64,000 bases of DNA from Lepidodermella squamata (Eukaryota; Animalia; Gastrotricha): assembly GCA_047495785.1 (NCBI GenBank), contig JBLDXI010000063.1:248001-312000 (forward strand). Reading direction: 5' to 3'. The translations under genes were made by a program, and so were the position numbers. Shown in pieces: positions 1-64,000 of the stretch (positions are counted from its first letter, which is position 1; every line of letters begins with the position of its first letter). Under the pieces are notes generated by a model. It saw only the letters and a list, made by a program, of their open reading frames with translations. It was not told where the DNA came from and made no database searches.

Positions 1-3000
1 CCACTGGTGGAGGAGCCTGCTTTGGCGGTTGGCTGGAAGCGCCGCGGCCGGGCAGACGCCGGCGACGGCGATGCCGAGTACCGCTGCGACGACAAATCTG
101 GCTGCGACGCGGACGCTGCGACACCAGCCGCCGACGCAGGCCTCTGCTGCTGCTGCTGCTGCTGCAACATGTACAAGTCATCACTCGTAGCCGTCATCGA
201 AGTCATCGCCATCGCATCGGAGCAGGAATCCGAGTAAGAAAACTGCGACGAGTCGATGAGGCTCGGCCGCGATTCGGCGGCTCGCAGCAGCGCGGCGGCG
301 AGTTGCGACGACCGCCCGGCCACGCCCGCCAGCCGCCGCAGCAGCGCCACGTGCCGCGCACCCGGCCGCCGCCGGTAGAACAGCACGTACGCCTGGGCCC
401 GCGCCACCTTGTCCACAGACTGTGCAACACACAAAACACAGCGTGTACGATTCAACTGATGACTCAAATCATCGATGCATGCGACTTACGATTTGCGTGC
501 AGTAGTCGTCGTCGTACTCGAACCACCGCTCGTTGCCGTCGCCGCTGCTGCTGGGCTCGTGGCGGCACAGCGCCGTGTAGTGCCCGGCCGCCGGCGAGCC
601 GTCGTGTACAATCATCGCGACCAGGTCGTACAGCGTCGACTGCCCGTCATCGTCAGCCGAGCCGTTCACGTTCATGTTCGCCGCCGCAGCCGAGTCGACT
701 TGCATCGCCGTGTCCTCCTCAGCCGCATCACCGCTGCTGCTGCTGCTGCCAGTTGTCGAAGCAGTAGCCGTAGTACTAGTCGTAGTAGTGGCTGACTCTG
801 AAGATGCATCACCACCATCCGTTGACATGAACGGCCGCAAGTCGAGCCCAGTCAACGGAAACGACACGTGCTGTTTGATTCTAGAGAAGACAAAAACAAC
901 CACACTTTAGTAGTGCACACATCTAAACCATTTCTCTCGACTGAACGACTCAACGACAGTTTTAGTGGACATCTTCCAACGTAACATTCTATTATAGTTC
1001 TTGCTTTCAAAGTTTGCCACAACCTGGTGAAAGTTTTGATTTGCTTCGAGATATCGAATCAGACCCCTTGTAAACTTGTCAACTGCGATTGCTGTTCTTC
1101 TCACGCCTTTCTCAATCACGAAAAGTCACTAATTCTCGCTGGATTTGAATAACACGAGTGTGAGAATTTCATGGAGCCGAGCCACTACATGTCGAAAAAA
1201 TTCCAGAGAACGGTCAGATTTCGACGAATTCAATCAAGTGCAGAAAACTTGGCAATTTGAACCGTTTTTCTATCAGCTACGTTGTTACTAGGTAAAACAT
1301 GCTTCTAAAATCGCTTATTGATGGGTATCCACGGTGTTGAAGACTATGACATACAAAAATAAGGGTGATGGTTCATGGAATGACTTGAGATAGAATGACC
1401 ATGATGTGTAACATGAGATACCAGAATCTAGTTTTTTTCACAAGCATATCGCAAGTCGTGGACTTACTTGGAGACGCCGGCATTCATGTCGTGGCGGAAG
1501 CGCTTCAGGTGGATGCACAGCAGCTCGGGCAGGCCGAGCAGTTCGGCGTAGCGCACGCCGTTGCGCAGCTTCTCGCACTTGTCGCAGCTGTACATGTCGT
1601 CGCCTTTCAGCTCGTCGGCGGCGAAGAACGCGGCGAGGCAGTCGGCGAGCGTCGGCTGGTTGCCACTGCCGCTGCCATTGCCATTGCCACCGCTGCTGCC
1701 GGGCGCCCACGACGGCAGCCACGATTTCAGCCACGACATCCAAGTCGACGACGACGACGAGTGAGATGCCGAGTGCGACGATGGAATGACGATGGGGTAG
1801 CGCATGCCGCTCGTGCCGTCGATCGACTGCGCCCGCCGCAGCACCTGCAAGTCGGCGTGGCCTGGGATGGGTAGGGACAGGTCTTGGAAGCGCTCGCGCG
1901 TCGTCGACACGTTGCCGCACGTCAGGCATTTCACGCACGAGCGAATCTGCCCGTCGAACAGCGCCGAGATTATCGACTCGAGGCGAGCTGGTGCAGGCGA
2001 AGACTGAGGCTGCGGCTGAAGTGGCTGAGTTGGTTTGCTGCTGCTGTTGGTGTAGCAGCGCGGCACGACGTCGGGCACATCGGCGACGAGGTCGAAGCCA
2101 TCGACGAGCATGCGGTCTTCCGAGTCCGCATCATCGTCATCATCATTGGCTTGTTCATCATCTTGTGTGGCTGATGATTTTTCGCAGCTGCTATTCGACT
2201 GTTGTTGTTGTTCGAGACGACTCGCGTTGTTGCTGTTGTTGTTGTTCGACATGGCTGGCTCGGCGAGTTCTTCGTGCAGGCGGTCGAGGAAGCAGCGCAG
2301 GAACTCCTGCGCGTCCTGCTGCGTGTGCAGGCGGAAGGCGGGGAAAGCGGCGCGGAACTGTGCTGCCAATCCGCTCGGGTCGACGACGGCGCGGTGCACG
2401 GACGAGGGCGCCCACATGTCCTCGATGAGTTGCGAGTAGCAGCGCGCCACCGACCGCGGCCGTTCCGCCAGCCGGCACGCCACCGCCACCGAGCACGTGT
2501 CGAAGTACGCCGTCAGCGGTGGGCAGTTCGACAGCGCCTGCGCACACACAAACAATTTTAGACACAACAAATCAATCTGATGATACTTAAACTAAGCACA
2601 ATTATTAGTGAGCCTGCATTAAAAAGACTGAAGCACAAATATCGCTTTCTTAAATGTCGGAAAACCTAGTCGCTATTCGCAGAATGCAATGATTGCCTTT
2701 AAACGTCCAATTGAAACATATTTTCTTCAAAATCGGTTTTTCAGCAGTAAGTCAAAAGCTTCTCACTTAATTAATCGGATACTGTGTAAAAAAAACCAAT
2801 AGAAGCGCGGTTTCCGGCATTAAATTGTATCCCACCTTAAGCAAAGCCAGATTTCAGATTATTCAAGATTCGACATTTTTAGGTAATAACAATGTGGGAA
2901 ATTGTCTGGCATTCCCACTGTTATCTCAACATTGCGTCACCAAATGTCCCGGTTCTCATTGCGCGATTGAATAGACGAAAATACCGAACATTTGTTACAT

Positions 3001-3488
3001 TTGTGGCTTACTGATTACCTGTTCCGGAGCCCAATTTCAATCATTGCAAGACTCGACTAAATAGTCAATAACCTGGGATGAAAATGCGGCTTATTCTGTG
3101 CAATGTTCTATCATCCCACTCGAGAGGGAAATGTTCAGCTCATTTGTAGCAACTCTAGAAAACCTCAGTGGCCTCGCCAATTTGTACCCAAATAAACTTG
3201 GCAAATCGTGATTGACTGTGATGCTCCCGAGTAGTAATTACGCAAGTAAGTGTATGTAGGCAGTACCTGTAGAGCAGCGTTCATGTAACAAGTGTTGCCG
3301 ATGTTGGCGAGGCCGGTGAGTCCCCGCTGTGAATCCTCATCGCCGTCGCCGCCGCCGCCGTTCGCTGCATTCGACGCCGTCACAGAGGCGGCGGCGGCGG
3401 CGCTCGTCTCGTAGCCCGACGAACACCTGTCAGTGTCATTGTCGCAGCTGCCAATCGAGTAGAAGCGATCTCGATCACCCATCAACAT
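1..3488 (-). CDS. USP20/33: Ubiquitin-specific protease of the USP20/USP33 family, 3'-partial. Exons 3488-3267, 2537-1468, 880-490, 419-<1
   Basis: Cys box GLANIGNTCYMNAALQ|ALSNCPPL, QQDAQEFLRCFLDRLHEEL, family-typical LADCLAAFFAADELKGDDMYSCDKCEKLRNG and LCIHLKRFRHD, His box HDGSPAAGHY...WFEYDD, AQAYVLFYRR. GT-AG junctions keep frame, and the frame stays open to the window edge. Confidence 0.92.
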
Positions 3489-3621
3489 TGTTGTCAGGTC
3501 AACATAGGTACTTGCTTCTTATTTGTTTCTCAATTTGATAATATTTCCTAAATTATCGAATGACAAAATTCGATTAGCGATAAGAAAGCACGCGATTGAA
3601 CCGAAACAACCTTTCGTCCTT

Positions 3622-3627
3622 TTTATT
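3622..3627 (-). terminator. Probable poly(A) signal AATAAA of RalGPS
   Basis: tttatt on the + strand, at the end of the about 1 kb AT- and microsatellite-rich region downstream of the RalGPS stop. Confidence 0.55.
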
Positions 3628-4642
3628 CATTTTTTTTCGTGAGTTTCATCGTTATTATCATTTCAGCTTCTTTTCCTCGCATTTTCATTCATTCAGTCAG
3701 ACATTCAGGCATTCATTCAAATATTACACATATTTATAATAATAATAATATTCTTGTTTGTTTTTCTTCAATTTATATATACTCGTGTGCGCAATTTATA
3801 GACGCAATTTCAGATAATTTTAATTACTATTATACTTTTAATCAGCATATCTCAAATGAGAGCGAGCGAACGAACGAACGGATGAGAGTAGTAATTGCAG
3901 AGATAGCGAGCGTGAACAATTTTTTTGTACATCATTGTTACTGTTGCTGTTGCTTCTGTTATCATAATAAGCATCACTAGCATGAATTATTTGACGTCGA
4001 GTAGGAGAGAGAAAAAACGATCAATTGTTTGTTATTATTGTTGTTGTTGTTTTCGTAGTAGTATAATTAAGAGCGGTTGATTAAGAACCCCACGTGGCTT
4101 CATTTAAATTGCTGATGATGACGCAAAGCTGAGAACAAAAAATCAGCGTTTTGTTAATTAAACAAATAATAATAATAATAAGTCGTAGTAACGGGCAATA
4201 AGAAGAAACAAGTTCGCTCGACCGACGCTCGGCATTCCATCAAGTGTACGACGTATATGTTGTTGGTATAAAAAACGAGAACGAAGAATAAGAATAAGGC
4301 TCATTCATTTAATCAAGTGAGTAGTAGTAGTAGTAGTAGCGTTTTAATTCGCACTGTACAAGCAGTCATCATTTTACTGTATTTTACACATCATACACTC
4401 AAGTAGTAACAGTAGTAGTAGAAGTAGTAGCAAACAACGAGAACAAACAACGTTAATTAGTACAAGTAAGAGATGAGAAGAAGAATAAGAACAGGAGGAG
4501 GATGAGGAGAGGATCAGTAGGCAACAATTTTTGGCATTCATCATCATCATCCATCGAATCGAGTCGCTTGTGTTGTTGTTGTTGTTGGTAAAAAATTGCA
4601 TCCACATGCCATTTGTATAGCATCGATCGATCGATCAATCGA

Positions 4643-7094
4643 TCACTCGAACGAGATGAGGTTGACGGTGGAGGACTTGCGGATGGCCTCGCGCAGCCGC
4701 TGCGACCACTCGAGCGCCGCCGCCTGCGAGCCGCCCCGCATCTTGTAGATGGTGCCGCGGCTCGGCTCCTGCAGCAGAAACAGGTCCGGCTTGCGCGGCT
4801 TCGTGCACGCCAGCGCCATCCACCCCGACAGCTGGATCGACTTGGCCGGCGGGCGGTTCAGCTCGAAGTTGGCCGACGACGCCAGCCACTTCTTCAGCCC
4901 GCCCGAGTAGAAGTACGTGCCCGGCCGCGTATCCGCCGCCACAACGCCGCACATCGAAGACTGATGTTCATCGCTTTTGCTCGCGCTCAGCGAATCGTTC
5001 AGCATCTGCTGCTGCTGCATCGTGTGCGTCGACGACGACGTCGAGCACGACTGCAACGGCGACGACGCCACCGCCGAGTTGCTGTTGTTGTGGTGCTGCT
5101 GGGTGTGGTTGCTGCTCGTCGAGCCGAGGCGCGAGAACAGCCGGCGGCGAGGCGCGTACAGCAGCAGCGACCCGGGCGCGTACAGCACGGCCCAGTACGG
5201 CTGCCAGCGGGCCACCGTCGGCCGGTGCCCGTTGCGCAGCAGCGTCTTCTTCAGCAGCGGACCCTCCGCGATGATCTCCTCCGGCGCCAAAATCGACACG
5301 CCGCCCACGGCCGTCTCCAGGCCCGACTCGCCGCCCGTCGACCGGCTGCCCGTGCGGTCGATCTGCGCCGGCGAGTGCGCCGCCACCGCCACGCCCGTTA
5401 GGTTCGACGAGTTCTGCGACGGCGACGACGCGTGCGACGAAGCGGCGTGGCTCGAGTCGGAGCGCGACGACTCGGACGCCGACCGCGACACGCGCAGCTC
5501 ACCTGCCGACGGCTGCTGATGCGGCTGGTCCATGCCGTCGCTCTTCGACGACGCCGGCGTATCGGCTGAACCGATGCACGACGAGAACAGCGCCGACTTC
5601 TTGCTCGTGGTCGTCGCCGAACCGGCCGAACTCGCCGCCCGCGAGTACGCCAGCACCTTCGCGTCCGAATGCACGCGGCACGTATGGTTCGGCGGGCCGA
5701 GCTCGTCGTCGAGCATCTTCCCGCCCAGCGACATGTTCTTCTTGTGCCGCTGGTGGCCTTTCGATATTGTCATGGCGAGTTTCGAGTCGGCCGGATGGTG
5801 CTTCTCCACCACCATCATCATCGACGAGTTGTTGTTGTTGTTGACGGCGGCCGCCGAGTTGCAGCCGATCGGGCACGACGCCGACGAGGAAGAACGGCGC
5901 ACCGAGTGGCACGACGCGCTGCTGTCGTTCAACTGCTGAGTAGTTGCAGATATCACCGGGTCGACGACAGCAGGCGACGGCTCGACTACGAGTGTCGGCG
6001 AGCCGCCGTTTATCGAGGTTGAAGTATTATTGTGGTTATTGTTGTTGTTACTACTACTAGTGTCATGGTCAGGCGGCTCGAGGCGCAGCGACATTTTGTA
6101 ATAGTCGTCTTCGACGAACTTTTGCAGTTCTTCGATGAAACGGTTCGACAGCAAGTACTCGCATATGTGCTCGCTCGGCTGCAGGTGGTCGTACGTCGAG
6201 CGTTGAAACTCGGCGATCACCCGCAGTATGTTATTCATCTTCAGCTTGCGGTCGTGCGATTCGAGTCCGCCCGAATGCGGATGAGCCACGTCAATAAAAA
6301 CTATGGAAAAAAATTGTGTTTAAACCATTCATTTCATCCTTCTAATATCAATCCACTTACCAATATCAGTTAGATATAAACCTAAATAGGGTAGGCAAGG
6401 AAGGCGGACTGCTTCGAGGAAGCGGCGCAAATTGCCGTAATTGTCGTCCTCTGACACGAGCTTAGCCAGCTCGTCGAGGCGATCGCGATCACGCCGCGGC
6501 ACTAGCTGCCACGTCTGTTGCAGGCGGAAGATCGGTGTGGCCTGAAGCGCCGATACCACGGCCTTCAGTGAGTGTAGATTCTTCAGTTCGTAAAGCCGCC
6601 TCGCGACTTTTACGAAATGTGTCAACACTTCGGCGCGTGTTCGCACCTTCTGCGCTGATAGCACCTCACGTTGAACCCAGAACGAGGTTTGATTGAAACG
6701 ACGAATCATTGCAACAACATTTGGCGATAACTCAGTTCGACGCTGGCCCGTCCAGCCGCATGAAGATAACTCTTCCGGCTGGATAGCTTTAAAAGCTGCC
6801 AGGTCTAATATTGTCAGTTGAAACTATAAAGATTAACGAAACATTTAAGCTATTTAGTGAAAAAAGAATAAATGACTCAACAAACCGCATATTGCTCGGG
6901 AGGAACTTTAAGAAAATCAAAGAGTACGGCGTCAAACGCACGTAGCTCGCTGCCTTGATCATCATTGTTCAGCCGATTACCACCAGCTGTTGATGGCAGG
7001 GCTGAAAAGTGGCCCGTGTAGTCGACGGCCTATTACAACAAAATAACAAGGTAAGAATTCATCATCAAAAGCAGAGAATATATAAGCTTACCAT
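4643..7094 (-). CDS. RALGPS1/2: Ral GEF with PH domain (RalGPS). Exons 7094-7092 (ATG only), 7029-6886, 6823-6361, 6300-4643
   Basis: [17 protein letters not shown]|[27 protein letters not shown]25 domain [15 protein letters not shown]...[34 protein letters not shown]-terminal PH domain [25 protein letters not shown], end NLISFE. No REM domain, as expected for RalGPS. Confidence 0.92.
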
Positions 7095-7591
7095 GTAGTT
7101 CAAACGGGTTGTACAATCAAACAATGAGATTGCATAATGTTATTCAGGATCACTAGACATGAGTAATATAGTCTAGAGATAAAACAACAAAAAGCTGAAA
7201 ATGAATCATGGATACCAAGGTAAACTTGAGATGCAAGAAGCAACAAGTGGGAACTAATTATTTCGTACATCTCAATAATGTGCCGCTTTCGCCATCACAA
7301 GTCGCCTTCGACTGAAAACTTTAATGGTATGAAACAATTGGGTATTCAGTGACTTTTTATGAATCAGACCCTACATTTTGGGACATAACCAACCAACCAT
7401 AGTAGATCACGAAAACGGACTATGACCTCGATCTCGACGATTGGGCCGAAAAATTGTGAAATCACACAGCAAAAATTGAAAAATCGCAAAACTTGCTGTA
7501 TTTCACCTTTAAATCACTATAATATAAATATTTGTAAATATTTAAAAACAATTAAATAAACGAAGTTTTGCAATTTTAGAGCGTCCTTAGT

Positions 7592-7606
7592 GTTTTCCTT
7601 GGCAAC
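7592..7606. promoter_or_regulatory. Candidate RFX X-box in the bidirectional RalGPS/CFAP53 promoter
   Basis: GTTTTCCTTGGCAAC has a perfect GGCAAC half-site and lies about 160 bp upstream of the ATG of a ciliary gene. Confidence 0.5.
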
Positions 7607-7762
7607 CTCATAGTTCGCATCCCGTTTTTGCTGTAAGGACCAGTGTTGAGCCTCTAATATCAACTAAAACGCATTGATTACGCTGTACAGATTCACCTCT
7701 GATCTTACTTCTTGACTCAAATAGTTATTGCTCAAAATATCACTTTTTCCTAGGTTTTTGTC

Positions 7763-9432
7763 ATGTCAAAACGCGAAGTTCGTGGTAATCTGCCCGGGCT
7801 GGTTGCTCGGGTAAGTTGCCCGCCACAATTTTTTCTCGTTTTCTAATCTACGATTTTATAACAGATTGCTCCACGGACGAGATCAGTGCCAGTCGATAAT
7901 TTGATTTTGATAAACCGAGCCGCCAATGAGCTTCGTCAACAGGCAGAATACGAAAATAGACAGAGGGCCTTGAATGATATTAGAAATAATTGGCGAGCAA
8001 CAACCGACAGGATGGTCACAAACACTCGCATCAAGGACATGGTCGCTAAACAGGAAGCTGCGTATGATCTGTCAGTTGAGCAGCGAAGAGACATGTTGCG
8101 CTGCCTACTTCAGGATGAGCAAGATAGTTACCTTGCGGAACTTGCTAGCATGCAAGAAACTGTCGAAGAACGTAAAATGAAGTTGCGCGAACGAGCTCAT
8201 AGCTTAAAGGTGCGGAAAGAAGCGGAACGTCAAGAAGAAGCACGCCGCTTGTATGAACAGCAGTTTAATGATCAATGCGAAGAGTTACGCAGCTACTTGT
8301 CTCAAAAGCAGCGCCGACAGCTCGGCGGTGATCATTTAGAGCAGATTGCATCCAAGCAATTGATCACTGACCGTGAGCGGGCGCTAGCTGCGATACTCGA
8401 CCCTCTCATTTCCGGCGACATGATCGCTAAACCCGGACGAGATGAGTCAGACGCTGCGAAAAAGCACGAGCTTGAATGTGAGGCTGTTCAAGTTCTGATG
8501 CATCAGATGAAAGCGACAGAGGCTCAGCGAGAACGAGATAAGGCTCAAATGGCTGAGGATGCTGCTCGTCTTGAGTCAGAGCGCAAATTGCTTGCTGCCG
8601 AAAATGCGGCCATGTACACTGCCCACAAGCAAAAGCAGGCAAATTTCAGCACTCAGTTGAAAAATCAGATGCGGGAACGATTGAGGCGCGCGTGGTTCGA
8701 GCAAGAGCAAGAGCTAGCAGCTGAATTGGCGGAAACAGAAGCTGCCATGGCTTCGAATGTTGCAGAACTGGAGGGTTCGTCGAACCGGAAGCGCTCGCTT
8801 ATGGCTGAGTTGCAGCGTTATCGTGCCCATCTGCAGGCAGAGAAAGAAGAACGAGCGCGTGAACAGGCCGAAATCGAGCGACAGCTCGCGCAAGACAGCG
8901 AGGAGCAGTGGCGAAAGCGATGCGAAGTGTGGAAACGCGACCGCGAGGCCAGGAAAGCCCTATTACAGCGAGTTGTTCGCGAAAGAGCGGTAAGCTAATT
9001 GAAATCCAGGGACATTATTATTTGAACTTTATGAAAATTTAGGAGCAAATCGCTGCGAAAGAAGCGGAAAGAGCGAACCGTAAGTTGGGCCGTGTCGAAG
9101 AACGCGCTCAAACCGAACGGTTGTTGGCCGAACTCAAGGAGAGCGAGTACGCTGCGGCGCTGAGAAATCGTCAGCAAAAGGACCGGTACGCGGCAGAGCT
9201 GCTTGGTCAAATGGACTTCAACGGCCGGTTGCGATACATGGAAGAGGCGGAGCGGCTTCGCGAACGCCTTGCCGGCGAAGAGGCAGCTAAAGAATATGCG
9301 CTGAAGCTGGAAGCCGCATTGGCGTCAGCTGATGCCATCGGATCAAAGACTGGAATCTATCAGGACCATCCTTTCCGTGCCCTTCAAAACCAAAACAGGC
9401 TGCCAACAAGCCTTACTCAAATCCTTTCCTAA
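7763..9432 (+). CDS. CFAP53: Cilia/flagella-associated coiled-coil protein CFAP53 (CCDC11, TPH-domain type). Exons 7763-7810, 7865-8989, 9043-9432
   Basis: N-terminal REVRG, QETVEERKMKLRERAHSLK, QQFNDQCEELR, W...EREARKALLQRVVRERA|EQI, C-terminal HPFR. Two short in-frame GT-AG introns. Confidence 0.8.
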
Positions 9433-12334
9433 GTTGTTAATGGATAATCGCGTTTCTAACATTCAAGTAGATTATTTTTTTCTGTCGCCAAATAATACTA
9501 CGGATATTCGCTTAGTTTGTCTCGCTTCGTGATAACATCCCATTTTTTGACGGAGTTGTGGTCGATGATATTATATTATTGAGAAAATGTATTGCTGTTA
9601 TCATTTGATGTTTTGCTTTGGAACTTGATTTCGGACGAAAAGTCCTAAATAAAAACGAGGAGTAAGAAAATTCTTGATTGTTTTACTCTTTTCAAGAGTT
9701 TCGTAATAACACCAAAAATTCGAGTGTGTTTTCTGTTTTTTATGGCGTTTTTTATTATTAAAAAAACATGACAACGCGATGTTCACTTTTTCCTTTCTTT
9801 TTTTCACTCGCCAACATCATCACTCCGACAGCAATCAGTCATTTTATAGATTTTTCGAAGATAATTATATATATTCATAGTAGAAAACAGTTGTTGAATT
9901 TCTATAATAATAATAATAATAATAATATAATCATTAGCAATAATAATAATTACGAATAATGGCATCGTTTAGAGTTGTTATAACATGTGACATCGCGAAT
10001 GCTATGAAGATATCGTACCTATTTATCGCGTACACAATCGTCATAAAAGTAGATAGTAGTACCTAGCAACGAGGCGATGCAGTTATAACCGACGACAGAA
10101 CTTGAAAAATGAAAATATGCAATGAAGAACGAACGAACGAACGAAGAATGAATGAATGAAGACTCGGCAAACTTACAGACTTACAGTATTTCACATTCAC
10201 AAACGCACACGAGCCGTCCGCAACGATTTATTGTTTTATCATGGTTATTAGTTAGGTTGTAGGTATCATTTGTTTTTAACAAAACAAGAAACTACGAATC
10301 AATAATGGTGAAGTTTAACGCGAGACAGCCGACTAGTCGCGCGGTTGTTGGTTATTTTTTCTCGAATTTTTACACAGTGTCGTCTTGTTGTGTTGCATAT
10401 CAATTGAGAGAGGAACTAAGGAGCGCGAAAAAGGTAAACAAAACGATCGATCCCATGTGACATCTTCTCATGCAATCGACACGAAAATAGAAGGAAGTGG
10501 TGACGAAAGATAATAATCGATTACAAAATGGCCGCCCATTGCATATTGTCATTGTTGTTAGACGAGAGAGAGAGAAAGGACAGAAAATTCGACGCACAGA
10601 GAGAACGAGAGAGCGAGAGCGAGAAAAAAGGTGACGGAAGATGGCCACAAAAATAAAAGCCGCCGCTTCAATTAGCGTAAAATAGCGCAAAAGGCGACAC
10701 TAAAAATTCGCCAATTAAGAAAAGAAATAGGTAAACAGCCGCCCACCTTAACAATACATCATCAGATGAATTTCAAGTACGACTAGCCCTTGCGATTTCT
10801 CTCCGCTCATCAACGATTTTCCCTTCAAGTTGGTATTTACACGCAAAAAAGTGATTTTTCCCCTGCGACGCCGCCGTTTTTCAGTTGAGTTATTTTTTTT
10901 CATCGTGATTTTGTTCGATCAGTTAATACACGACAACAATATGTGATTTTTTCAATGAACCGCATCATCAGCTGAACCATTGATTGATTAAAATGCAAAA
11001 ATGCAAACAGTGTAGTGGTTTAGTAGCAGTTTAGGTGGTGGTAATAATTGTTTTGTGGAGTCAGTCAAAATAGAAGGCATATGTGTAGTAATAAACTTGT
11101 TTATTCTCAGATTTTCTTTCTTTCTTTCTGTCTTTCTTTCTTTGTTGCGATGTTGCAGTTTTGCCTGTTGACGAAATTGAGCTAGCATACAAGTAGGCGA
11201 TCATCTCTGCTCTCGGTCTGACAAACTTTCGACGAGCGAGCGAGATGAATGAAAGATGAAATATAAGTTGTAGGTACATACACAAGTAGTATTATATATA
11301 ATATGCAGTAGGCAATAGAAGTTATTATTGGTTATCATTACACAAGTAGACAATATTAAATGATCATCATCATCAGTATTTATTATTATTATTATCATAG
11401 AATGAAATGTAGGCCAAAAATTAAACCGATCATAACAACACTGCAACTGATCTTCAACGGCTGGATTCGTGTAGAAATAAGAAAAAAAGAATTGAATTGA
11501 ATGAAGAAGAAGAAGACACAGTGTGCTCGGCGGTTATTTCGGAACGAGATTCGGCAATTAATCAACCAATCAATCAATCAATCAATCCGATAGTAGGCAG
11601 CTGAGGCGGCGGCGGCGGCGGCGTCGTTGTTGATGAAACAAAAAGAAAAGAGGGAGTGACACAATGCAAGAGCTAAGATGAATCCTCGGATGAGAAAAAT
11701 AACGAAAGAGAAACAAATAAAATGGCTGCGCTGCGACTCTGCCTTCGAATGACTAACTTTCAAATAGAGCACGCATGCGCCCGCGAGAGATAGCGAGAGA
11801 GAGAGAGAGAGAGAGAGAGGTGCAGAAAAATCATCGGCGGATACAGCGTCGAAGAGTCAGTAGTCAACAGAAGTGGCTACGCAACAAGTCTTCGACGCTC
11901 AAGCGATCGAGCGAGCGAGCGGGTTCGACGGAATGCGATCGAATAAGACGTAGTAGCAGCCAAGAGGCGTGTTACCTTTCGTGTGTGAGTGTTGTGTTGT
12001 GTTTGTTTGTAAGATGCGTGACAGTAGGTAGGTAGGTAGGTAGGTACAAGTACATAGAACATAGACGATCAAGAAGAAGAAGAAGTGGTTGTAGTAGCAA
12101 CAGAGAGTAAGTCGTAAGTTGTCGCGGACGGCTGTAGGCTAGTAGCTAGCAATAGATGCACCAATGCAGCAAGCGAGGCGATTCTTGGTGGTGGTGGTGT
12201 TGTTGCATCGGCGAACTGATGATACGATGAGGCTAACGAGGCTGGCTGGCTGGCTGGCGGACGACGGAGACAGAGAGACATGGGAGATGGACGGTGGTCG
12301 GGCTGGCTGGCTGGCTTGCTAGCTAGCGGATGTG

Positions 12335-15300
12335 CTATCTCTTCGACGGCTGCTGCGACGACGAGTTGGCTGACGTGGGTGCGCCCGACCACTCGGTTGA
12401 CTCGAAGTTGCGCATCAACTCGTGCTGACTCGTCAAGTCGACCGAATTCGCCAGCTGAACACACACACACAAAATCAGCCATTATTCAAATATGCGTCAG
12501 TTTTCGACAATCTCGAAAATCGATCAATCGAGAGAACTCTTCCTAGTGCCATTTCGGCGACTTCTAACTTATTAGCTATAATATTACGAGACCAAGCGTC
12601 TAGCGATTTCGGACTTATCTTCATCTTCACACTGTCATTTCAAAATGGCTTTGAAGAAAAAGATATTAGGACCGAAGTCGCCAGAAGGGCGGCATATCCT
12701 TTATCCCAGGCTATCCTATGATTTATCCTATGATGTTAATTTTCAATTTTTCGATTTTGCCACTCCCAAGTGATGGATGATGACCCTACTACCTACTAAT
12801 GCATACAATGCATAATGCAAGTGACTTACAGCTAGCCGTTGCCGCCGTTCTTGTTCCTTGAGCTTTTCGCGATTCGTCTCCGCACTCGTCGCTGGTTTGC
12901 TGCCGGTGCTAGAAGCAGGCGGCTGTGCAGCGGCTGCCGCGTTGCCGAACGACGACGACGAGCCGGAGCCGGACGACGACTCGTCGACGTGCGACGACGG
13001 CATGAGCGCGGCTGGCAGGCCGACGCGCGGCGGCCCACTCGAAGACTTACTATTATCGGCTGTGGTGGCGCTCGTCTTCAACCGCTCGCGCTCCTCCTTC
13101 TCGGCCGCCTGTTTGCGGAACAGCTCGAACGAGTCGGCGCCTCCGCCGCTGCCGCCCGTCAGTTGCGGCGGCAAGCCAGCCGTCGCCTGCTGCAGCGACG
13201 TCGGCACGCGAGACGCGGCGCCCGAGGACGCACCACCACCAACCGACGACGACGGCGCCGTCCAGCCGAGACCGGGCGACGGGCCTGCAATCAATCAATC
13301 AATCGGGTTGAGAATCAATCACGCTCGTCACACGCTACTACTACAACAACAACTCACCTGCTAGCTTCTTGTTCGAGCCACCGGCGGCGCCGCTGTCCGC
13401 CGACGTCAGCGGTGTCGCGGGCGGTTTCGGCCGCGATGCATTCAAACTCGCCGATTTGCTGCTCGGATCAGTCGACGAGGGGGCTGTGCGACAAATAACA
13501 AAACAAGATTAGATTTTATTCAGCTTTGATCACACTACGCAAGGGAAGTTGCAAACTAAAAAATGACTTAGCAAAGAATGAAAAGTGCCAGCCATCTACA
13601 TGTTTTTTGCGTGAAATTGAATTACACGAATTTCGACCCGAATTTGACGACATTACACGATTCCTCTCAATGAGACTTGACTTTGTAAAGAACGCAGAGG
13701 TTCCACTTTACGCCAAATCTATTGCAAGATTTTCAGTCAAGGTTAAGGGCTGTAAAGTAGTAGTAGACTAGTTTAGAATTATTTGAAAATTGCAGTGATG
13801 ATTCATTATTGAGAGGAATTGTTTGATGTCGAAATTCGTAAAATTCAATCTCATACAAAATATTTAGTAAATAACTGCAGCTGCTAGCACTTTTCACTAG
13901 TCCATCGACGAAACGACACTCAATATCGCACGTTTCTTCTGAAGCAATGCAATGGCAGTGAAAATAAACTAGCAAAGATTGACTGACTGACTGACTGACT
14001 AACCTGAGGTGGGAGGTCGAGGCGCCGGCGGACCAGGCGGTTTTTTCGCCGCCGCCGCCGACGAAGACGAGGAGGGGGCCGAGGGGAGGGGCGGCTTTTT
14101 CGCACTCGTTGCTGCGGATGCCGCCGCGGCTGTGGTGGTCTTCTTGCGGTTCTTGTTTTTGTTCGACGAGGAGACGGAGCCTTCGTCGTCCGAGTCCGAG
14201 TCGGACGACGACGACGAAGTCGACGAGTCGGAGGAGGACGACTCCGAGAGGCGCTTCGCCGCCGGCGCCCGCACGGCACCCAGTTTGCCGCCGGGTTTCA
14301 CGCCGGCAGCCGGCGCCGGTTTGCTGCCACTACTACTACTAGTCGCAGCGGCGGGTGTGTCTGAAGTCGAGGAGGGGTTGTTGTTGTTGGGTTTAGTCGA
14401 TGTCGAGGTGGGGCCGGAGGAGGACGAGGTGGCAGCAGGAGGTGGCTGGGTGGCGGCTTTGTTCGCCTGTTGCTGCGGCTGGCGCTTCGCCGTGCCGGCG
14501 AGCACCGAGTGGACGAAGCGCTCGAGCTCGCGCAGCGTCTTGGGCCGCAGGGCCTCGAAGTCGATCTCGATCTCGTCGTTGCCGCCCGACTCCTTGCCGC
14601 TGGAGAACTGCGGCTCGTGCTGCGCCAGGATGTCGACGACGTGCGCCAGGTTCTCCGGCGGCAACCGGTTGATGTCCTGCGACAGCTGCCGCTTCTCGTC
14701 GTACGACATCGGCCGCACGCCCGCGTCCGGTTCCACGAGGGCGCCCGACTCGTCGAGTTGCGACCCGCCGTCCGCGTCCCCGCCTGCTCCACCCGCTGCT
14801 GAGCTGGCGGTCTTCCAGCCGGGCAACTGGCCGGACGAGGACGACGCAGCCGCCGACGCCGCTGCCGACGGCCGGCCTGGCTTGCGCGGCGCCGTCGCCG
14901 GACTCTTCGGCCCGGCTGCTCCGCCGCGGCCTTTGCCCGCCCCTTGCGCCGCCTGCTGGTCCTTCGGCTCGCGTTTCTTGCGCGGCTTCTTCGGCGGCGA
15001 CACGCCGTCGGCGGACGCGCCCGAGCCGGCCGTGGCGCCCACTCCGGCGCCGGCGATGGGCGTCGACAGCACGACCGGCGTCGACTTCTCGGCGTTCATG
15101 TTGCAGATCTGCTGCTGCAGCATGATGATCTGTTGTTGCAGCATCGCGAACGCGCTCGACTCGCCGCTCGGCGTCACCAACGGCGTCTGCGGCATGGCGG
15201 CCGGCTGCGGCGTGTCCGCCGCCGCTCCGCCGCCCCGCTGGCTCTTCGGCAGCTTGCCCGATTTCGACGGCGACACCGACACGCGCGCCTTCTTGTTGTT

Positions 15301-18300
15301 CGGCCCGCTCGTCTGCTCGTCGTCGCCGCCGCCTTTCTTCGACGCGGCGCCGCTCGACTCAGCTTTCGCGTGTTTCCGCGGCGTCGCTCCATCGCCGCCG
15401 TCCTTTGCCTTGTCGAGGGCTGACTTTTTCGATGGCTCGAATGAACCTGCAATAGCATAAAAAGTTAGTAAACACCAGTATAGGCTAGAATCTATCAAAT
15501 CAAAAGCTCATTTTTCCTGAAAAGTGCACACTAATTTCCGTGGAATCCGAGATTGTCAAAAAATCCCAAATTTTACGATTTCTACGATAAAAAATCCAAA
15601 TAAAGAGCCATCAAATTGTGATTCTAAGGACAGGACACAGCACCATCCTGATTTGAAATATATCAAAAATGAGGGTTTATTTCCTATTTGGTTTCAAAAT
15701 CTGGTTCTTCTGCACCTAATTTCGGACTCGACAGTGGTCAAAACAAGCAATTTTGAGTCCACTCGCATTTATTTGGGCCTGGCCAAATTGAACAATTGGA
15801 AATCTAACCTGCACGACAGAATAGCTTCAATAGCGAAGAGCCTAAAACCCTCAAAATTTAACAATCGTTCGATAGATACAGATTTTCAAGGTCAAATTCC
15901 AGACAGGACCACAGGTTTCCATTATCTCGAAATTTTAACCCTAGTTAAATTGATCCCGGCTATCATCAAAAAAATTAAGAACTGTGGTGAATTCGATTCG
16001 ATTACCTAGTACCACATATTTTAGGAAATGTAATGTGCAATGGGGCAAATTTATTGCCGGTCAATTCAATACACAAAGATTTATGAACTGACCTGATCGG
16101 CGTTTCTGGTTGGCAGCAGTTGTCGAAGCTGGGGCGGCTACTGCTGCGGCTGACGGTTGAGCGTTGTTGTTCGCATTGACGGTGATACTGGACGAGCGGC
16201 CTTCCTCGGCCTCGTCCTCGAGCATCTGCACGAGCAGGAGTGCGACCTGCGTCTCGAAGACGGCCTGCAGGCGGTGGCCGAAGTCGGCGATGATGTGGCC
16301 GGGCGGGTTGTAGCGGTAGCAGTTCGTGAACATGAGCCGCACGTCGTAGACGAAGTCGTGCGCCGACGCGTACCGCCCGTGCTCCAGCTTGCGCTTGATC
16401 GTCGACAGGTCCATGGGCCGCCGCACCACCTTCGGGTACTCGGGCTCGAGGCTCGTGTCCACCGGCCGGTAGAACACGGCCGCGTAGTCGCGGTGCGCCG
16501 CGTCGAACAGCTCCTCGAGCACCTGCGAACACAACTCGACGCGCTTCGTCGCCTGCGCGTCCGACAGCGCCGCCGCGGCTGCTGCGCCGGCCGCCGTCGA
16601 CGACGACGAGCCGGGCCGTGAGACGAGGGTCGAGGTGCGGCGCTTCTTGCGGGCCGACGCGAACAACGACGGTCTGTTAGCCGCAGCCGCGAGCGCTGAA
16701 GACTTGGCCGCAGCAGAAGACGACAACAGCGAAGTTTGCGAAGACGATGCAGCGGCGGCGGTCGTCGACTCGAAGGCCGACTCGCTGGCGCCGTCGTCGC
16801 CCGTCACCACGCGGTGCACCGTCGGCTTCGACTCGCCGCCGATGGACGCGGCCGGCGACACCGGCTCCTTGACGTGCACCTGCGGCTGCGGCGTCGACCC
16901 CCGCGACTCTTCCGCCACCGCCGCCGCGACGATTGCGGCAGCCGGCGATCGAGGGTGCACGGACGACGACGCTACGGACAACACCGAGGCCGGCGTGAGA
17001 GCCGACTTCGGCTCGGCCTTGCGGGACGCCGATTTCGGCTCGCCGTGGCTGTGGTGGTGGTGGCTGGAACTGCCGCTCTTGCTGCTGCCGCCGCCGCCGC
17101 CGGTGCCAGAGCCACCAGAGCCACCGGACTCGACTTCTTCCGACGGCATGTCACGCAATTTGCGCTCGAAAATCTCCTGCAACTGCATGCCCATTTTCGC
17201 CACGTCCTGAAACAGCATAATCACACGCGCGTTAAGCACAGCAATTTCAACTTTTTGTTCCTAATAATGACTACTAGACTAATGCTGAAACTGCAGCAGC
17301 AGCAATATGGGTACAGCCTCACACTTGAGCAACTCGACAGGTGAACAAATAAATGGCTCCTTTGCGTGCACCCAACTACTACCCGTTCCTATTTCAGCAA
17401 TAGCTGCAGCGACCGTAAAATCACATTCACTTTCACCTGAGATTTCAATCACAATAGCGAATAAGAATTCAAATCAGCCATGGTCAGCTAGTCGAGAAAC
17501 CATAATTACCCTATTACCTACAAAATCCCGATTATGGCGTTCTAGAAGAACTGCTATAAAAATAAGGTCGGAGAAAAACGGCCCAGAAAGGTGTTAAGAA
17601 ATACAGAAAGCGCACTCTGATAACTGATTTGTAAACCAAACGTAACTAAGATTTTTGGCAAATTTTCCTTCAAATGTAAAATCCTAGCATAATATAGAAA
17701 GTCTAGCGAGCAAATCATACCCTATACATAGAGCTCGTCGACATGGAAAAAAATAACTAGGATCTGAATGAATGAGCAAAGAATGGGCTAAATAGTTCTA
17801 CGATAATTGCTGCTGCTGATGCAATTTTAATATGAATCACCACCATTTTTCCATTCGAGTAACCTCAATTGCAGTAAAACAAAAATGACGATAACAAGAG
17901 CGACGCGGAAAAGTAATAAAAAACCTATAAAATTACCACCCTAGCTGGTGAATCAATGAGAATTAACAATGAAGAGCAGCAGTAAGAACTCACGTCATTC
18001 GGAGGGTTGAATAGAAAACAATTTGAGAACATGAGGCGTAGATCGGCAATGCACTCCTCCGCCGAATAATAAAAGTTGTTCGACAGCCGTTTCCGAATCG
18101 TCCCTAGATCCATCGGCTCTTTTATCAACTCGTAGTACGTCGGCAGTTCGAGCAGCACCGCGTCGACTGGTTTCTGGAATGGCCACGACTGTTTGTTCGC
18201 CCACAGCGACTTGTTGACGACTTTCTTCAAAAACTCAAGCTGGTTCGTCTGCCGCGTCTTCTTGCCCGCTGGGGCGGAGACAGCAGGCGGGTCTCGAATG

Positions 18301-18898
18301 GCGATCTTCAACTTCTCACCAGGCATTTTCTTCGAATCGGTCACTACTTTGTAGTAAAGACCTGTGTCGTCAGCCTGGCCTTCTTGCTGGCCTCCCGAGT
18401 TAGAAATCGGCTGATCGCCAGTATTGCCACCGTCATTACTCGCCGTCGTGCCTTCATTCATCATCGCCGCTGTGGCTGAATTCGACACGGAGGCGGGTGC
18501 TTTCGGCGAGCCGCCACTCGTCGACTCCTCCATGCCACCGACGGATGACGCCGCATCGTTTATCACATCATTGCTATTCGTGTTTGTGTTCACGTTTTCG
18601 ACCAAACTACTACTTTGCTGAAGCGGTTGCTGCTGCTGAGACGAATCATCGTTGCCATTGGTAACCAACTGGCCGTTTTTAGCCTTATCGGACGAATGAT
18701 CCTATAAACAGATCAACAAACGCGGCATGAATCTAGCGATTCTGTGCCAACAATTCAAAGGTGACTCACGTCAGAGCCGGCAGATGTCAGATTTTTAGCA
18801 AAACTGCCACTGCAACGATCGCTTGTGTCTTCATCAGATTCGGGCGCCATGTTCAGGCCTTCTCTGTGAAGTGTCATGCCCGTAGCAACAGCACTCAT
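12335..18898 (-). CDS. BRD2/3/4: BET family protein, long BRD4/fs(1)h-L-like form. Exons 18898-18770, 18701-17994, 17206-16093, 15446-14004, 13483-13358, 13284-12830, 12454-12335
   Basis: BD1 ([41 protein letters not shown]), BD2 ([21 protein letters not shown]), ET domain ([39 protein letters not shown]), SEED tract, [16 protein letters not shown], and C-terminal motif EQERRQRLA|[18 protein letters not shown]. All junctions are GT-AG and in frame. Confidence 0.93.
13579..13896. mobile_element. Decayed MITE-like inverted repeat in a BET intron
   Basis: ttttgcgtgaaattgaattacacgaatttcgac (about 13604-13636) matches the reverse complement of 13828-13860 with a few mismatches. Outer tgaaaagtgc / gcacttttca also pair. 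Confidence 0.5.
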
Positions 18899-19969
18899 TA
18901 GCGGAATTCAAGCGATTTACCATGCAAAATATGATGGGAAGTAATACACATAACAAAAACTAGAAAATCAATAGGAGCATAATGTAATCATTATCCCAGG
19001 CACAGTAACGTGGACATCAACATGTTCTTCGTCTGCAACATGTGCCAATACGTTTCCTCCAGCTGAAACGAGTCGTAAACAATTACGATAAAGTCAAGCC
19101 TAAATGTTGCCAGATAAATTATCCTCCGCATCTTCTCCTCGATGCAGCCCTCGAACATCAATCCATACACAATTCAGTCGCTCAACGGTAACGTTTAACG
19201 GAAGAAATCCAGTAGTTTCGAATAATCGCGAAGCATGCATCACGTAAATAGTAAAATCAAGTTGCTCCTTGGTCGCAAATCGCGAACAGATGATCTTCAT
19301 TGACGATAGGACGATGGATAATGCCCGAATTAAATTATAAACCTGAATCGCCGAGAAACCACTCTGCGCGTCGTCTCACAGTTCTTCACAGAATGAACGA
19401 TACAGCAATCATACTGAACGGTGCAGTTCTGGGTGTATTCAACTCCGGTTCAAAACTGACAAAACTCCGGTTAACATAGAAGTTCGGTCGAACTAAATGG
19501 ATCGATTGATGGATTTCGTAAATGGTAGGTCTATATTGATCTAAATCTCAATAAAAACCAGCCGTCAATTCGCGCTAAACCACACTGCGATGGATTTAGC
19601 TAGCCGAGAACCTAAAAACCGTTTGCAGGTTAATTTCTTCATTTACGCCAACTTCTGGACGAGTTATCAACCTAAAAGAAAGGAACAATTTATGGTCCAA
19701 AGACGCACACGACGGCAGGGAAGAAATTTACGATAAAACAAACAAAAATCAGGCAACAGAGCCAGCAAATTGACACCATTCACCAGTAAATTTCGTTTTT
19801 TCTTTCCAAGTTGTTGATAAGTGACGGCGGAGACGACTCATCCGCCGCCGCCAGTTGAAAATTTCCATGCTATCCTTCACATTAATATATTTTAAAATTA
19901 ATTAATTTTGTTATAAAAATTAGTTATAGTGAAAACAAAAAATAAAAAAATATGGCCGCAGTTTTTATT

Positions 19970-19980
19970 TTTCGCGGGAA
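19970..19980. promoter_or_regulatory. E2F-like site TTTCGCGGGAA in the probable BET promoter
   Basis: Motif match next to an AT-rich tract, upstream of the apparently spliced BET 5' leader (about 18900-19870). Confidence 0.3.
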
Positions 19981-20474
19981 TTTTAAAGAGATTCTCTCGG
20001 TTTTTTAGTACGGTTTTTTCGTACCGTTTTTTTGGTTTAAGGTCAAGAAGTCCTCATTCCCTGGGAATGGTCGATAACTTGCTTTAAAATGAGAACACAG
20101 GGGGCGAGGGGATTTTAAGTCACCTTGAAGCTATTTTAAGGATGAGGTAATGTATCACTATGAAGTTGACGCAAATTGAGGTGGAGGTGATTTCTGTCAC
20201 AGATAAAGATGTTTTGATGAGATATGTTAATGCTGTCTCCTAATTGCAATCACTCCGACACGAGAACTAAAATGGAACTCTGCATCTCTTCTGCTTTCTT
20301 CATGTGCTCTGCGATCTCTGCCTTTCGCTTGCGAAAAGGAATGCTAAAAGCTTGTTTGAAATAAAGAATAATTGCCGTTGATCTGAGAATTAGCTTTATT
20401 GGAGCATTCAGTGGAAAATGTCGTACTTTATGAGCCAATGAGGATGCATAATAAAAGTGAAACAAATATGTATG

Positions 20475-21014
20475 CTAAGCTACGCATAGTTTGATGAATC
20501 TGAATTTTCCATCGTTGTGAAATCCCGTTGTTAACAATTGATACGATCCCCAGTGAGCCAACGTGAAAAGTGGAATCGCAAGCCATTTGATATCCACCGA
20601 GCAATATAATTGAAGAGACTTGATAGCATATATGTACATGCAAAAATATAGGCATAATGTTGTAACAGAAGGTAAGTCGAGCGATGTGCCAGAACCATTT
20701 AACAAGAGTGGCATGAAGAAGGAAATAAAGTGAGCAGCCGAATATGCAAAGAATGCACTACCATTGAAGCTAGCCATGTTGCCTCCAGTGGCATAGCAAA
20801 TTGTTCGCAGAATCATCGAGGCCGCGAGTTGGTCTAGTGAAATTCTTGGTATTGCTGTTGCCAAAAGAATGAATGGAAGCATGAAGGCGATGACTAGCGG
20901 CAACACCTGATTTTTTAATTTCTTTAGGTGACCAAATGTGATTGCCAATTGAAAGCTGTTTCTTGACTCCATCGGGTAAAATAATATACTCTGTTCATCC
21001 ATTGTCCGTTCCAA
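20475..21014 (-). other. Hydrophobic ORF (possible multi-pass membrane protein or decayed gene); gene model unresolved
   Basis: 179-aa ORF with several hydrophobic segments. Neighbouring minus-strand ORFs (20250-21540) could not be joined with consistent splice phases. Confidence 0.25.
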
Positions 21015-21625
21015 AACTCAAGTGTGCGGCTTGAATTATTCACTCGACAGTATTTTGTCTGGTTTTTGAAAAAGCTGATTTGAAGAAGCCAAGCTGTCCA
21101 TTTTATATCATTGTTATCTGCACCTATCTCGTGGGCCCACCGTCGCACCAGACTGGACAGACATCATATCGTAGGCCTATTTGTCATTATTAATAACAGT
21201 ACTGCAAGCGCCTTATCTGATAGAATTGTAGTACAATTCCAAAAGTCATGATACCTCGCAAAAATATGACTCGTAAACAACGGAAATAAGGAAAATGGTG
21301 CCCACCGAAAGCCGGTTCGAGGAAGCGGAAGGCGGGCAGCAACAGCGACAACGGCGTCGATCCCAACATCGCGGCCATTATGCAGACTCTTGTCGCGACT
21401 GAACAGCCGGCCGTTAGTGAACGGCGCCGCATTATCAACGAACATTTTTCAACTGTTTTATCTGTGATTGAACATTCGACTCTTTCTCCCTCTGAAATTT
21501 CTTTGCTAACCTTCGATATTCTTGATGTTATTAGGCACAAGCTGAAATAAACATGTTTTAAGGCGCTTTTTGTTTATTTTGTTTGCGATAATTAAAACGT
21601 ATATTGCGGTAATTAAAATGAGTGA

Positions 21626-21916
21626 CTGGCTTTGTATTGCGTGTAACTTCGGCTCTTCGGATTCGGACGCTTCGTACGGCCTGTCCGAAGCACGGCGGTC
21701 CGAAGTCTATTGTTCTCGCACTTCGGATACTTCGGCGCGCCCTATTGTTCTCGCGTCGCTCGCGTCGTCCGAAGTTGTGCGCGTTTATAAATGACGATCT
21801 CGTTCTTCGGACGTGCGCGCGCCCAACTTCGGAGCGTATTACGCAACTTCGGCCGTCCGAACTTCGGATGGCCGTCCGAACTTCGGATGGCCGTCCGAAG
21901 TCGTTTATAAATCCAG
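21626..21916. mobile_element. Putative non-autonomous DNA transposon rich in CTTCGG/CCGAAG motifs
   Basis: GC-rich island with imperfect termini CTGGCTTTGTA / TATAAATCCAG, about 15 copies of the motif on both strands, and a 19-bp palindromic unit GGCCGTCCGAACTTCGGAT in tandem at 21851-21900. Confidence 0.5.
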
Positions 21917-22271
21917 CATAAGACTCACAAAGTAATTCGGAGCGTTTGAATTACTTCAACGATTCGTGATGAGCAAGTCTTGGCTAGCGCATGTTTAATG
22001 GAAGCGTATTCTAGAATTTTTCATAAATAAAAATATGACTTGATTAAGATCAGATTGAAGCAAAGACACCATCGCAAATGTCTGAACATGTTTATCTGGC
22101 AGAAAAGTCTCATTACAACTCACATGAAAGAAGAAAGAGAGAAGGAAACAGCTGATCAAACTATTGGAGTGCACAAGTCAGCAACCTTGGTTTATGAGTT
22201 CCTCCTGACACGTATACACATCGCTAGCTAGGCGTTCTTTGATTTCATTAAAGCTCTCATCTGTTTTGTAA

Positions 22272-23659
22272 ATGCTAAAGCCTTCAAAATACTTGATCAC
22301 ATTTCTTTTACTCGGCTTTGCCAACTCGGCATTGGCCCAAAAGAAAGCAGATGCCGCGGGTATGCAAGCCGCAGCTCAAAAGTTGGCTGACCAATTTTCG
22401 GACCCGGATAAAGCAAAGTTGATAAACTTGAATCCAATTTGGGATCAACTGACGATGTATGGTGCAGGCGTGAGTTATTAACCTGTTTCTCTTTTACTCT
22501 CTTGAGATATCTCCACATTGCTATGTAGTTGCTTACGCAAGTTCAAAATATAAATCCGAAAGCGTATACTACGCTGACAAACAGGCTGTGTCAGAACATC
22601 GGACTAGGGAATTGTGCCACGCTGACTGATGTTGTTGGTACAAAAGACGGAGTAATTTCAACGGGTGGTGGGGGTGGAAACAACAATTTGATTATCCCAC
22701 TTGTCACAACGACAAGAGTAGGCCCGAAAATCGACATCGCAACGACAGTCGCATCAAACAATCTGATTCCCACTGTTCCATTAGCTGCTACCACGACAGG
22801 TACGAAAGCAGAGACTGAAACGACAGCCACCACTAAAGCTACAGAGGCTACCACGACCAAGAAAGTGGAAGCTACCACTGCGGCAACTACTAAAAAAGAG
22901 GAGGCTGCTACGTCTACGACAGCGAAAGCCGAGACTACGACCATCGCTACCACGACCAAAAAAGAGGAGGCGACAACGGCAGCCACAACCAAAAAGGAAG
23001 AAGCAACAACTACTGCTGCTACTACCAAAAAAGAGGAGACGGTCCCAACCGTGACAACTAAAACGGCAGAAGCTACTACAAAGCCTACCACGAAAGCTGC
23101 AGCAGCAACGACGGCTACAACGACCGATGACTTCGAACTCATCGAGGACGATGAAACGACAACCAAGGATTCGGCAACAACCACTAAATCAGATGCGACG
23201 ACCAAGGCTGCCACCACGACAAAGGCTGATACGACGGCATCCACAGGAACAACCAGCAAGGCGGCAGATACCACAACCACAAAGAAAGATGAAACAACCA
23301 CAACCAAGGCCGCTAGTACTGTTACTTCGACTGTTGCCGGTCAGACGAGCCCAACTACGACTGCCAGTGCTACGACGACAACAACAACAACCAAAGCGGC
23401 AACTAGTGCCAGTGGTTCGACTGGCTCCACTTCCACTGCTGGCTCCACTTCTACTGCTGGATCTACTTCTACCAAAGCAGCTATTGTCTCCAGCAATGTC
23501 GTCTCTTCCTTGTCCCAAGCCTTCCCTGTGGGACTCAGTGACCCCACTCATTTCGGGCTAGTCGCCCCAAGGTTCAGTACTTCTTCATCTTCTATCATTG
23601 GTTCCACTGGTTACATGAGTCTCCTCTCAGCGTTGTTCCCACTTCTTCTTGCTTACTGA
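22272..23659 (+). CDS. Secreted Thr/Ala/Lys-rich mucin-like protein, probably GPI-anchored (about 442 aa). Exons 22272-22469, 22529-23659
   Basis: Signal peptide MLKPSKYLITFLLLGFANSALA, 59-nt GT-AG intron, two-Cys N-domain, repeats such as TTKKEEATT, hydrophobic C-terminal tail YMSLLSALFPLLLAY. Confidence 0.85.
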
Positions 23660-23820
23660 ATCGCTGAAGTTTTGATTAGGTGGCGGCTTTGAACTATACT
23701 CACCGGTGATGCTTGAAAAGACGTCTTTTCCAGAAAAAAATCGTTTCATTTTATTTAAGAGATGATATTAAAATAGGAGGATTCCTGTACAAAGCATAAT
23801 CTTTTTGTTCATGAAAATCA

Positions 23821-26800
23821 CTAAGCCTTGGAGTTGGTGAAACACTTGCCACAACTGCGCCTGCAGTGAAGCGCAGTGAAGCCCCGAAGCATCATAGCTC
23901 TGAAGCGAGCTCGTTGCAAGTCACTGTTAACTGTTACGCCGCTTGGCGAAGTAGTTGTCGTAGAGAATGGGCTAAGAGTTGACTTTTCATGTGGCCTGCA
24001 GTATCCCTGAGCAGCGAACACCTTACAGCTAGCGGAAGAATCGTAACAGAAACCTTTCTTGTCTTGCGTTGCTGCAAGCTGCCCTTTGCCGTCTTTCGAG
24101 TCGCCTTTCCCTGCCGCCGCTGCTTTATCCTGGTCTGGTAGTAGCAGCCAGTTTGCAGTTGAGTTACGCTCGCTGGAGAATTTGGAAGCTAAGCGGTGGG
24201 CAGCCTCGATGTGGCCCACGTGGTGTTCGTCAAACTGAACCATCGGACGGAAACCGATGCGACCAAAAACTGTAATTTTTGGTCCATCGTCATTTTTTGT
24301 TGCTAAAATTCTGAAGCGAGAACAATTATACTTACATGGCCTTCTGAAAACGCCGTTTAGGCTGAGATGATTGAGCAAAGTGTTCGCTCCGCTGAAGCGA
24401 GATTTGGTTGTTGTTGACGCCGTCGTCGTGGTTGTTGTCGTGGTTGGTTCCGTAGTCGTACTCCGTGACGTCATTTCAATCAAGGGCAGCACATTGCCCA
24501 TACCGCCGGCCCAGCGGACATTTCGATCGTCGACTAGACTTCCTCTAAAAGCTGTATCAGGTAGAAAACTGTTGAGCGCTCCTTCAAATAGATTGCCACC
24601 TGGCGTTCGAATGCTATCGTCGTTGCAAAACCCACATGACTTTGCACATTTTTTCACCATCCAGTCGTTGTAAGACGCTGAAAATAAACTCAGCTATGAA
24701 ATTGACATCAAAGTTACAATAGGTATACCTATGCGGCATAAGCCGAATCGCTTCCAAACGTCACAGCGAGGTTCAGCGTCAGAGCACCCCTTTTTAGAAT
24801 GGATATTTACAAAATTACATACACACACGCACGGTTAATCGATTGTATTGAAAATTCTTACCTTCGAGGAATGGACTTGTTTGACAGGCCCGACGCCGCA
24901 GAGCCCACAGGCGTCAGGGCAATAGTTGGTCATAAACCGCTCCATACGGAAACAGTCGCCATTCAGAGCCCATTGAGAACATTTTGGCACAAAATCGCTG
25001 CAACCGCTTGTCTCTACGATAAGGTGGCATACGCATGTCAAAGCTTCACAATGCCTAGCGGTATGTAAACTTACTACCAATATTTGGTGCTTCACCGTAG
25101 CCCGTCCCGTAAAAGAACTGGCCAGAATCGATCGCATTCGATTTCGAGTCCGCGATCGACTGTTGTGCGCCACTGACAAAAGTCGGCCGCCATTGCGCTG
25201 GTTGCTTCTTTTCTTCGTTGGCTATGTAGCTTGCCGGCGCCGCGACATTCGAACCAATTGTTATGTTGATGCCAGAATTAGGTCCGAGGAAGTTGTGCGC
25301 GTTGATGAAAGTCAACTCGCCAGGACCTATCGCACCATCATTCGCGTTCTGGCTGCTACCCTTATTGCTTAATTTTTCTAAAGCATTGTCTATTTTGCCC
25401 GATGTCTTGGAGGAAATCGACGACATCGAGGTTGTAGAGCTAGTCGACGTAGTGGGAGTTGTGGTTGCAGCTGTTGACGACGAACTCGTCGACGTATGCC
25501 TGGGCGTTGTAGTCGTTGGAGTAGTTTTCAAAGTTGTTGTTGTTATTGTTGTTGAAGCAACACGATTCGTAGTAGTTTTCGTTGATGAAGAGGCAGTTGC
25601 TGAAAGTGTCGTGGTAGCTGTACTGGTTGAAGTAGTCGTTGTAGTTGATGGTGCCGCTGTTGTCGTGGTTGTCGTTGGGATTTTCGGAGACCGACGGCTT
25701 GCTGTCGACCACCTGCGTTCCATTTGACTGGTTTTAATCTCGGGTGACGTACTCGGAGTGGTCTCCATCGACGCCAGAGCTTTGCGATACGCTGGAGGAA
25801 GGAAGTCGCACCTAACAGCGGGCACTGATGGCATCACAGATAGCGAATAGCCTGGCATGCGGGGCGGAGGGCACCAGCATAGACAGTCTTTACCTAGAAA
25901 GCCCTCTCCACAATCCTGCTCCTTCTGCGGGCATCCACCTTAAAGCGCCGAACAATATTCAGAACTGTAATAGGGCATAACGGTGTGTCATAGACTTACG
26001 AAAACACCGATAAGCTCTGTTGACTTGTTTCACATCCTCGAAGCTGAGAATTTGTCGCTGACCTATCGCCGCTTGGTACTGAGGATCTGACGTGCGGATG
26101 GTGACATCGCCTCTCGCACTGAATGCTGTCTGGCCGTAATGCATAATGCTCAAATAGTCGTACTTGGAACCGAACGAATCGACTTGCTCGACAGTATTCT
26201 TGTCGAAGTTGTGCAAAAGCCACGGGATGACGTTTCCTATCAAATAATTATGACCACAACTAATGGAGATAGTTTTTGAATACTTTTACCTTGTATGATG
26301 TCGATGTAGTGATCTCGGTCAGGTCGACTTTGCTCGTGGTAGAAACCGATCGAATGCATCAACTCGTGCTGCATAATACCTTTCTGTGAAGTCAGGTGAA
26401 ATCAGTTATGAAGAAGAAGGATGAAGCAGAGATCGATTTATTACCCTGCGACAGCCGGGTGCAAGTGAGAGTTCTTGCTTTTTCAGCACTCTTCCCACGT
26501 GCGAATAGCATCCATCTGACGCAGATGAGAGATGAATGCTAATTTCAGTTTTCAAGATTTGGTCTTAATGACTTACCGCCGTTTATAATGTAGAGATAAC
26601 TGTTATCCGTGCGCGGATTTCTTTTCCTGAATTTGAGGCAAGTAAAGTTGTGAAAATCAGCGAGCGCCGAGTTGAATTCGATCATATCGTTGGTGTCGAA
26701 CTTGGCGTCATCGGCAAACTCGTATGGCACAACCCCGCCCGGCCTGAGATATTATGGCGAGAACTAAACTTGGATGAATAATAAATTTAAAACCGACCAT

Positions 26801-27213
26801 CTTAGAAGTAAGTCGCGAGCGAAATTTCGAGGCATTGCGCCTTTGACGATGGGCGTCTGTGGTACAAATGGCTCGATGAGCTTACTACGATCGAGGGTCG
26901 GCTCGTCGTTTGAGACGTTTCCCGCGGGCCCCTCGGAGGCCACTCTCAGTTGATTGAACCTATCCGTGCTCAGAACCATGTCGAGCTCGATGCGAACGTA
27001 GCCGGACGGCTTGCTAGGCGTATTCACAGTCGCATTCGTCTTGTCGCTTGTTACTAACGGAGGGTCGTAGAACACCTGTGGCGGTTGGCGTTTCGCTTCG
27101 GCGATCACCTGGTCAATTGTCTTTTCGGCGACTGTCACATGAGCAAGGGCGGTAATTTGGATTGTGACCAGGGCTAAGCAAGTAGGGATCATAGTGACCC
27201 GAGCGCTAAACAT
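23821..27213 (-). CDS. Astacin (M12A) metalloprotease with Thr-rich linker and three ShK domains. Exons 27213-26798, 26743-26577, 26515-26445, 26383-26290, 26236-26000, 25938-25075, 25013-24862, 24789-24729, 24677-23821
   Basis: Signal peptide, pro-domain ELDMVL, RW|[17 protein letters not shown], zinc motif [19 protein letters not shown], Met-turn SIMHY, GQRQILS, and three ShK Cys patterns. All introns are short GT-AG and in frame. Confidence 0.92.
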
Positions 27214-28337
27214 AGAGAATCATATAAATTTGTTTCGATAAATGGCTTTAGGTGTTATAAATGAGGGCAATTGATGCTGCGGTTATTATTATCTATAAAA
27301 GCGATAATAGATAGGCCTTACCTAGCTGGTTTTTTCGATGAGCGGCAGCAGCATGAAAACATGGCCGTGTAAAAAATTTACATTCGAGCCGCTATGCGAA
27401 ATTTGATTTCTTGTCGCGTTGGCCGTGTTTTCGCATGCCGTGCCCGAGGTGCAATAACACGGCCGGCCGATGACGATCAGGCCTTTCGGTAGTGACGGCG
27501 ATAATAACGAGCAAATATTATTTGCCAAACGAAGCCGTCTATAATATGCGGGCAACAAGGTATATTCCTTCCGCTGTCGTATTGTCGCCTTGCGTTTTGC
27601 GATATCCTATCGCACAAAAACGCACAAGAGTAAATATTGTTGTTTTCCAGGTCTTTGCAACGCAAAAATAGGAAGACTTTTTTGCTGGTTTTTTTTCGTC
27701 GCCGTTCGTGTTGACCGAGAAACAACTGTGTTTTTGCGGTTTGCTATATAACACATTATTTTTATTTAGCCGCCAGAAAATTGCTTTGCGGGGAGCACCA
27801 GAAAATTGCTCTTGTTTGTTTTCAGCACGCGAAATACGTGACAGTAAATTAAATTGGCGTAAATTGACCCTTTCTCTTCGTTTCTTCGAAGAAAGAAAGA
27901 AAGAATTCGTGCAGCAAACATCTTCATGACCTTCATGGTTAATTATTCGCTTGTACTTGAAATATCAGAATGGGTATATTTATTCTTCGTCCACATTGGG
28001 CGAAGAAATGACTGTTGTCGCCTCACCCTTCTAAGTGTGAACGAAGGTGGAATGAAATGGAAGGGCGACCGGCTTCTGGTTCTAGCAGTTCGAGGATATC
28101 ATAATAACGATGCTTTTTCAAGTAAAAGTTTACCTCGTCGTTATTTAGAGCAAATTTGAAGGATTTTATGATTCCTAGATGAACGCGTCAGATCGAATAG
28201 CCATGTTGATAATTGACATTCAGCATCTACTCACTACTCACATTCAAATTGAGTGAATTCAAAAAAGAAACATCTAATCAAAAAAGATAATTTATTCATA
28301 ACAATTTATAGTAATCAGAGTTACATCTCAATTGTTA

Positions 28338-29235
28338 TTACTTTTTCTTTTTGCCTTTGTCTCCCTTCTTTTTCTTTGCTTTTTTCGCCTCTTCGGCTAT
28401 TTGCTGCTTCTTTTGCTGAACACGAATCCAGGTATAGACGATGTCGGGCAATTTTGCGTGATCGGGCTCTTCAGGGGGCGGAGGCGTGACGGGTGTGCCC
28501 TCAGCGGCTCTCCGCAATAAAGCCCACGCTTTCGAACGAACATCAGCCAATTGCAGCGAGGTAAACCCCAGGCCGTTCGGCATGTTCGGATCTGCACCGT
28601 GATTTAACAACAAACGGCACATAGCTTCGTCATTATCTGAAAATAAATTAGACGAATAAGTTCATCGGTGTCCGGGATTGGGAGTTGTTTCAAGTGATCA
28701 ATAGATATAATAGTGGCTTTTAGTTACGAGCAATAAAACGATTGCTGAACAATATAATATGATGATGACAATAAATATACAAGTGTGAATAATCATCTCA
28801 GTAATTGATAATTCTACCGTTTGGTTTTATTGCTATGCGCCATCAACTGAACAGCATCTTTAGTTTCAATTTTTGCCTGAAATAGACGAAAAAAATGCAT
28901 TTTACGTACTTCTTGCAGCGACGTGAAGTGGTGCAAATCCCGTCGGTGTCGCTATGTTCGGCTTAGCTCCATTTTCCAGCAGTTTCTTAGCGATTTCAAT
29001 TGAATTGACTAAATGAGGCAAAACAAGTTGAGTAATTCCAGAGACAAACAACGGACCAACCTTCAACAGCCACAAATAATGGCGTCTTTCCAGCAGAGTT
29101 TCTAAAATTCGTATCCATAGCACCTTTCAATAGTTTCATAGTTTCACGCTCGTTTCTGTTTCGAATGGCTGTTTCCAGTTGAAACTCGAAAAGCGAAACT
29201 GGGATGGCATTGGCTGCAGCTGCGACTTGAGCCAT
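28338..29235 (-). CDS. Small ankyrin-repeat protein with Lys-rich tail. Exons 29235-29061, 29008-28910, 28636-28338
   Basis: GKTPLFVAVE|VNSIEIAKKLLENGAKPN, GFAPLHVAAR|NNDEAMCRLLLNHGADPN, GFTSLQLA. Ends KKAKKKKGDKGKKKK. Confidence 0.85.
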
Positions 29236-29848
29236 TGCAATTCAATTTAGGTAGGTGATTTTTCCACAAGTTTTAACGATGCAGTTTAATCGTCATCAAA
29301 GCCGAAATTGAACATTTAAGAACTCTACTATTGCGCAAGAGAACAGTCTAGCTTTTGAGGACCTTACGCAAAGATAAATAACTGGAAAGAATGCACAGGA
29401 CGCTACGGTAATATTAATAAGAAGCTTTATAATTGACAACTGAGATCAATCGAAACACTTCCAAAATGCATATAAGGTTTGTAAGAGATCTGCTCTCCGT
29501 GATCCTACACTATGCCGTAAACCCTCAAACCGAGAAGCATTACGACAGGACAATCGACAATCAATTGCCAAGATGGACTCCAACAACAACAAAATAGCGC
29601 AGATCGTCATCTAACATGTTGATCTTGCAACCTGTACGCCTTCAACGCATTCAGTAAAATTACCCCGCTGAAATTTAACTCATAGCACCCCCCATCCATT
29701 TCATAGCCCCTTATAATATAAATAGTAAATACACTGAATGAGACATCGTTAAAGGCGCCGTGACTTCTACCCCATCGTTACCCTCAACACCCATGGTCGA
29801 GTGATTATCTGATCATGGTAAAACATGCGATAGCGGAACAAGTCACGC

Positions 29849-29862
29849 GTTGCCATGGAAAT
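29849..29862. promoter_or_regulatory. RFX X-box upstream of the ankyrin gene
   Basis: GTTGCCATGGAAAT is a near-consensus X-box (GTTGCCATGGCAAC) about 615 bp upstream of the ATG. Confidence 0.65.
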
Positions 29863-30230
29863 AAATAAATTCGGAATTATATTTGCACTACGTTTGACAA
29901 TTTTATTATTCTATACTATTGTATTGTGTGAAAAACTAGGCGGGCTATTTCGCATCCGCTACTGATGAGGACTTTTTCCAGATTCTTCAAGTCCACGAAA
30001 CTTCCTATTCCTATTTCCTTACTATTTTTCTTGTAAATAATTCTCCAACTAGTCTTTTGGTAGCTTTCTTGCTACGACGGCGTTTGTAGGCTTCGCTGAG
30101 TGAGTGGAAAAGCCACCTGGGCACTAATGCCTGGGCCCTGGAGAAACAGTCAGCAATAACTGGAGTACCAGGGGTAGGGATTTCAATCAAGTAGTTAGTA
30201 AACCAGTTCAAACTTTCCTAGAGCGTAAGC

Positions 30231-30328
30231 TCGCGATTTTCTCACAAGCTCCGCCTTATGGCGAAAGCTTGAGTCCGTCAGGGCGAGGAGAAATCGTAAT
30301 TCCTGATCCTGATCCTGATCCTGATCCT
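30231..30328 (+). mobile_element. Probable 3' end of a LINE/SINE: stem-loop plus (CCTGAT)n tail
   Basis: Nested stems cgattttctc/gagaaatcg, caagct/agcttg and cgcc/ggcg, followed directly by about 4.5 copies of CCTGAT. Confidence 0.45.
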
Positions 30329-31367
30329 TTTTACCGCTTCCGCTGTTCCATTTTATCACGAGTTTTAGACGCGGCGAGTGTCCATGGTGAAGTTTGAAGC
30401 TTTTAGGAACGATGAGTAGCTATGCATTTTTGGGATATTCGGAGAATATCGTTTTCGGCAAAAAGAGCTAGACATCGCGATTACTTTATTTTTTAATCAA
30501 CAACTTTCCAAACGCAGCTGAGCTTGCACAAAATACCTTCTCGTCGCATTCCAATTCATCTAGTGGGGTATTTTGCTGCTCTAATGGCCGGGTTTTGCTT
30601 CAAATCAGATTTAATATATCTGCAAAAATGTCGACTGGCAAAAATTAAGTAGGACCAATTCGCAATTGGAACGAGGCGGATTTTGCTGAAATGTCAGATT
30701 GAGCTTTCCCCCTTCCTTGGTTTGGCTGTTTACTGCGAAGTCGAACCTGCGAAGAAAGCAACCAATTTTACCCCTCACTATATCGTAGAGGAATAGAGAG
30801 TCACAGCAATCATGCGGTAGAATGGGCAAGATTCAAGGATGTGCGGAATGCGGAAGCCTGGTCTTATTCACATGTTCATCAATTGTATCAAAGCCTGACT
30901 GCTGTTGCGGTAACAAATCACAATAATCGTCGATAATGTCATTTGCAGAGTCCGAATGGTCGGAGAAGCCATCTTGCATATCGGAGGAACCGAGCTTTAA
31001 ATTATCGTCGGAAGTCGGAAGCTGCGCTCAAAGGTACCATGTATATTCGTCGCTGACATCGGCATGAAGTAACTTTCCACGAACTGTTTCGAAGAGAAGA
31101 TTTGCTAGCTTTGGAGATTTCGATTCTTTGCTCTTTAAGCTCTCAGAACGTTTTCATGAGCCATCTCGCATACCTAAATGGCTTTCAATGAAGAAGGAAG
31201 AAGAATGAAAGAGAATTTTCGCCCACGACTTGTCCACTTCAACCACACCGCGAACTTAAATTTTCGCTGTTGAATGTTGCAAAGACCCCGAAAATATCAC
31301 ATAAGAGGCTAGACTGAAAAATATTGCGTGGGAGAAAGTGATAACTAACCATTCATTCACCCATCTA

Positions 31368-32148
31368 CAGTGTGTCCGCGAAATAATACGCACCTAAAAA
31401 TAGACGAGTCACCATGTGGCATCTGTGTCGCGTGCCCTAAAATCTTAGCTAGTGCGATCTTTGCGATCTACGCGATCTACGCGATCTACGCGATCTCTGC
31501 GATCTAACATTTCCACCATTTTTGTGTTAAAAAAACTAATTTGAATCAGAATTTTAAGAAACGGAACGGATATTGCTTGGAAAAATGCCATTGTACCTAT
31601 TTATGTGAGAAATGTGAAATTGAAAGTTAAGCTCTTCCAAACAAGGCTTAAACATAATGGAATCGGTAAAAAAAAAATGGAATAGGGGTTCAGTTGCAGA
31701 AAACACGTTCCAGTTGCTGTTTTTCACAAAAAAGCTTAAATTCAATTGAAATTCAATTCAATTCATCTCGGCGCTCGGGCTGCTTTTCATGACCGTTGTT
31801 TTTCTTTATTTTTGATATGAAAATTAACTCGAAAGTCTTCAACAACAGGACATTTGAAAACTGGACGCATCGAGTAAATGAAACTTTGAATTGATTTGTA
31901 TATTCAATTTTTAGAGTAGTTCTGTTAAACACCGACGATAATAATTGGGAAAAAAATAATTTGATCATTTAAATTCTGATTTTCACGGTGTGTGCATTCA
32001 TAAAAAATATCATACTTTTTACAAAGTGGCACGTGCGAAATAACCCTTATATTTGAAAACTAGCCTAAGGAGTCACACGCCTAGAGCAACATCTGCGACT
32101 AGCCTTACAAGTCTAAAAATGGGTGCGTATTATTTCGCGGACACACTG
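31368..32148. mobile_element. Tc1/mariner-type non-autonomous element (MITE), 781 bp
   Basis: Perfect 27-bp TIRs CAGTGTGTCCGCGAAATAATACGCACC, TA on both sides (31366-67, 32149-50), AT-rich non-coding interior. Confidence 0.88.
31453..31508. repeat. 9-bp tandem repeat (GCGATCTAC)n inside the MITE
   Basis: About 6 imperfect copies. Confidence 0.8.
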
Positions 32149-32151
32149 TAC

Positions 32152-32206
32152 GTGTGAAACGGCCTAAGTGGAATTCATTCACCCAAGTGTGAAACGGCCT
32201 AAGTGG
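32152..32206. repeat. Direct repeat GTGTGAAACGGCCTAAGTGG x2, part of a 35-bp tandem duplication
   Basis: Exact 20-mers at 32152-32171 and 32187-32206. Confidence 0.85.
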
Positions 32207-32421
32207 TGTTTGATATAACGCCATGGCGCATTCAGACCGAACAAAAGCACAGTCTATAACATGCAATTCGCTGATTACAAGTATGATCCAGAGCTGCACG
32301 ATTTAATTTTTTTCAGTGCTAATTAGCTAATTTTAATATCCTGCTAAATATGCTGCGAGTCGAGCGCATTTCTAATATTAATTTTGCCTTGAAAGTTGTA
32401 GTTTGTTAGAAGTATTTGGAA

Positions 32422-33195
32422 ATGCGTCGACAAGTAGGCGTAGCTGCGGCGCACAGTCGGCAGGTGGCGGCCGAGCGGTACCGCGAGGTGGGCGAGACGC
32501 TGGCGAGCGAGCACATGAAGCGCTTCCGCGAGTTGTACGCCAACTTCCGCACGCAGCTGGAGCAGTTCGCGGCGAAGCACCGCGACAAGCTGAAGAAGAG
32601 CCCGGAGCTGCGTCTGCAGTTCCAGAACATGTGCGCGCAGCTCGGCGTCGACCCACTCGTCTCGAGCAAGGGCCTGTGGACGGAGATGCTCGGCTTCGGC
32701 GACTTCTACTACGACCTGACGGTGCAGATCGCCGAGATCAGCATGGCGCACGCGCCGCGCACCGGCGGCCTCATGCGCCTCAGCGAGTTGCTGCAGCGGC
32801 TGCGGGCGTCGCGCTCAGCCGCCGCCGGCGACGTGTCGGCCGACGACGTGCTGGTGGCGGTGAAGCGGCTGAGTCGCCTGGGCGGCGGCTACACGGCCGT
32901 GGCGCTGCGGTCGGCGACGTCGGTGGCGGAGCGCGACTGGCTGATCCAGAGCGTGCCGCTCGAGTTGTCGCTCGACCACTCGGCCGTGCTGCGCCTCGCC
33001 GAGGCGAAGGCGTACGTGACGGCGGACGAGCTGCGCCGCGAGCCGCTCAGCTGGGACCAGGCGCGCGTCGACCGCGTCGTCGCCTCGCTGGTGCGCGACG
33101 GCCTCGTGTGGCTCGACAGCCAGCACGCCGGCGGCTCGACGACGGCCTACTGGTTCCCGAGCTTGTTCCAGACGGCCAAAACAACGCCTGTTTGA
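32422..33195 (+). CDS. SNF8: ESCRT-II subunit SNF8/VPS22/EAP30, intronless CDS
   Basis: MRRQVGVAA, FRTQLEQFAAKH, FQNMCAQLGVDPLVSSKGLWTEMLGFGDFYYDL, QSVPLELSLDH, GLVWLDSQ, YWFPSLF. Confidence 0.95.
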   Translation: MRRQVGVAAAHSRQVAAERYREVGETLASEHMKRFRELYANFRTQLEQFAAKHRDKLKKSPELRLQFQNMCAQLGVDPLVSSKGLWTEMLGFGDFYYDLTVQIAEISMAHAPRTGGLMRLSELLQRLRASRSAAAGDVSADDVLVAVKRLSRLGGGYTAVALRSATSVAERDWLIQSVPLELSLDHSAVLRLAEAKAYVTADELRREPLSWDQARVDRVVASLVRDGLVWLDSQHAGGSTTAYWFPSLFQTAKTTPV

Positions 33196-33250
33196 TTGCT
33201 ATTATTTAAATGATACGACCTTCCTTCCATTCGTCGGTTGCTTATTTTTC

Positions 33251-33256
33251 AATAAA
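33251..33256 (+). terminator. Poly(A) signal AATAAA of SNF8
   Basis: 55 nt after the stop codon, followed by a GU/U-rich element. Confidence 0.65.
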
Positions 33257-33672
33257 ATGACTTGATTCAAGTTCTCATTAGTTGGTCGTTTTGTTGCGTC
33301 GCGATTTCACAGCATACAGGTATTTGGTTCTTTGAATTCATTTTCAAGAGGTTGCGTTTTTTGCTGAAATTTCAATCTCAATACGGCACATGACATTTTG
33401 TCTATCTAACCGTGATATAGATTGCATCGGTTCTTCAAAAATTGATTTATCCTCGTTTTAATTTCCTACAACCTTCTTCCATAGAAACGCCTTCGAGCCC
33501 CGAGATGTTCATAATTGCCAGTTGAAAATTAGAAATGCAAACGATGCAGGACAACATAAACCTCGATTGTATTTTGAATTATCGATTGATTTAATGTGAT
33601 TTTTGTAGATATTTTACATGTTTTATTGAACTGGTCGACAACACGGTCTTTGATCGCTGAATATCTGTGAAA

Positions 33673-36600
33673 ATGGCTTCTTCTGAGTACAAGCCTGGCG
33701 AAGAAGAAATCCCGATGACCGCCGAGTGGCAGCAACTGCGCCATTTGGCGAGGCAAAACGAGGCGGTGATAAATGCGGCGATGGCGGCGGATGACAACGC
33801 GGATGGCGATGACGACGACGGCGACGACGGCGGGAAAGGCGGCGGCGGCGGTGGCGGTGGCGGGGGGAAAAGTAACATATTGCCGACGTGGGGCAACGTG
33901 AAAACGATGAATCTGAATAATGTCATTCTACAGAACATTCTCGCCTCGCCCTACTTTAAAAACTACTTGTTCAACATGAAAACCTACCACGAGGTCATCG
34001 ATGAAATCTACTCGCAGGTATTTAATATAATACCTACTCAATTATAGGGTTTTTTTCATTTCAAATGTTGACTGATCTTACTCTTTCTCACGCAGGTGTC
34101 TCACTTGGAACCGTGGGAGAAAGGATCTCGCAAAACTACAGGCCAGGTAAGCCTACTATGATTATTCAAAAAATCTCACACAATTACATTGTTCAATTAC
34201 ATTATTTTGAAACACAGGTTGGCATGTGTGGAGGGGTGAGTTGTGTGTGCATCTTCTAGATTCGATGCGATTCAATGCGATTTGGTTCTATTACCGATTG
34301 ATAGGTGCGTGGCGTTGGCGCAGGCGGCATCGTGTCGTCGGCGTACTGCCTGCTGTTCAAGCTGTTCACGCTGAAGCTGACGCGGAAGCAGCTGCAGCAG
34401 ATGGTGCGCAACCGCGACTCGGTGTACATCCGCGGCCTCGGCTTCATGTACGCGCGCTACTGCGTGCAGCCGCAGGACCTCTGGGACTGGTACGCGCCCT
34501 ACATCGACGACGAAGAGGTACGTTGTACGCTTCGCTCAATATAGACGAGTGAAGACGAGTAAGGCGCAGCGATGAGTACCTAATTTCGACAAGTACCTTA
34601 TCCATATTTGGTCGAATTTGATTTGGCGACTGGTCGAAAAGCACGGCTTTTGTCGGCCACTAGAATAATTTCTGATCCTTATTTTGTTCAAATGTTTTGT
34701 TACATCACCTCAATTTTGATCGTCTTTGAGGTCTAGTCCACGGTTCATCTCGTGGCTGCCAGTAACTAATCCGGTTTCTTTCTCGGCCTTGCCGAGTGCG
34801 GATTTGAATACGCAGTTTCCTTAACACTACTCCGTTATCAACTTATTCAGCCGACGATCTGAAATTCGTGTTCACTTTCGATGAGGTTTAGCTTGTAACT
34901 TCAGCTTGGACAGCCTTGCTGACAGCCATCTTGTAGGGCGGCCGATACTCGGCGTCAGAAAACAGCCTCAGCTCACAACGTGATGACCAGTTTTTACTCG
35001 AGTTGTGCAATTGTAGAACGACAGATGGGTTCGCAGTTGATTTCACCTCCATGCACTCCCTATGCAGTACTTCATATGTACTTGTGCGTTACTTATTTTA
35101 CACCCTCGAACTGAACAACTAAGAGCTACACACTGTACAGACTGCGATGCTCGGCGAAATTCGGTCGAAATTCCACCTGATGGGCCACCACTATATAGGT
35201 GACGATGCCATCGTCAAAACGGAGGAGTGTTTGACTCCCCCAGCCTGCCCCAACCTAGCCGCTGAATAACTCATTTGTGTGAGATACGGGCTGGTGTGCA
35301 AGGTGGAAACACACCACTCCACCGACCCCCACCGAAATGCGTCGACATGTCGTGGCACATTTTGACACCGATTTCATCATCTTTCATCATCAGTATCTGT
35401 CGTAGTTGCTTTATTGCAGTTGCATCCAGCGAATTTCATGAGCTTTTCACGGTCGAAAGTGGACTTTGTGCAAAATAATCATTTAGAGCTACATAAAAGC
35501 TTTTCGAAATGCTTCTTGGGCAATCCGAGGGCCATCATTCGGGTCCAATCGATGACGGCTTCTGAGCTCATTTTGTCGTGAAGAAGAACCGTCGTAACCA
35601 AAACCCAGGACGCCGCAGTTGCAAAGTAGACACGAGTTTCATGACATCCCAATAGCCTAGAATAGCCACGAAAGCCACTACCATCTATCTACCGGTAGCA
35701 ATTTGTGCCTTGAGCCTTCGGGTATAAGCGCTTGCGATTTTCCGAGCAAAAAGTGCTTATTTTCTGCGACGACCACACTTTTTTTAATATAGGTAATGAG
35801 GATATGATTAGAAGGATCTAGTGTCTCGGTGTGTTTCAGCTTGCAGGCGGGACTAGGGTGTTGAGAAGTGAAGAACTTGGCGTTGTAAGATGCTTAGTGC
35901 AAATGATTGGTATTTTTGGTAATTGCAGGAAATCGACGTGAAAGCGGGCGGCGGGCACGCGCTGACGATGGGCGAGGTGCTGCGGCACTTCCTCACCAAG
36001 CTGGACTGGTACTCGACGCTGTTCCCGCGCATCCCCATCCCCGTGCAGAAGAAGATCATGGAGAACTTGGAGGCGCACGACCGCGCGTACGCCGACGGCG
36101 ATGGCCACTACGACCAGCAGTATCAACAGCAGCAGCAGCACGGCTACGACGAGGATGGCGAGGCAGAGGCTGCGGCGGCGGCGGCCGAACAGGCGGAACA
36201 GCAGACGGCTGGCGGCAAGTCGACTGGCAAGTCGTCGTCGTCGTCGGCGAAGACCACTTCAGACCAGCAGCAGCAGCAGCATGGCAGCAACAAGGCCGCA
36301 CAAGAGTGAGTCACTCCTTCTTGCTCGCACGCATTTTTGACTCATTTTTGTCTCATGTATTAGGAAAGCGGCTGCAGCAGCAGCGGCGGCGGCGTCGTAC
36401 GACGCGATGCTCAGCAAGGAACTCGAGCGGCACAACCGCCTGCCAGCGCCGGCCGAGACGGAGCGAGACCGCGAACGAGAGCGCGATCGCGAGCGGGAAC
36501 GCGACCGCCACCGCGACCGCCGCTCCCGCTCGCGCTCGAGGTCGCGCGACCGCACGGCAGCGGCGGCTTCACGGCGACGCGACGACGACGGCGGCAAGTC

Positions 36601-37042
36601 AGCAACGGCCGCGAGTCGGTCGCGACGGTCGCGGCGCTCGAGGTCCCCCCGATCGCGATCCCGGTCTCGTTCGCGGTCGCGACGAACCGGCGGCGGCGGC
36701 GGGAGACGGTCGTCGCGGGACCGCACGAGCCGACGCAGCCGGTCGACGAGCCGTTCGCGACGCAACGTGTCGTTCTACGACTCGACGCGCCTCGACGCGA
36801 AACGAGACGACCAGCAGCACCACGCGACCAAGCCAACGGCGGAGCAAGCCGGGCCGGGTGGCGGCGATGCCGATGACGACGACGACTACGGACACGTGGA
36901 GCGGCTGCTGCGGCGGGCGGCGGCGCGCAAGGCGGCCGTGGCCAAGGGCGACGCCACCGACGACGACCTGCTTGGTTTGGGCGCCTCCTCCTCGTCGTCG
37001 GTGACGCAGCGCCGCCCCGGCCGGCCAAACGTCTTCATCTGA
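33673..37042 (+). CDS. PRPF38B: Pre-mRNA splicing factor PRP38B with RS/RD-rich tail. Exons 33673-34017, 34096-34146, 34218-34235, 34305-34517, 35929-36305, 36364-37042
   Basis: NILPTWGNVKTMNLNNVILQNILASPYFK, HLEPWEKGSRKTTGQ|VGMCGG|VRGVGAGGIVSSAYCLLFKLFTLKLTRKQ, DSVYIRGLGFMYARY, LDWYSTLFPRIPIPVQK. All junctions are in frame. Confidence 0.95.
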
Positions 37043-37557
37043 CACCATCAGCCGAATTCAACATCATCATCACGATCACTTTCATTTGCGTTCATTCTGT
37101 TTGTCTACTTGATATTGAATAAAAACAAAACAAAAGCCTTTCGTGATTGGTTTTGCGACATTTTTTATTCGCAGCGTGATAAAAACACCGATTGATACAT
37201 CATGCTAATTGATTACGTATAAGGACGTTAATAATGCGGTAAATGGCACCGAGTATGAAGAAACCGAACAAGAAAAACAAGAAGATGAAGAAGAAGACTA
37301 GCGGACTAGCGCAAAATGCACTGGAATGTAGTACACGAGCGGAAAAGAGTGAATGCCAGCTAGAGAGGCACGAGTGGCTATCGGCGAGCACGACATGTTT
37401 CCCATCCCCACGACCCATCAAAATAACCATTACTCAAATCAGGCTGTCACAGACTACCAAACTGTTTTGCTGCCCAAGTTACACTTTTTTCCAATCACTT
37501 TTCACTAGCCAGCGATCAATTCAAGGATATAGTAACTTATTAAATCATATTAAAAAG

Positions 37558-38721
37558 TTAGTTCATGAGCGATGCATTTGCCACAGCATGAGAAGAACGC
37601 AAGTTCGAAATCCTCAGTTCTTTGTTTGCTGCTGCTGTTACTGCTAGTGGCTGCTCGCGTTCGGTGTTCGGAGAACGGCGAGGCTGGCGAGGCTGGCATG
37701 TCGACGGCGAGCAAGTTGACATGCCATAATCATCATCATCATCATCTGCACGACCATCAAGATGATCTTCGTCGCTGCTTGAAGCATCGTTGACGTCATT
37801 GTAGTCATCATGGCGGTTGCTTTTCGAATGCGAACTGTTCGAGGTTGAAGTCGTTGAGGTTGAGATGTGGTTCATATCAGCGATTTGCTGCTTCTCCTTT
37901 TTCAGCTTCATGCGCCGGTTCTGGAACCAAATCTTCACCTGGCGCTCGCTCAAACTCAACGCCGCCGCCAGCTCGATGCGCCGCTTCCGCGCCAAGTAAT
38001 GACAGAAGGCAAACTCCTTCTCCAGTTCCTACAACGGAAAATAAATAGGTTGTAAAAAATATCAGCATTGTGAATCTAGTTAGTCAAGTGTAGCGCCCAA
38101 TTGGTAGGAATAAAGCTAATAGTTTTTGCAAAAGCAAACTTGAAGAGGAAAGCCTTGGAGAATAAAGAATACCTACAGATTATAAAGAAAGGAAAGAAAG
38201 TTGAAAACTCACGATGGTCTGGTGGCGCGTGTAGGTTTGGCGGCCGCGGCGTTTCTGCGACGAATTCGGCCCGACCACCGCCATCCACGCGTACATCGGC
38301 GCCGTGCGATGCGCCGCACCCATCAGTTTGCCGCTGCTTCCATTATTAGCGCCTGTGACAGCATTGGTGATGTGGCCAGTCATTAACGATGTCGATGACG
38401 ACGACGACGACGACTGGTTGCCGCCTATGTTCGACGGCGATGTCGAAGACGAGGCTAGCAGTGATGCGTAGCAGCCAGGACCAGCTGTCGAATACGCGTT
38501 GCTGCTGTACGTTGCCGGTTGCCAACACGCCGCAGTCGAATGGTCGCCGTAGTCGCTGCCTGTGTAGTACGTCGGCTGCATCATCTGTAGCGGTAGCGGC
38601 GGCTGCGAGTCGACGGCGAAGGCGCACGACGGCCGGCTCAAGTACGCGAGATGTTGCTGCTGAAGATGACTGCTACTGCCGTAGCTGCTGATGTTGTTAC
38701 CGGAGATCGCTGCTACCTGCT

Positions 38722-38752
<31 letters not shown>

Positions 38753-39088
38753 ATCAGCTGATGATGGCATAAAGTAATACGACTCGGTTGTCGTGTTCAC
38801 AACGACGGTTGGTGAAGGAGTGCGAGGCAGCCAAGACGAAGTTCGGCCCACTTCGTGGAAAATCGTTATCGGAGCAGCCGACTGGCATTGTTGTTGTTGT
38901 TGTTGTTGTTGTTGGTGTAACGACGTCGACGGGCTGTCGATGCCCTCGTCGACGAGTTCCGCGCCACTATTGCTGCTGCTGCTCGGTGGCGGCGCATCCA
39001 CTGTGATACTACTGCTACTGCTGCTACCGCTGCTGCTTGGCAGCCAGTCGACCGGTGTCGCCGCATCCAAGTTCAAATAGCTATTCAT
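37558..39088 (-). CDS. Lox4: Central-class Hox protein, Lox4 (Ubx/abd-A group)-like. Exons 39088-38213, 38028-37558
   Basis: N-terminal MNSY, hexapeptide MYAWM, linker GPNSSQ, homeodomain [14 protein letters not shown]|[46 protein letters not shown], UbdA-type parapeptide QQIADMN. Confidence 0.85.
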
Positions 39089-39437
39089 CACACTATAATA
39101 ACAGTAATAGCACTGATAATGGCGCAATTAGGCTATAGTTAACGAGTAAAAAATGATGGGTATTTTGTGTTGTGTTGGGGGAAGAACGTCATAGGTGCGG
39201 CTGTGCTATGATGAGCGCGCAGCTGGGCGAGGCCTAAATACAAAGCCGTGGCAATAATCGAGCGCTAATCGACGCAGACGGCCGGCGCACAGGTGCGCGA
39301 CTCATCATAGATTTTGCTTTTGCTGCTGCGCTGATGGCGACGTGAGCGTCTGCTCTTTTGCTTGTCGGTTCTTTGCCAAGCGCAGTAGCAACAGCGGCTC
39401 TGGCTCCGAACGTGCGGCTATGATGTCGACGAGCGAG

Positions 39438-39447
39438 TGATTTATGG
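39438..39447. promoter_or_regulatory. Pbx/Exd-Hox composite site TGATTTATGG upstream of the Hox gene
   Basis: Exact composite motif about 350 bp upstream of the Hox ATG, with a TGACAG (Meis/Hth) site at 39837-39842. Confidence 0.5.
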
Positions 39448-41229
39448 CTGGGAGTCGGATAGGTAGATTTTAGCGACACACACCTGAGCATGGGGCTGGG
39501 TGCGGTGGAAGCGCTGTCGGTTTTATTGCACCAGCCGGTGCGTCGGCGCGCGCGTCTTTTCGCATCGACACGCATACCTATCATCAATCGGCAAGTAACC
39601 ATCATATAGGAGGTGGTAGAGACCAGGCAAGGTATACAACATCATTATCAATTTGATGAGTTATGGCGCGCGCAAAGTGACACACAAAAAATACAGCGAT
39701 AACTAGTTGCGCGGCGGCGGCGCATCAAACGAGCCGCGCGTTATTCTTGCTAACGGCAGCAATTAGCCGGCCAACCGCGCCCGTGTCATAATTGCTACTA
39801 GCCGCCATGAGCCGCTTTGTGTTGGCCATTTCAAAACTGTCAACCGAAATCATCACCCGAGCCGCTTTTTTACGCGAGCCGTCCATCTTAAAAAAATGAT
39901 GCATACTATTTTGAATGTTGGCAATTGCAGCGGAGGTAGAATTGGAAAGTAAAAGCACTATTAGAAATCATTGAAATGAGCCATTCTCATTGGAAGCCCT
40001 CGATTATAGGTCACAATATACACGAGTCGGGAGAACTGTTAAAAAAAACTGCGGCTAGCCAACGTTTTTGTACTTTTTGAACATAACTCTGATTTCGTTT
40101 CCTATAGGTATCCTTTCCGCACGATTCGGAACTAATGAAAGCTAGGTAAGACATTCTTGCGGACATGAGACGGCTGCTCCATTAGGCCGGATCAAACCCA
40201 TATAAGGGGACCCTTGCCATCAAGGGCCCGAGCGGACCCGATCTGTAATTTGCCTTATCTGTCATTTCAGGTGTCATGATCCGGTCCTGCAATCAGCTTC
40301 AGGATTCGGGCGATTCGGCAGTGAACATGCATAAACAGGCTATTGCATGAAGCAATAATTTTGCACTTGGATTTCAGATGCATTTAAAACAATTTTGGTG
40401 CATATGGCCTTGGCTATCATCCGACTTTCGAAGTGTCTTACGTGTGATATGTTCGCCCGAGTTTCTTATGAACTTGACAATTGCTGATACCTAGAAACCG
40501 ACTCGAACCGAGTCGAAACTGCTTTCGGGTAGACTTGCCGAGTCTCGAGTCTGCGCACATCTTAGAACTTGTTCTTCGTATCACAATTCGGTGTTTTGCA
40601 GCAGTGTTCTTAGATTGCTAATCCTAGGCTATAGATCTACACCTGTTAACTCTTGCATCACCTGCGAACCGTACAATATTATCAAACCAATAATAAATGT
40701 AACCGGTGTGCGTTTTCATTCTCATCATAATGACAGCAGAACTTATTTGCTTTCTCAAGGGAAACCCAATCGCAATGCTTCAATCGATCCTTTTCGAGAC
40801 TTTGGGTCCTCAAGCTCTGTGGCTCAACCTGAGCGAAGAAGCTGCGATGAACAGTGTTGTGAACAGTGTGATGAAAAACAAAGTGAAGTGTGCATCATTC
40901 AATAATCGTTTTTATTGTTGGCAACGTAGAGCAGACGAAGAGAGAGAAAGAAAGAGAGAGAGACCATTGCAGATTGCAGGCACTCGGAATCGATCGACTT
41001 TGCGACGATGAAAGTAGAGCTGAACACACAGAGAGACGCTTGGCGCTCGTTTTACAACCGGTCATTGCTAGATTTTTCTTGTTATTAACATTACTTTTAT
41101 ACTAATACACACACACACACACACATAGCTATTATAGCATTCATTCTTTAAGAATGTTGTTGTTGTTTTTCACAGACCGATAGATAGATAGACCATCAGC
41201 ATCTTGCTCGTTGTCGATGCAGGCCTCCA

Positions 41230-42163
41230 TCAGGCCTCCATCGGCACGGGGTGCTCGCGCGTGGCGACCACGTCGTAGGCGATCGGGCGCACCTGCTGGC
41301 GCAGGACGGTGGTGGCGCCGCGGCGGAACTTGTAGTCGCCCTGCCGGCGGCCCTTCTCGTTCGCCACCTCGTACGGCCGCAGAAAGTCGATCTTGGGCGG
41401 CGCGAGCGCGCTCGGCCCCGTCGCCGCCTCGATCACGCACAGGTCGATGTTGGAGCCCGAGCCGAGGTCGTTGAACACGCCGCCGGCGATCGCGTCTCGG
41501 ACGAGGGCCATCGCCTCGGCGCGGCTCAGCTTCGGCTTCCACGACCGCTCGAACATGGCCATGGCGGCGAGCGAGCCGCTGCCCATCGACGTGTACGGCA
41601 GCTGCGACGCGTAGCCGTTCGGCGACACGATGTACAGCCCCGCGCCCGTCGCGTCCACGCCGCCCAGCACCAGCGCCGCGCCCACGTGCCCGCGGTACCC
41701 GTACAGGTAGTGCGCCAGGTACTTGCAGGCGGTGGCGACGCGCGCCTGCCGCCCCACCTCCATGCGGTGCAGGTTCAGCCGCGCCGCGATCATCGCCGTC
41801 ACCTTCTCCGTGTCCGCCGCCGTGCCCGCGCCGCAGCAGTAGATGTTCTGCGCGATGAAGTGGATCTTCTGGCAGTTCTTGTCCGCCACGATGTCGCCCT
41901 CCGTCGCCCGCGTGTCCGCGCCCAGCACCACGCCGCCGTCGTACACGCACCCGGCGATCGTCGTGCCCGTCTTGCGCGCCTTCGGGATCACCGCCGACAG
42001 CTGCTGCGCCAACGCGCTGTTCTTGCCATCACTAGGCGACTCCAACGCCAAGTTCCTACGTAGTAGTAGTAGTAAGTAAGCAGAAGTAGTAACAACTCCA
42101 AGTGGGGTTTTCACTTTCAAGTTACCTGTTGCAATTGTCAAAGTTGAATCCACCACTCTCCAT
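41230..42163 (-). CDS. PSMB7: 20S proteasome subunit beta-2 (PSMB7). Exons 42163-42126, 42055-41230
   Basis: GGFNFDNCNR|N propeptide, KTG/TTIAG autocleavage site, LGADTRATEG, CCGAGTAADT, MGSGSLAAMA, GVFNDLGSGSNIDLCVI. Confidence 0.96.
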
Positions 42164-43192
42164 TTGGCCTCACGTTCTTTACAATATCACGAACTTCAAA
42201 TCTAAGCAACAACATAAATGAAGTGAAATTGAAGAAGAGCATTCATGCTAAAATATCACAGAGAATTACAAAAATAAGAGGATGATCGTCCGTAGGCAGC
42301 TGTCCTCTAAACACAGGTTTCTTTTAACATCACATGCTGATGTGAGCGTCCAATAAAATTTCATCATTTGGCACGCAAAATGGCACGTTTAACTTAGAGC
42401 TACACTAAACTAGACCCTCACAATTAGTAAAGCGATAGCAAAATATATTCCTAATAGAACACCAAAAGGAACTGCTCACTGACAGTAATATAGTCATGAA
42501 ACCAACGCTGCAAATTGGAGTAACGCATTAGCATACTATCTCAAGACATACTTAATAATGTAATCAATGATGCACTATACTTGGCTGCATGATTAAATAC
42601 TTTCAGTAATTATATCACGCCTTCACGATTGTAATTTTTACAGCTAAGACTAGATTACTTCCGTCTTCTTCAACTCCAAGCTCTAGTTCACCGAAAACTC
42701 AGCGTGTGAACAATTAGGCAAACTGACATGAAAATTGTCTAAATCGGACTCGGGTCGCGCCAGGCAAAAACTGGTCCGGTTTAGACTTAGGAAATATAAC
42801 GTCAACTTGAGGATTTTTCGAATTTTGCGAACTTCGAAGTCACTCAAGTCATACCTTTCTATATTCATAATTGAACTACATAGACCCTAGATGCTAGATA
42901 CGGGATGATTGGCCGATTGAAAATTGTCAACTTTTTCGAGGTGTCCCATGCCAGACAGGTGCTTGCATTTTCCCCCAAATCCTCTACAAAATTGACTTTT
43001 TTATGCGTAAACCGAACTCAGACCCAAAAATCCGTCCTGTGTATACCACCAATCCGGGTTAGACAATAAAATTTTAACGGTACATTAACAGAACTACTTT
43101 CTCCGAACTTTCTCCGAACGGGTTGACATACCTATCGAATATTTTTGCCGAAGTGCGTAAACACGATGCAAAATTCAATTCATCCGTTGTAG

Positions 43193-44593
43193 GAGAATAT
43201 GAGAATAGCCTATAACAAATTGGAGGGTAATCAAACGTATAGGAGAGGCATGTCGTTCAATCTTCAGTCAGGATCAGATGACGAGGCAGGGAGAGTCGGG
43301 GATCTTTGCAGAACTGACTTCTGTTTCCAGAATCAGTTGGCCAGTCAGCTGGTTTAAAGTTCGTCAACTCGTTCCATCCTGTAACCTATAACCATCCGAC
43401 TTCGACTTTCCTTGCCCGCCCGACTGCTATGCCCGCCCTGCCTGCCTGCCCTCATAACTAGGGAACCTCAGGATCCCTAGAAAGCAAATTAGATCATTGG
43501 GCAGAGGAAAGCCCTATTGTCAAAGGTAATTTGCCAATCCTCAGACAGTAGTTTGAATGGCTGTGCTAACTATTTTCTCCAGACGTTTGAAGAAAATTAA
43601 GGTATTTTTTACAATTCTATTGTCAGCACTAAGCAGCCTTGCAGGGTCGTGGCCAGCAACAGATAAACAGTCGTAAGAAATATGGTAGGCTAACTGGCTC
43701 AGAGGAGTAACGTTACCACAGAACATACATGTAACATCATCAATTCTGAAAATAAAATGTTCGATACGGCGAAAGACGGTGTTCGTGACGACTCGCAGAG
43801 CAGTATTTCTAAGGTCAGGTGGATAATTTTCGAATATCTTACTAATGCCAAAGTAACCGTCCCTGGCTAATAGGTAGCTGGCATTATATTTATTATGAAA
43901 TTTGACAGATAGTTCAGAAACATAGCAGTCTTTGACTAGGTTGAAAAATTGCTCCATGACTGCCGGGTCACGCATAAACCAGAAGTCGGGAGGCAGATTG
44001 TAGGATAATAGAAATTTACGAGTTGCGTGGATGGGATTTAAGACACCCATCTTCGGACGAGAATGGAAGTAAAAAGAAAAAGCATCATTCACTAAGGGGT
44101 TGGCACATTTCGTCAGCTCACATGTAAACTTGACTGCATTGAGTTTCGCCTTTAGGCTAGGGGGAATAAGTCCCATAACAAAACCAGTTGATAAACTAGA
44201 CGCATTGTACGGAATGTCGCGCGCTCTTTTATAATACTTATAACAGACGCTGTCCAATTTAGCAACACGGCTAGGGGCGAAGAGGCCCCAGAGTTCGGAG
44301 CCTGCAAGCATCGCCGCTTCAATTTTGCTACAAAATAGTGTATCCAAGTTATTGCGTTCTATCATACTCAATTTGATCCTATGAGAGGAAAGAGCGTTGT
44401 AACAGCTATTGCCACGTGTAAGCGCATTTTCAATAGCTTCAAACCAGCTCAAGTCGCTGGATATCGGTACGCCTAGGTAGAAATCAGATTTTACAACTTT
44501 GAGAGGTACGCCGTTCATATTAATGCTATGCCCGCCCTGGCAGCTGCGATGAGTCAAACGTTTCCCGCCAACAAACTTAACGTTTTTTAACAA
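43193..44593 (-). mobile_element. 5'-truncated non-LTR retrotransposon (LINE): RT C-terminus/thumb and CCHC region (ORF 43541-44593) plus a structured 3' UTR
   Basis: NGVPLKVVKSDFYLGVPISSDLSW, LFCSKIEAAMLAGSELWG, CMFCG...HISYDC. The 350-codon frame is uninterrupted, and the element appears to end in a short TATTCTC repeat near 43193-43208. Confidence 0.85.
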
Positions 44594-45533
44594 TCAAAAT
44601 AAATATATATTTTTATGCTGTTTGAACATGTGTTACAAAAAATATTATTTTTAATTTGAATTTAGCGCGTTTTTCCGCGGAACGAGGATTCAAAATCGCG
44701 TCGATTTGCCAAAATCCAAAAACGATCATCGATGTCTTAGTTTGTGTTTTTGTTTTTTGTTGATGGGAATTGTTTGCGATAAGACTGAAAAGCCAAAGCC
44801 CTATGTCTAACGGCAACGAAATAACTGAAAAATGTCGATTGTTCTCGTTGAACAACAATCTTGAAACAAATATATGGCTTATAATGCCTTTTATTTTAAT
44901 GTCATTTGTTCTGGAGTAGTCCCTACCGCTGCAGTATTGAGATTTCATAGAAAATTCGACTAGCTCCCACTGAGCTTTTCATTTTCATCGATTCTACACT
45001 ATATACACCCACACGGGACATAAGGGTGTTTGCATGTCGAAAGTCGAAACAACATACCTATTTTGACTGTTATGGAGTAGTCCTCAGTGGCAATTCAACT
45101 ATGAATACGCCGGTGAGCCGACTTTCAATCTTATTGCATAAAGTCATTTGTTTGATCTGGAAGAACTTATAAATTTTCTATGTACCGATCCTCTGCGATA
45201 AAAAATCAGACTTATATCGCTTGCCTCTGTCACTAGCCTCCGGGTCGTTTCTGAAGTACTCATTCTTGAATGTAATACATGATTGGAGCTTGAAACCTGT
45301 GAAAGTACTTGAGCCATATGTCGACAAATCTTTTCTTGTAAGTATATTATCTATCAACATTCTATCAACATTACTGTGTTGGTTGGTACAATTGAATGTT
45401 TTCAGATTATTGCCCATGTAACGTTTATGACTCTTTGAAAAGCATTACTAATTCGCCCGACTGATTCGCCATTACTGATTCACCCGCAATTATTGAATTT
45501 TGCCTATTTTTTCCAGGGATTGTTAATCTCAGA

Positions 45534-46118
45534 ATGTCAGCAGCTGACGTGTTACCACCAGCAGCGATTAGCAACGGCGAAGAAGCTGCTTCTAGCGATC
45601 ACGCTGACGAAGAAAGCGACGCGAGAGAGGCTGAGGCGGAACGCAGTGCCGAGGAAGCATCGCACCAGCCTCTCGCCGCTCGCCTCGAATGGGCGGAGAA
45701 AAACTACCGCAACCGACTAGACACTGACATAGACGCACTTCACAAAACAGCTTTCTTAGCTGCTCACGTCGGCCGCTACCCCCTCAATCGGCTGTTGTGT
45801 TTGGCAGCGTGCTACGCGAATAGCGTCGTTCTTGGATGCCGTTACCCGGCTGGCGTGATGGCGGAACTGCAACGCGTCGAGGAAGACACAATCAACGGTG
45901 GTTTTTTGGAGCCTGAAATGGGCCGTGTACTTACTTGATTGCTTTACGTACTACATTTAGCTGTCGAAGCGCTGTTGAACAACAAGGAGAAGCCGCAGCA
46001 GCATCTGCGCGGTCGGCGGCGAGCCCGACGGAGAAACAACGACGCGGACGAAGACGGCGACGAGGCAATGGCCGACGGCAATGACGACGAGGCAGCAGCT
46101 GCTTCTGAATCTACATAG
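45534..46118 (+). CDS. XRN2-binding domain (XTBD) protein, PAXT-1/CDKN2AIPNL-like. Exons 45534-45897, 45961-46118
   Basis: FLAAHVGRYPLNRLLCLAACYANSVVLGCRYPAGVM matches the XTBD pattern (..LL.L...AN...LGCxY). 63-nt phase-1 intron, AATAAA at about 46222. Confidence 0.75.
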
Positions 46119-47860
46119 CTGCCTGCTCCTCATCCTCCTGCGGCTTCTAGTCTGTGTTCTTCTTCTTTCTTTTGTGAGAAAACGACCAAACTGAAATACT
46201 TCTTGCATATTTTTGATTTGCAATAAAAACCAAATGATGAAAGTGTCATATCATTGTATCTTTATTTTGTATTTCTCTCTGCTTTTTTGCCCAGTTCTTG
46301 CAATCCGTTGCGGTGCAATTTTCATCATAGAACAAAGATGATCAACGTACAATTATCAATCGGCGTCATCCATCTGTCGACATAAAATAGTAATTTGTTT
46401 CACTAGTACGTAGTAGTAGTAGTAAAAGATGCTGCTGTAAATTGTGTATGCTCATCGACGATGAATATCAATGCGTAAATATAATGCGATGCGATATAAT
46501 CGAATACTTGCCATAGAGCGAGGCGATTTCTTATCAATCAAATCAGCCAAAATATAGAATTCCGTAAGTAAAACTTCCGTAAGTATTTGACGAGCTTGCA
46601 CGAAGCGACGAACACACGGCGACGTCGACTCGCGTACGTTGTATGCTGTAACAGTTGCGTTTTGCCGTAGTAGTAGTAGTAGTAGTAGTACAAGTACTAG
46701 AAGAAGAAGTAGTAAAATCACTCGCGTAAAGAAACAAACGATACAGAGAGCACAGCATTGAAAGCATCCAACTTCCCCCGTTCGTACATATGGTACATAT
46801 GGTTTGTTTATAGGTACTATAGGTCAACGTTTTGTTATAGGCTGTTGGTTCGCAATTTCACTCGAATCGCCAAGAATTGCCACATCGAGTGCTGCAATAT
46901 TCGTAGAAAATATAGATAATAGCAATTACCTTGTGATATTTCATAATCGTAAAAAATGCGCGGATAATCATCAAGTTATCATATACTCAGTTTCAATTTA
47001 AGTATCTCTGTTCATTGCAGAATCAAGAGAGAGAGAGAGAGAGAGAGCGAGAGATTGATTATAAATTATTAACGGCGCGATTGCTAATTGTTATTATCAT
47101 GAATATAATATAGGAACAATGATTTGATCTCGCTGAGAACATTTACGTAAAAATCATATAGCAATCAACACTTTCAGTTGTTTTAAGTAAAAGTTATAGG
47201 TACAGAAAGCAATCGGCGCCTTTCGAAGAAAAAATACTTACATACATGTACCTTCACACACGCACACACGCAGACACTCAGTCGTTGTAGGTCGGTTAGA
47301 TTAAAACCGATGACATATAAGTATAATAACTGTTGTTGCTGTAGTTGCTGGTTATCATATGCGTACAAAAATAGCGCTGCTATCAAAATAATTGATGACG
47401 GTAGACAGAGAAGAAGAAGAAGTATAGAAGAAAGCAGGCGGCGAGCGATCAAAGTTCGCCGTTCATTTTTTCATGTTCGCATGAATAGAATAATAATAAT
47501 AATAATATGTGTGAAGAAGAAGCAAAAATGTGGACGGTCGATCATCGATTTGAACATCGTCCTGGCCAGCAAAAATCGCAGCCATTAACAATTGCGATCA
47601 AGTTATCAAGTAGAGGCATCTCTCGAATATACCTACCCCGTATCCGTATCCGTACTTACTGCAAAGTAGCGTGCAAAAGCAGTAGTAGGTGCGGTAGGTA
47701 TAATTTTTTTAATTAATAGTATAACACGAGGCAGGCGCGGCAGTGGCGTTGCGTTGATGACACACGTGGCTGCTGATTGATGTACATAGAGTAGAAGAAG
47801 AGGAGGTTGGTTGTACACCCACACTGTTACACGTAGAAACACACACCGTTGTTGCTATTG

Positions 47861-49420
47861 TCACCGTTGTTGTATTTGCTTGGCGTTGGCCTTGACGAAG
47901 TTCTGGAACACGGCGGATTGCAAGAAGCGCTGGTAGGAGTCCCGCTCCATGAGCGCGCGGATGCGGCGCTGCGCTTGCGCGAACGTGTCGCGGCCCGGCG
48001 CCGACATGAGCTGCGCGCACTGGATGCGCGTGCCCGCGTCCAAGTTGATCTCTTTCGGCGCCAGCTCGGTGACAAAGTTCTCGAAGATCTCGCGCGCCAT
48101 GTCCTCGACCTGCGAGTCGGGCAGCGCGCGATAATTCTCGCAGGCGATCCAAAATTCTATGTTCTCCTCACTGAACTCGGAGCGCAGAAACTGCCGGAAC
48201 AGGTCTAGACCCACTGTTCATTGTTGCACGAAAACAAACAGAAAAAACAAAACAAAGTTTAGAATATCGTATGAGCGTATTATCGCCGTGTAAAGTAGTA
48301 AGAGTTTTGTCTAGACATTAGTCAACCAATATAGGTCCTATCGAGCTGTCTCTATCAGAAAATCTAAATGCTCAAGACTTGATATTATGCAATGTTTGTT
48401 ATCCCTCATCAAGGCCGCTTTGGCAACAAATGAGCAATTGGGAATTGGACTGGATTCTATGCCACCGATATTTAGCGGACATTGCAGCCGCACTTGAAAT
48501 TTTCACACAATTTTGTTTTCTAAAATTCGACGTTGGAACATGTGAAAACGCAAGCGAGCGAGCTGCTGAAAGTGAGCCGATGAGCGTCATCGAGTGCAAT
48601 GCATCGCTATAAATTAAGCAGCCATAAATTGCGATATCGGATTCAAATAGAGTGATGCGGCTTTTTACATCGCCATCACCGCCATCACCGCCACACAGGG
48701 TCACATTTCACGCTCATCGCAACGCGAAATGCGTCCGGGACTAAAAGCCACCACGGAGAACAATAATTCTGTTGCTGTGGTCTTTCAGATGATACTATAT
48801 GCTTCGGGGACTGATGGCAGCTGATGAACGCAATCTGCTTGGAATAACTGTCGTCGCTTTGGATCCCCTATACCCCTTAATCCGAGCTAATAATATTCCT
48901 AAGAAGATTTGCGAGGTCTAAGGCCAGCACATGGCTGCTGTCCGCGATGTCCAATGTTTTGGATAAAGAAACTTGACGAGTATTAATAGATGATGATAAC
49001 TTGCCTTTGTGCGAAAGAACGGCGTCGAAGGTTTGCATCCACGAGTCGACAGTCGCTTGCGTGACGGCGGCGATGTCGGCCGGCGTGACCGGGGCGCCGA
49101 CGAGCCGCGACTGCGCCTGCGCCGCCGACGCATCGCCGCCAGCAGCGCCGGCCGCTCCGGAGGCGCCGAGTGACGCGGCGGACGGGTGTGCGGAACCGAG
49201 CGCGGCCTGGCCGCCAGGCGCCGCCGCTGGTTTCTTGGTGAAGATGCCCTTCAAATCCTGTCCGCTGTTTGTACGTATACAATGGTTAACTTGAGATGAC
49301 AAATGATAATGATGATGACTTACATGGACTTTATTTTGTTGGACGAGGACATTTGTCGGCTGGCAGCGGCTTCATTGAACTGCGCCTGAACGGGCGGCAA
49401 AGTAAGACATCGTAGTATTG

Positions 49421-49456
<36 letters not shown>

Positions 49457-52400
49457 AGAGACGGCGCCATGTCGCAGCAGCTACTATGTGTGTGGTTTTT
49501 ATGTGTCTAGTATTTTATGTAGTAGTAGTAGTTGGTTCTAATATATTAGGATCAAGTCTTAGAAAAGAGGAGAAGAAGAAGAAGTCTAGACTCTAGATTA
49601 TTGGAATATTAGTCTCGCGCTGTAAAATACAGCAACAGCAGCAGCAGCAATAGCAGGAGGAGAAGAAGAAGATTGCAGTTGGTAGGCGACTACTCAGACT
49701 ACTCAGGTCGTTGAGATATCAAGAACGATGAGGCGCCACGAACAAGAAGAAGAAGACGATTGTAATGGTGTTGGTGATGATGATGATGATGAGCCGCGGC
49801 TACGGCAGGCGATGATGATGATGATGATGACGACGACAACAGCAGCAGCAGCAGCTCGCCGTATCGACGCGTCATGCGCTCATATCATCGACGGCGACAG
49901 TCGCAAGCAGCAGCGGCGGCGGCGTCGTCGGCGTCGGTAACCAGCGAAAGCAGCAGCAGCAGCAGCACACGTAACGTAATTCGCTATCTATCTCGTGTAA
50001 TCGTGTTTCTATACACTAACAATAGCTATTTAAATGACACATAGATAGATAGATGCATGGATGCATGGATAGCTCATGCATATCGCACGACACCAAGACG
50101 AATCAATCGCGCATTCTTCGCCGCCGTTCATACAAAGCGATAATAATGATAATGATGATGATGGCTATAAAAAGTTTTGGGGGTTCTGCTCTAATAGTCA
50201 GCAGAAAAATGAATAATAATATGCTAATGGGCAGGTAGTATCTATCGTTCATCGTCGTCGTCGCCGCCGCGCAGCCCAAATGACGCCGAAATGACAACGG
50301 CATTTGCGCTTAAAGATGAGCAATTCGAATTTTATTTATTGCGCGACTCGATTTGGGAGGCTGCGGCGGCGGCGGCGGCTGCGGCGAAGAAAGCCAGCGA
50401 TCGACCGACCGACCGACCGACCGACCAACTGAGTGAGTGACTGACTGAGCAAGCGAACGAACTAACGAACGAGTGAGTGAGTGACTGCACAGCGCATCGC
50501 ATCGCCGCGGCTTATTGCATTACGGCGCCGCGCTGCGCTGCGACGACGACGACGGCAAAGTCGGCGCCGGCGAGTTCGGGCGAGCGAGCGACGCATGGCT
50601 GGCGATCGCGTGTGTTCGCTCAACTGGCACGACTCACTGACTGACTCGATAGTACGACAACGGCAACGACGACGACGACGACGACGCAGAGCGATGAGCC
50701 GGCGCTAATACAGCAGCAGCAGCAGCAGCAGTACCTAGTGTAGTCGTAGCAATCGTCGTCGTCGTAGTCGTAATAGTAGTAGTCGTAGTAGTAGTATTCG
50801 CCGCCGTCGTAAGTGCAATGAATGGCAGCAGCAGCAGCAACAGGCGCATCGCAGCGCACTCGTCGTCGTCGCCGATGCGCGCGCGCGCGATCGATCGATC
50901 GATCTCAGCAGCCCTGCGCACTGTCTACGAACTGTAAAGCGGACGGCGCATCGATATATCGATCGCCATCAGCACTGCAATCGTAGCAGCAGCAGCAGTA
51001 GTAGTAGTAGTAGTGGTTTTACTCTACTACATCCAGGCTGTGTGTGTGTGATAGAAATAGCAGAGCACTTGCGCATATCAGCCAGGCAGGCAGCAGCCAG
51101 CGGAGCAGAATCGGAGCACGACAAGAACGACGACGACGACGACGACAGCGGCGGCGGCATCACAGGCGCAGGCAGAGAAAGACGCGGCTGCGGCGGCGGC
51201 GGCGGCGGCTGTTTGTGGTGAATACTCGAGCACTCTGAATGACGGCGATGAAAGCATCCGCGACGGCGGCTCTACTGCGATTCGCCGCCGATGACCAAGG
51301 TGCGTGCGGCAATTTGTCGCTGAATACTGCTTCTGCTGCTGCGCCATTTTCGTCGTCGTCGTAGTCGTCGGCGGCGCAGTCAATGCCGAGCTGCTGCTGC
51401 TGATCAATATTATTATACACGTTTCGCACATCGCAGCAGTATTAGCGCATCTATTCGCTTAACATAAATAGGCGACAGAGCGCGTCTAATTACACATAGC
51501 CAATCAATCAATCAATCAATCAATCGATCGATAACAATCGATAACAGTAATAACGCCGCCGCCTAGTGTTACACTGAAAAAAACCCTGGCCGAGTGGAGG
51601 CGGCAGCAGCAGCAGCAGCAGCAGGCTACCGAGGGCCTACGCGCGCTATTGCGAATAAGGAAGAGCAAGAATGAACAACCTGCTCTCGCCATTATACAAC
51701 ACAGCAGCAGTCGTTATAGAGAAGCTGCATCATCGCGTTGGCATCGCGGACCAAAAAATACGCAAACGCGTATAGAGCGAGCGATGGGCGTGATTGCGCG
51801 CAGAATACTTGTAATATACGCACACACGTGCGGCGGCGGCCTATAATCGGCGCAGCGGCGCAGTGGAATTGCGCATTGCGCCAGCCAGCGCCAGTCTCAC
51901 CGTCGAATGTCGAAGCAGGCTGGAATGCTTTGCAATGCCCGATATAGTAAGATGCTTTCGTATCGGTGGTGCTCTGAACACTCATCGCCGTTGATTATCT
52001 ATCTTTATTCTTGGACGATCAACAAGAAAAAGCAGAAGAAGAAGAAGAAGAAGAAGAAGAGAAAGAAGACGAAAAAAGAAAACGAGAGCGCGCGCGCGCA
52101 ATGATTATTGTAAGCAAATCGAACAAAGAACATGCAACGATCGCTGTGTGATGCGAACGAACGCCCAGCGGCGGCGGCTGCGGCGGCGGCGGCGCCAACG
52201 ATAAGCCGCCGCTGCCGCGCCGCCGAAGCCGCAACACGAAGCCGCAAGTGATAAGCGCATAAATAACACACAAATACCTCTATCGCATTACTACTACTAC
52301 TACTACTACTTCTACTAGGTAGATTCCAATCGCGTTACAGTACGAATATAGTATAGTACTTTAGTTGTAGCTTAAACATCAGCATCAGCAGCGCGTTTAT

Positions 52401-55180
52401 CAATAGGTAAATAGTAGTAATGAACTTACGGCGAGATCATTGAGTTCGTGCGCGCCCAACACGGCACCTGTTCGAACGAAACACAAAAAAAGCAACAACA
52501 ATAATAATTAGCATCAACATTGTATGTTGTATACATAGATCGCGATAGATAGATAGATAGATAGTTAGATAGTTAGATAGTCGAGGCACTTATCAAGCCG
52601 ATTATTGAACACGCAGATGGCGGCTGTAATACACGTGCACACGTGCTGCCACTGCTGGCTACTAGCTACTAGCTATACCTACTAACACTGCTCGCCTGAT
52701 TGTAGTTGGTCATTCGAATGCCCACGAATATAGCACTTGGAGGATTGAAGCCATACGAATAAGAGCTCAATTGCGACTTCAATCGCCAAGTGACCGCATT
52801 AGGACGAGCAATAAATACTTACATCGCAGCAGAAGTAATGCAACCAAACATGGGAAAGCTAAAATACTAACTGAACCTTTTGTGAGGAGAACCGAAGGTC
52901 ATTTTATGCATTGGAGAAGTAGCAGAGGCTCCGCAACGAACTTTGTATTTTCGATTATCTTGATTTCAAGACGGATGTGCTTCTTTCAATTTTAAATAAT
53001 GGTAACTAAAAACGGCACATTCCCTGAATATGATTTCCAAGTGCCAAGTTCGAACATTCGTGTCGAAACGTAATGTCAGAAAGCGTGAAATCGAAAGAGT
53101 ATCTCAAACATTTCGCCATTTTTCTGACAAAGGGTGCTCATAGTGCCACACTGACTGCATGGTCTACTGAGCTATATATACCTACACATGAATGTGCCAA
53201 CAAGCTCGTCATTTCATTATTCCAGTAAGTTAAGGGAAATGAACAAATAAAGATTATGCATAGCCCAATCTAAAAAGGTTCTACATAGTAAACTCGTTCG
53301 AAACGCACAGAGTTTAGCTGTTATTTATCGTGAGATTTTATTTCAACTCAGATGAACTCGCAGAAAGAAGCTACGAAAATTCTTCGCGTTATTGTTCTTA
53401 CTGAAATCAACTCAGATGAACCAGGATAAAGCTGTCAAAATGCTAGGTGATGGGTCTTGCGATTGGTCAAAACAAAGATTGCTCGATTTCCTGCAGCTGC
53501 TTCCTCTTCCTTCTCATTCTTCCTACTCTTCCTATCTCTCTTCCTTCTGTCTTCCTTTCATAGACAAATTCTGGCGTTTTGAGTCGCTGACCGCTGACCA
53601 ATCAGCTTTCGACAAATTTCATTTAAAAAATCATTAAGGCGCATTTACCACTATTTTGGTTGCTGTTTTGCCCATGCGGCAATTTTATTGTCGCGCACGC
53701 AAATAAAGTGTTTGTGTTTGTGTTTGCAAAACGCATAACAGAAATAAATGGCTAAAAAAGCGTAAAACAATAAGAACCCTTAACCCCGCATCTTACTCAG
53801 ATAAAACTGTCGACAAGCTTCGTGGCAAGGCGCGGGCACAGACTACCGAATGACAAATACTGATTAAAAAAAATTGTTACATGGACGCCGCAGCAACAAC
53901 AAAACAGGATGCGGTGACATATTATGCTGACGGGAAATCGTCGTCGGTGCGGCCAAAATTATTATGTCCATACAAAATCGAAAATCGTAAGATTTTTACA
54001 GTTTCGGGCTCAGAGGAATTCAACGCCGGTCATTATTCTGAAACCCGCATCTCAAAATTCGCCAGGGTTCAAAAGTATCATGTCTACTTTCGTGCCTTTT
54101 TTGCTAGGTCACTTTGTAGGCTGAATCAACAGTAATATGTTCGAAAAGGACACCAAAAGTTCAGCAAAAAATCACTCAATCGCGAGCAAAATGGTGATGT
54201 AAAAATCGCCGAAAAGTAGACGCATGCATGAGGAATCGAACCACAGCAGTGCGATATATCGATGCCAAGTGGAACAAATAATCGTCTTCGTCCATTTAAA
54301 AAAATAGAATAGCTGAAAAAATGTATGTGGGCATGAGGAATCGAACCGCGACCTAACAAAACCTATCAACCATAATGCAAATAAGTACAAAACATTAATA
54401 TGTCGAACGCATGTCTCGATGGCGCGGAAACGGTGCATCACCGGCAAAAATGGTCGGCGCCATTCGATCCGCCGTGATCAACTACCCGGCCATGCTACCC
54501 GGCTCAGTGACATATTTCATTACTGAAAATTGTTATATTATTAGGTTTTATGATTTCTGCCGCTATCTTCTGATACAGGTGCCTCGCTCAATTAATAAAA
54601 GGCTACGAACTAAGTAAATGGCTATAAGTAAAATGACAGATAACTTACTTGACGGGCTGTGTTCGAACTCGCCGCCGAAATCGAGCACCGGAATGAGGGC
54701 GAGGCGGCGCGACGGGCCCTGCGACGCCGAGTTGCGCCTCGCCGCGTCCGCCGCCGCCGATCCACCAGACGCGGCGTGGTCGGCGGCCGAGTGGCGGCTG
54801 CCGCGGGCCGACGACGCGTTGCGCATCGACCCGCCCCCGCCTCCGCCAGCAGCAGATGACGATGAGTTGGAAGACGAGCCGCCGCCGCCGCCGCCGAACA
54901 GCTTCTTGAGCGACGACCCAGGCCCACCTGAACTCGAGCTCATGAGCGGCGGTTTCGACACTACAGCAGTGGAAGCAGTAGCAGTACTGGTGCTGGTCGC
55001 TTGCGGTGGGTTCGACGCGGTTTTGCTCAGCGCCGCCAGCAATCCGATGCTGCTGCTGCTGCCGCCGCGATGACTAGCGCTCGGCGGTGTTGACGCGCCA
55101 GTTTTGCTTCCTGCACTGCTGCTGTTGTTACTATTGTTAGCTGCACTGACGGACGATGATGGTGACGGTTTCGACGCCAT
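47861..55180 (-). CDS. Regulator of G-protein signalling, R4 (RGS3/4/5)-like. Exons 55180-54649, 52467-52430, 49385-49324, 49264-49005, 48213-47861
   Basis: RGS box WMQTFDAVLSHK|VGLDLFRQFLRSEFSEENIEFWIACENY...APKEINLD...FAQAQRRIRALMERDSYQRFLQS. Exon phases are consistent (1,0,2,1). The last intron is GC-AG. The two upstream exons are less certain. Confidence 0.85.
48741..48875 (+). ncRNA. Candidate H/ACA-like two-hairpin RNA
   Basis: Hairpin (48741-48788), then ATACTA (ANANNA), then hairpin (48806-48868) with three G-U pairs, then ATA. 135 nt long, but antisense to the host RGS intron. Confidence 0.25.
49421..52320. repeat. Dense microsatellite field ((TAG)n, (CAG)n, (GAC)n, (GAT)n, (CCGA)n, (AATC)n, (GAA)n) in an RGS intron
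   Basis: For example (TAG)n at 49421-49455, (CCGA)n near 50402-50426, (GAA)n near 52034-52058. Confidence 0.85.
54227..54347 (-). repeat. Two copies of a tRNA B-box-like 16-mer (GGTTCGATTCCTCATG), possible decayed tRNA-SINE
   Basis: catgaggaatcgaacc at 54227 and 54332 (105-bp spacing); no intact cloverleaf. Confidence 0.4.
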
Positions 55181-58100
55181 CCGTCAAGATGCGAATGGAT
55201 GAGAAAAAAAGAGAAGGAAATCAATGAGAATACAGCCAGCAATGGCAGTTAAAATCGCAGCCGAGCGGCTGATTCGCCGCGCTGCTGCACCTCAACGATG
55301 CCCTGATGATGATCATTATTAAGAAGATAGTTGTAGTAGAAGTGCTTGTCGCCGCCAGCCTCACCGCCTGCCGCCGTACACCTGCTCACCATCGTCGTCA
55401 TCATCGTCATCATTATCTTCAACTTGGCCATGTTGCGCGCTCAGCAAGGTAAAATAATGACGGCCATGTAAAACGTGGGGGGGGGGGGGGCAATACTTGT
55501 TGTATCACTTCGCAAACGGAAAATACGCCTCGATATAGGAAAAATAAAATAAAACACAGAACACCTATACGTTTAAACGAATCAAATAAAAAAACACAAT
55601 TATGTAATGAATAACAACGGGCAAGATGCGATTTACAATATATACAGCGTGTCCATCTAGTAAACGCGAACAAAGAAAATGCAGAAGCAAAAAGCAGAAA
55701 ATTCCAATTGCCCTATGCGATGAATGGTAATCAAGTATGAAACTCTTCAGTTGACAAAAATCCAGAAAAGGTTAAACCGGGTAAAATACCGATAAAAAAT
55801 ATCGAACCCAGTCGCTAATAGGCTTTACTGATGCATTTTCTGTGAACAATAAATTCAAATTTTCCTCTGTGAAATGACGGCTAAAGGATGGGAGATGCTC
55901 TACGTAGGTTTAATTTCAAGAAAATGAAATATCAGTTGCTTAATGAGAGAGCTCATTACCTATAGGTACGTATTGGACACGAACGGTATAGCGGAACGAA
56001 ATTTCCAAAACTTGTAGCCTTTGTAATAATTCTAAGAATAGTAATAAAAATTGCAGACAGCCCGCAGCTGAATAGGAATTATGACAAATAATTTATCCTG
56101 AAATTGCTATAGGATTTAAACTCTTTCGCTCTTTCTAGTTAGGTTAAGGACCAGAGCAGAACAGGCTTGATTAGCCTGCCGATATCGGTCCAGATATGGT
56201 TCAAGTTCAGGCTATGTATACAAGCATTCATCGCGAGCATAATAAAAATAAAAATATTTTGATACTCGCCAAAGGCAGCTTCACGTGAGCTTCTTCAGAT
56301 ACTTAATCCTGCAATAATGTAGCAGACAACCATCCACTTGGTCAGTAGGTTGAAAAAAGCTATATACGTACGCTTCCATTTCAGAAGCAATACTTATTAG
56401 AAACTGATGATGATGACAATTTTTATAAAAGCCAAATAATTCGGCGTGATAAACATTGCGGCCGATTGATCAGCGATTGAGGTATACAGCCTAAGCGTGA
56501 AAGTAGGCGAATTGTACGACAGCTATGACTTAATGCTCCCTCGAAAAGATGAAATTCGTAATAATAATAATAATATTATTATCCTGGGCTTTAATATACT
56601 ACGGTTCTCCTAAAAAGATTCCAATTGTCTTCCATGGAAACTGCGACGCGTGGGGTTCCTAATAAGCCGAAGTTAGACGCATGCTTAATTTTATAAGAAT
56701 CCTGCTGGTAATAATCATTAAAGTGCTAATGTTATGGATCATTGAAGCATCAGTGCGGTTGACGAAAGGTGAAAAATCGGAGATCAAAGAGGTTCGAAAC
56801 TTGAAATAATCAAGTCTTGATGGCTTTTCAGCTTTCTGACTGACTGGTCGAACAGTGTATAGCTTTGATGGATGCGAAAATTAGGCTACCTATATACCTA
56901 GGGCCTAGGGTAGCAGGAAAGCCAGTGTTTGGGAACGAGCCAGCTCAGATTGATTGCTCAACTAAAAGCCTATACTGCTGCTGCTGCTGCTCAGATACCT
57001 AATATGAAATCTGAGGATAGGTACCTAGGTAGCTGAAAGCGCATTACGATGACTGTTTATTAGGTGTGCATTCACGAATTATATAATAGAGTGTTGCGCG
57101 AAAGCTTGAAACACTTTACAAAGCCACATCCTGATTTCTGAGCACTCATCAAACGAACGAACGAACGAACGAACGAACGACAAAACGGCATCGATTTGTC
57201 ATCATATACAGATCATGCTGCACAACAATTTGACTGCTGTTATGAGCAGGTATGCGAACGGCTGGCTGCTATTCATGGGCGCTGGGATATTACCTATACA
57301 AAATATTTTTATTTGCAATCACTCTGCGCCACCCGAGACTACTCTGCTCGATATGATTGCTGTTCGTGCGTCTCGTGCGTGGCACAGATCGGCGGCAATC
57401 AAGCCGAAAAATCGCTCCTCGAATGAATGCGACTACTCGCGCACTAGGTTTTAAACCCCATAGGTATAAATAATAATGCTGCCTGTATGCTAATACCTAA
57501 CACGCTAGCTAGTTAGTTCGATAGCGCAGAAATGAGACACACCCGCTTACAAGAACGATGGAATTCAATAATGGGGTCATCTCATTGCCACTCATCGTCA
57601 TAAATAATAATAACGACATGATCGTAAAACATAATAATTGGTATTGCGCTAATTAGCGCACTTTTTTCACGAACTTGCTGAACGAAGTTGTCGCTGCTGC
57701 TTCGGCGCCGATTTGCTCAGCGACACGCGGCCGCCCGCAACCATGAATGAATTAGCAAGCGTAAAATACTTGAATATGTCGTAGTACTTATGCGTATGTA
57801 TAGTTAGTGACACGCCAAGTGCCACGGCTCGCAGCAACTATAGCAGTCGATGATGGTGAAGATGACGGACGGATGGATGGCAAAGTCATCATCGCATCGC
57901 TTTTGCGTGCCGCCGCTGCTGCCGTGATTGCAGCCGCCGAACCAGCCAGCCAGCCAGCCAGCAAGCCGGCAAACCAGCGAACGAGCTAGCTAGCGAAGCA
58001 GCCACTCGACAGCGGCGGCGGCGACGGCTGCGACGACGGCAACTGAGCGTGTGCGCGCGTGCGCCCGCATGCAAAATCGAAAAAGAAAACTGAAAAAAAT

Positions 58101-61100
58101 AACGAAATAAAACTGCATGGCAGAAGCAGCAGAAGCAGCTAAGGGGCCATTTTACTATTAGAACAGCAGCACACAACTGCTGATGCAACTGTATTTTGAA
58201 TGAAGAAGGTTGCTCGCGTAAAATGGCTTAAATAAAAAAGTAATCATAAATACAATATTATTATTATTATTATAACTTATTATAATATAGACCCGGCTGC
58301 GATGGCTATAACAATAATAATAATATCGGCAGCTAAAAAAACGACGACCGATAACTATTATAATATTATCGTGAATAAAAAAACTGGCGAAATTGAATTT
58401 AATGGCCCAAGGCGACGTAAATAATAAAAAATAGTAATGATTTAACCCAATAATAAACCATTCCTTACTATACGTATTATTGTAAGCTGGCAAAAAATGA
58501 CACACGCACAGGTGAGTATACTTATTGCATAAAAATAAGCGCAGCAGCTAAGTATTACACTGCACAACACCTACAGCTGCTGCTGCACAAGGGCAAATAA
58601 ATGCGAAAATCTCGACGGCCGATGACGACAATGACGACAGATGATGATGATGATGGTGGCGGCGCGGTGGTGGTGGTGTTTAAATGAGCAGCTGCCAATC
58701 GCTGAAAATGCCTGGATTCGAAAAGGAAGGAACATCAACTCACCCGGTAGTGACGGCTGCGTGTTGGCGTTGCTAAGGCGCCGCGCGTAATTGGCAGGAG
58801 CCGATTATTCAACAGCAAGCAGCTACAAAATGCCGAGTAAAAAACTTCTTGTCTACGACAAAATTGAAGTAAAATGAACATCACGTAGGTATGTATACGT
58901 ATAGCACAGGTATGTATATAAGTATACTCACATGGGAGCAGCGCAACAAAACAATAGCCCTATACCTGCACTGCGTTATTGGGCGGAGAATGCGAGCAGA
59001 GGGAAAAAAGGTGCGCAGTTTCCTGTCGATTACCTACCTACCTACCTGCCGGCTGGCTGGCAGGTGAGCGAGCTATCAACAACATGCCGGCGTTGTAAAA
59101 ACCACCCTGTGCCATAAATCTCTTGTGCGCAAGTTGCAAGTGAAACGGGCGCTGCTGTCGCCGGCGCAATATAACTTTGCGCGGCAATAAACGCAATTTC
59201 TTGACTATCTATCTTTACTAAGCTAGCGAGGTTCCGGTGATGGCTGGGTTGGTTTCTACTAATACTGCTGCTTCTTCTACAGATGCGAGTAACTGTGTCC
59301 CGCGTGAGCTGTTGGTTAAAACGTAGGTAGCGCATTCGTGGGGGAAAGCCGTTCCGTTGCGCCGATCTGACAGTAGCTGACCATCAGCCTGAATGGATCC
59401 AGAACTGGAAGCTGAGATCAACTGTTGGCTGCTACGCTGCTACGACTATGGCTGGCCATCATCGACGCCAGCAGCCCGGCCGATAATGCCATTAGCTCAC
59501 AGCGCAGCAGTAGCAGCATGCGACGCGAAAGGCAGAATGCGGCCGCGGCGACCGTGCGAGCGTAATGAAATCACGACCGCGACTTAACCCAATTCGATGA
59601 TGTAGAATGGCTACATCTACGTATTGTCCCTCGATTTTTCGTGTTGTTTTTTTTTCGATGTTGATGCATGTTAACGAATATATGTGCGCGGCAAGTTGGC
59701 TGATGTCAGCTGATAGTAAGTCGTCATGTTTTAGCGCAATGCCAAGACGTCTTCAATAAAATAAGTATTTCACTGAAAAGGGCTAAATAGCAGTGCAATC
59801 GGTTCAAATCTATAAAAGTGGCACATCGGTCATGTAGATGATGTGGATGCGATATTAAGAACCAAAAGCCGTACAGGTGGCTGGTATTTTTCCGTCGCTT
59901 GGATCTCAGCTGCTCGGCCACCGCACCATCGCTTAGACGTGAATCGTTCATTGTACCTAGAAAAATAGTACGCCGGCTATACGACGTCGCGTCTACCTAC
60001 GTAAGCAGCAACAATCGCAGAACGGCGATTGCTACGCCGAGGCGGCCGGCGATCGATGGCCCAAATGTGAAATGTATATCGAATAAGTATAAGTAATGTT
60101 TTGCTATTATATCGCAGTCGAGAACGCGCGCTTTGATGATGATGATGATAATGAGTAGAAGCAATTAAATCTGTTTCCCACTGTTGCGATATTGCCTACC
60201 TACAATAGGAATACGATGGTGAGGTTGTTGTTGTTGAAACCTGAGACCCAACAACGATCAAGGTGATGATGGTCAACCCTACTTTTTACTTATCTTTCTG
60301 TCTTTCGTCGGGCTGAGCGGCGGCGCGGAAATTCCGCGCTTATTAACGCAAATGAGCAAATAAACATAATGCAGAAATTTTTGTCATGAAAAAGTAATAA
60401 TATTTGATGAATAAATTATGCTGACAACCTTCAAGCGATGAGATTCAAATTTCTTTCGCAAACAACAAAAAGTGGATAGTCGTCCGGGTCATGATCAGAG
60501 TTATGCTTTTCTTGTGGATGTTGCCGAAGCGTAGTTTTCAACGGAAATTCATGAGAGGCTAAATGCATTGATTTATTTAAAGTGATTAAAGTGATGATCG
60601 GGTTATCAAGCAGTGTAATAACGGCCAGTACGGCCAACATTTGCTGTTGCTTGTTGCCTCACATTTTCTTAACAATTCCGTAACCATGAAGCATGAAGCA
60701 GTTTTGAAGCTGTTTTCAAGGGGTTTTCATGCGGTAAACTTTGGCTGGAATCCTCGTTAGAATGGGAGTCGAGCGAAACAAATTAGAAGCGACGATGCGC
60801 TTTTGAAAATTGGCGTTTCGATCTTTATTGATTGATTTGTGCTAACTTGGTGAAGCCGCAAGTATCGGGTAGTCGGATAGCTATAATGTTTAGAAATCAG
60901 TCTCTCAAAGACACTTGAATCCTCTGGCAAGAGCGATGATCTCAGCCCTATATTGGATGCAAAACTAGATTTTTCAAAAATGAGAATTTTTTACAAAAAT
61001 CGCAAAAAGCTTATCGCCGCCAATTTTTTCGCTCAAATCCGACTCTAACACAGATGACAGGAAAGTTCAACGCACACTAGATCTATCTTAAAAATTCCTC

Positions 61101-62104
61101 ATGGTTATGGAGTTGTAAAAAAAATATAATGTGAGACAAGAAATTATTGGCGGTACTTTATGCTTGGCAGGGTTACACTGATCCTGCAGTTGCACCCATG
61201 CAACTGCAACTACATAAACTGAACCTAATGAGTACAGAAGCGAAAAATGCGCGCAAAAAAAACGAAACGAGAATGACTGCTGCTGATGCTGGCGTGTTTG
61301 TTCATCGGTTTTAAAACAAACAAATAACAGAAGCAGCAGCAGCAGCAACAATAAATCGAAGCCTACTGCGATAAAAGAAACTGCGCATCGTCAGAGTAGC
61401 ATGCGAACAAAAGAAGCTGCCTTTCCGCCCCGGCTCGTTTATTTACTCTGCCGATCAGAATTTACTTAATTTACAATCATGTGATGTGATGAAACAGCTA
61501 AGCCATGCGCAGCCGTTGGCGATTGACGATCGTCGATTGACGGCGAACAGCTCGACTTCCGACTCGATAAATTAGCTCAATCGCCACTTCTCACTTCTCC
61601 TGCTTCTGTAATTATTAGCTATATTCTCCAGTTTCTCATATTATGCCAACTCCTCACACAATTATTAGGTATTCTTTTTTTATTTAATAAAAACGAAAAA
61701 GTTCAATGTGTTTCAGTATTAGTTGTTATCAATGTTTTTCTTTTCAATAGTATTCAGACAATAATACATACATACATACACTTCTAATTCGACAACCATC
61801 TTCTTCTCGGTTATTATTATTATTATTAACATTACGTACTCGATCGATCAAACAACAGTTAAGGGGCTATCCTATGTCTGTACTTCACGTGGACACTGGT
61901 TGGCATGGCCACTATGGCTAAACACACAAACACACAAAGTGTAGTAGTAGTAGCAGTTGTAATAAGAACGCGGCTTTAACGAGCGTAAATGCTCCCATGT
62001 ATTTTCAAAATTTGACAAAAAAAGAAGAAGCAGATTTAGTTTCACAGCGACTTAGTAGTAGTAGTAGTATTCACCAGTATCACACACGCTATCCTAAACG
62101 TCTC

Positions 62105-63082
62105 TTATTCCGCTCCATCCTCGTCGTCGTCCACGTCGCCGCCGTCTTCTTCGTCGAGCTGAAAAATGACATCAGATACGAAACATTAGTCGTCATCAAT
62201 AAATGAACACGCCAACATGAAAATGATTCCAATCAAGGATCAGATAGGAAAGTAATCACAGAGATTCATTAGATTGACAGACTATCACTATATCATCATT
62301 CGAAAATAGCCAAATGACAATGAAAATGAAAACAGTGACTTACGCCTTCGCCGTCTTCTCCCTCATCGCCTTCATCAGGCGACTCGTCACCCTCGTCGAG
62401 CTCGGGGGCCAAGAAGTATTGCAGAGGGTTCGCCCAGATCTCGTCCTTGATCAACTCGCCGATCTCGTCCGCCGTCGCGTCTTCGTTCGAGCACGTGAAC
62501 CAGAAGAAAAACGAGTCCGAAAGACCGGCGCGCTTCTTGCCAGACGCCGCCTTCTTCATCGGGTCCTTGCCCTCCTTCCACTTGATGCCCGTCGACTTGC
62601 ATTGTGGCTCGCACAGGTGGAATTCCTTTGTCAGCACTGCATTTTCGAAGTACGGATTGGCGTCGAAGTGGAAGCTGATTTTGTAGCCTGACTTGATGTC
62701 TTCGAATTCCTGCACTTCGAGTTTTGTCAAATGTTGCAAAATCTGCTCGTCTTCCTCGGTGATAATCGAAGAGATCTGAGGGTGGTTGATCAGCGCCGTC
62801 AGCCAGAAGCGAGGAATCTTCGAGATGTGATCGTGACGCTTGTGATAGAACGGTTGCCGCAATTTGTTATATTTCTGTTCGACTTTCAGGATTTCCTCTG
62901 ACGCTTGTTCGTTCAATTTTTCAATTTCGTTTTGAACTTCGTCGATCTTCTCAACGGAATCTTGGAAATCCCGCGCGTTAAAAGACCCTACGTAGACAAA
63001 TAAGTACATTGAATAAGCAGGAACTCCTTTGAAAAATAGGAAACTAACCATCGGTCTTGGCTACCTTAGCCGGACTCGCCAT
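62105..63082 (-). CDS. SET: SET/TAF-I (NAP family histone chaperone, I2PP2A). Exons 63082-63049, 62987-62344, 62158-62105
   Basis: [83 protein letters not shown], acidic tail. Confidence 0.95.
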
Positions 63083-64000
63083 TAAATCTAAATGACAATA
63101 AAATAAGCCGAACTAAACAAGTAAAGAAACGAAAATGCACGATGATGTCATTAATGACTTGAAAAGAGGGTAACATTGTCATAACAGAGGAAAGGGAAAC
63201 CCCGATTTACACGAGAAACGAGAAATATCGGGTCAGTAAAGGTGGAACATTAGAAAAATTCAGCACTAGGTGAGTTCCGAATGCAAGAAGCTTGAACTTC
63301 TGACACGCACACACACACAGCAGCAAAAACGTCACGAAAAAACGCCGAACTGCAAAGCGGATGAACACCAAGCCGCGGCGGCGTGCTTCGTCAACTTTCG
63401 CGCCAAAAAATATTTCAAATATTACGAAATCTCAATTTGCAAACAAAAAAGATACAGAATAACAACGATGATTACTTTGACTTTAATATATGTGATAAGC
63501 AGAGAAACGTTTATTTTCTATGAGTCACGTTTTCTGGTTCTTTCTATACTTTGGCTGGAACTCAAGGTTCCACATGTGCAACTCTCTATATTTACCACAT
63601 GCGCCTATTCAGGCAATTCAAAATCCGGATGATAATTTGTTCATTCACGATTCAAAATCGATAACTTTAGGCGCTATCGGTTATGCAGCCGTGAGAAGTG
63701 AACAGTTTTGGGGCGGCGCCTTTGAGTATTAATTGAGTATTACTTTACGACTGCCCGTGCGTAAGTAATCTCTTTGAAGCTGCAACATGACTCAATAAAA
63801 GTGATGCAACCAGATGTAGTCAGATCTTTATAAGGTTCGAGAGAATCAATGTTTCTAATTCATTATATTCTTATTACTGGTTTTATAGCAAATCGCAAGT
63901 TTCATTGATTGTTGTTTTTAATTCACAACTGAATTAATCTCTTACTTCCCATTACGTTGTTACTTGCTAGGCAAGCAAGACCTCAACCTAAACTTCGCGT

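What the first reader, a model, noticed from the sequence alone, without database searches (positions are those of the whole stretch)
1..63082. A proto-MHC-type gene block wrapped around a stray Hox gene
Seen: USP20/33, RalGPS, BET, PRPF38B, PSMB7, R4-type RGS and SET lie within 63 kb. Established: human homologues map to the MHC paralogons. These are USP20, SET, BRD3, PSMB7, RALGPS1 and RGS3 on 9q32-34; USP33, BRDT, PRPF38B, RALGPS2 and the R4 RGS cluster on chromosome 1; BRD2 in the MHC itself; and BRD4 on 19p13. Inference: the window is a compact remnant of the ancestral proto-MHC linkage group in a spiralian, now mixed with material from the Hox linkage group.
Basis: partly seen in the sequence, partly recalled or inferred. 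Interest (0 to 1): 0.75.

Follow-up and report, generated by a model that had tools for sequence, protein, structure and literature searches.

The report
Leftover ancient gene neighbourhood around a Hox gene
A small invertebrate (probably a gastrotrich) keeps nine genes side by side whose human counterparts sit in the MHC's sister regions, with a lone Hox gene among them; this is a real but ordinary remnant of an ancient chromosome, not a new kind of gene cluster.

Summary
All seven named genes are in the window: USP20/33, RalGPS, a BET bromodomain gene, PRPF38B, PSMB7, an R4-like RGS and SET. So is a central-class Hox gene of Lox4/Ubx type. Two more genes of the same human regions, EDF1 and COP1, lie just right of the window.

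Fifteen genes of the roughly 110-kb gene island can be placed in the human genome:
- Nine map to the MHC paralogon (9q32-34, 1q23-25, 1p, 6p21, 19p13). The binomial P is 7e-9 to 8e-4 for background fractions of 0.05 to 0.20.
- Three map to the Hox paralogon: the Hox gene, SNF8 and a type-I diacylglycerol kinase.

The Hox genes of this genome are dispersed over three contigs. Each of those contigs also carries MHC-linkage markers. This fits a lineage-specific fusion and mixing of two ancestral linkage groups.

A second, unidentified species (metagenome contigs) shares only two sub-blocks: BET-CFAP53-RalGPS-USP20/33 and SNF8-PRPF38B-Hox. Its PSMB7 lies elsewhere, so the whole block is not under obvious constraint.

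The eleven other linkage-group markers I could place lie on nine other contigs. The scan had already noted a similar 53-kb block elsewhere in this genome (s1-374236). This is a new example of a known kind of conserved synteny, of moderate interest.

The parts
1..3518 (-). USP20/33-type deubiquitinase. It has a long UCH domain with an insert. The gene continues left of the window into a DUSP exon at C63:246041-246793.
   Evidence: Pfam UCH hits on three exons and DUSP in L010. The best named relatives are USP20 or USP20/33 with zf-UBP+UCH+2xDUSP. No zf-UBP was detected here.
4643..7029 (-). RalGPS: a RasGEF domain followed by a long C-terminal part with a PH-like end.
   Evidence: RasGEF hits. 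136 bits to human RalGPS1 against 73 for the next GEF. Exon limits come from tblastn against the relative.
7862..9432 (+). CFAP53 (CCDC11), a ciliary coiled-coil protein. Its human gene does not lie in the MHC paralogon.
   Evidence: PDB phmmer: 130 bits to a TPH-domain protein (PDB 8snb) and 57 bits to a chain named CFAP53.
12746..18907 (-). BET-family gene with two bromodomains, an ET domain and a C-terminal tail.
   Evidence: Pfam Bromodomain x2 and BET. The tail and 5' exon were matched in the relative.
22272..23659 (+). Thr-rich, mucin-like secreted protein with no homologue found.
   Evidence: Translation; no Pfam hit.
23821..27219 (-). Astacin metalloprotease with ShK domains. It cannot be placed in a linkage group.
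   Evidence: Pfam Astacin and ShK.
28341..29241 (-). Ankyrin-repeat gene fragments.
   Evidence: Weak Pfam Ank_4 hit and ankyrin motifs seen in the translations.
32422..33195 (+). SNF8/VPS22 (ESCRT-II), a single exon. The human gene lies beside HOXB at 17q21.32.
   Evidence: Pfam EAP30, 6e-47. Hits are named SNF8.
33673..37039 (+). PRPF38B-like splicing factor: a PRP38 domain in several exons and an RS/RD-rich tail.
   Evidence: PRP38 hits, exon translations and an intronless 476-aa counterpart in the relative.
37561..39088 (-). Central-class Hox gene of Lox4/Ubx-abdA type. Exon 1 is 39088-38213, the intron is 38212-38029, and exon 2 is 38028-37561.
   Evidence: Homeodomain hits. The sequence and splice sites were read directly. 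The orthologue in the relative has YPWM and the same intron position.
41230..42156 (-). PSMB7 (proteasome beta-2), main exon. The first exon was not located.
   Evidence: Pfam Proteasome + Pr_beta_C. Hits are named beta type-7 at 56-62% identity.
43541..44593 (-). ORF that looks like the C-terminal part of a non-LTR retrotransposon reverse transcriptase. This reading is by eye.
   Evidence: Translation; no Pfam hit.
45534..45938 (+). Gene with an XTBD domain (CDKN2AIP/CDKN2AIPNL type). Its human counterparts do not lie in the MHC paralogon.
   Evidence: Pfam XTBD, 3e-13.
47861..48214 (-). RGS-domain exon, closest to the R4 subfamily.
   Evidence: Pfam RGS, 8e-33. PDB ranking: RGS2/5/1/18/8/4 come first.
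62296..63051 (-). SET (TAF-I/I2PP2A) histone chaperone, main exon.
   Evidence: Pfam NAP. 260 bits to human SET.

Best explanation
The window is a passively retained piece of the bilaterian ancestral linkage group that became the vertebrate MHC paralogon (human 1q23-25/1p, 6p21.3, 9q32-34, 19p13). It sits in a compact, fast-evolving genome, most likely that of the gastrotrich Lepidodermella squamata.

In this lineage that linkage group has been joined and mixed with the Hox-bearing linkage group (ALG B2 / chordate group B), and the Hox cluster has been broken up. A lone Lox4-type Hox gene with its old neighbour SNF8 therefore now lies between PRPF38B and PSMB7.

The genes have no common function. 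They are neighbours because rearrangement has not yet separated them. Two tight sub-blocks are old enough to be shared with a second species: BET-CFAP53-RalGPS-USP20/33 and SNF8-PRPF38B-Hox.

Shown: gene identities, the enrichment, the dispersal of the Hox genes, and the shared sub-blocks. Inferred: the assignment to linkage groups, the fusion with mixing, and the neutrality of the linkage.
For: - Gene identities.
- The right flank adds EDF1 (human 9q34.3) and COP1 (human 1q25). The left flank adds a type-I DGK, whose human genes lie at 12q13, 7p21 and 3q27.
- Nine of 15 placeable genes fall in the MHC paralogon: P = 7e-9 to 8e-4 for p0 = 0.05 to 0.20.
- The amphioxus proto-MHC is one whole chromosome, with core human blocks 1q23.3-25.3, 6p21.33-21.31, 9q33.2-34.3 and 19p13.2-13.11 (PMC13012124).
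- The Hox cluster belongs to ALG B2 / CLG B (PMC11789643; PMC7269912).
- The other Hox-like homeodomains lie on C9 and at two sites on C21.
- On C21, lunapark lies 11 kb and PBX 54 kb from a Hox-like gene, and CSNK2B is on the same contig. SURF4 is on C9.
- The sub-blocks recur, in the same order and orientation, on independent metagenome contigs at 40-80% protein identity.
Against: - Linkage-group membership rests on human map positions from memory plus one paper's block limits, not on orthology mapping to amphioxus or scallop.
- The assembly is contig-level, so a fusion cannot be told apart from translocations.
- The eleven other markers I could place lie on nine other contigs: C1, C9, C10, C18, C20, C21, C24, C28 and the small C68, which holds a second VPS52 copy. 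These could be one huge chromosome or a scattered linkage group.
- Three placeable genes (CFAP53, the XTBD gene, the HSPA12-like gene) belong to neither paralogon.
- The RGS subfamily call is weak.
Confidence: 0.75

Rival explanations
1. Plain chromosome-wide macrosynteny. The whole chromosome still corresponds to the MHC-type linkage group (plus B2), so any window on it would look like this and nothing about this block is compact or special.
For: In amphioxus such genes are spread over a whole chromosome. An earlier scan note reports a second, similar 53-kb block elsewhere in this genome. PBX/CSNK2B on C21 and GTF2H4/SEC16 on C20 also sit together.
Against: The eleven other markers lie on nine contigs. 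The coordinates seen on eight of them already add up to more than 23 Mb of a 121-Mb genome. One chromosome holding all of them would be very large. The related species has already lost most of the adjacencies.
Confidence: 0.3
2. Selectively maintained cluster. The genes would be held together by shared regulation, for example Hox enhancers lodged in bystander genes. Alternatively they would form a functional ubiquitin-proteasome/chromatin neighbourhood, as has been argued for the placozoan proto-MHC.
For: Three ubiquitin-system genes (USP20/33, PSMB7, COP1) and three chromatin or transcription genes (BET, SET, EDF1) lie within 100 kb. SNF8-PRPF38B-Hox and BET-CFAP53-RalGPS-USP keep their order and orientation in a species with only 40-80% protein identity.
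Against: In that species PSMB7 lies between GDT1 and P450 genes, BET is followed by Maelstrom and a P5-ATPase, and USP by Ank/SRCR genes. The block as a whole is therefore not kept. Unrelated lineage-specific genes (mucin-like, astacin, a retroelement fragment) are interspersed. No expression data were available.
Confidence: 0.15
3. Chance clustering, or selective matching by the reader among many human paralogue positions.
For: PRPF38B, USP33 and BRDT lie on 1p, outside the narrow core blocks.
Against: Eight of the nine genes have an orthologue or ohnologue inside the narrow core blocks defined independently in PMC13012124. Even at a liberal background of 0.20 the binomial P is 8e-4.
Confidence: 0.03
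4. Assembly artefact. The published assembly was made from amplified DNA, which can give chimeric contigs that join unrelated segments.
For: The gene island is only about 110 kb and lies between two long tandem arrays in a 431-kb contig. The Lepidodermella assembly used multiple displacement amplification.
Against: A chimera would break synteny rather than create it. The adjacencies BET-CFAP53-RalGPS-USP and SNF8-PRPF38B-Hox are reproduced in independent metagenome assemblies of another species.
Confidence: 0.03

Closest known systems
MHC paralogon / 'proto-MHC' linkage group (human 1q23-25, 6p21.3, 9q33-34, 19p13; a single chromosome in amphioxus)
   Same: The gene content matches: BET (BRD2/3/4/T), PSMB7, RALGPS1/2, USP20/33, SET, EDF1, COP1, R4 RGS genes and PRPF38B all have human counterparts there. 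As noted in older work, the 9q33-34 set is the best represented.
   Different: No class I/II, TAP, PSMB8/9, complement or tenascin genes are present, and only BET has a counterpart in the MHC proper. Nine genes lie within about 100 kb, whereas in amphioxus they are scattered along a chromosome (PMC13012124). The block is also interleaved with Hox-paralogon genes.
Bilaterian ancestral linkage groups and 'fusion with mixing' (Simakov and colleagues; bryozoan case PMC11789643)
   Same: Genes of two ancestral groups, the MHC-type group and Hox-bearing B2, are interleaved on the same contigs (C63, C21, C9).
   Different: This is not shown at chromosome scale. The known shared lophotrochozoan fusions, as I recall them, do not include B2 with this group, so the event would be lineage-specific.
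Atomised or dispersed Hox clusters (Oikopleura, flatworms, bryozoans)
   Same: The Hox-like genes lie on three contigs, and the two on C21 are 1 Mb apart. The published Lepidodermella set is reduced to four or five genes (PMC11660948).
   Different: Each dispersed Hox gene still sits near old Hox-group neighbours (SNF8 here; lunapark on C21). The Lox4 gene has an intron inside its homeodomain (between residues 14 and 15) that is shared with a second species.
Placozoan 'proto-MHC' scaffold (Suurvali et al. 2014; cited from memory, not read here)
   Same: It is a compact invertebrate region holding MHC-paralogon genes, with ubiquitin and proteasome members.
   Different: It is a different phylum, and I could not compare gene lists. 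No stress or immunity theme is evident here.

Membership tests
MHC-paralogon (proto-MHC) linkage block | Several unrelated genes whose vertebrate orthologues or ohnologues lie in 1q23-25/1p, 6p21.3, 9q32-34 or 19p13 | tested here: met
   Nine genes fit: USP20/33, RalGPS, BET, PRPF38B, PSMB7, RGS-R4, SET, EDF1 and COP1. Human positions come from established knowledge; the block limits come from PMC13012124.
MHC-paralogon (proto-MHC) linkage block | Enrichment over the genome background | tested here: met
   Nine of 15 placeable genes give a binomial P of 7e-9 to 8e-4 for assumed backgrounds of 0.05-0.20. The background fraction was assumed, not measured.
MHC-paralogon (proto-MHC) linkage block | Orthologues lie on one chromosome in amphioxus, scallop or annelid (formal linkage-group assignment) | not testable with these tools
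   No annotated amphioxus, scallop or annelid genomes or linkage-group tables were on hand.
MHC-paralogon (proto-MHC) linkage block | Classical anchor genes present (BRD2, PBX2, NOTCH4, RXRB, CSNK2B and others) | tested here: inconclusive
   Only BET is in the block. PBX and CSNK2B are on C21. There was no hit for the Notch NOD, BAT2_N, ABL F-actin-binding or hamartin families anywhere in the genome.
Hox gene, central class (Lox4 / Ubx-abdA type) | Antp-class homeodomain preceded by a hexapeptide | tested here: met
   There is a 60-residue homeodomain (69 bits) with MYAWM upstream. The orthologue in the relative has YPWM.
Hox gene, central class (Lox4 / Ubx-abdA type) | Ubx/abd-A/Lox2/Lox4 signature after helix 3 (MKLKKE followed by a UbdA-like peptide), and phylogenetic placement | tested here: inconclusive
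   MKLKKE and a loosely UbdA-like stretch are conserved in both species. No tree was built. A Lox4 is reported for L. squamata (PMC11660948).
Hox gene, central class (Lox4 / Ubx-abdA type) | Location in a Hox cluster | tested here: not met
   No other homeobox match was listed on C63. The nearest relatives are on C9 and C21.
USP20/USP33 | N-terminal zf-UBP finger | tested here: not met
   No zf-UBP hit on C63. Several of the closest relatives also lack it.
USP20/USP33 | Long UCH domain with an insert, followed by C-terminal DUSP domain(s); closest relatives named USP20/33 | tested here: met
RalGPS | RasGEF domain closest to RalGPS, with no REM domain, and a C-terminal PH domain | tested here: met
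   136 bits to RalGPS1 against 73 for the next GEF. The PH-like C-terminus was seen by eye only, with no Pfam hit.
BET family | Two bromodomains followed by an ET domain | tested here: met
PRPF38B | A PRP38 domain distinct from the PRPF38A copy, with a long RS tail | tested here: met
   The genome has two PRP38 loci: C41 scores 200 bits (canonical) and this one scores 84 + 42 bits. The RS/RD tail is at 36341-37039. Its closeness to human PRPF38B is from memory only.
PSMB7 (beta-2) | Proteasome beta fold plus the Pr_beta_C tail; named orthologues | tested here: met
R4 subfamily of RGS proteins | RGS domain closest to RGS1/2/4/5/8/16/18 | tested here: inconclusive
   The top eleven structures are R4 members (97-89 bits), but RGS17 of the RZ subfamily scores 89. 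No tree was built.
SET | NAP fold closest to SET rather than to NAP1L | tested here: met
   260 bits to human SET, 195 to plant NRP, 57 to NAP1L1.

The most novel reading that the evidence does not exclude
The joining and mixing of the Hox-bearing linkage group (B2) with the MHC-type linkage group is a shared derived character of gastrotrichs, or of gastrotrichs plus flatworms, and could serve as a rare genomic change for placing these phyla. In addition, the two deeply conserved micro-blocks (SNF8-PRPF38B-Lox4 and BET-CFAP53-RalGPS-USP20/33) are held together by regulatory constraint rather than by inertia.
Probability: 0.2. Interest if true: 0.55.

Novelty: new member of a known kind. Interest (0 to 1): 0.35.

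Why it matters
The finding shows that a small, fast-evolving genome of a poorly studied phylum still carries recognisable pieces of bilaterian ancestral chromosomes. It gives concrete markers for asking whether two of those chromosomes fused in this lineage: the Hox/lunapark/PBX group on C21, this island on C63, and the two micro-blocks shared with a second species.

I found no synteny analysis in the published gastrotrich genome paper. A chromosome-scale assembly could turn these markers into characters for the debated position of gastrotrichs. The finding says nothing about immunity.

Tried and rejected
- An exact look-up of the SNF8 protein for official gene models found nothing on record.
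- Solved structures could not tell USP20/33 from other USPs, because no catalytic-domain structure of that pair exists. The DUSP exon found none.
- The protein atlas gave only a weak 'UBP20' lead. I settled the USP identity with the HMMER representative search plus source names and domain scans.
- WDR5 and TRAF2, both 9q34 genes, were considered for the WD40 and RING ORFs in the right flank. Both were rejected: the two ORFs form one COP1 gene.
- CFAP45 (1q23) was considered for the coiled-coil gene and rejected in favour of CFAP53.
- The Notch NOD, BAT2_N, ABL F-actin-binding and hamartin families gave no hit in the genome, so they could not serve as markers.
C63:1-148000 and 412001-430751, and the surroundings of the markers on other contigs, were therefore not read.
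- A search with the 174-bp satellite found only 64-68% relatives on C56, C11 and C68, and did not link C63 to C21 or C9.
- A scan of JGI metagenomes for COP1 found no close relative.

Full report
**Where the window lies**

The window is G000:C63:248001-312000 of a 121.2-Mb assembly in 151 contigs. An earlier scan note suggested a gastrotrich. The published Lepidodermella squamata assembly has 122 Mb in 157 contigs and four Hox genes (Hox2, Hox3, Lox4, Post2). That paper has no occurrence of the words 'synteny' or 'linkage group' (PMC11660948). The identification is an inference from these numbers.

C63 is only 430,751 bp long. The part I could read (148-412 kb) has three sections:
- On the left, about 64 kb of a tandem array whose 3.56-kb unit carries 19 tRNA genes.
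- In the middle, a gene island at roughly 212-322 kb.
- On the right, at least 90 kb of a 174-bp satellite.

**The observation**

All searches were made exon by exon, by reference.

- **USP.** Three minus-strand exons carry a UCH domain stretched by a large insert. A DUSP domain follows just left of the window. A full HMMER search gave best hits that are named USP20, USP20-like or USP20/33 wherever a name exists. Most of these hits have the architecture zf-UBP + UCH + 2 DUSP. The zf-UBP finger itself is not detectable here, and several of the closest hits also lack it.
- **RalGPS.** The RasGEF exon scores 136 bits to human RalGPS1 against 73 for the next exchange factor.
- **BET.** The gene has two bromodomains and an ET domain.
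- **PRPF38B.** The PRP38 gene is the weaker-scoring of only two in the genome and ends in an RS/RD tail. This fits PRPF38B.
- **PSMB7.** It has the beta-2-specific tail domain and beta type-7 named relatives.
- **RGS.** The domain ranks R4 members first, but by a small margin.
- **SET.** The match to human SET is unambiguous.
- **Hox.** The gene starts at 39088. It has an MYAWM hexapeptide and a 60-residue Antp-class homeodomain ending in MKLKKE. A 184-nt GT-AG intron lies between homeodomain residues 14 and 15.

**What else is in the island**

Within the window:
- CFAP53
- a mucin-like gene
- an astacin/ShK protease
- ankyrin-repeat fragments
- SNF8
- a retroelement-like ORF
- an XTBD-domain gene

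To the left lie a type-I diacylglycerol kinase (DAG_kinase_N + C1) and an HSPA12-like gene, the latter read by eye. To the right lie EDF1 (MBF1 + HTH), COP1 (RING and WD40 exons; 271 bits to human COP1) and a C-type lectin.

**Is the clustering more than chance?**

Human map positions below are from established knowledge, not from a tool.

| Group | Genes and human positions |
|---|---|
| MHC paralogon (9 genes) | USP20 9q34.11 / USP33 1p31; RALGPS1 9q33.3 / RALGPS2 1q25.2; BRD2 6p21.3 / BRD3 9q34.2 / BRD4 19p13.1 / BRDT 1p22; PRPF38B 1p13.3; PSMB7 9q33.3; RGS3 9q32 and the R4 RGS genes at 1q23-31; SET 9q34.11; EDF1 9q34.3; COP1 1q25 |
| Hox paralogon (3 genes) | HOX clusters; SNF8 17q21.32; DGKA 12q13 / DGKB 7p21 / DGKG 3q27 |
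| Neither (3 genes) | CFAP53 18q21; CDKN2AIP 4q35 / CDKN2AIPNL 5q31; HSPA12A 10q25 / HSPA12B 20p13 |

So nine of fifteen placeable genes fall in the MHC paralogon. Eight of the nine fall inside the narrow core blocks that an independent paper gives: 1q23.3-25.3, 6p21.33-21.31, 9q33.2-34.3 and 19p13.2-13.11 (PMC13012124). The binomial tail for 9 of 15 is 7e-9 at a background of 0.05, 3e-6 at 0.10 and 8e-4 at 0.20.

**The Hox side**

The homeodomains most like this one lie at C9:3.74 Mb, C21:1.24 Mb and C21:2.24 Mb. The Hox genes are therefore dispersed.

- Lunapark is a classical Hox neighbour. It lies 11 kb from the Hox-like gene at C21:1.239 Mb.
- PBX lies 54 kb from that same gene.
- CSNK2B is also on C21.
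- SURF4 is on C9.

All three contigs with Hox-like genes thus also carry MHC-group markers. The Hox cluster belongs to linkage group B2 in other spiralians (PMC11789643) and to chordate group B (PMC7269912). The simplest reading is a lineage-specific joining and mixing of the two groups.

**Genome-wide markers**

Other single-family markers of 6p21 and 9q34 lie as follows:

| Marker | Location |
|---|---|
| VPS52 | C10, with a second equally scoring copy on C68 |
| WDR46 | C18 |
| CAMSAP | C28 |
| torsin | C1 |
| SURF1 | C24 |
| GTF2H4 and SEC16 | C20, 3 kb apart |

The group is therefore spread over many contigs, with small tight pairs. Without chromosome scaffolds I cannot say whether these contigs belong to one chromosome.

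**A second species**

The closest relative of the USP exon sits on ENA metagenome contigs of up to 30 kb. There the order is BET, then CFAP53 on the opposite strand, then RalGPS, then USP20/33 with its DUSP. Order and orientation are the same as in the window, at 40-77% protein identity.

The closest SNF8 (72% identity) lies on contigs with SNF8, then PRPF38B (intronless there), then the Hox gene on the opposite strand, again as in the window. That Hox gene has YPWM, MKLKKE and a roughly 47-nt intron at the same homeodomain position.

The rest is not shared. That species' PSMB7 lies between GDT1 and P450 genes. Its BET gene is preceded by Maelstrom and a P5-ATPase. Its USP gene is followed by ankyrin/SRCR genes. 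Two micro-blocks are old, and the nine-gene block as a whole is not conserved.

**Reading**

The block is a real remnant of ancestral linkage, mixed with Hox-group genes, and it is decaying. I found no support for a functional cluster beyond the two micro-blocks. An assembly chimera cannot create such enrichment, and the key adjacencies are reproduced independently.

'Proto-MHC' should be read as a linkage-group label only. In amphioxus the corresponding unit is a whole chromosome with 432 such genes scattered along it. The wider 'immune supercomplex' version of the idea has been called an artefact (PMC8302630).

**Novelty**

Conserved MHC-paralogon synteny in invertebrates and bilaterian linkage groups are well described. 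A gastrotrich example, with Hox dispersal and apparent B2 mixing, is new only as a case. The scan had already recorded another compact block of this kind elsewhere in the same genome (s1-374236), which I did not check.

Noticed in passing
L001-L007 (C63:148001 to about 212000), left of the window: A tandem array of a 3558-bp unit that carries 19 tRNA genes for 18 amino acids (serine twice), with no Met or Tyr among the ARAGORN calls: 54 tRNA genes in 10 kb. Earlier scan notes describe the same family of arrays, with 20 tRNAs per unit, at many places in this genome.
   Followed up: partly
L012-L020 (C63: about 324000 to 412000+), right of the window: A 174-bp satellite with 94% matches between copies, running for at least 90 kb. 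Diverged relatives (64-68% identity) lie on C56, near the start of C11, and on C68. C68 also holds a second copy of VPS52.
   Followed up: partly
G000:C21:1238937-1293335: A Hox-like gene, lunapark (11 kb away) and PBX (54 kb away) lie together. This is a second place where Hox-group and MHC-group genes are neighbours.
   Followed up: partly
G000:C20:2567114-2571507: GTF2H4 (human 6p21.33) and SEC16 (human 9q34.3/1q25.2) are adjacent, 3 kb apart. An Antp-like homeobox lies 58 kb away at C20:2509447.
   Followed up: no
window 38029-38212; L032:4990-5036: The Lox4-type Hox gene has an intron inside the homeodomain, between residues 14 and 15: 184 nt here and about 47 nt in the related species. 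The other Hox-like genes of this genome also have introns inside the homeodomain.
   Followed up: partly
window 33673-37039 versus L032:3010-4440: PRPF38B is split by introns here, one of about 1.4 kb, but is a single 476-codon ORF in the related species.
   Followed up: no
window 43541-44593 (-): A 350-codon ORF that looks like the C-terminal part of a non-LTR retrotransposon reverse transcriptase. It has no Pfam hit and lies between PSMB7 and the XTBD gene.
   Followed up: no
window 3488-4643: No zf-UBP exon could be found between the RalGPS stop and the first UCH exon of the USP gene, so this USP20/33 orthologue seems to have lost its N-terminal zinc finger. Its closest relatives P0001 and P0005 also lack one.
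   Followed up: partly
G000:C54 (about 0.4-0.64 Mb and 2.15-2.19 Mb): There are dozens of weak homeobox hits in tight tandem arrays. These are the lineage-specific homeobox expansions already noted by the scan.
   Followed up: no
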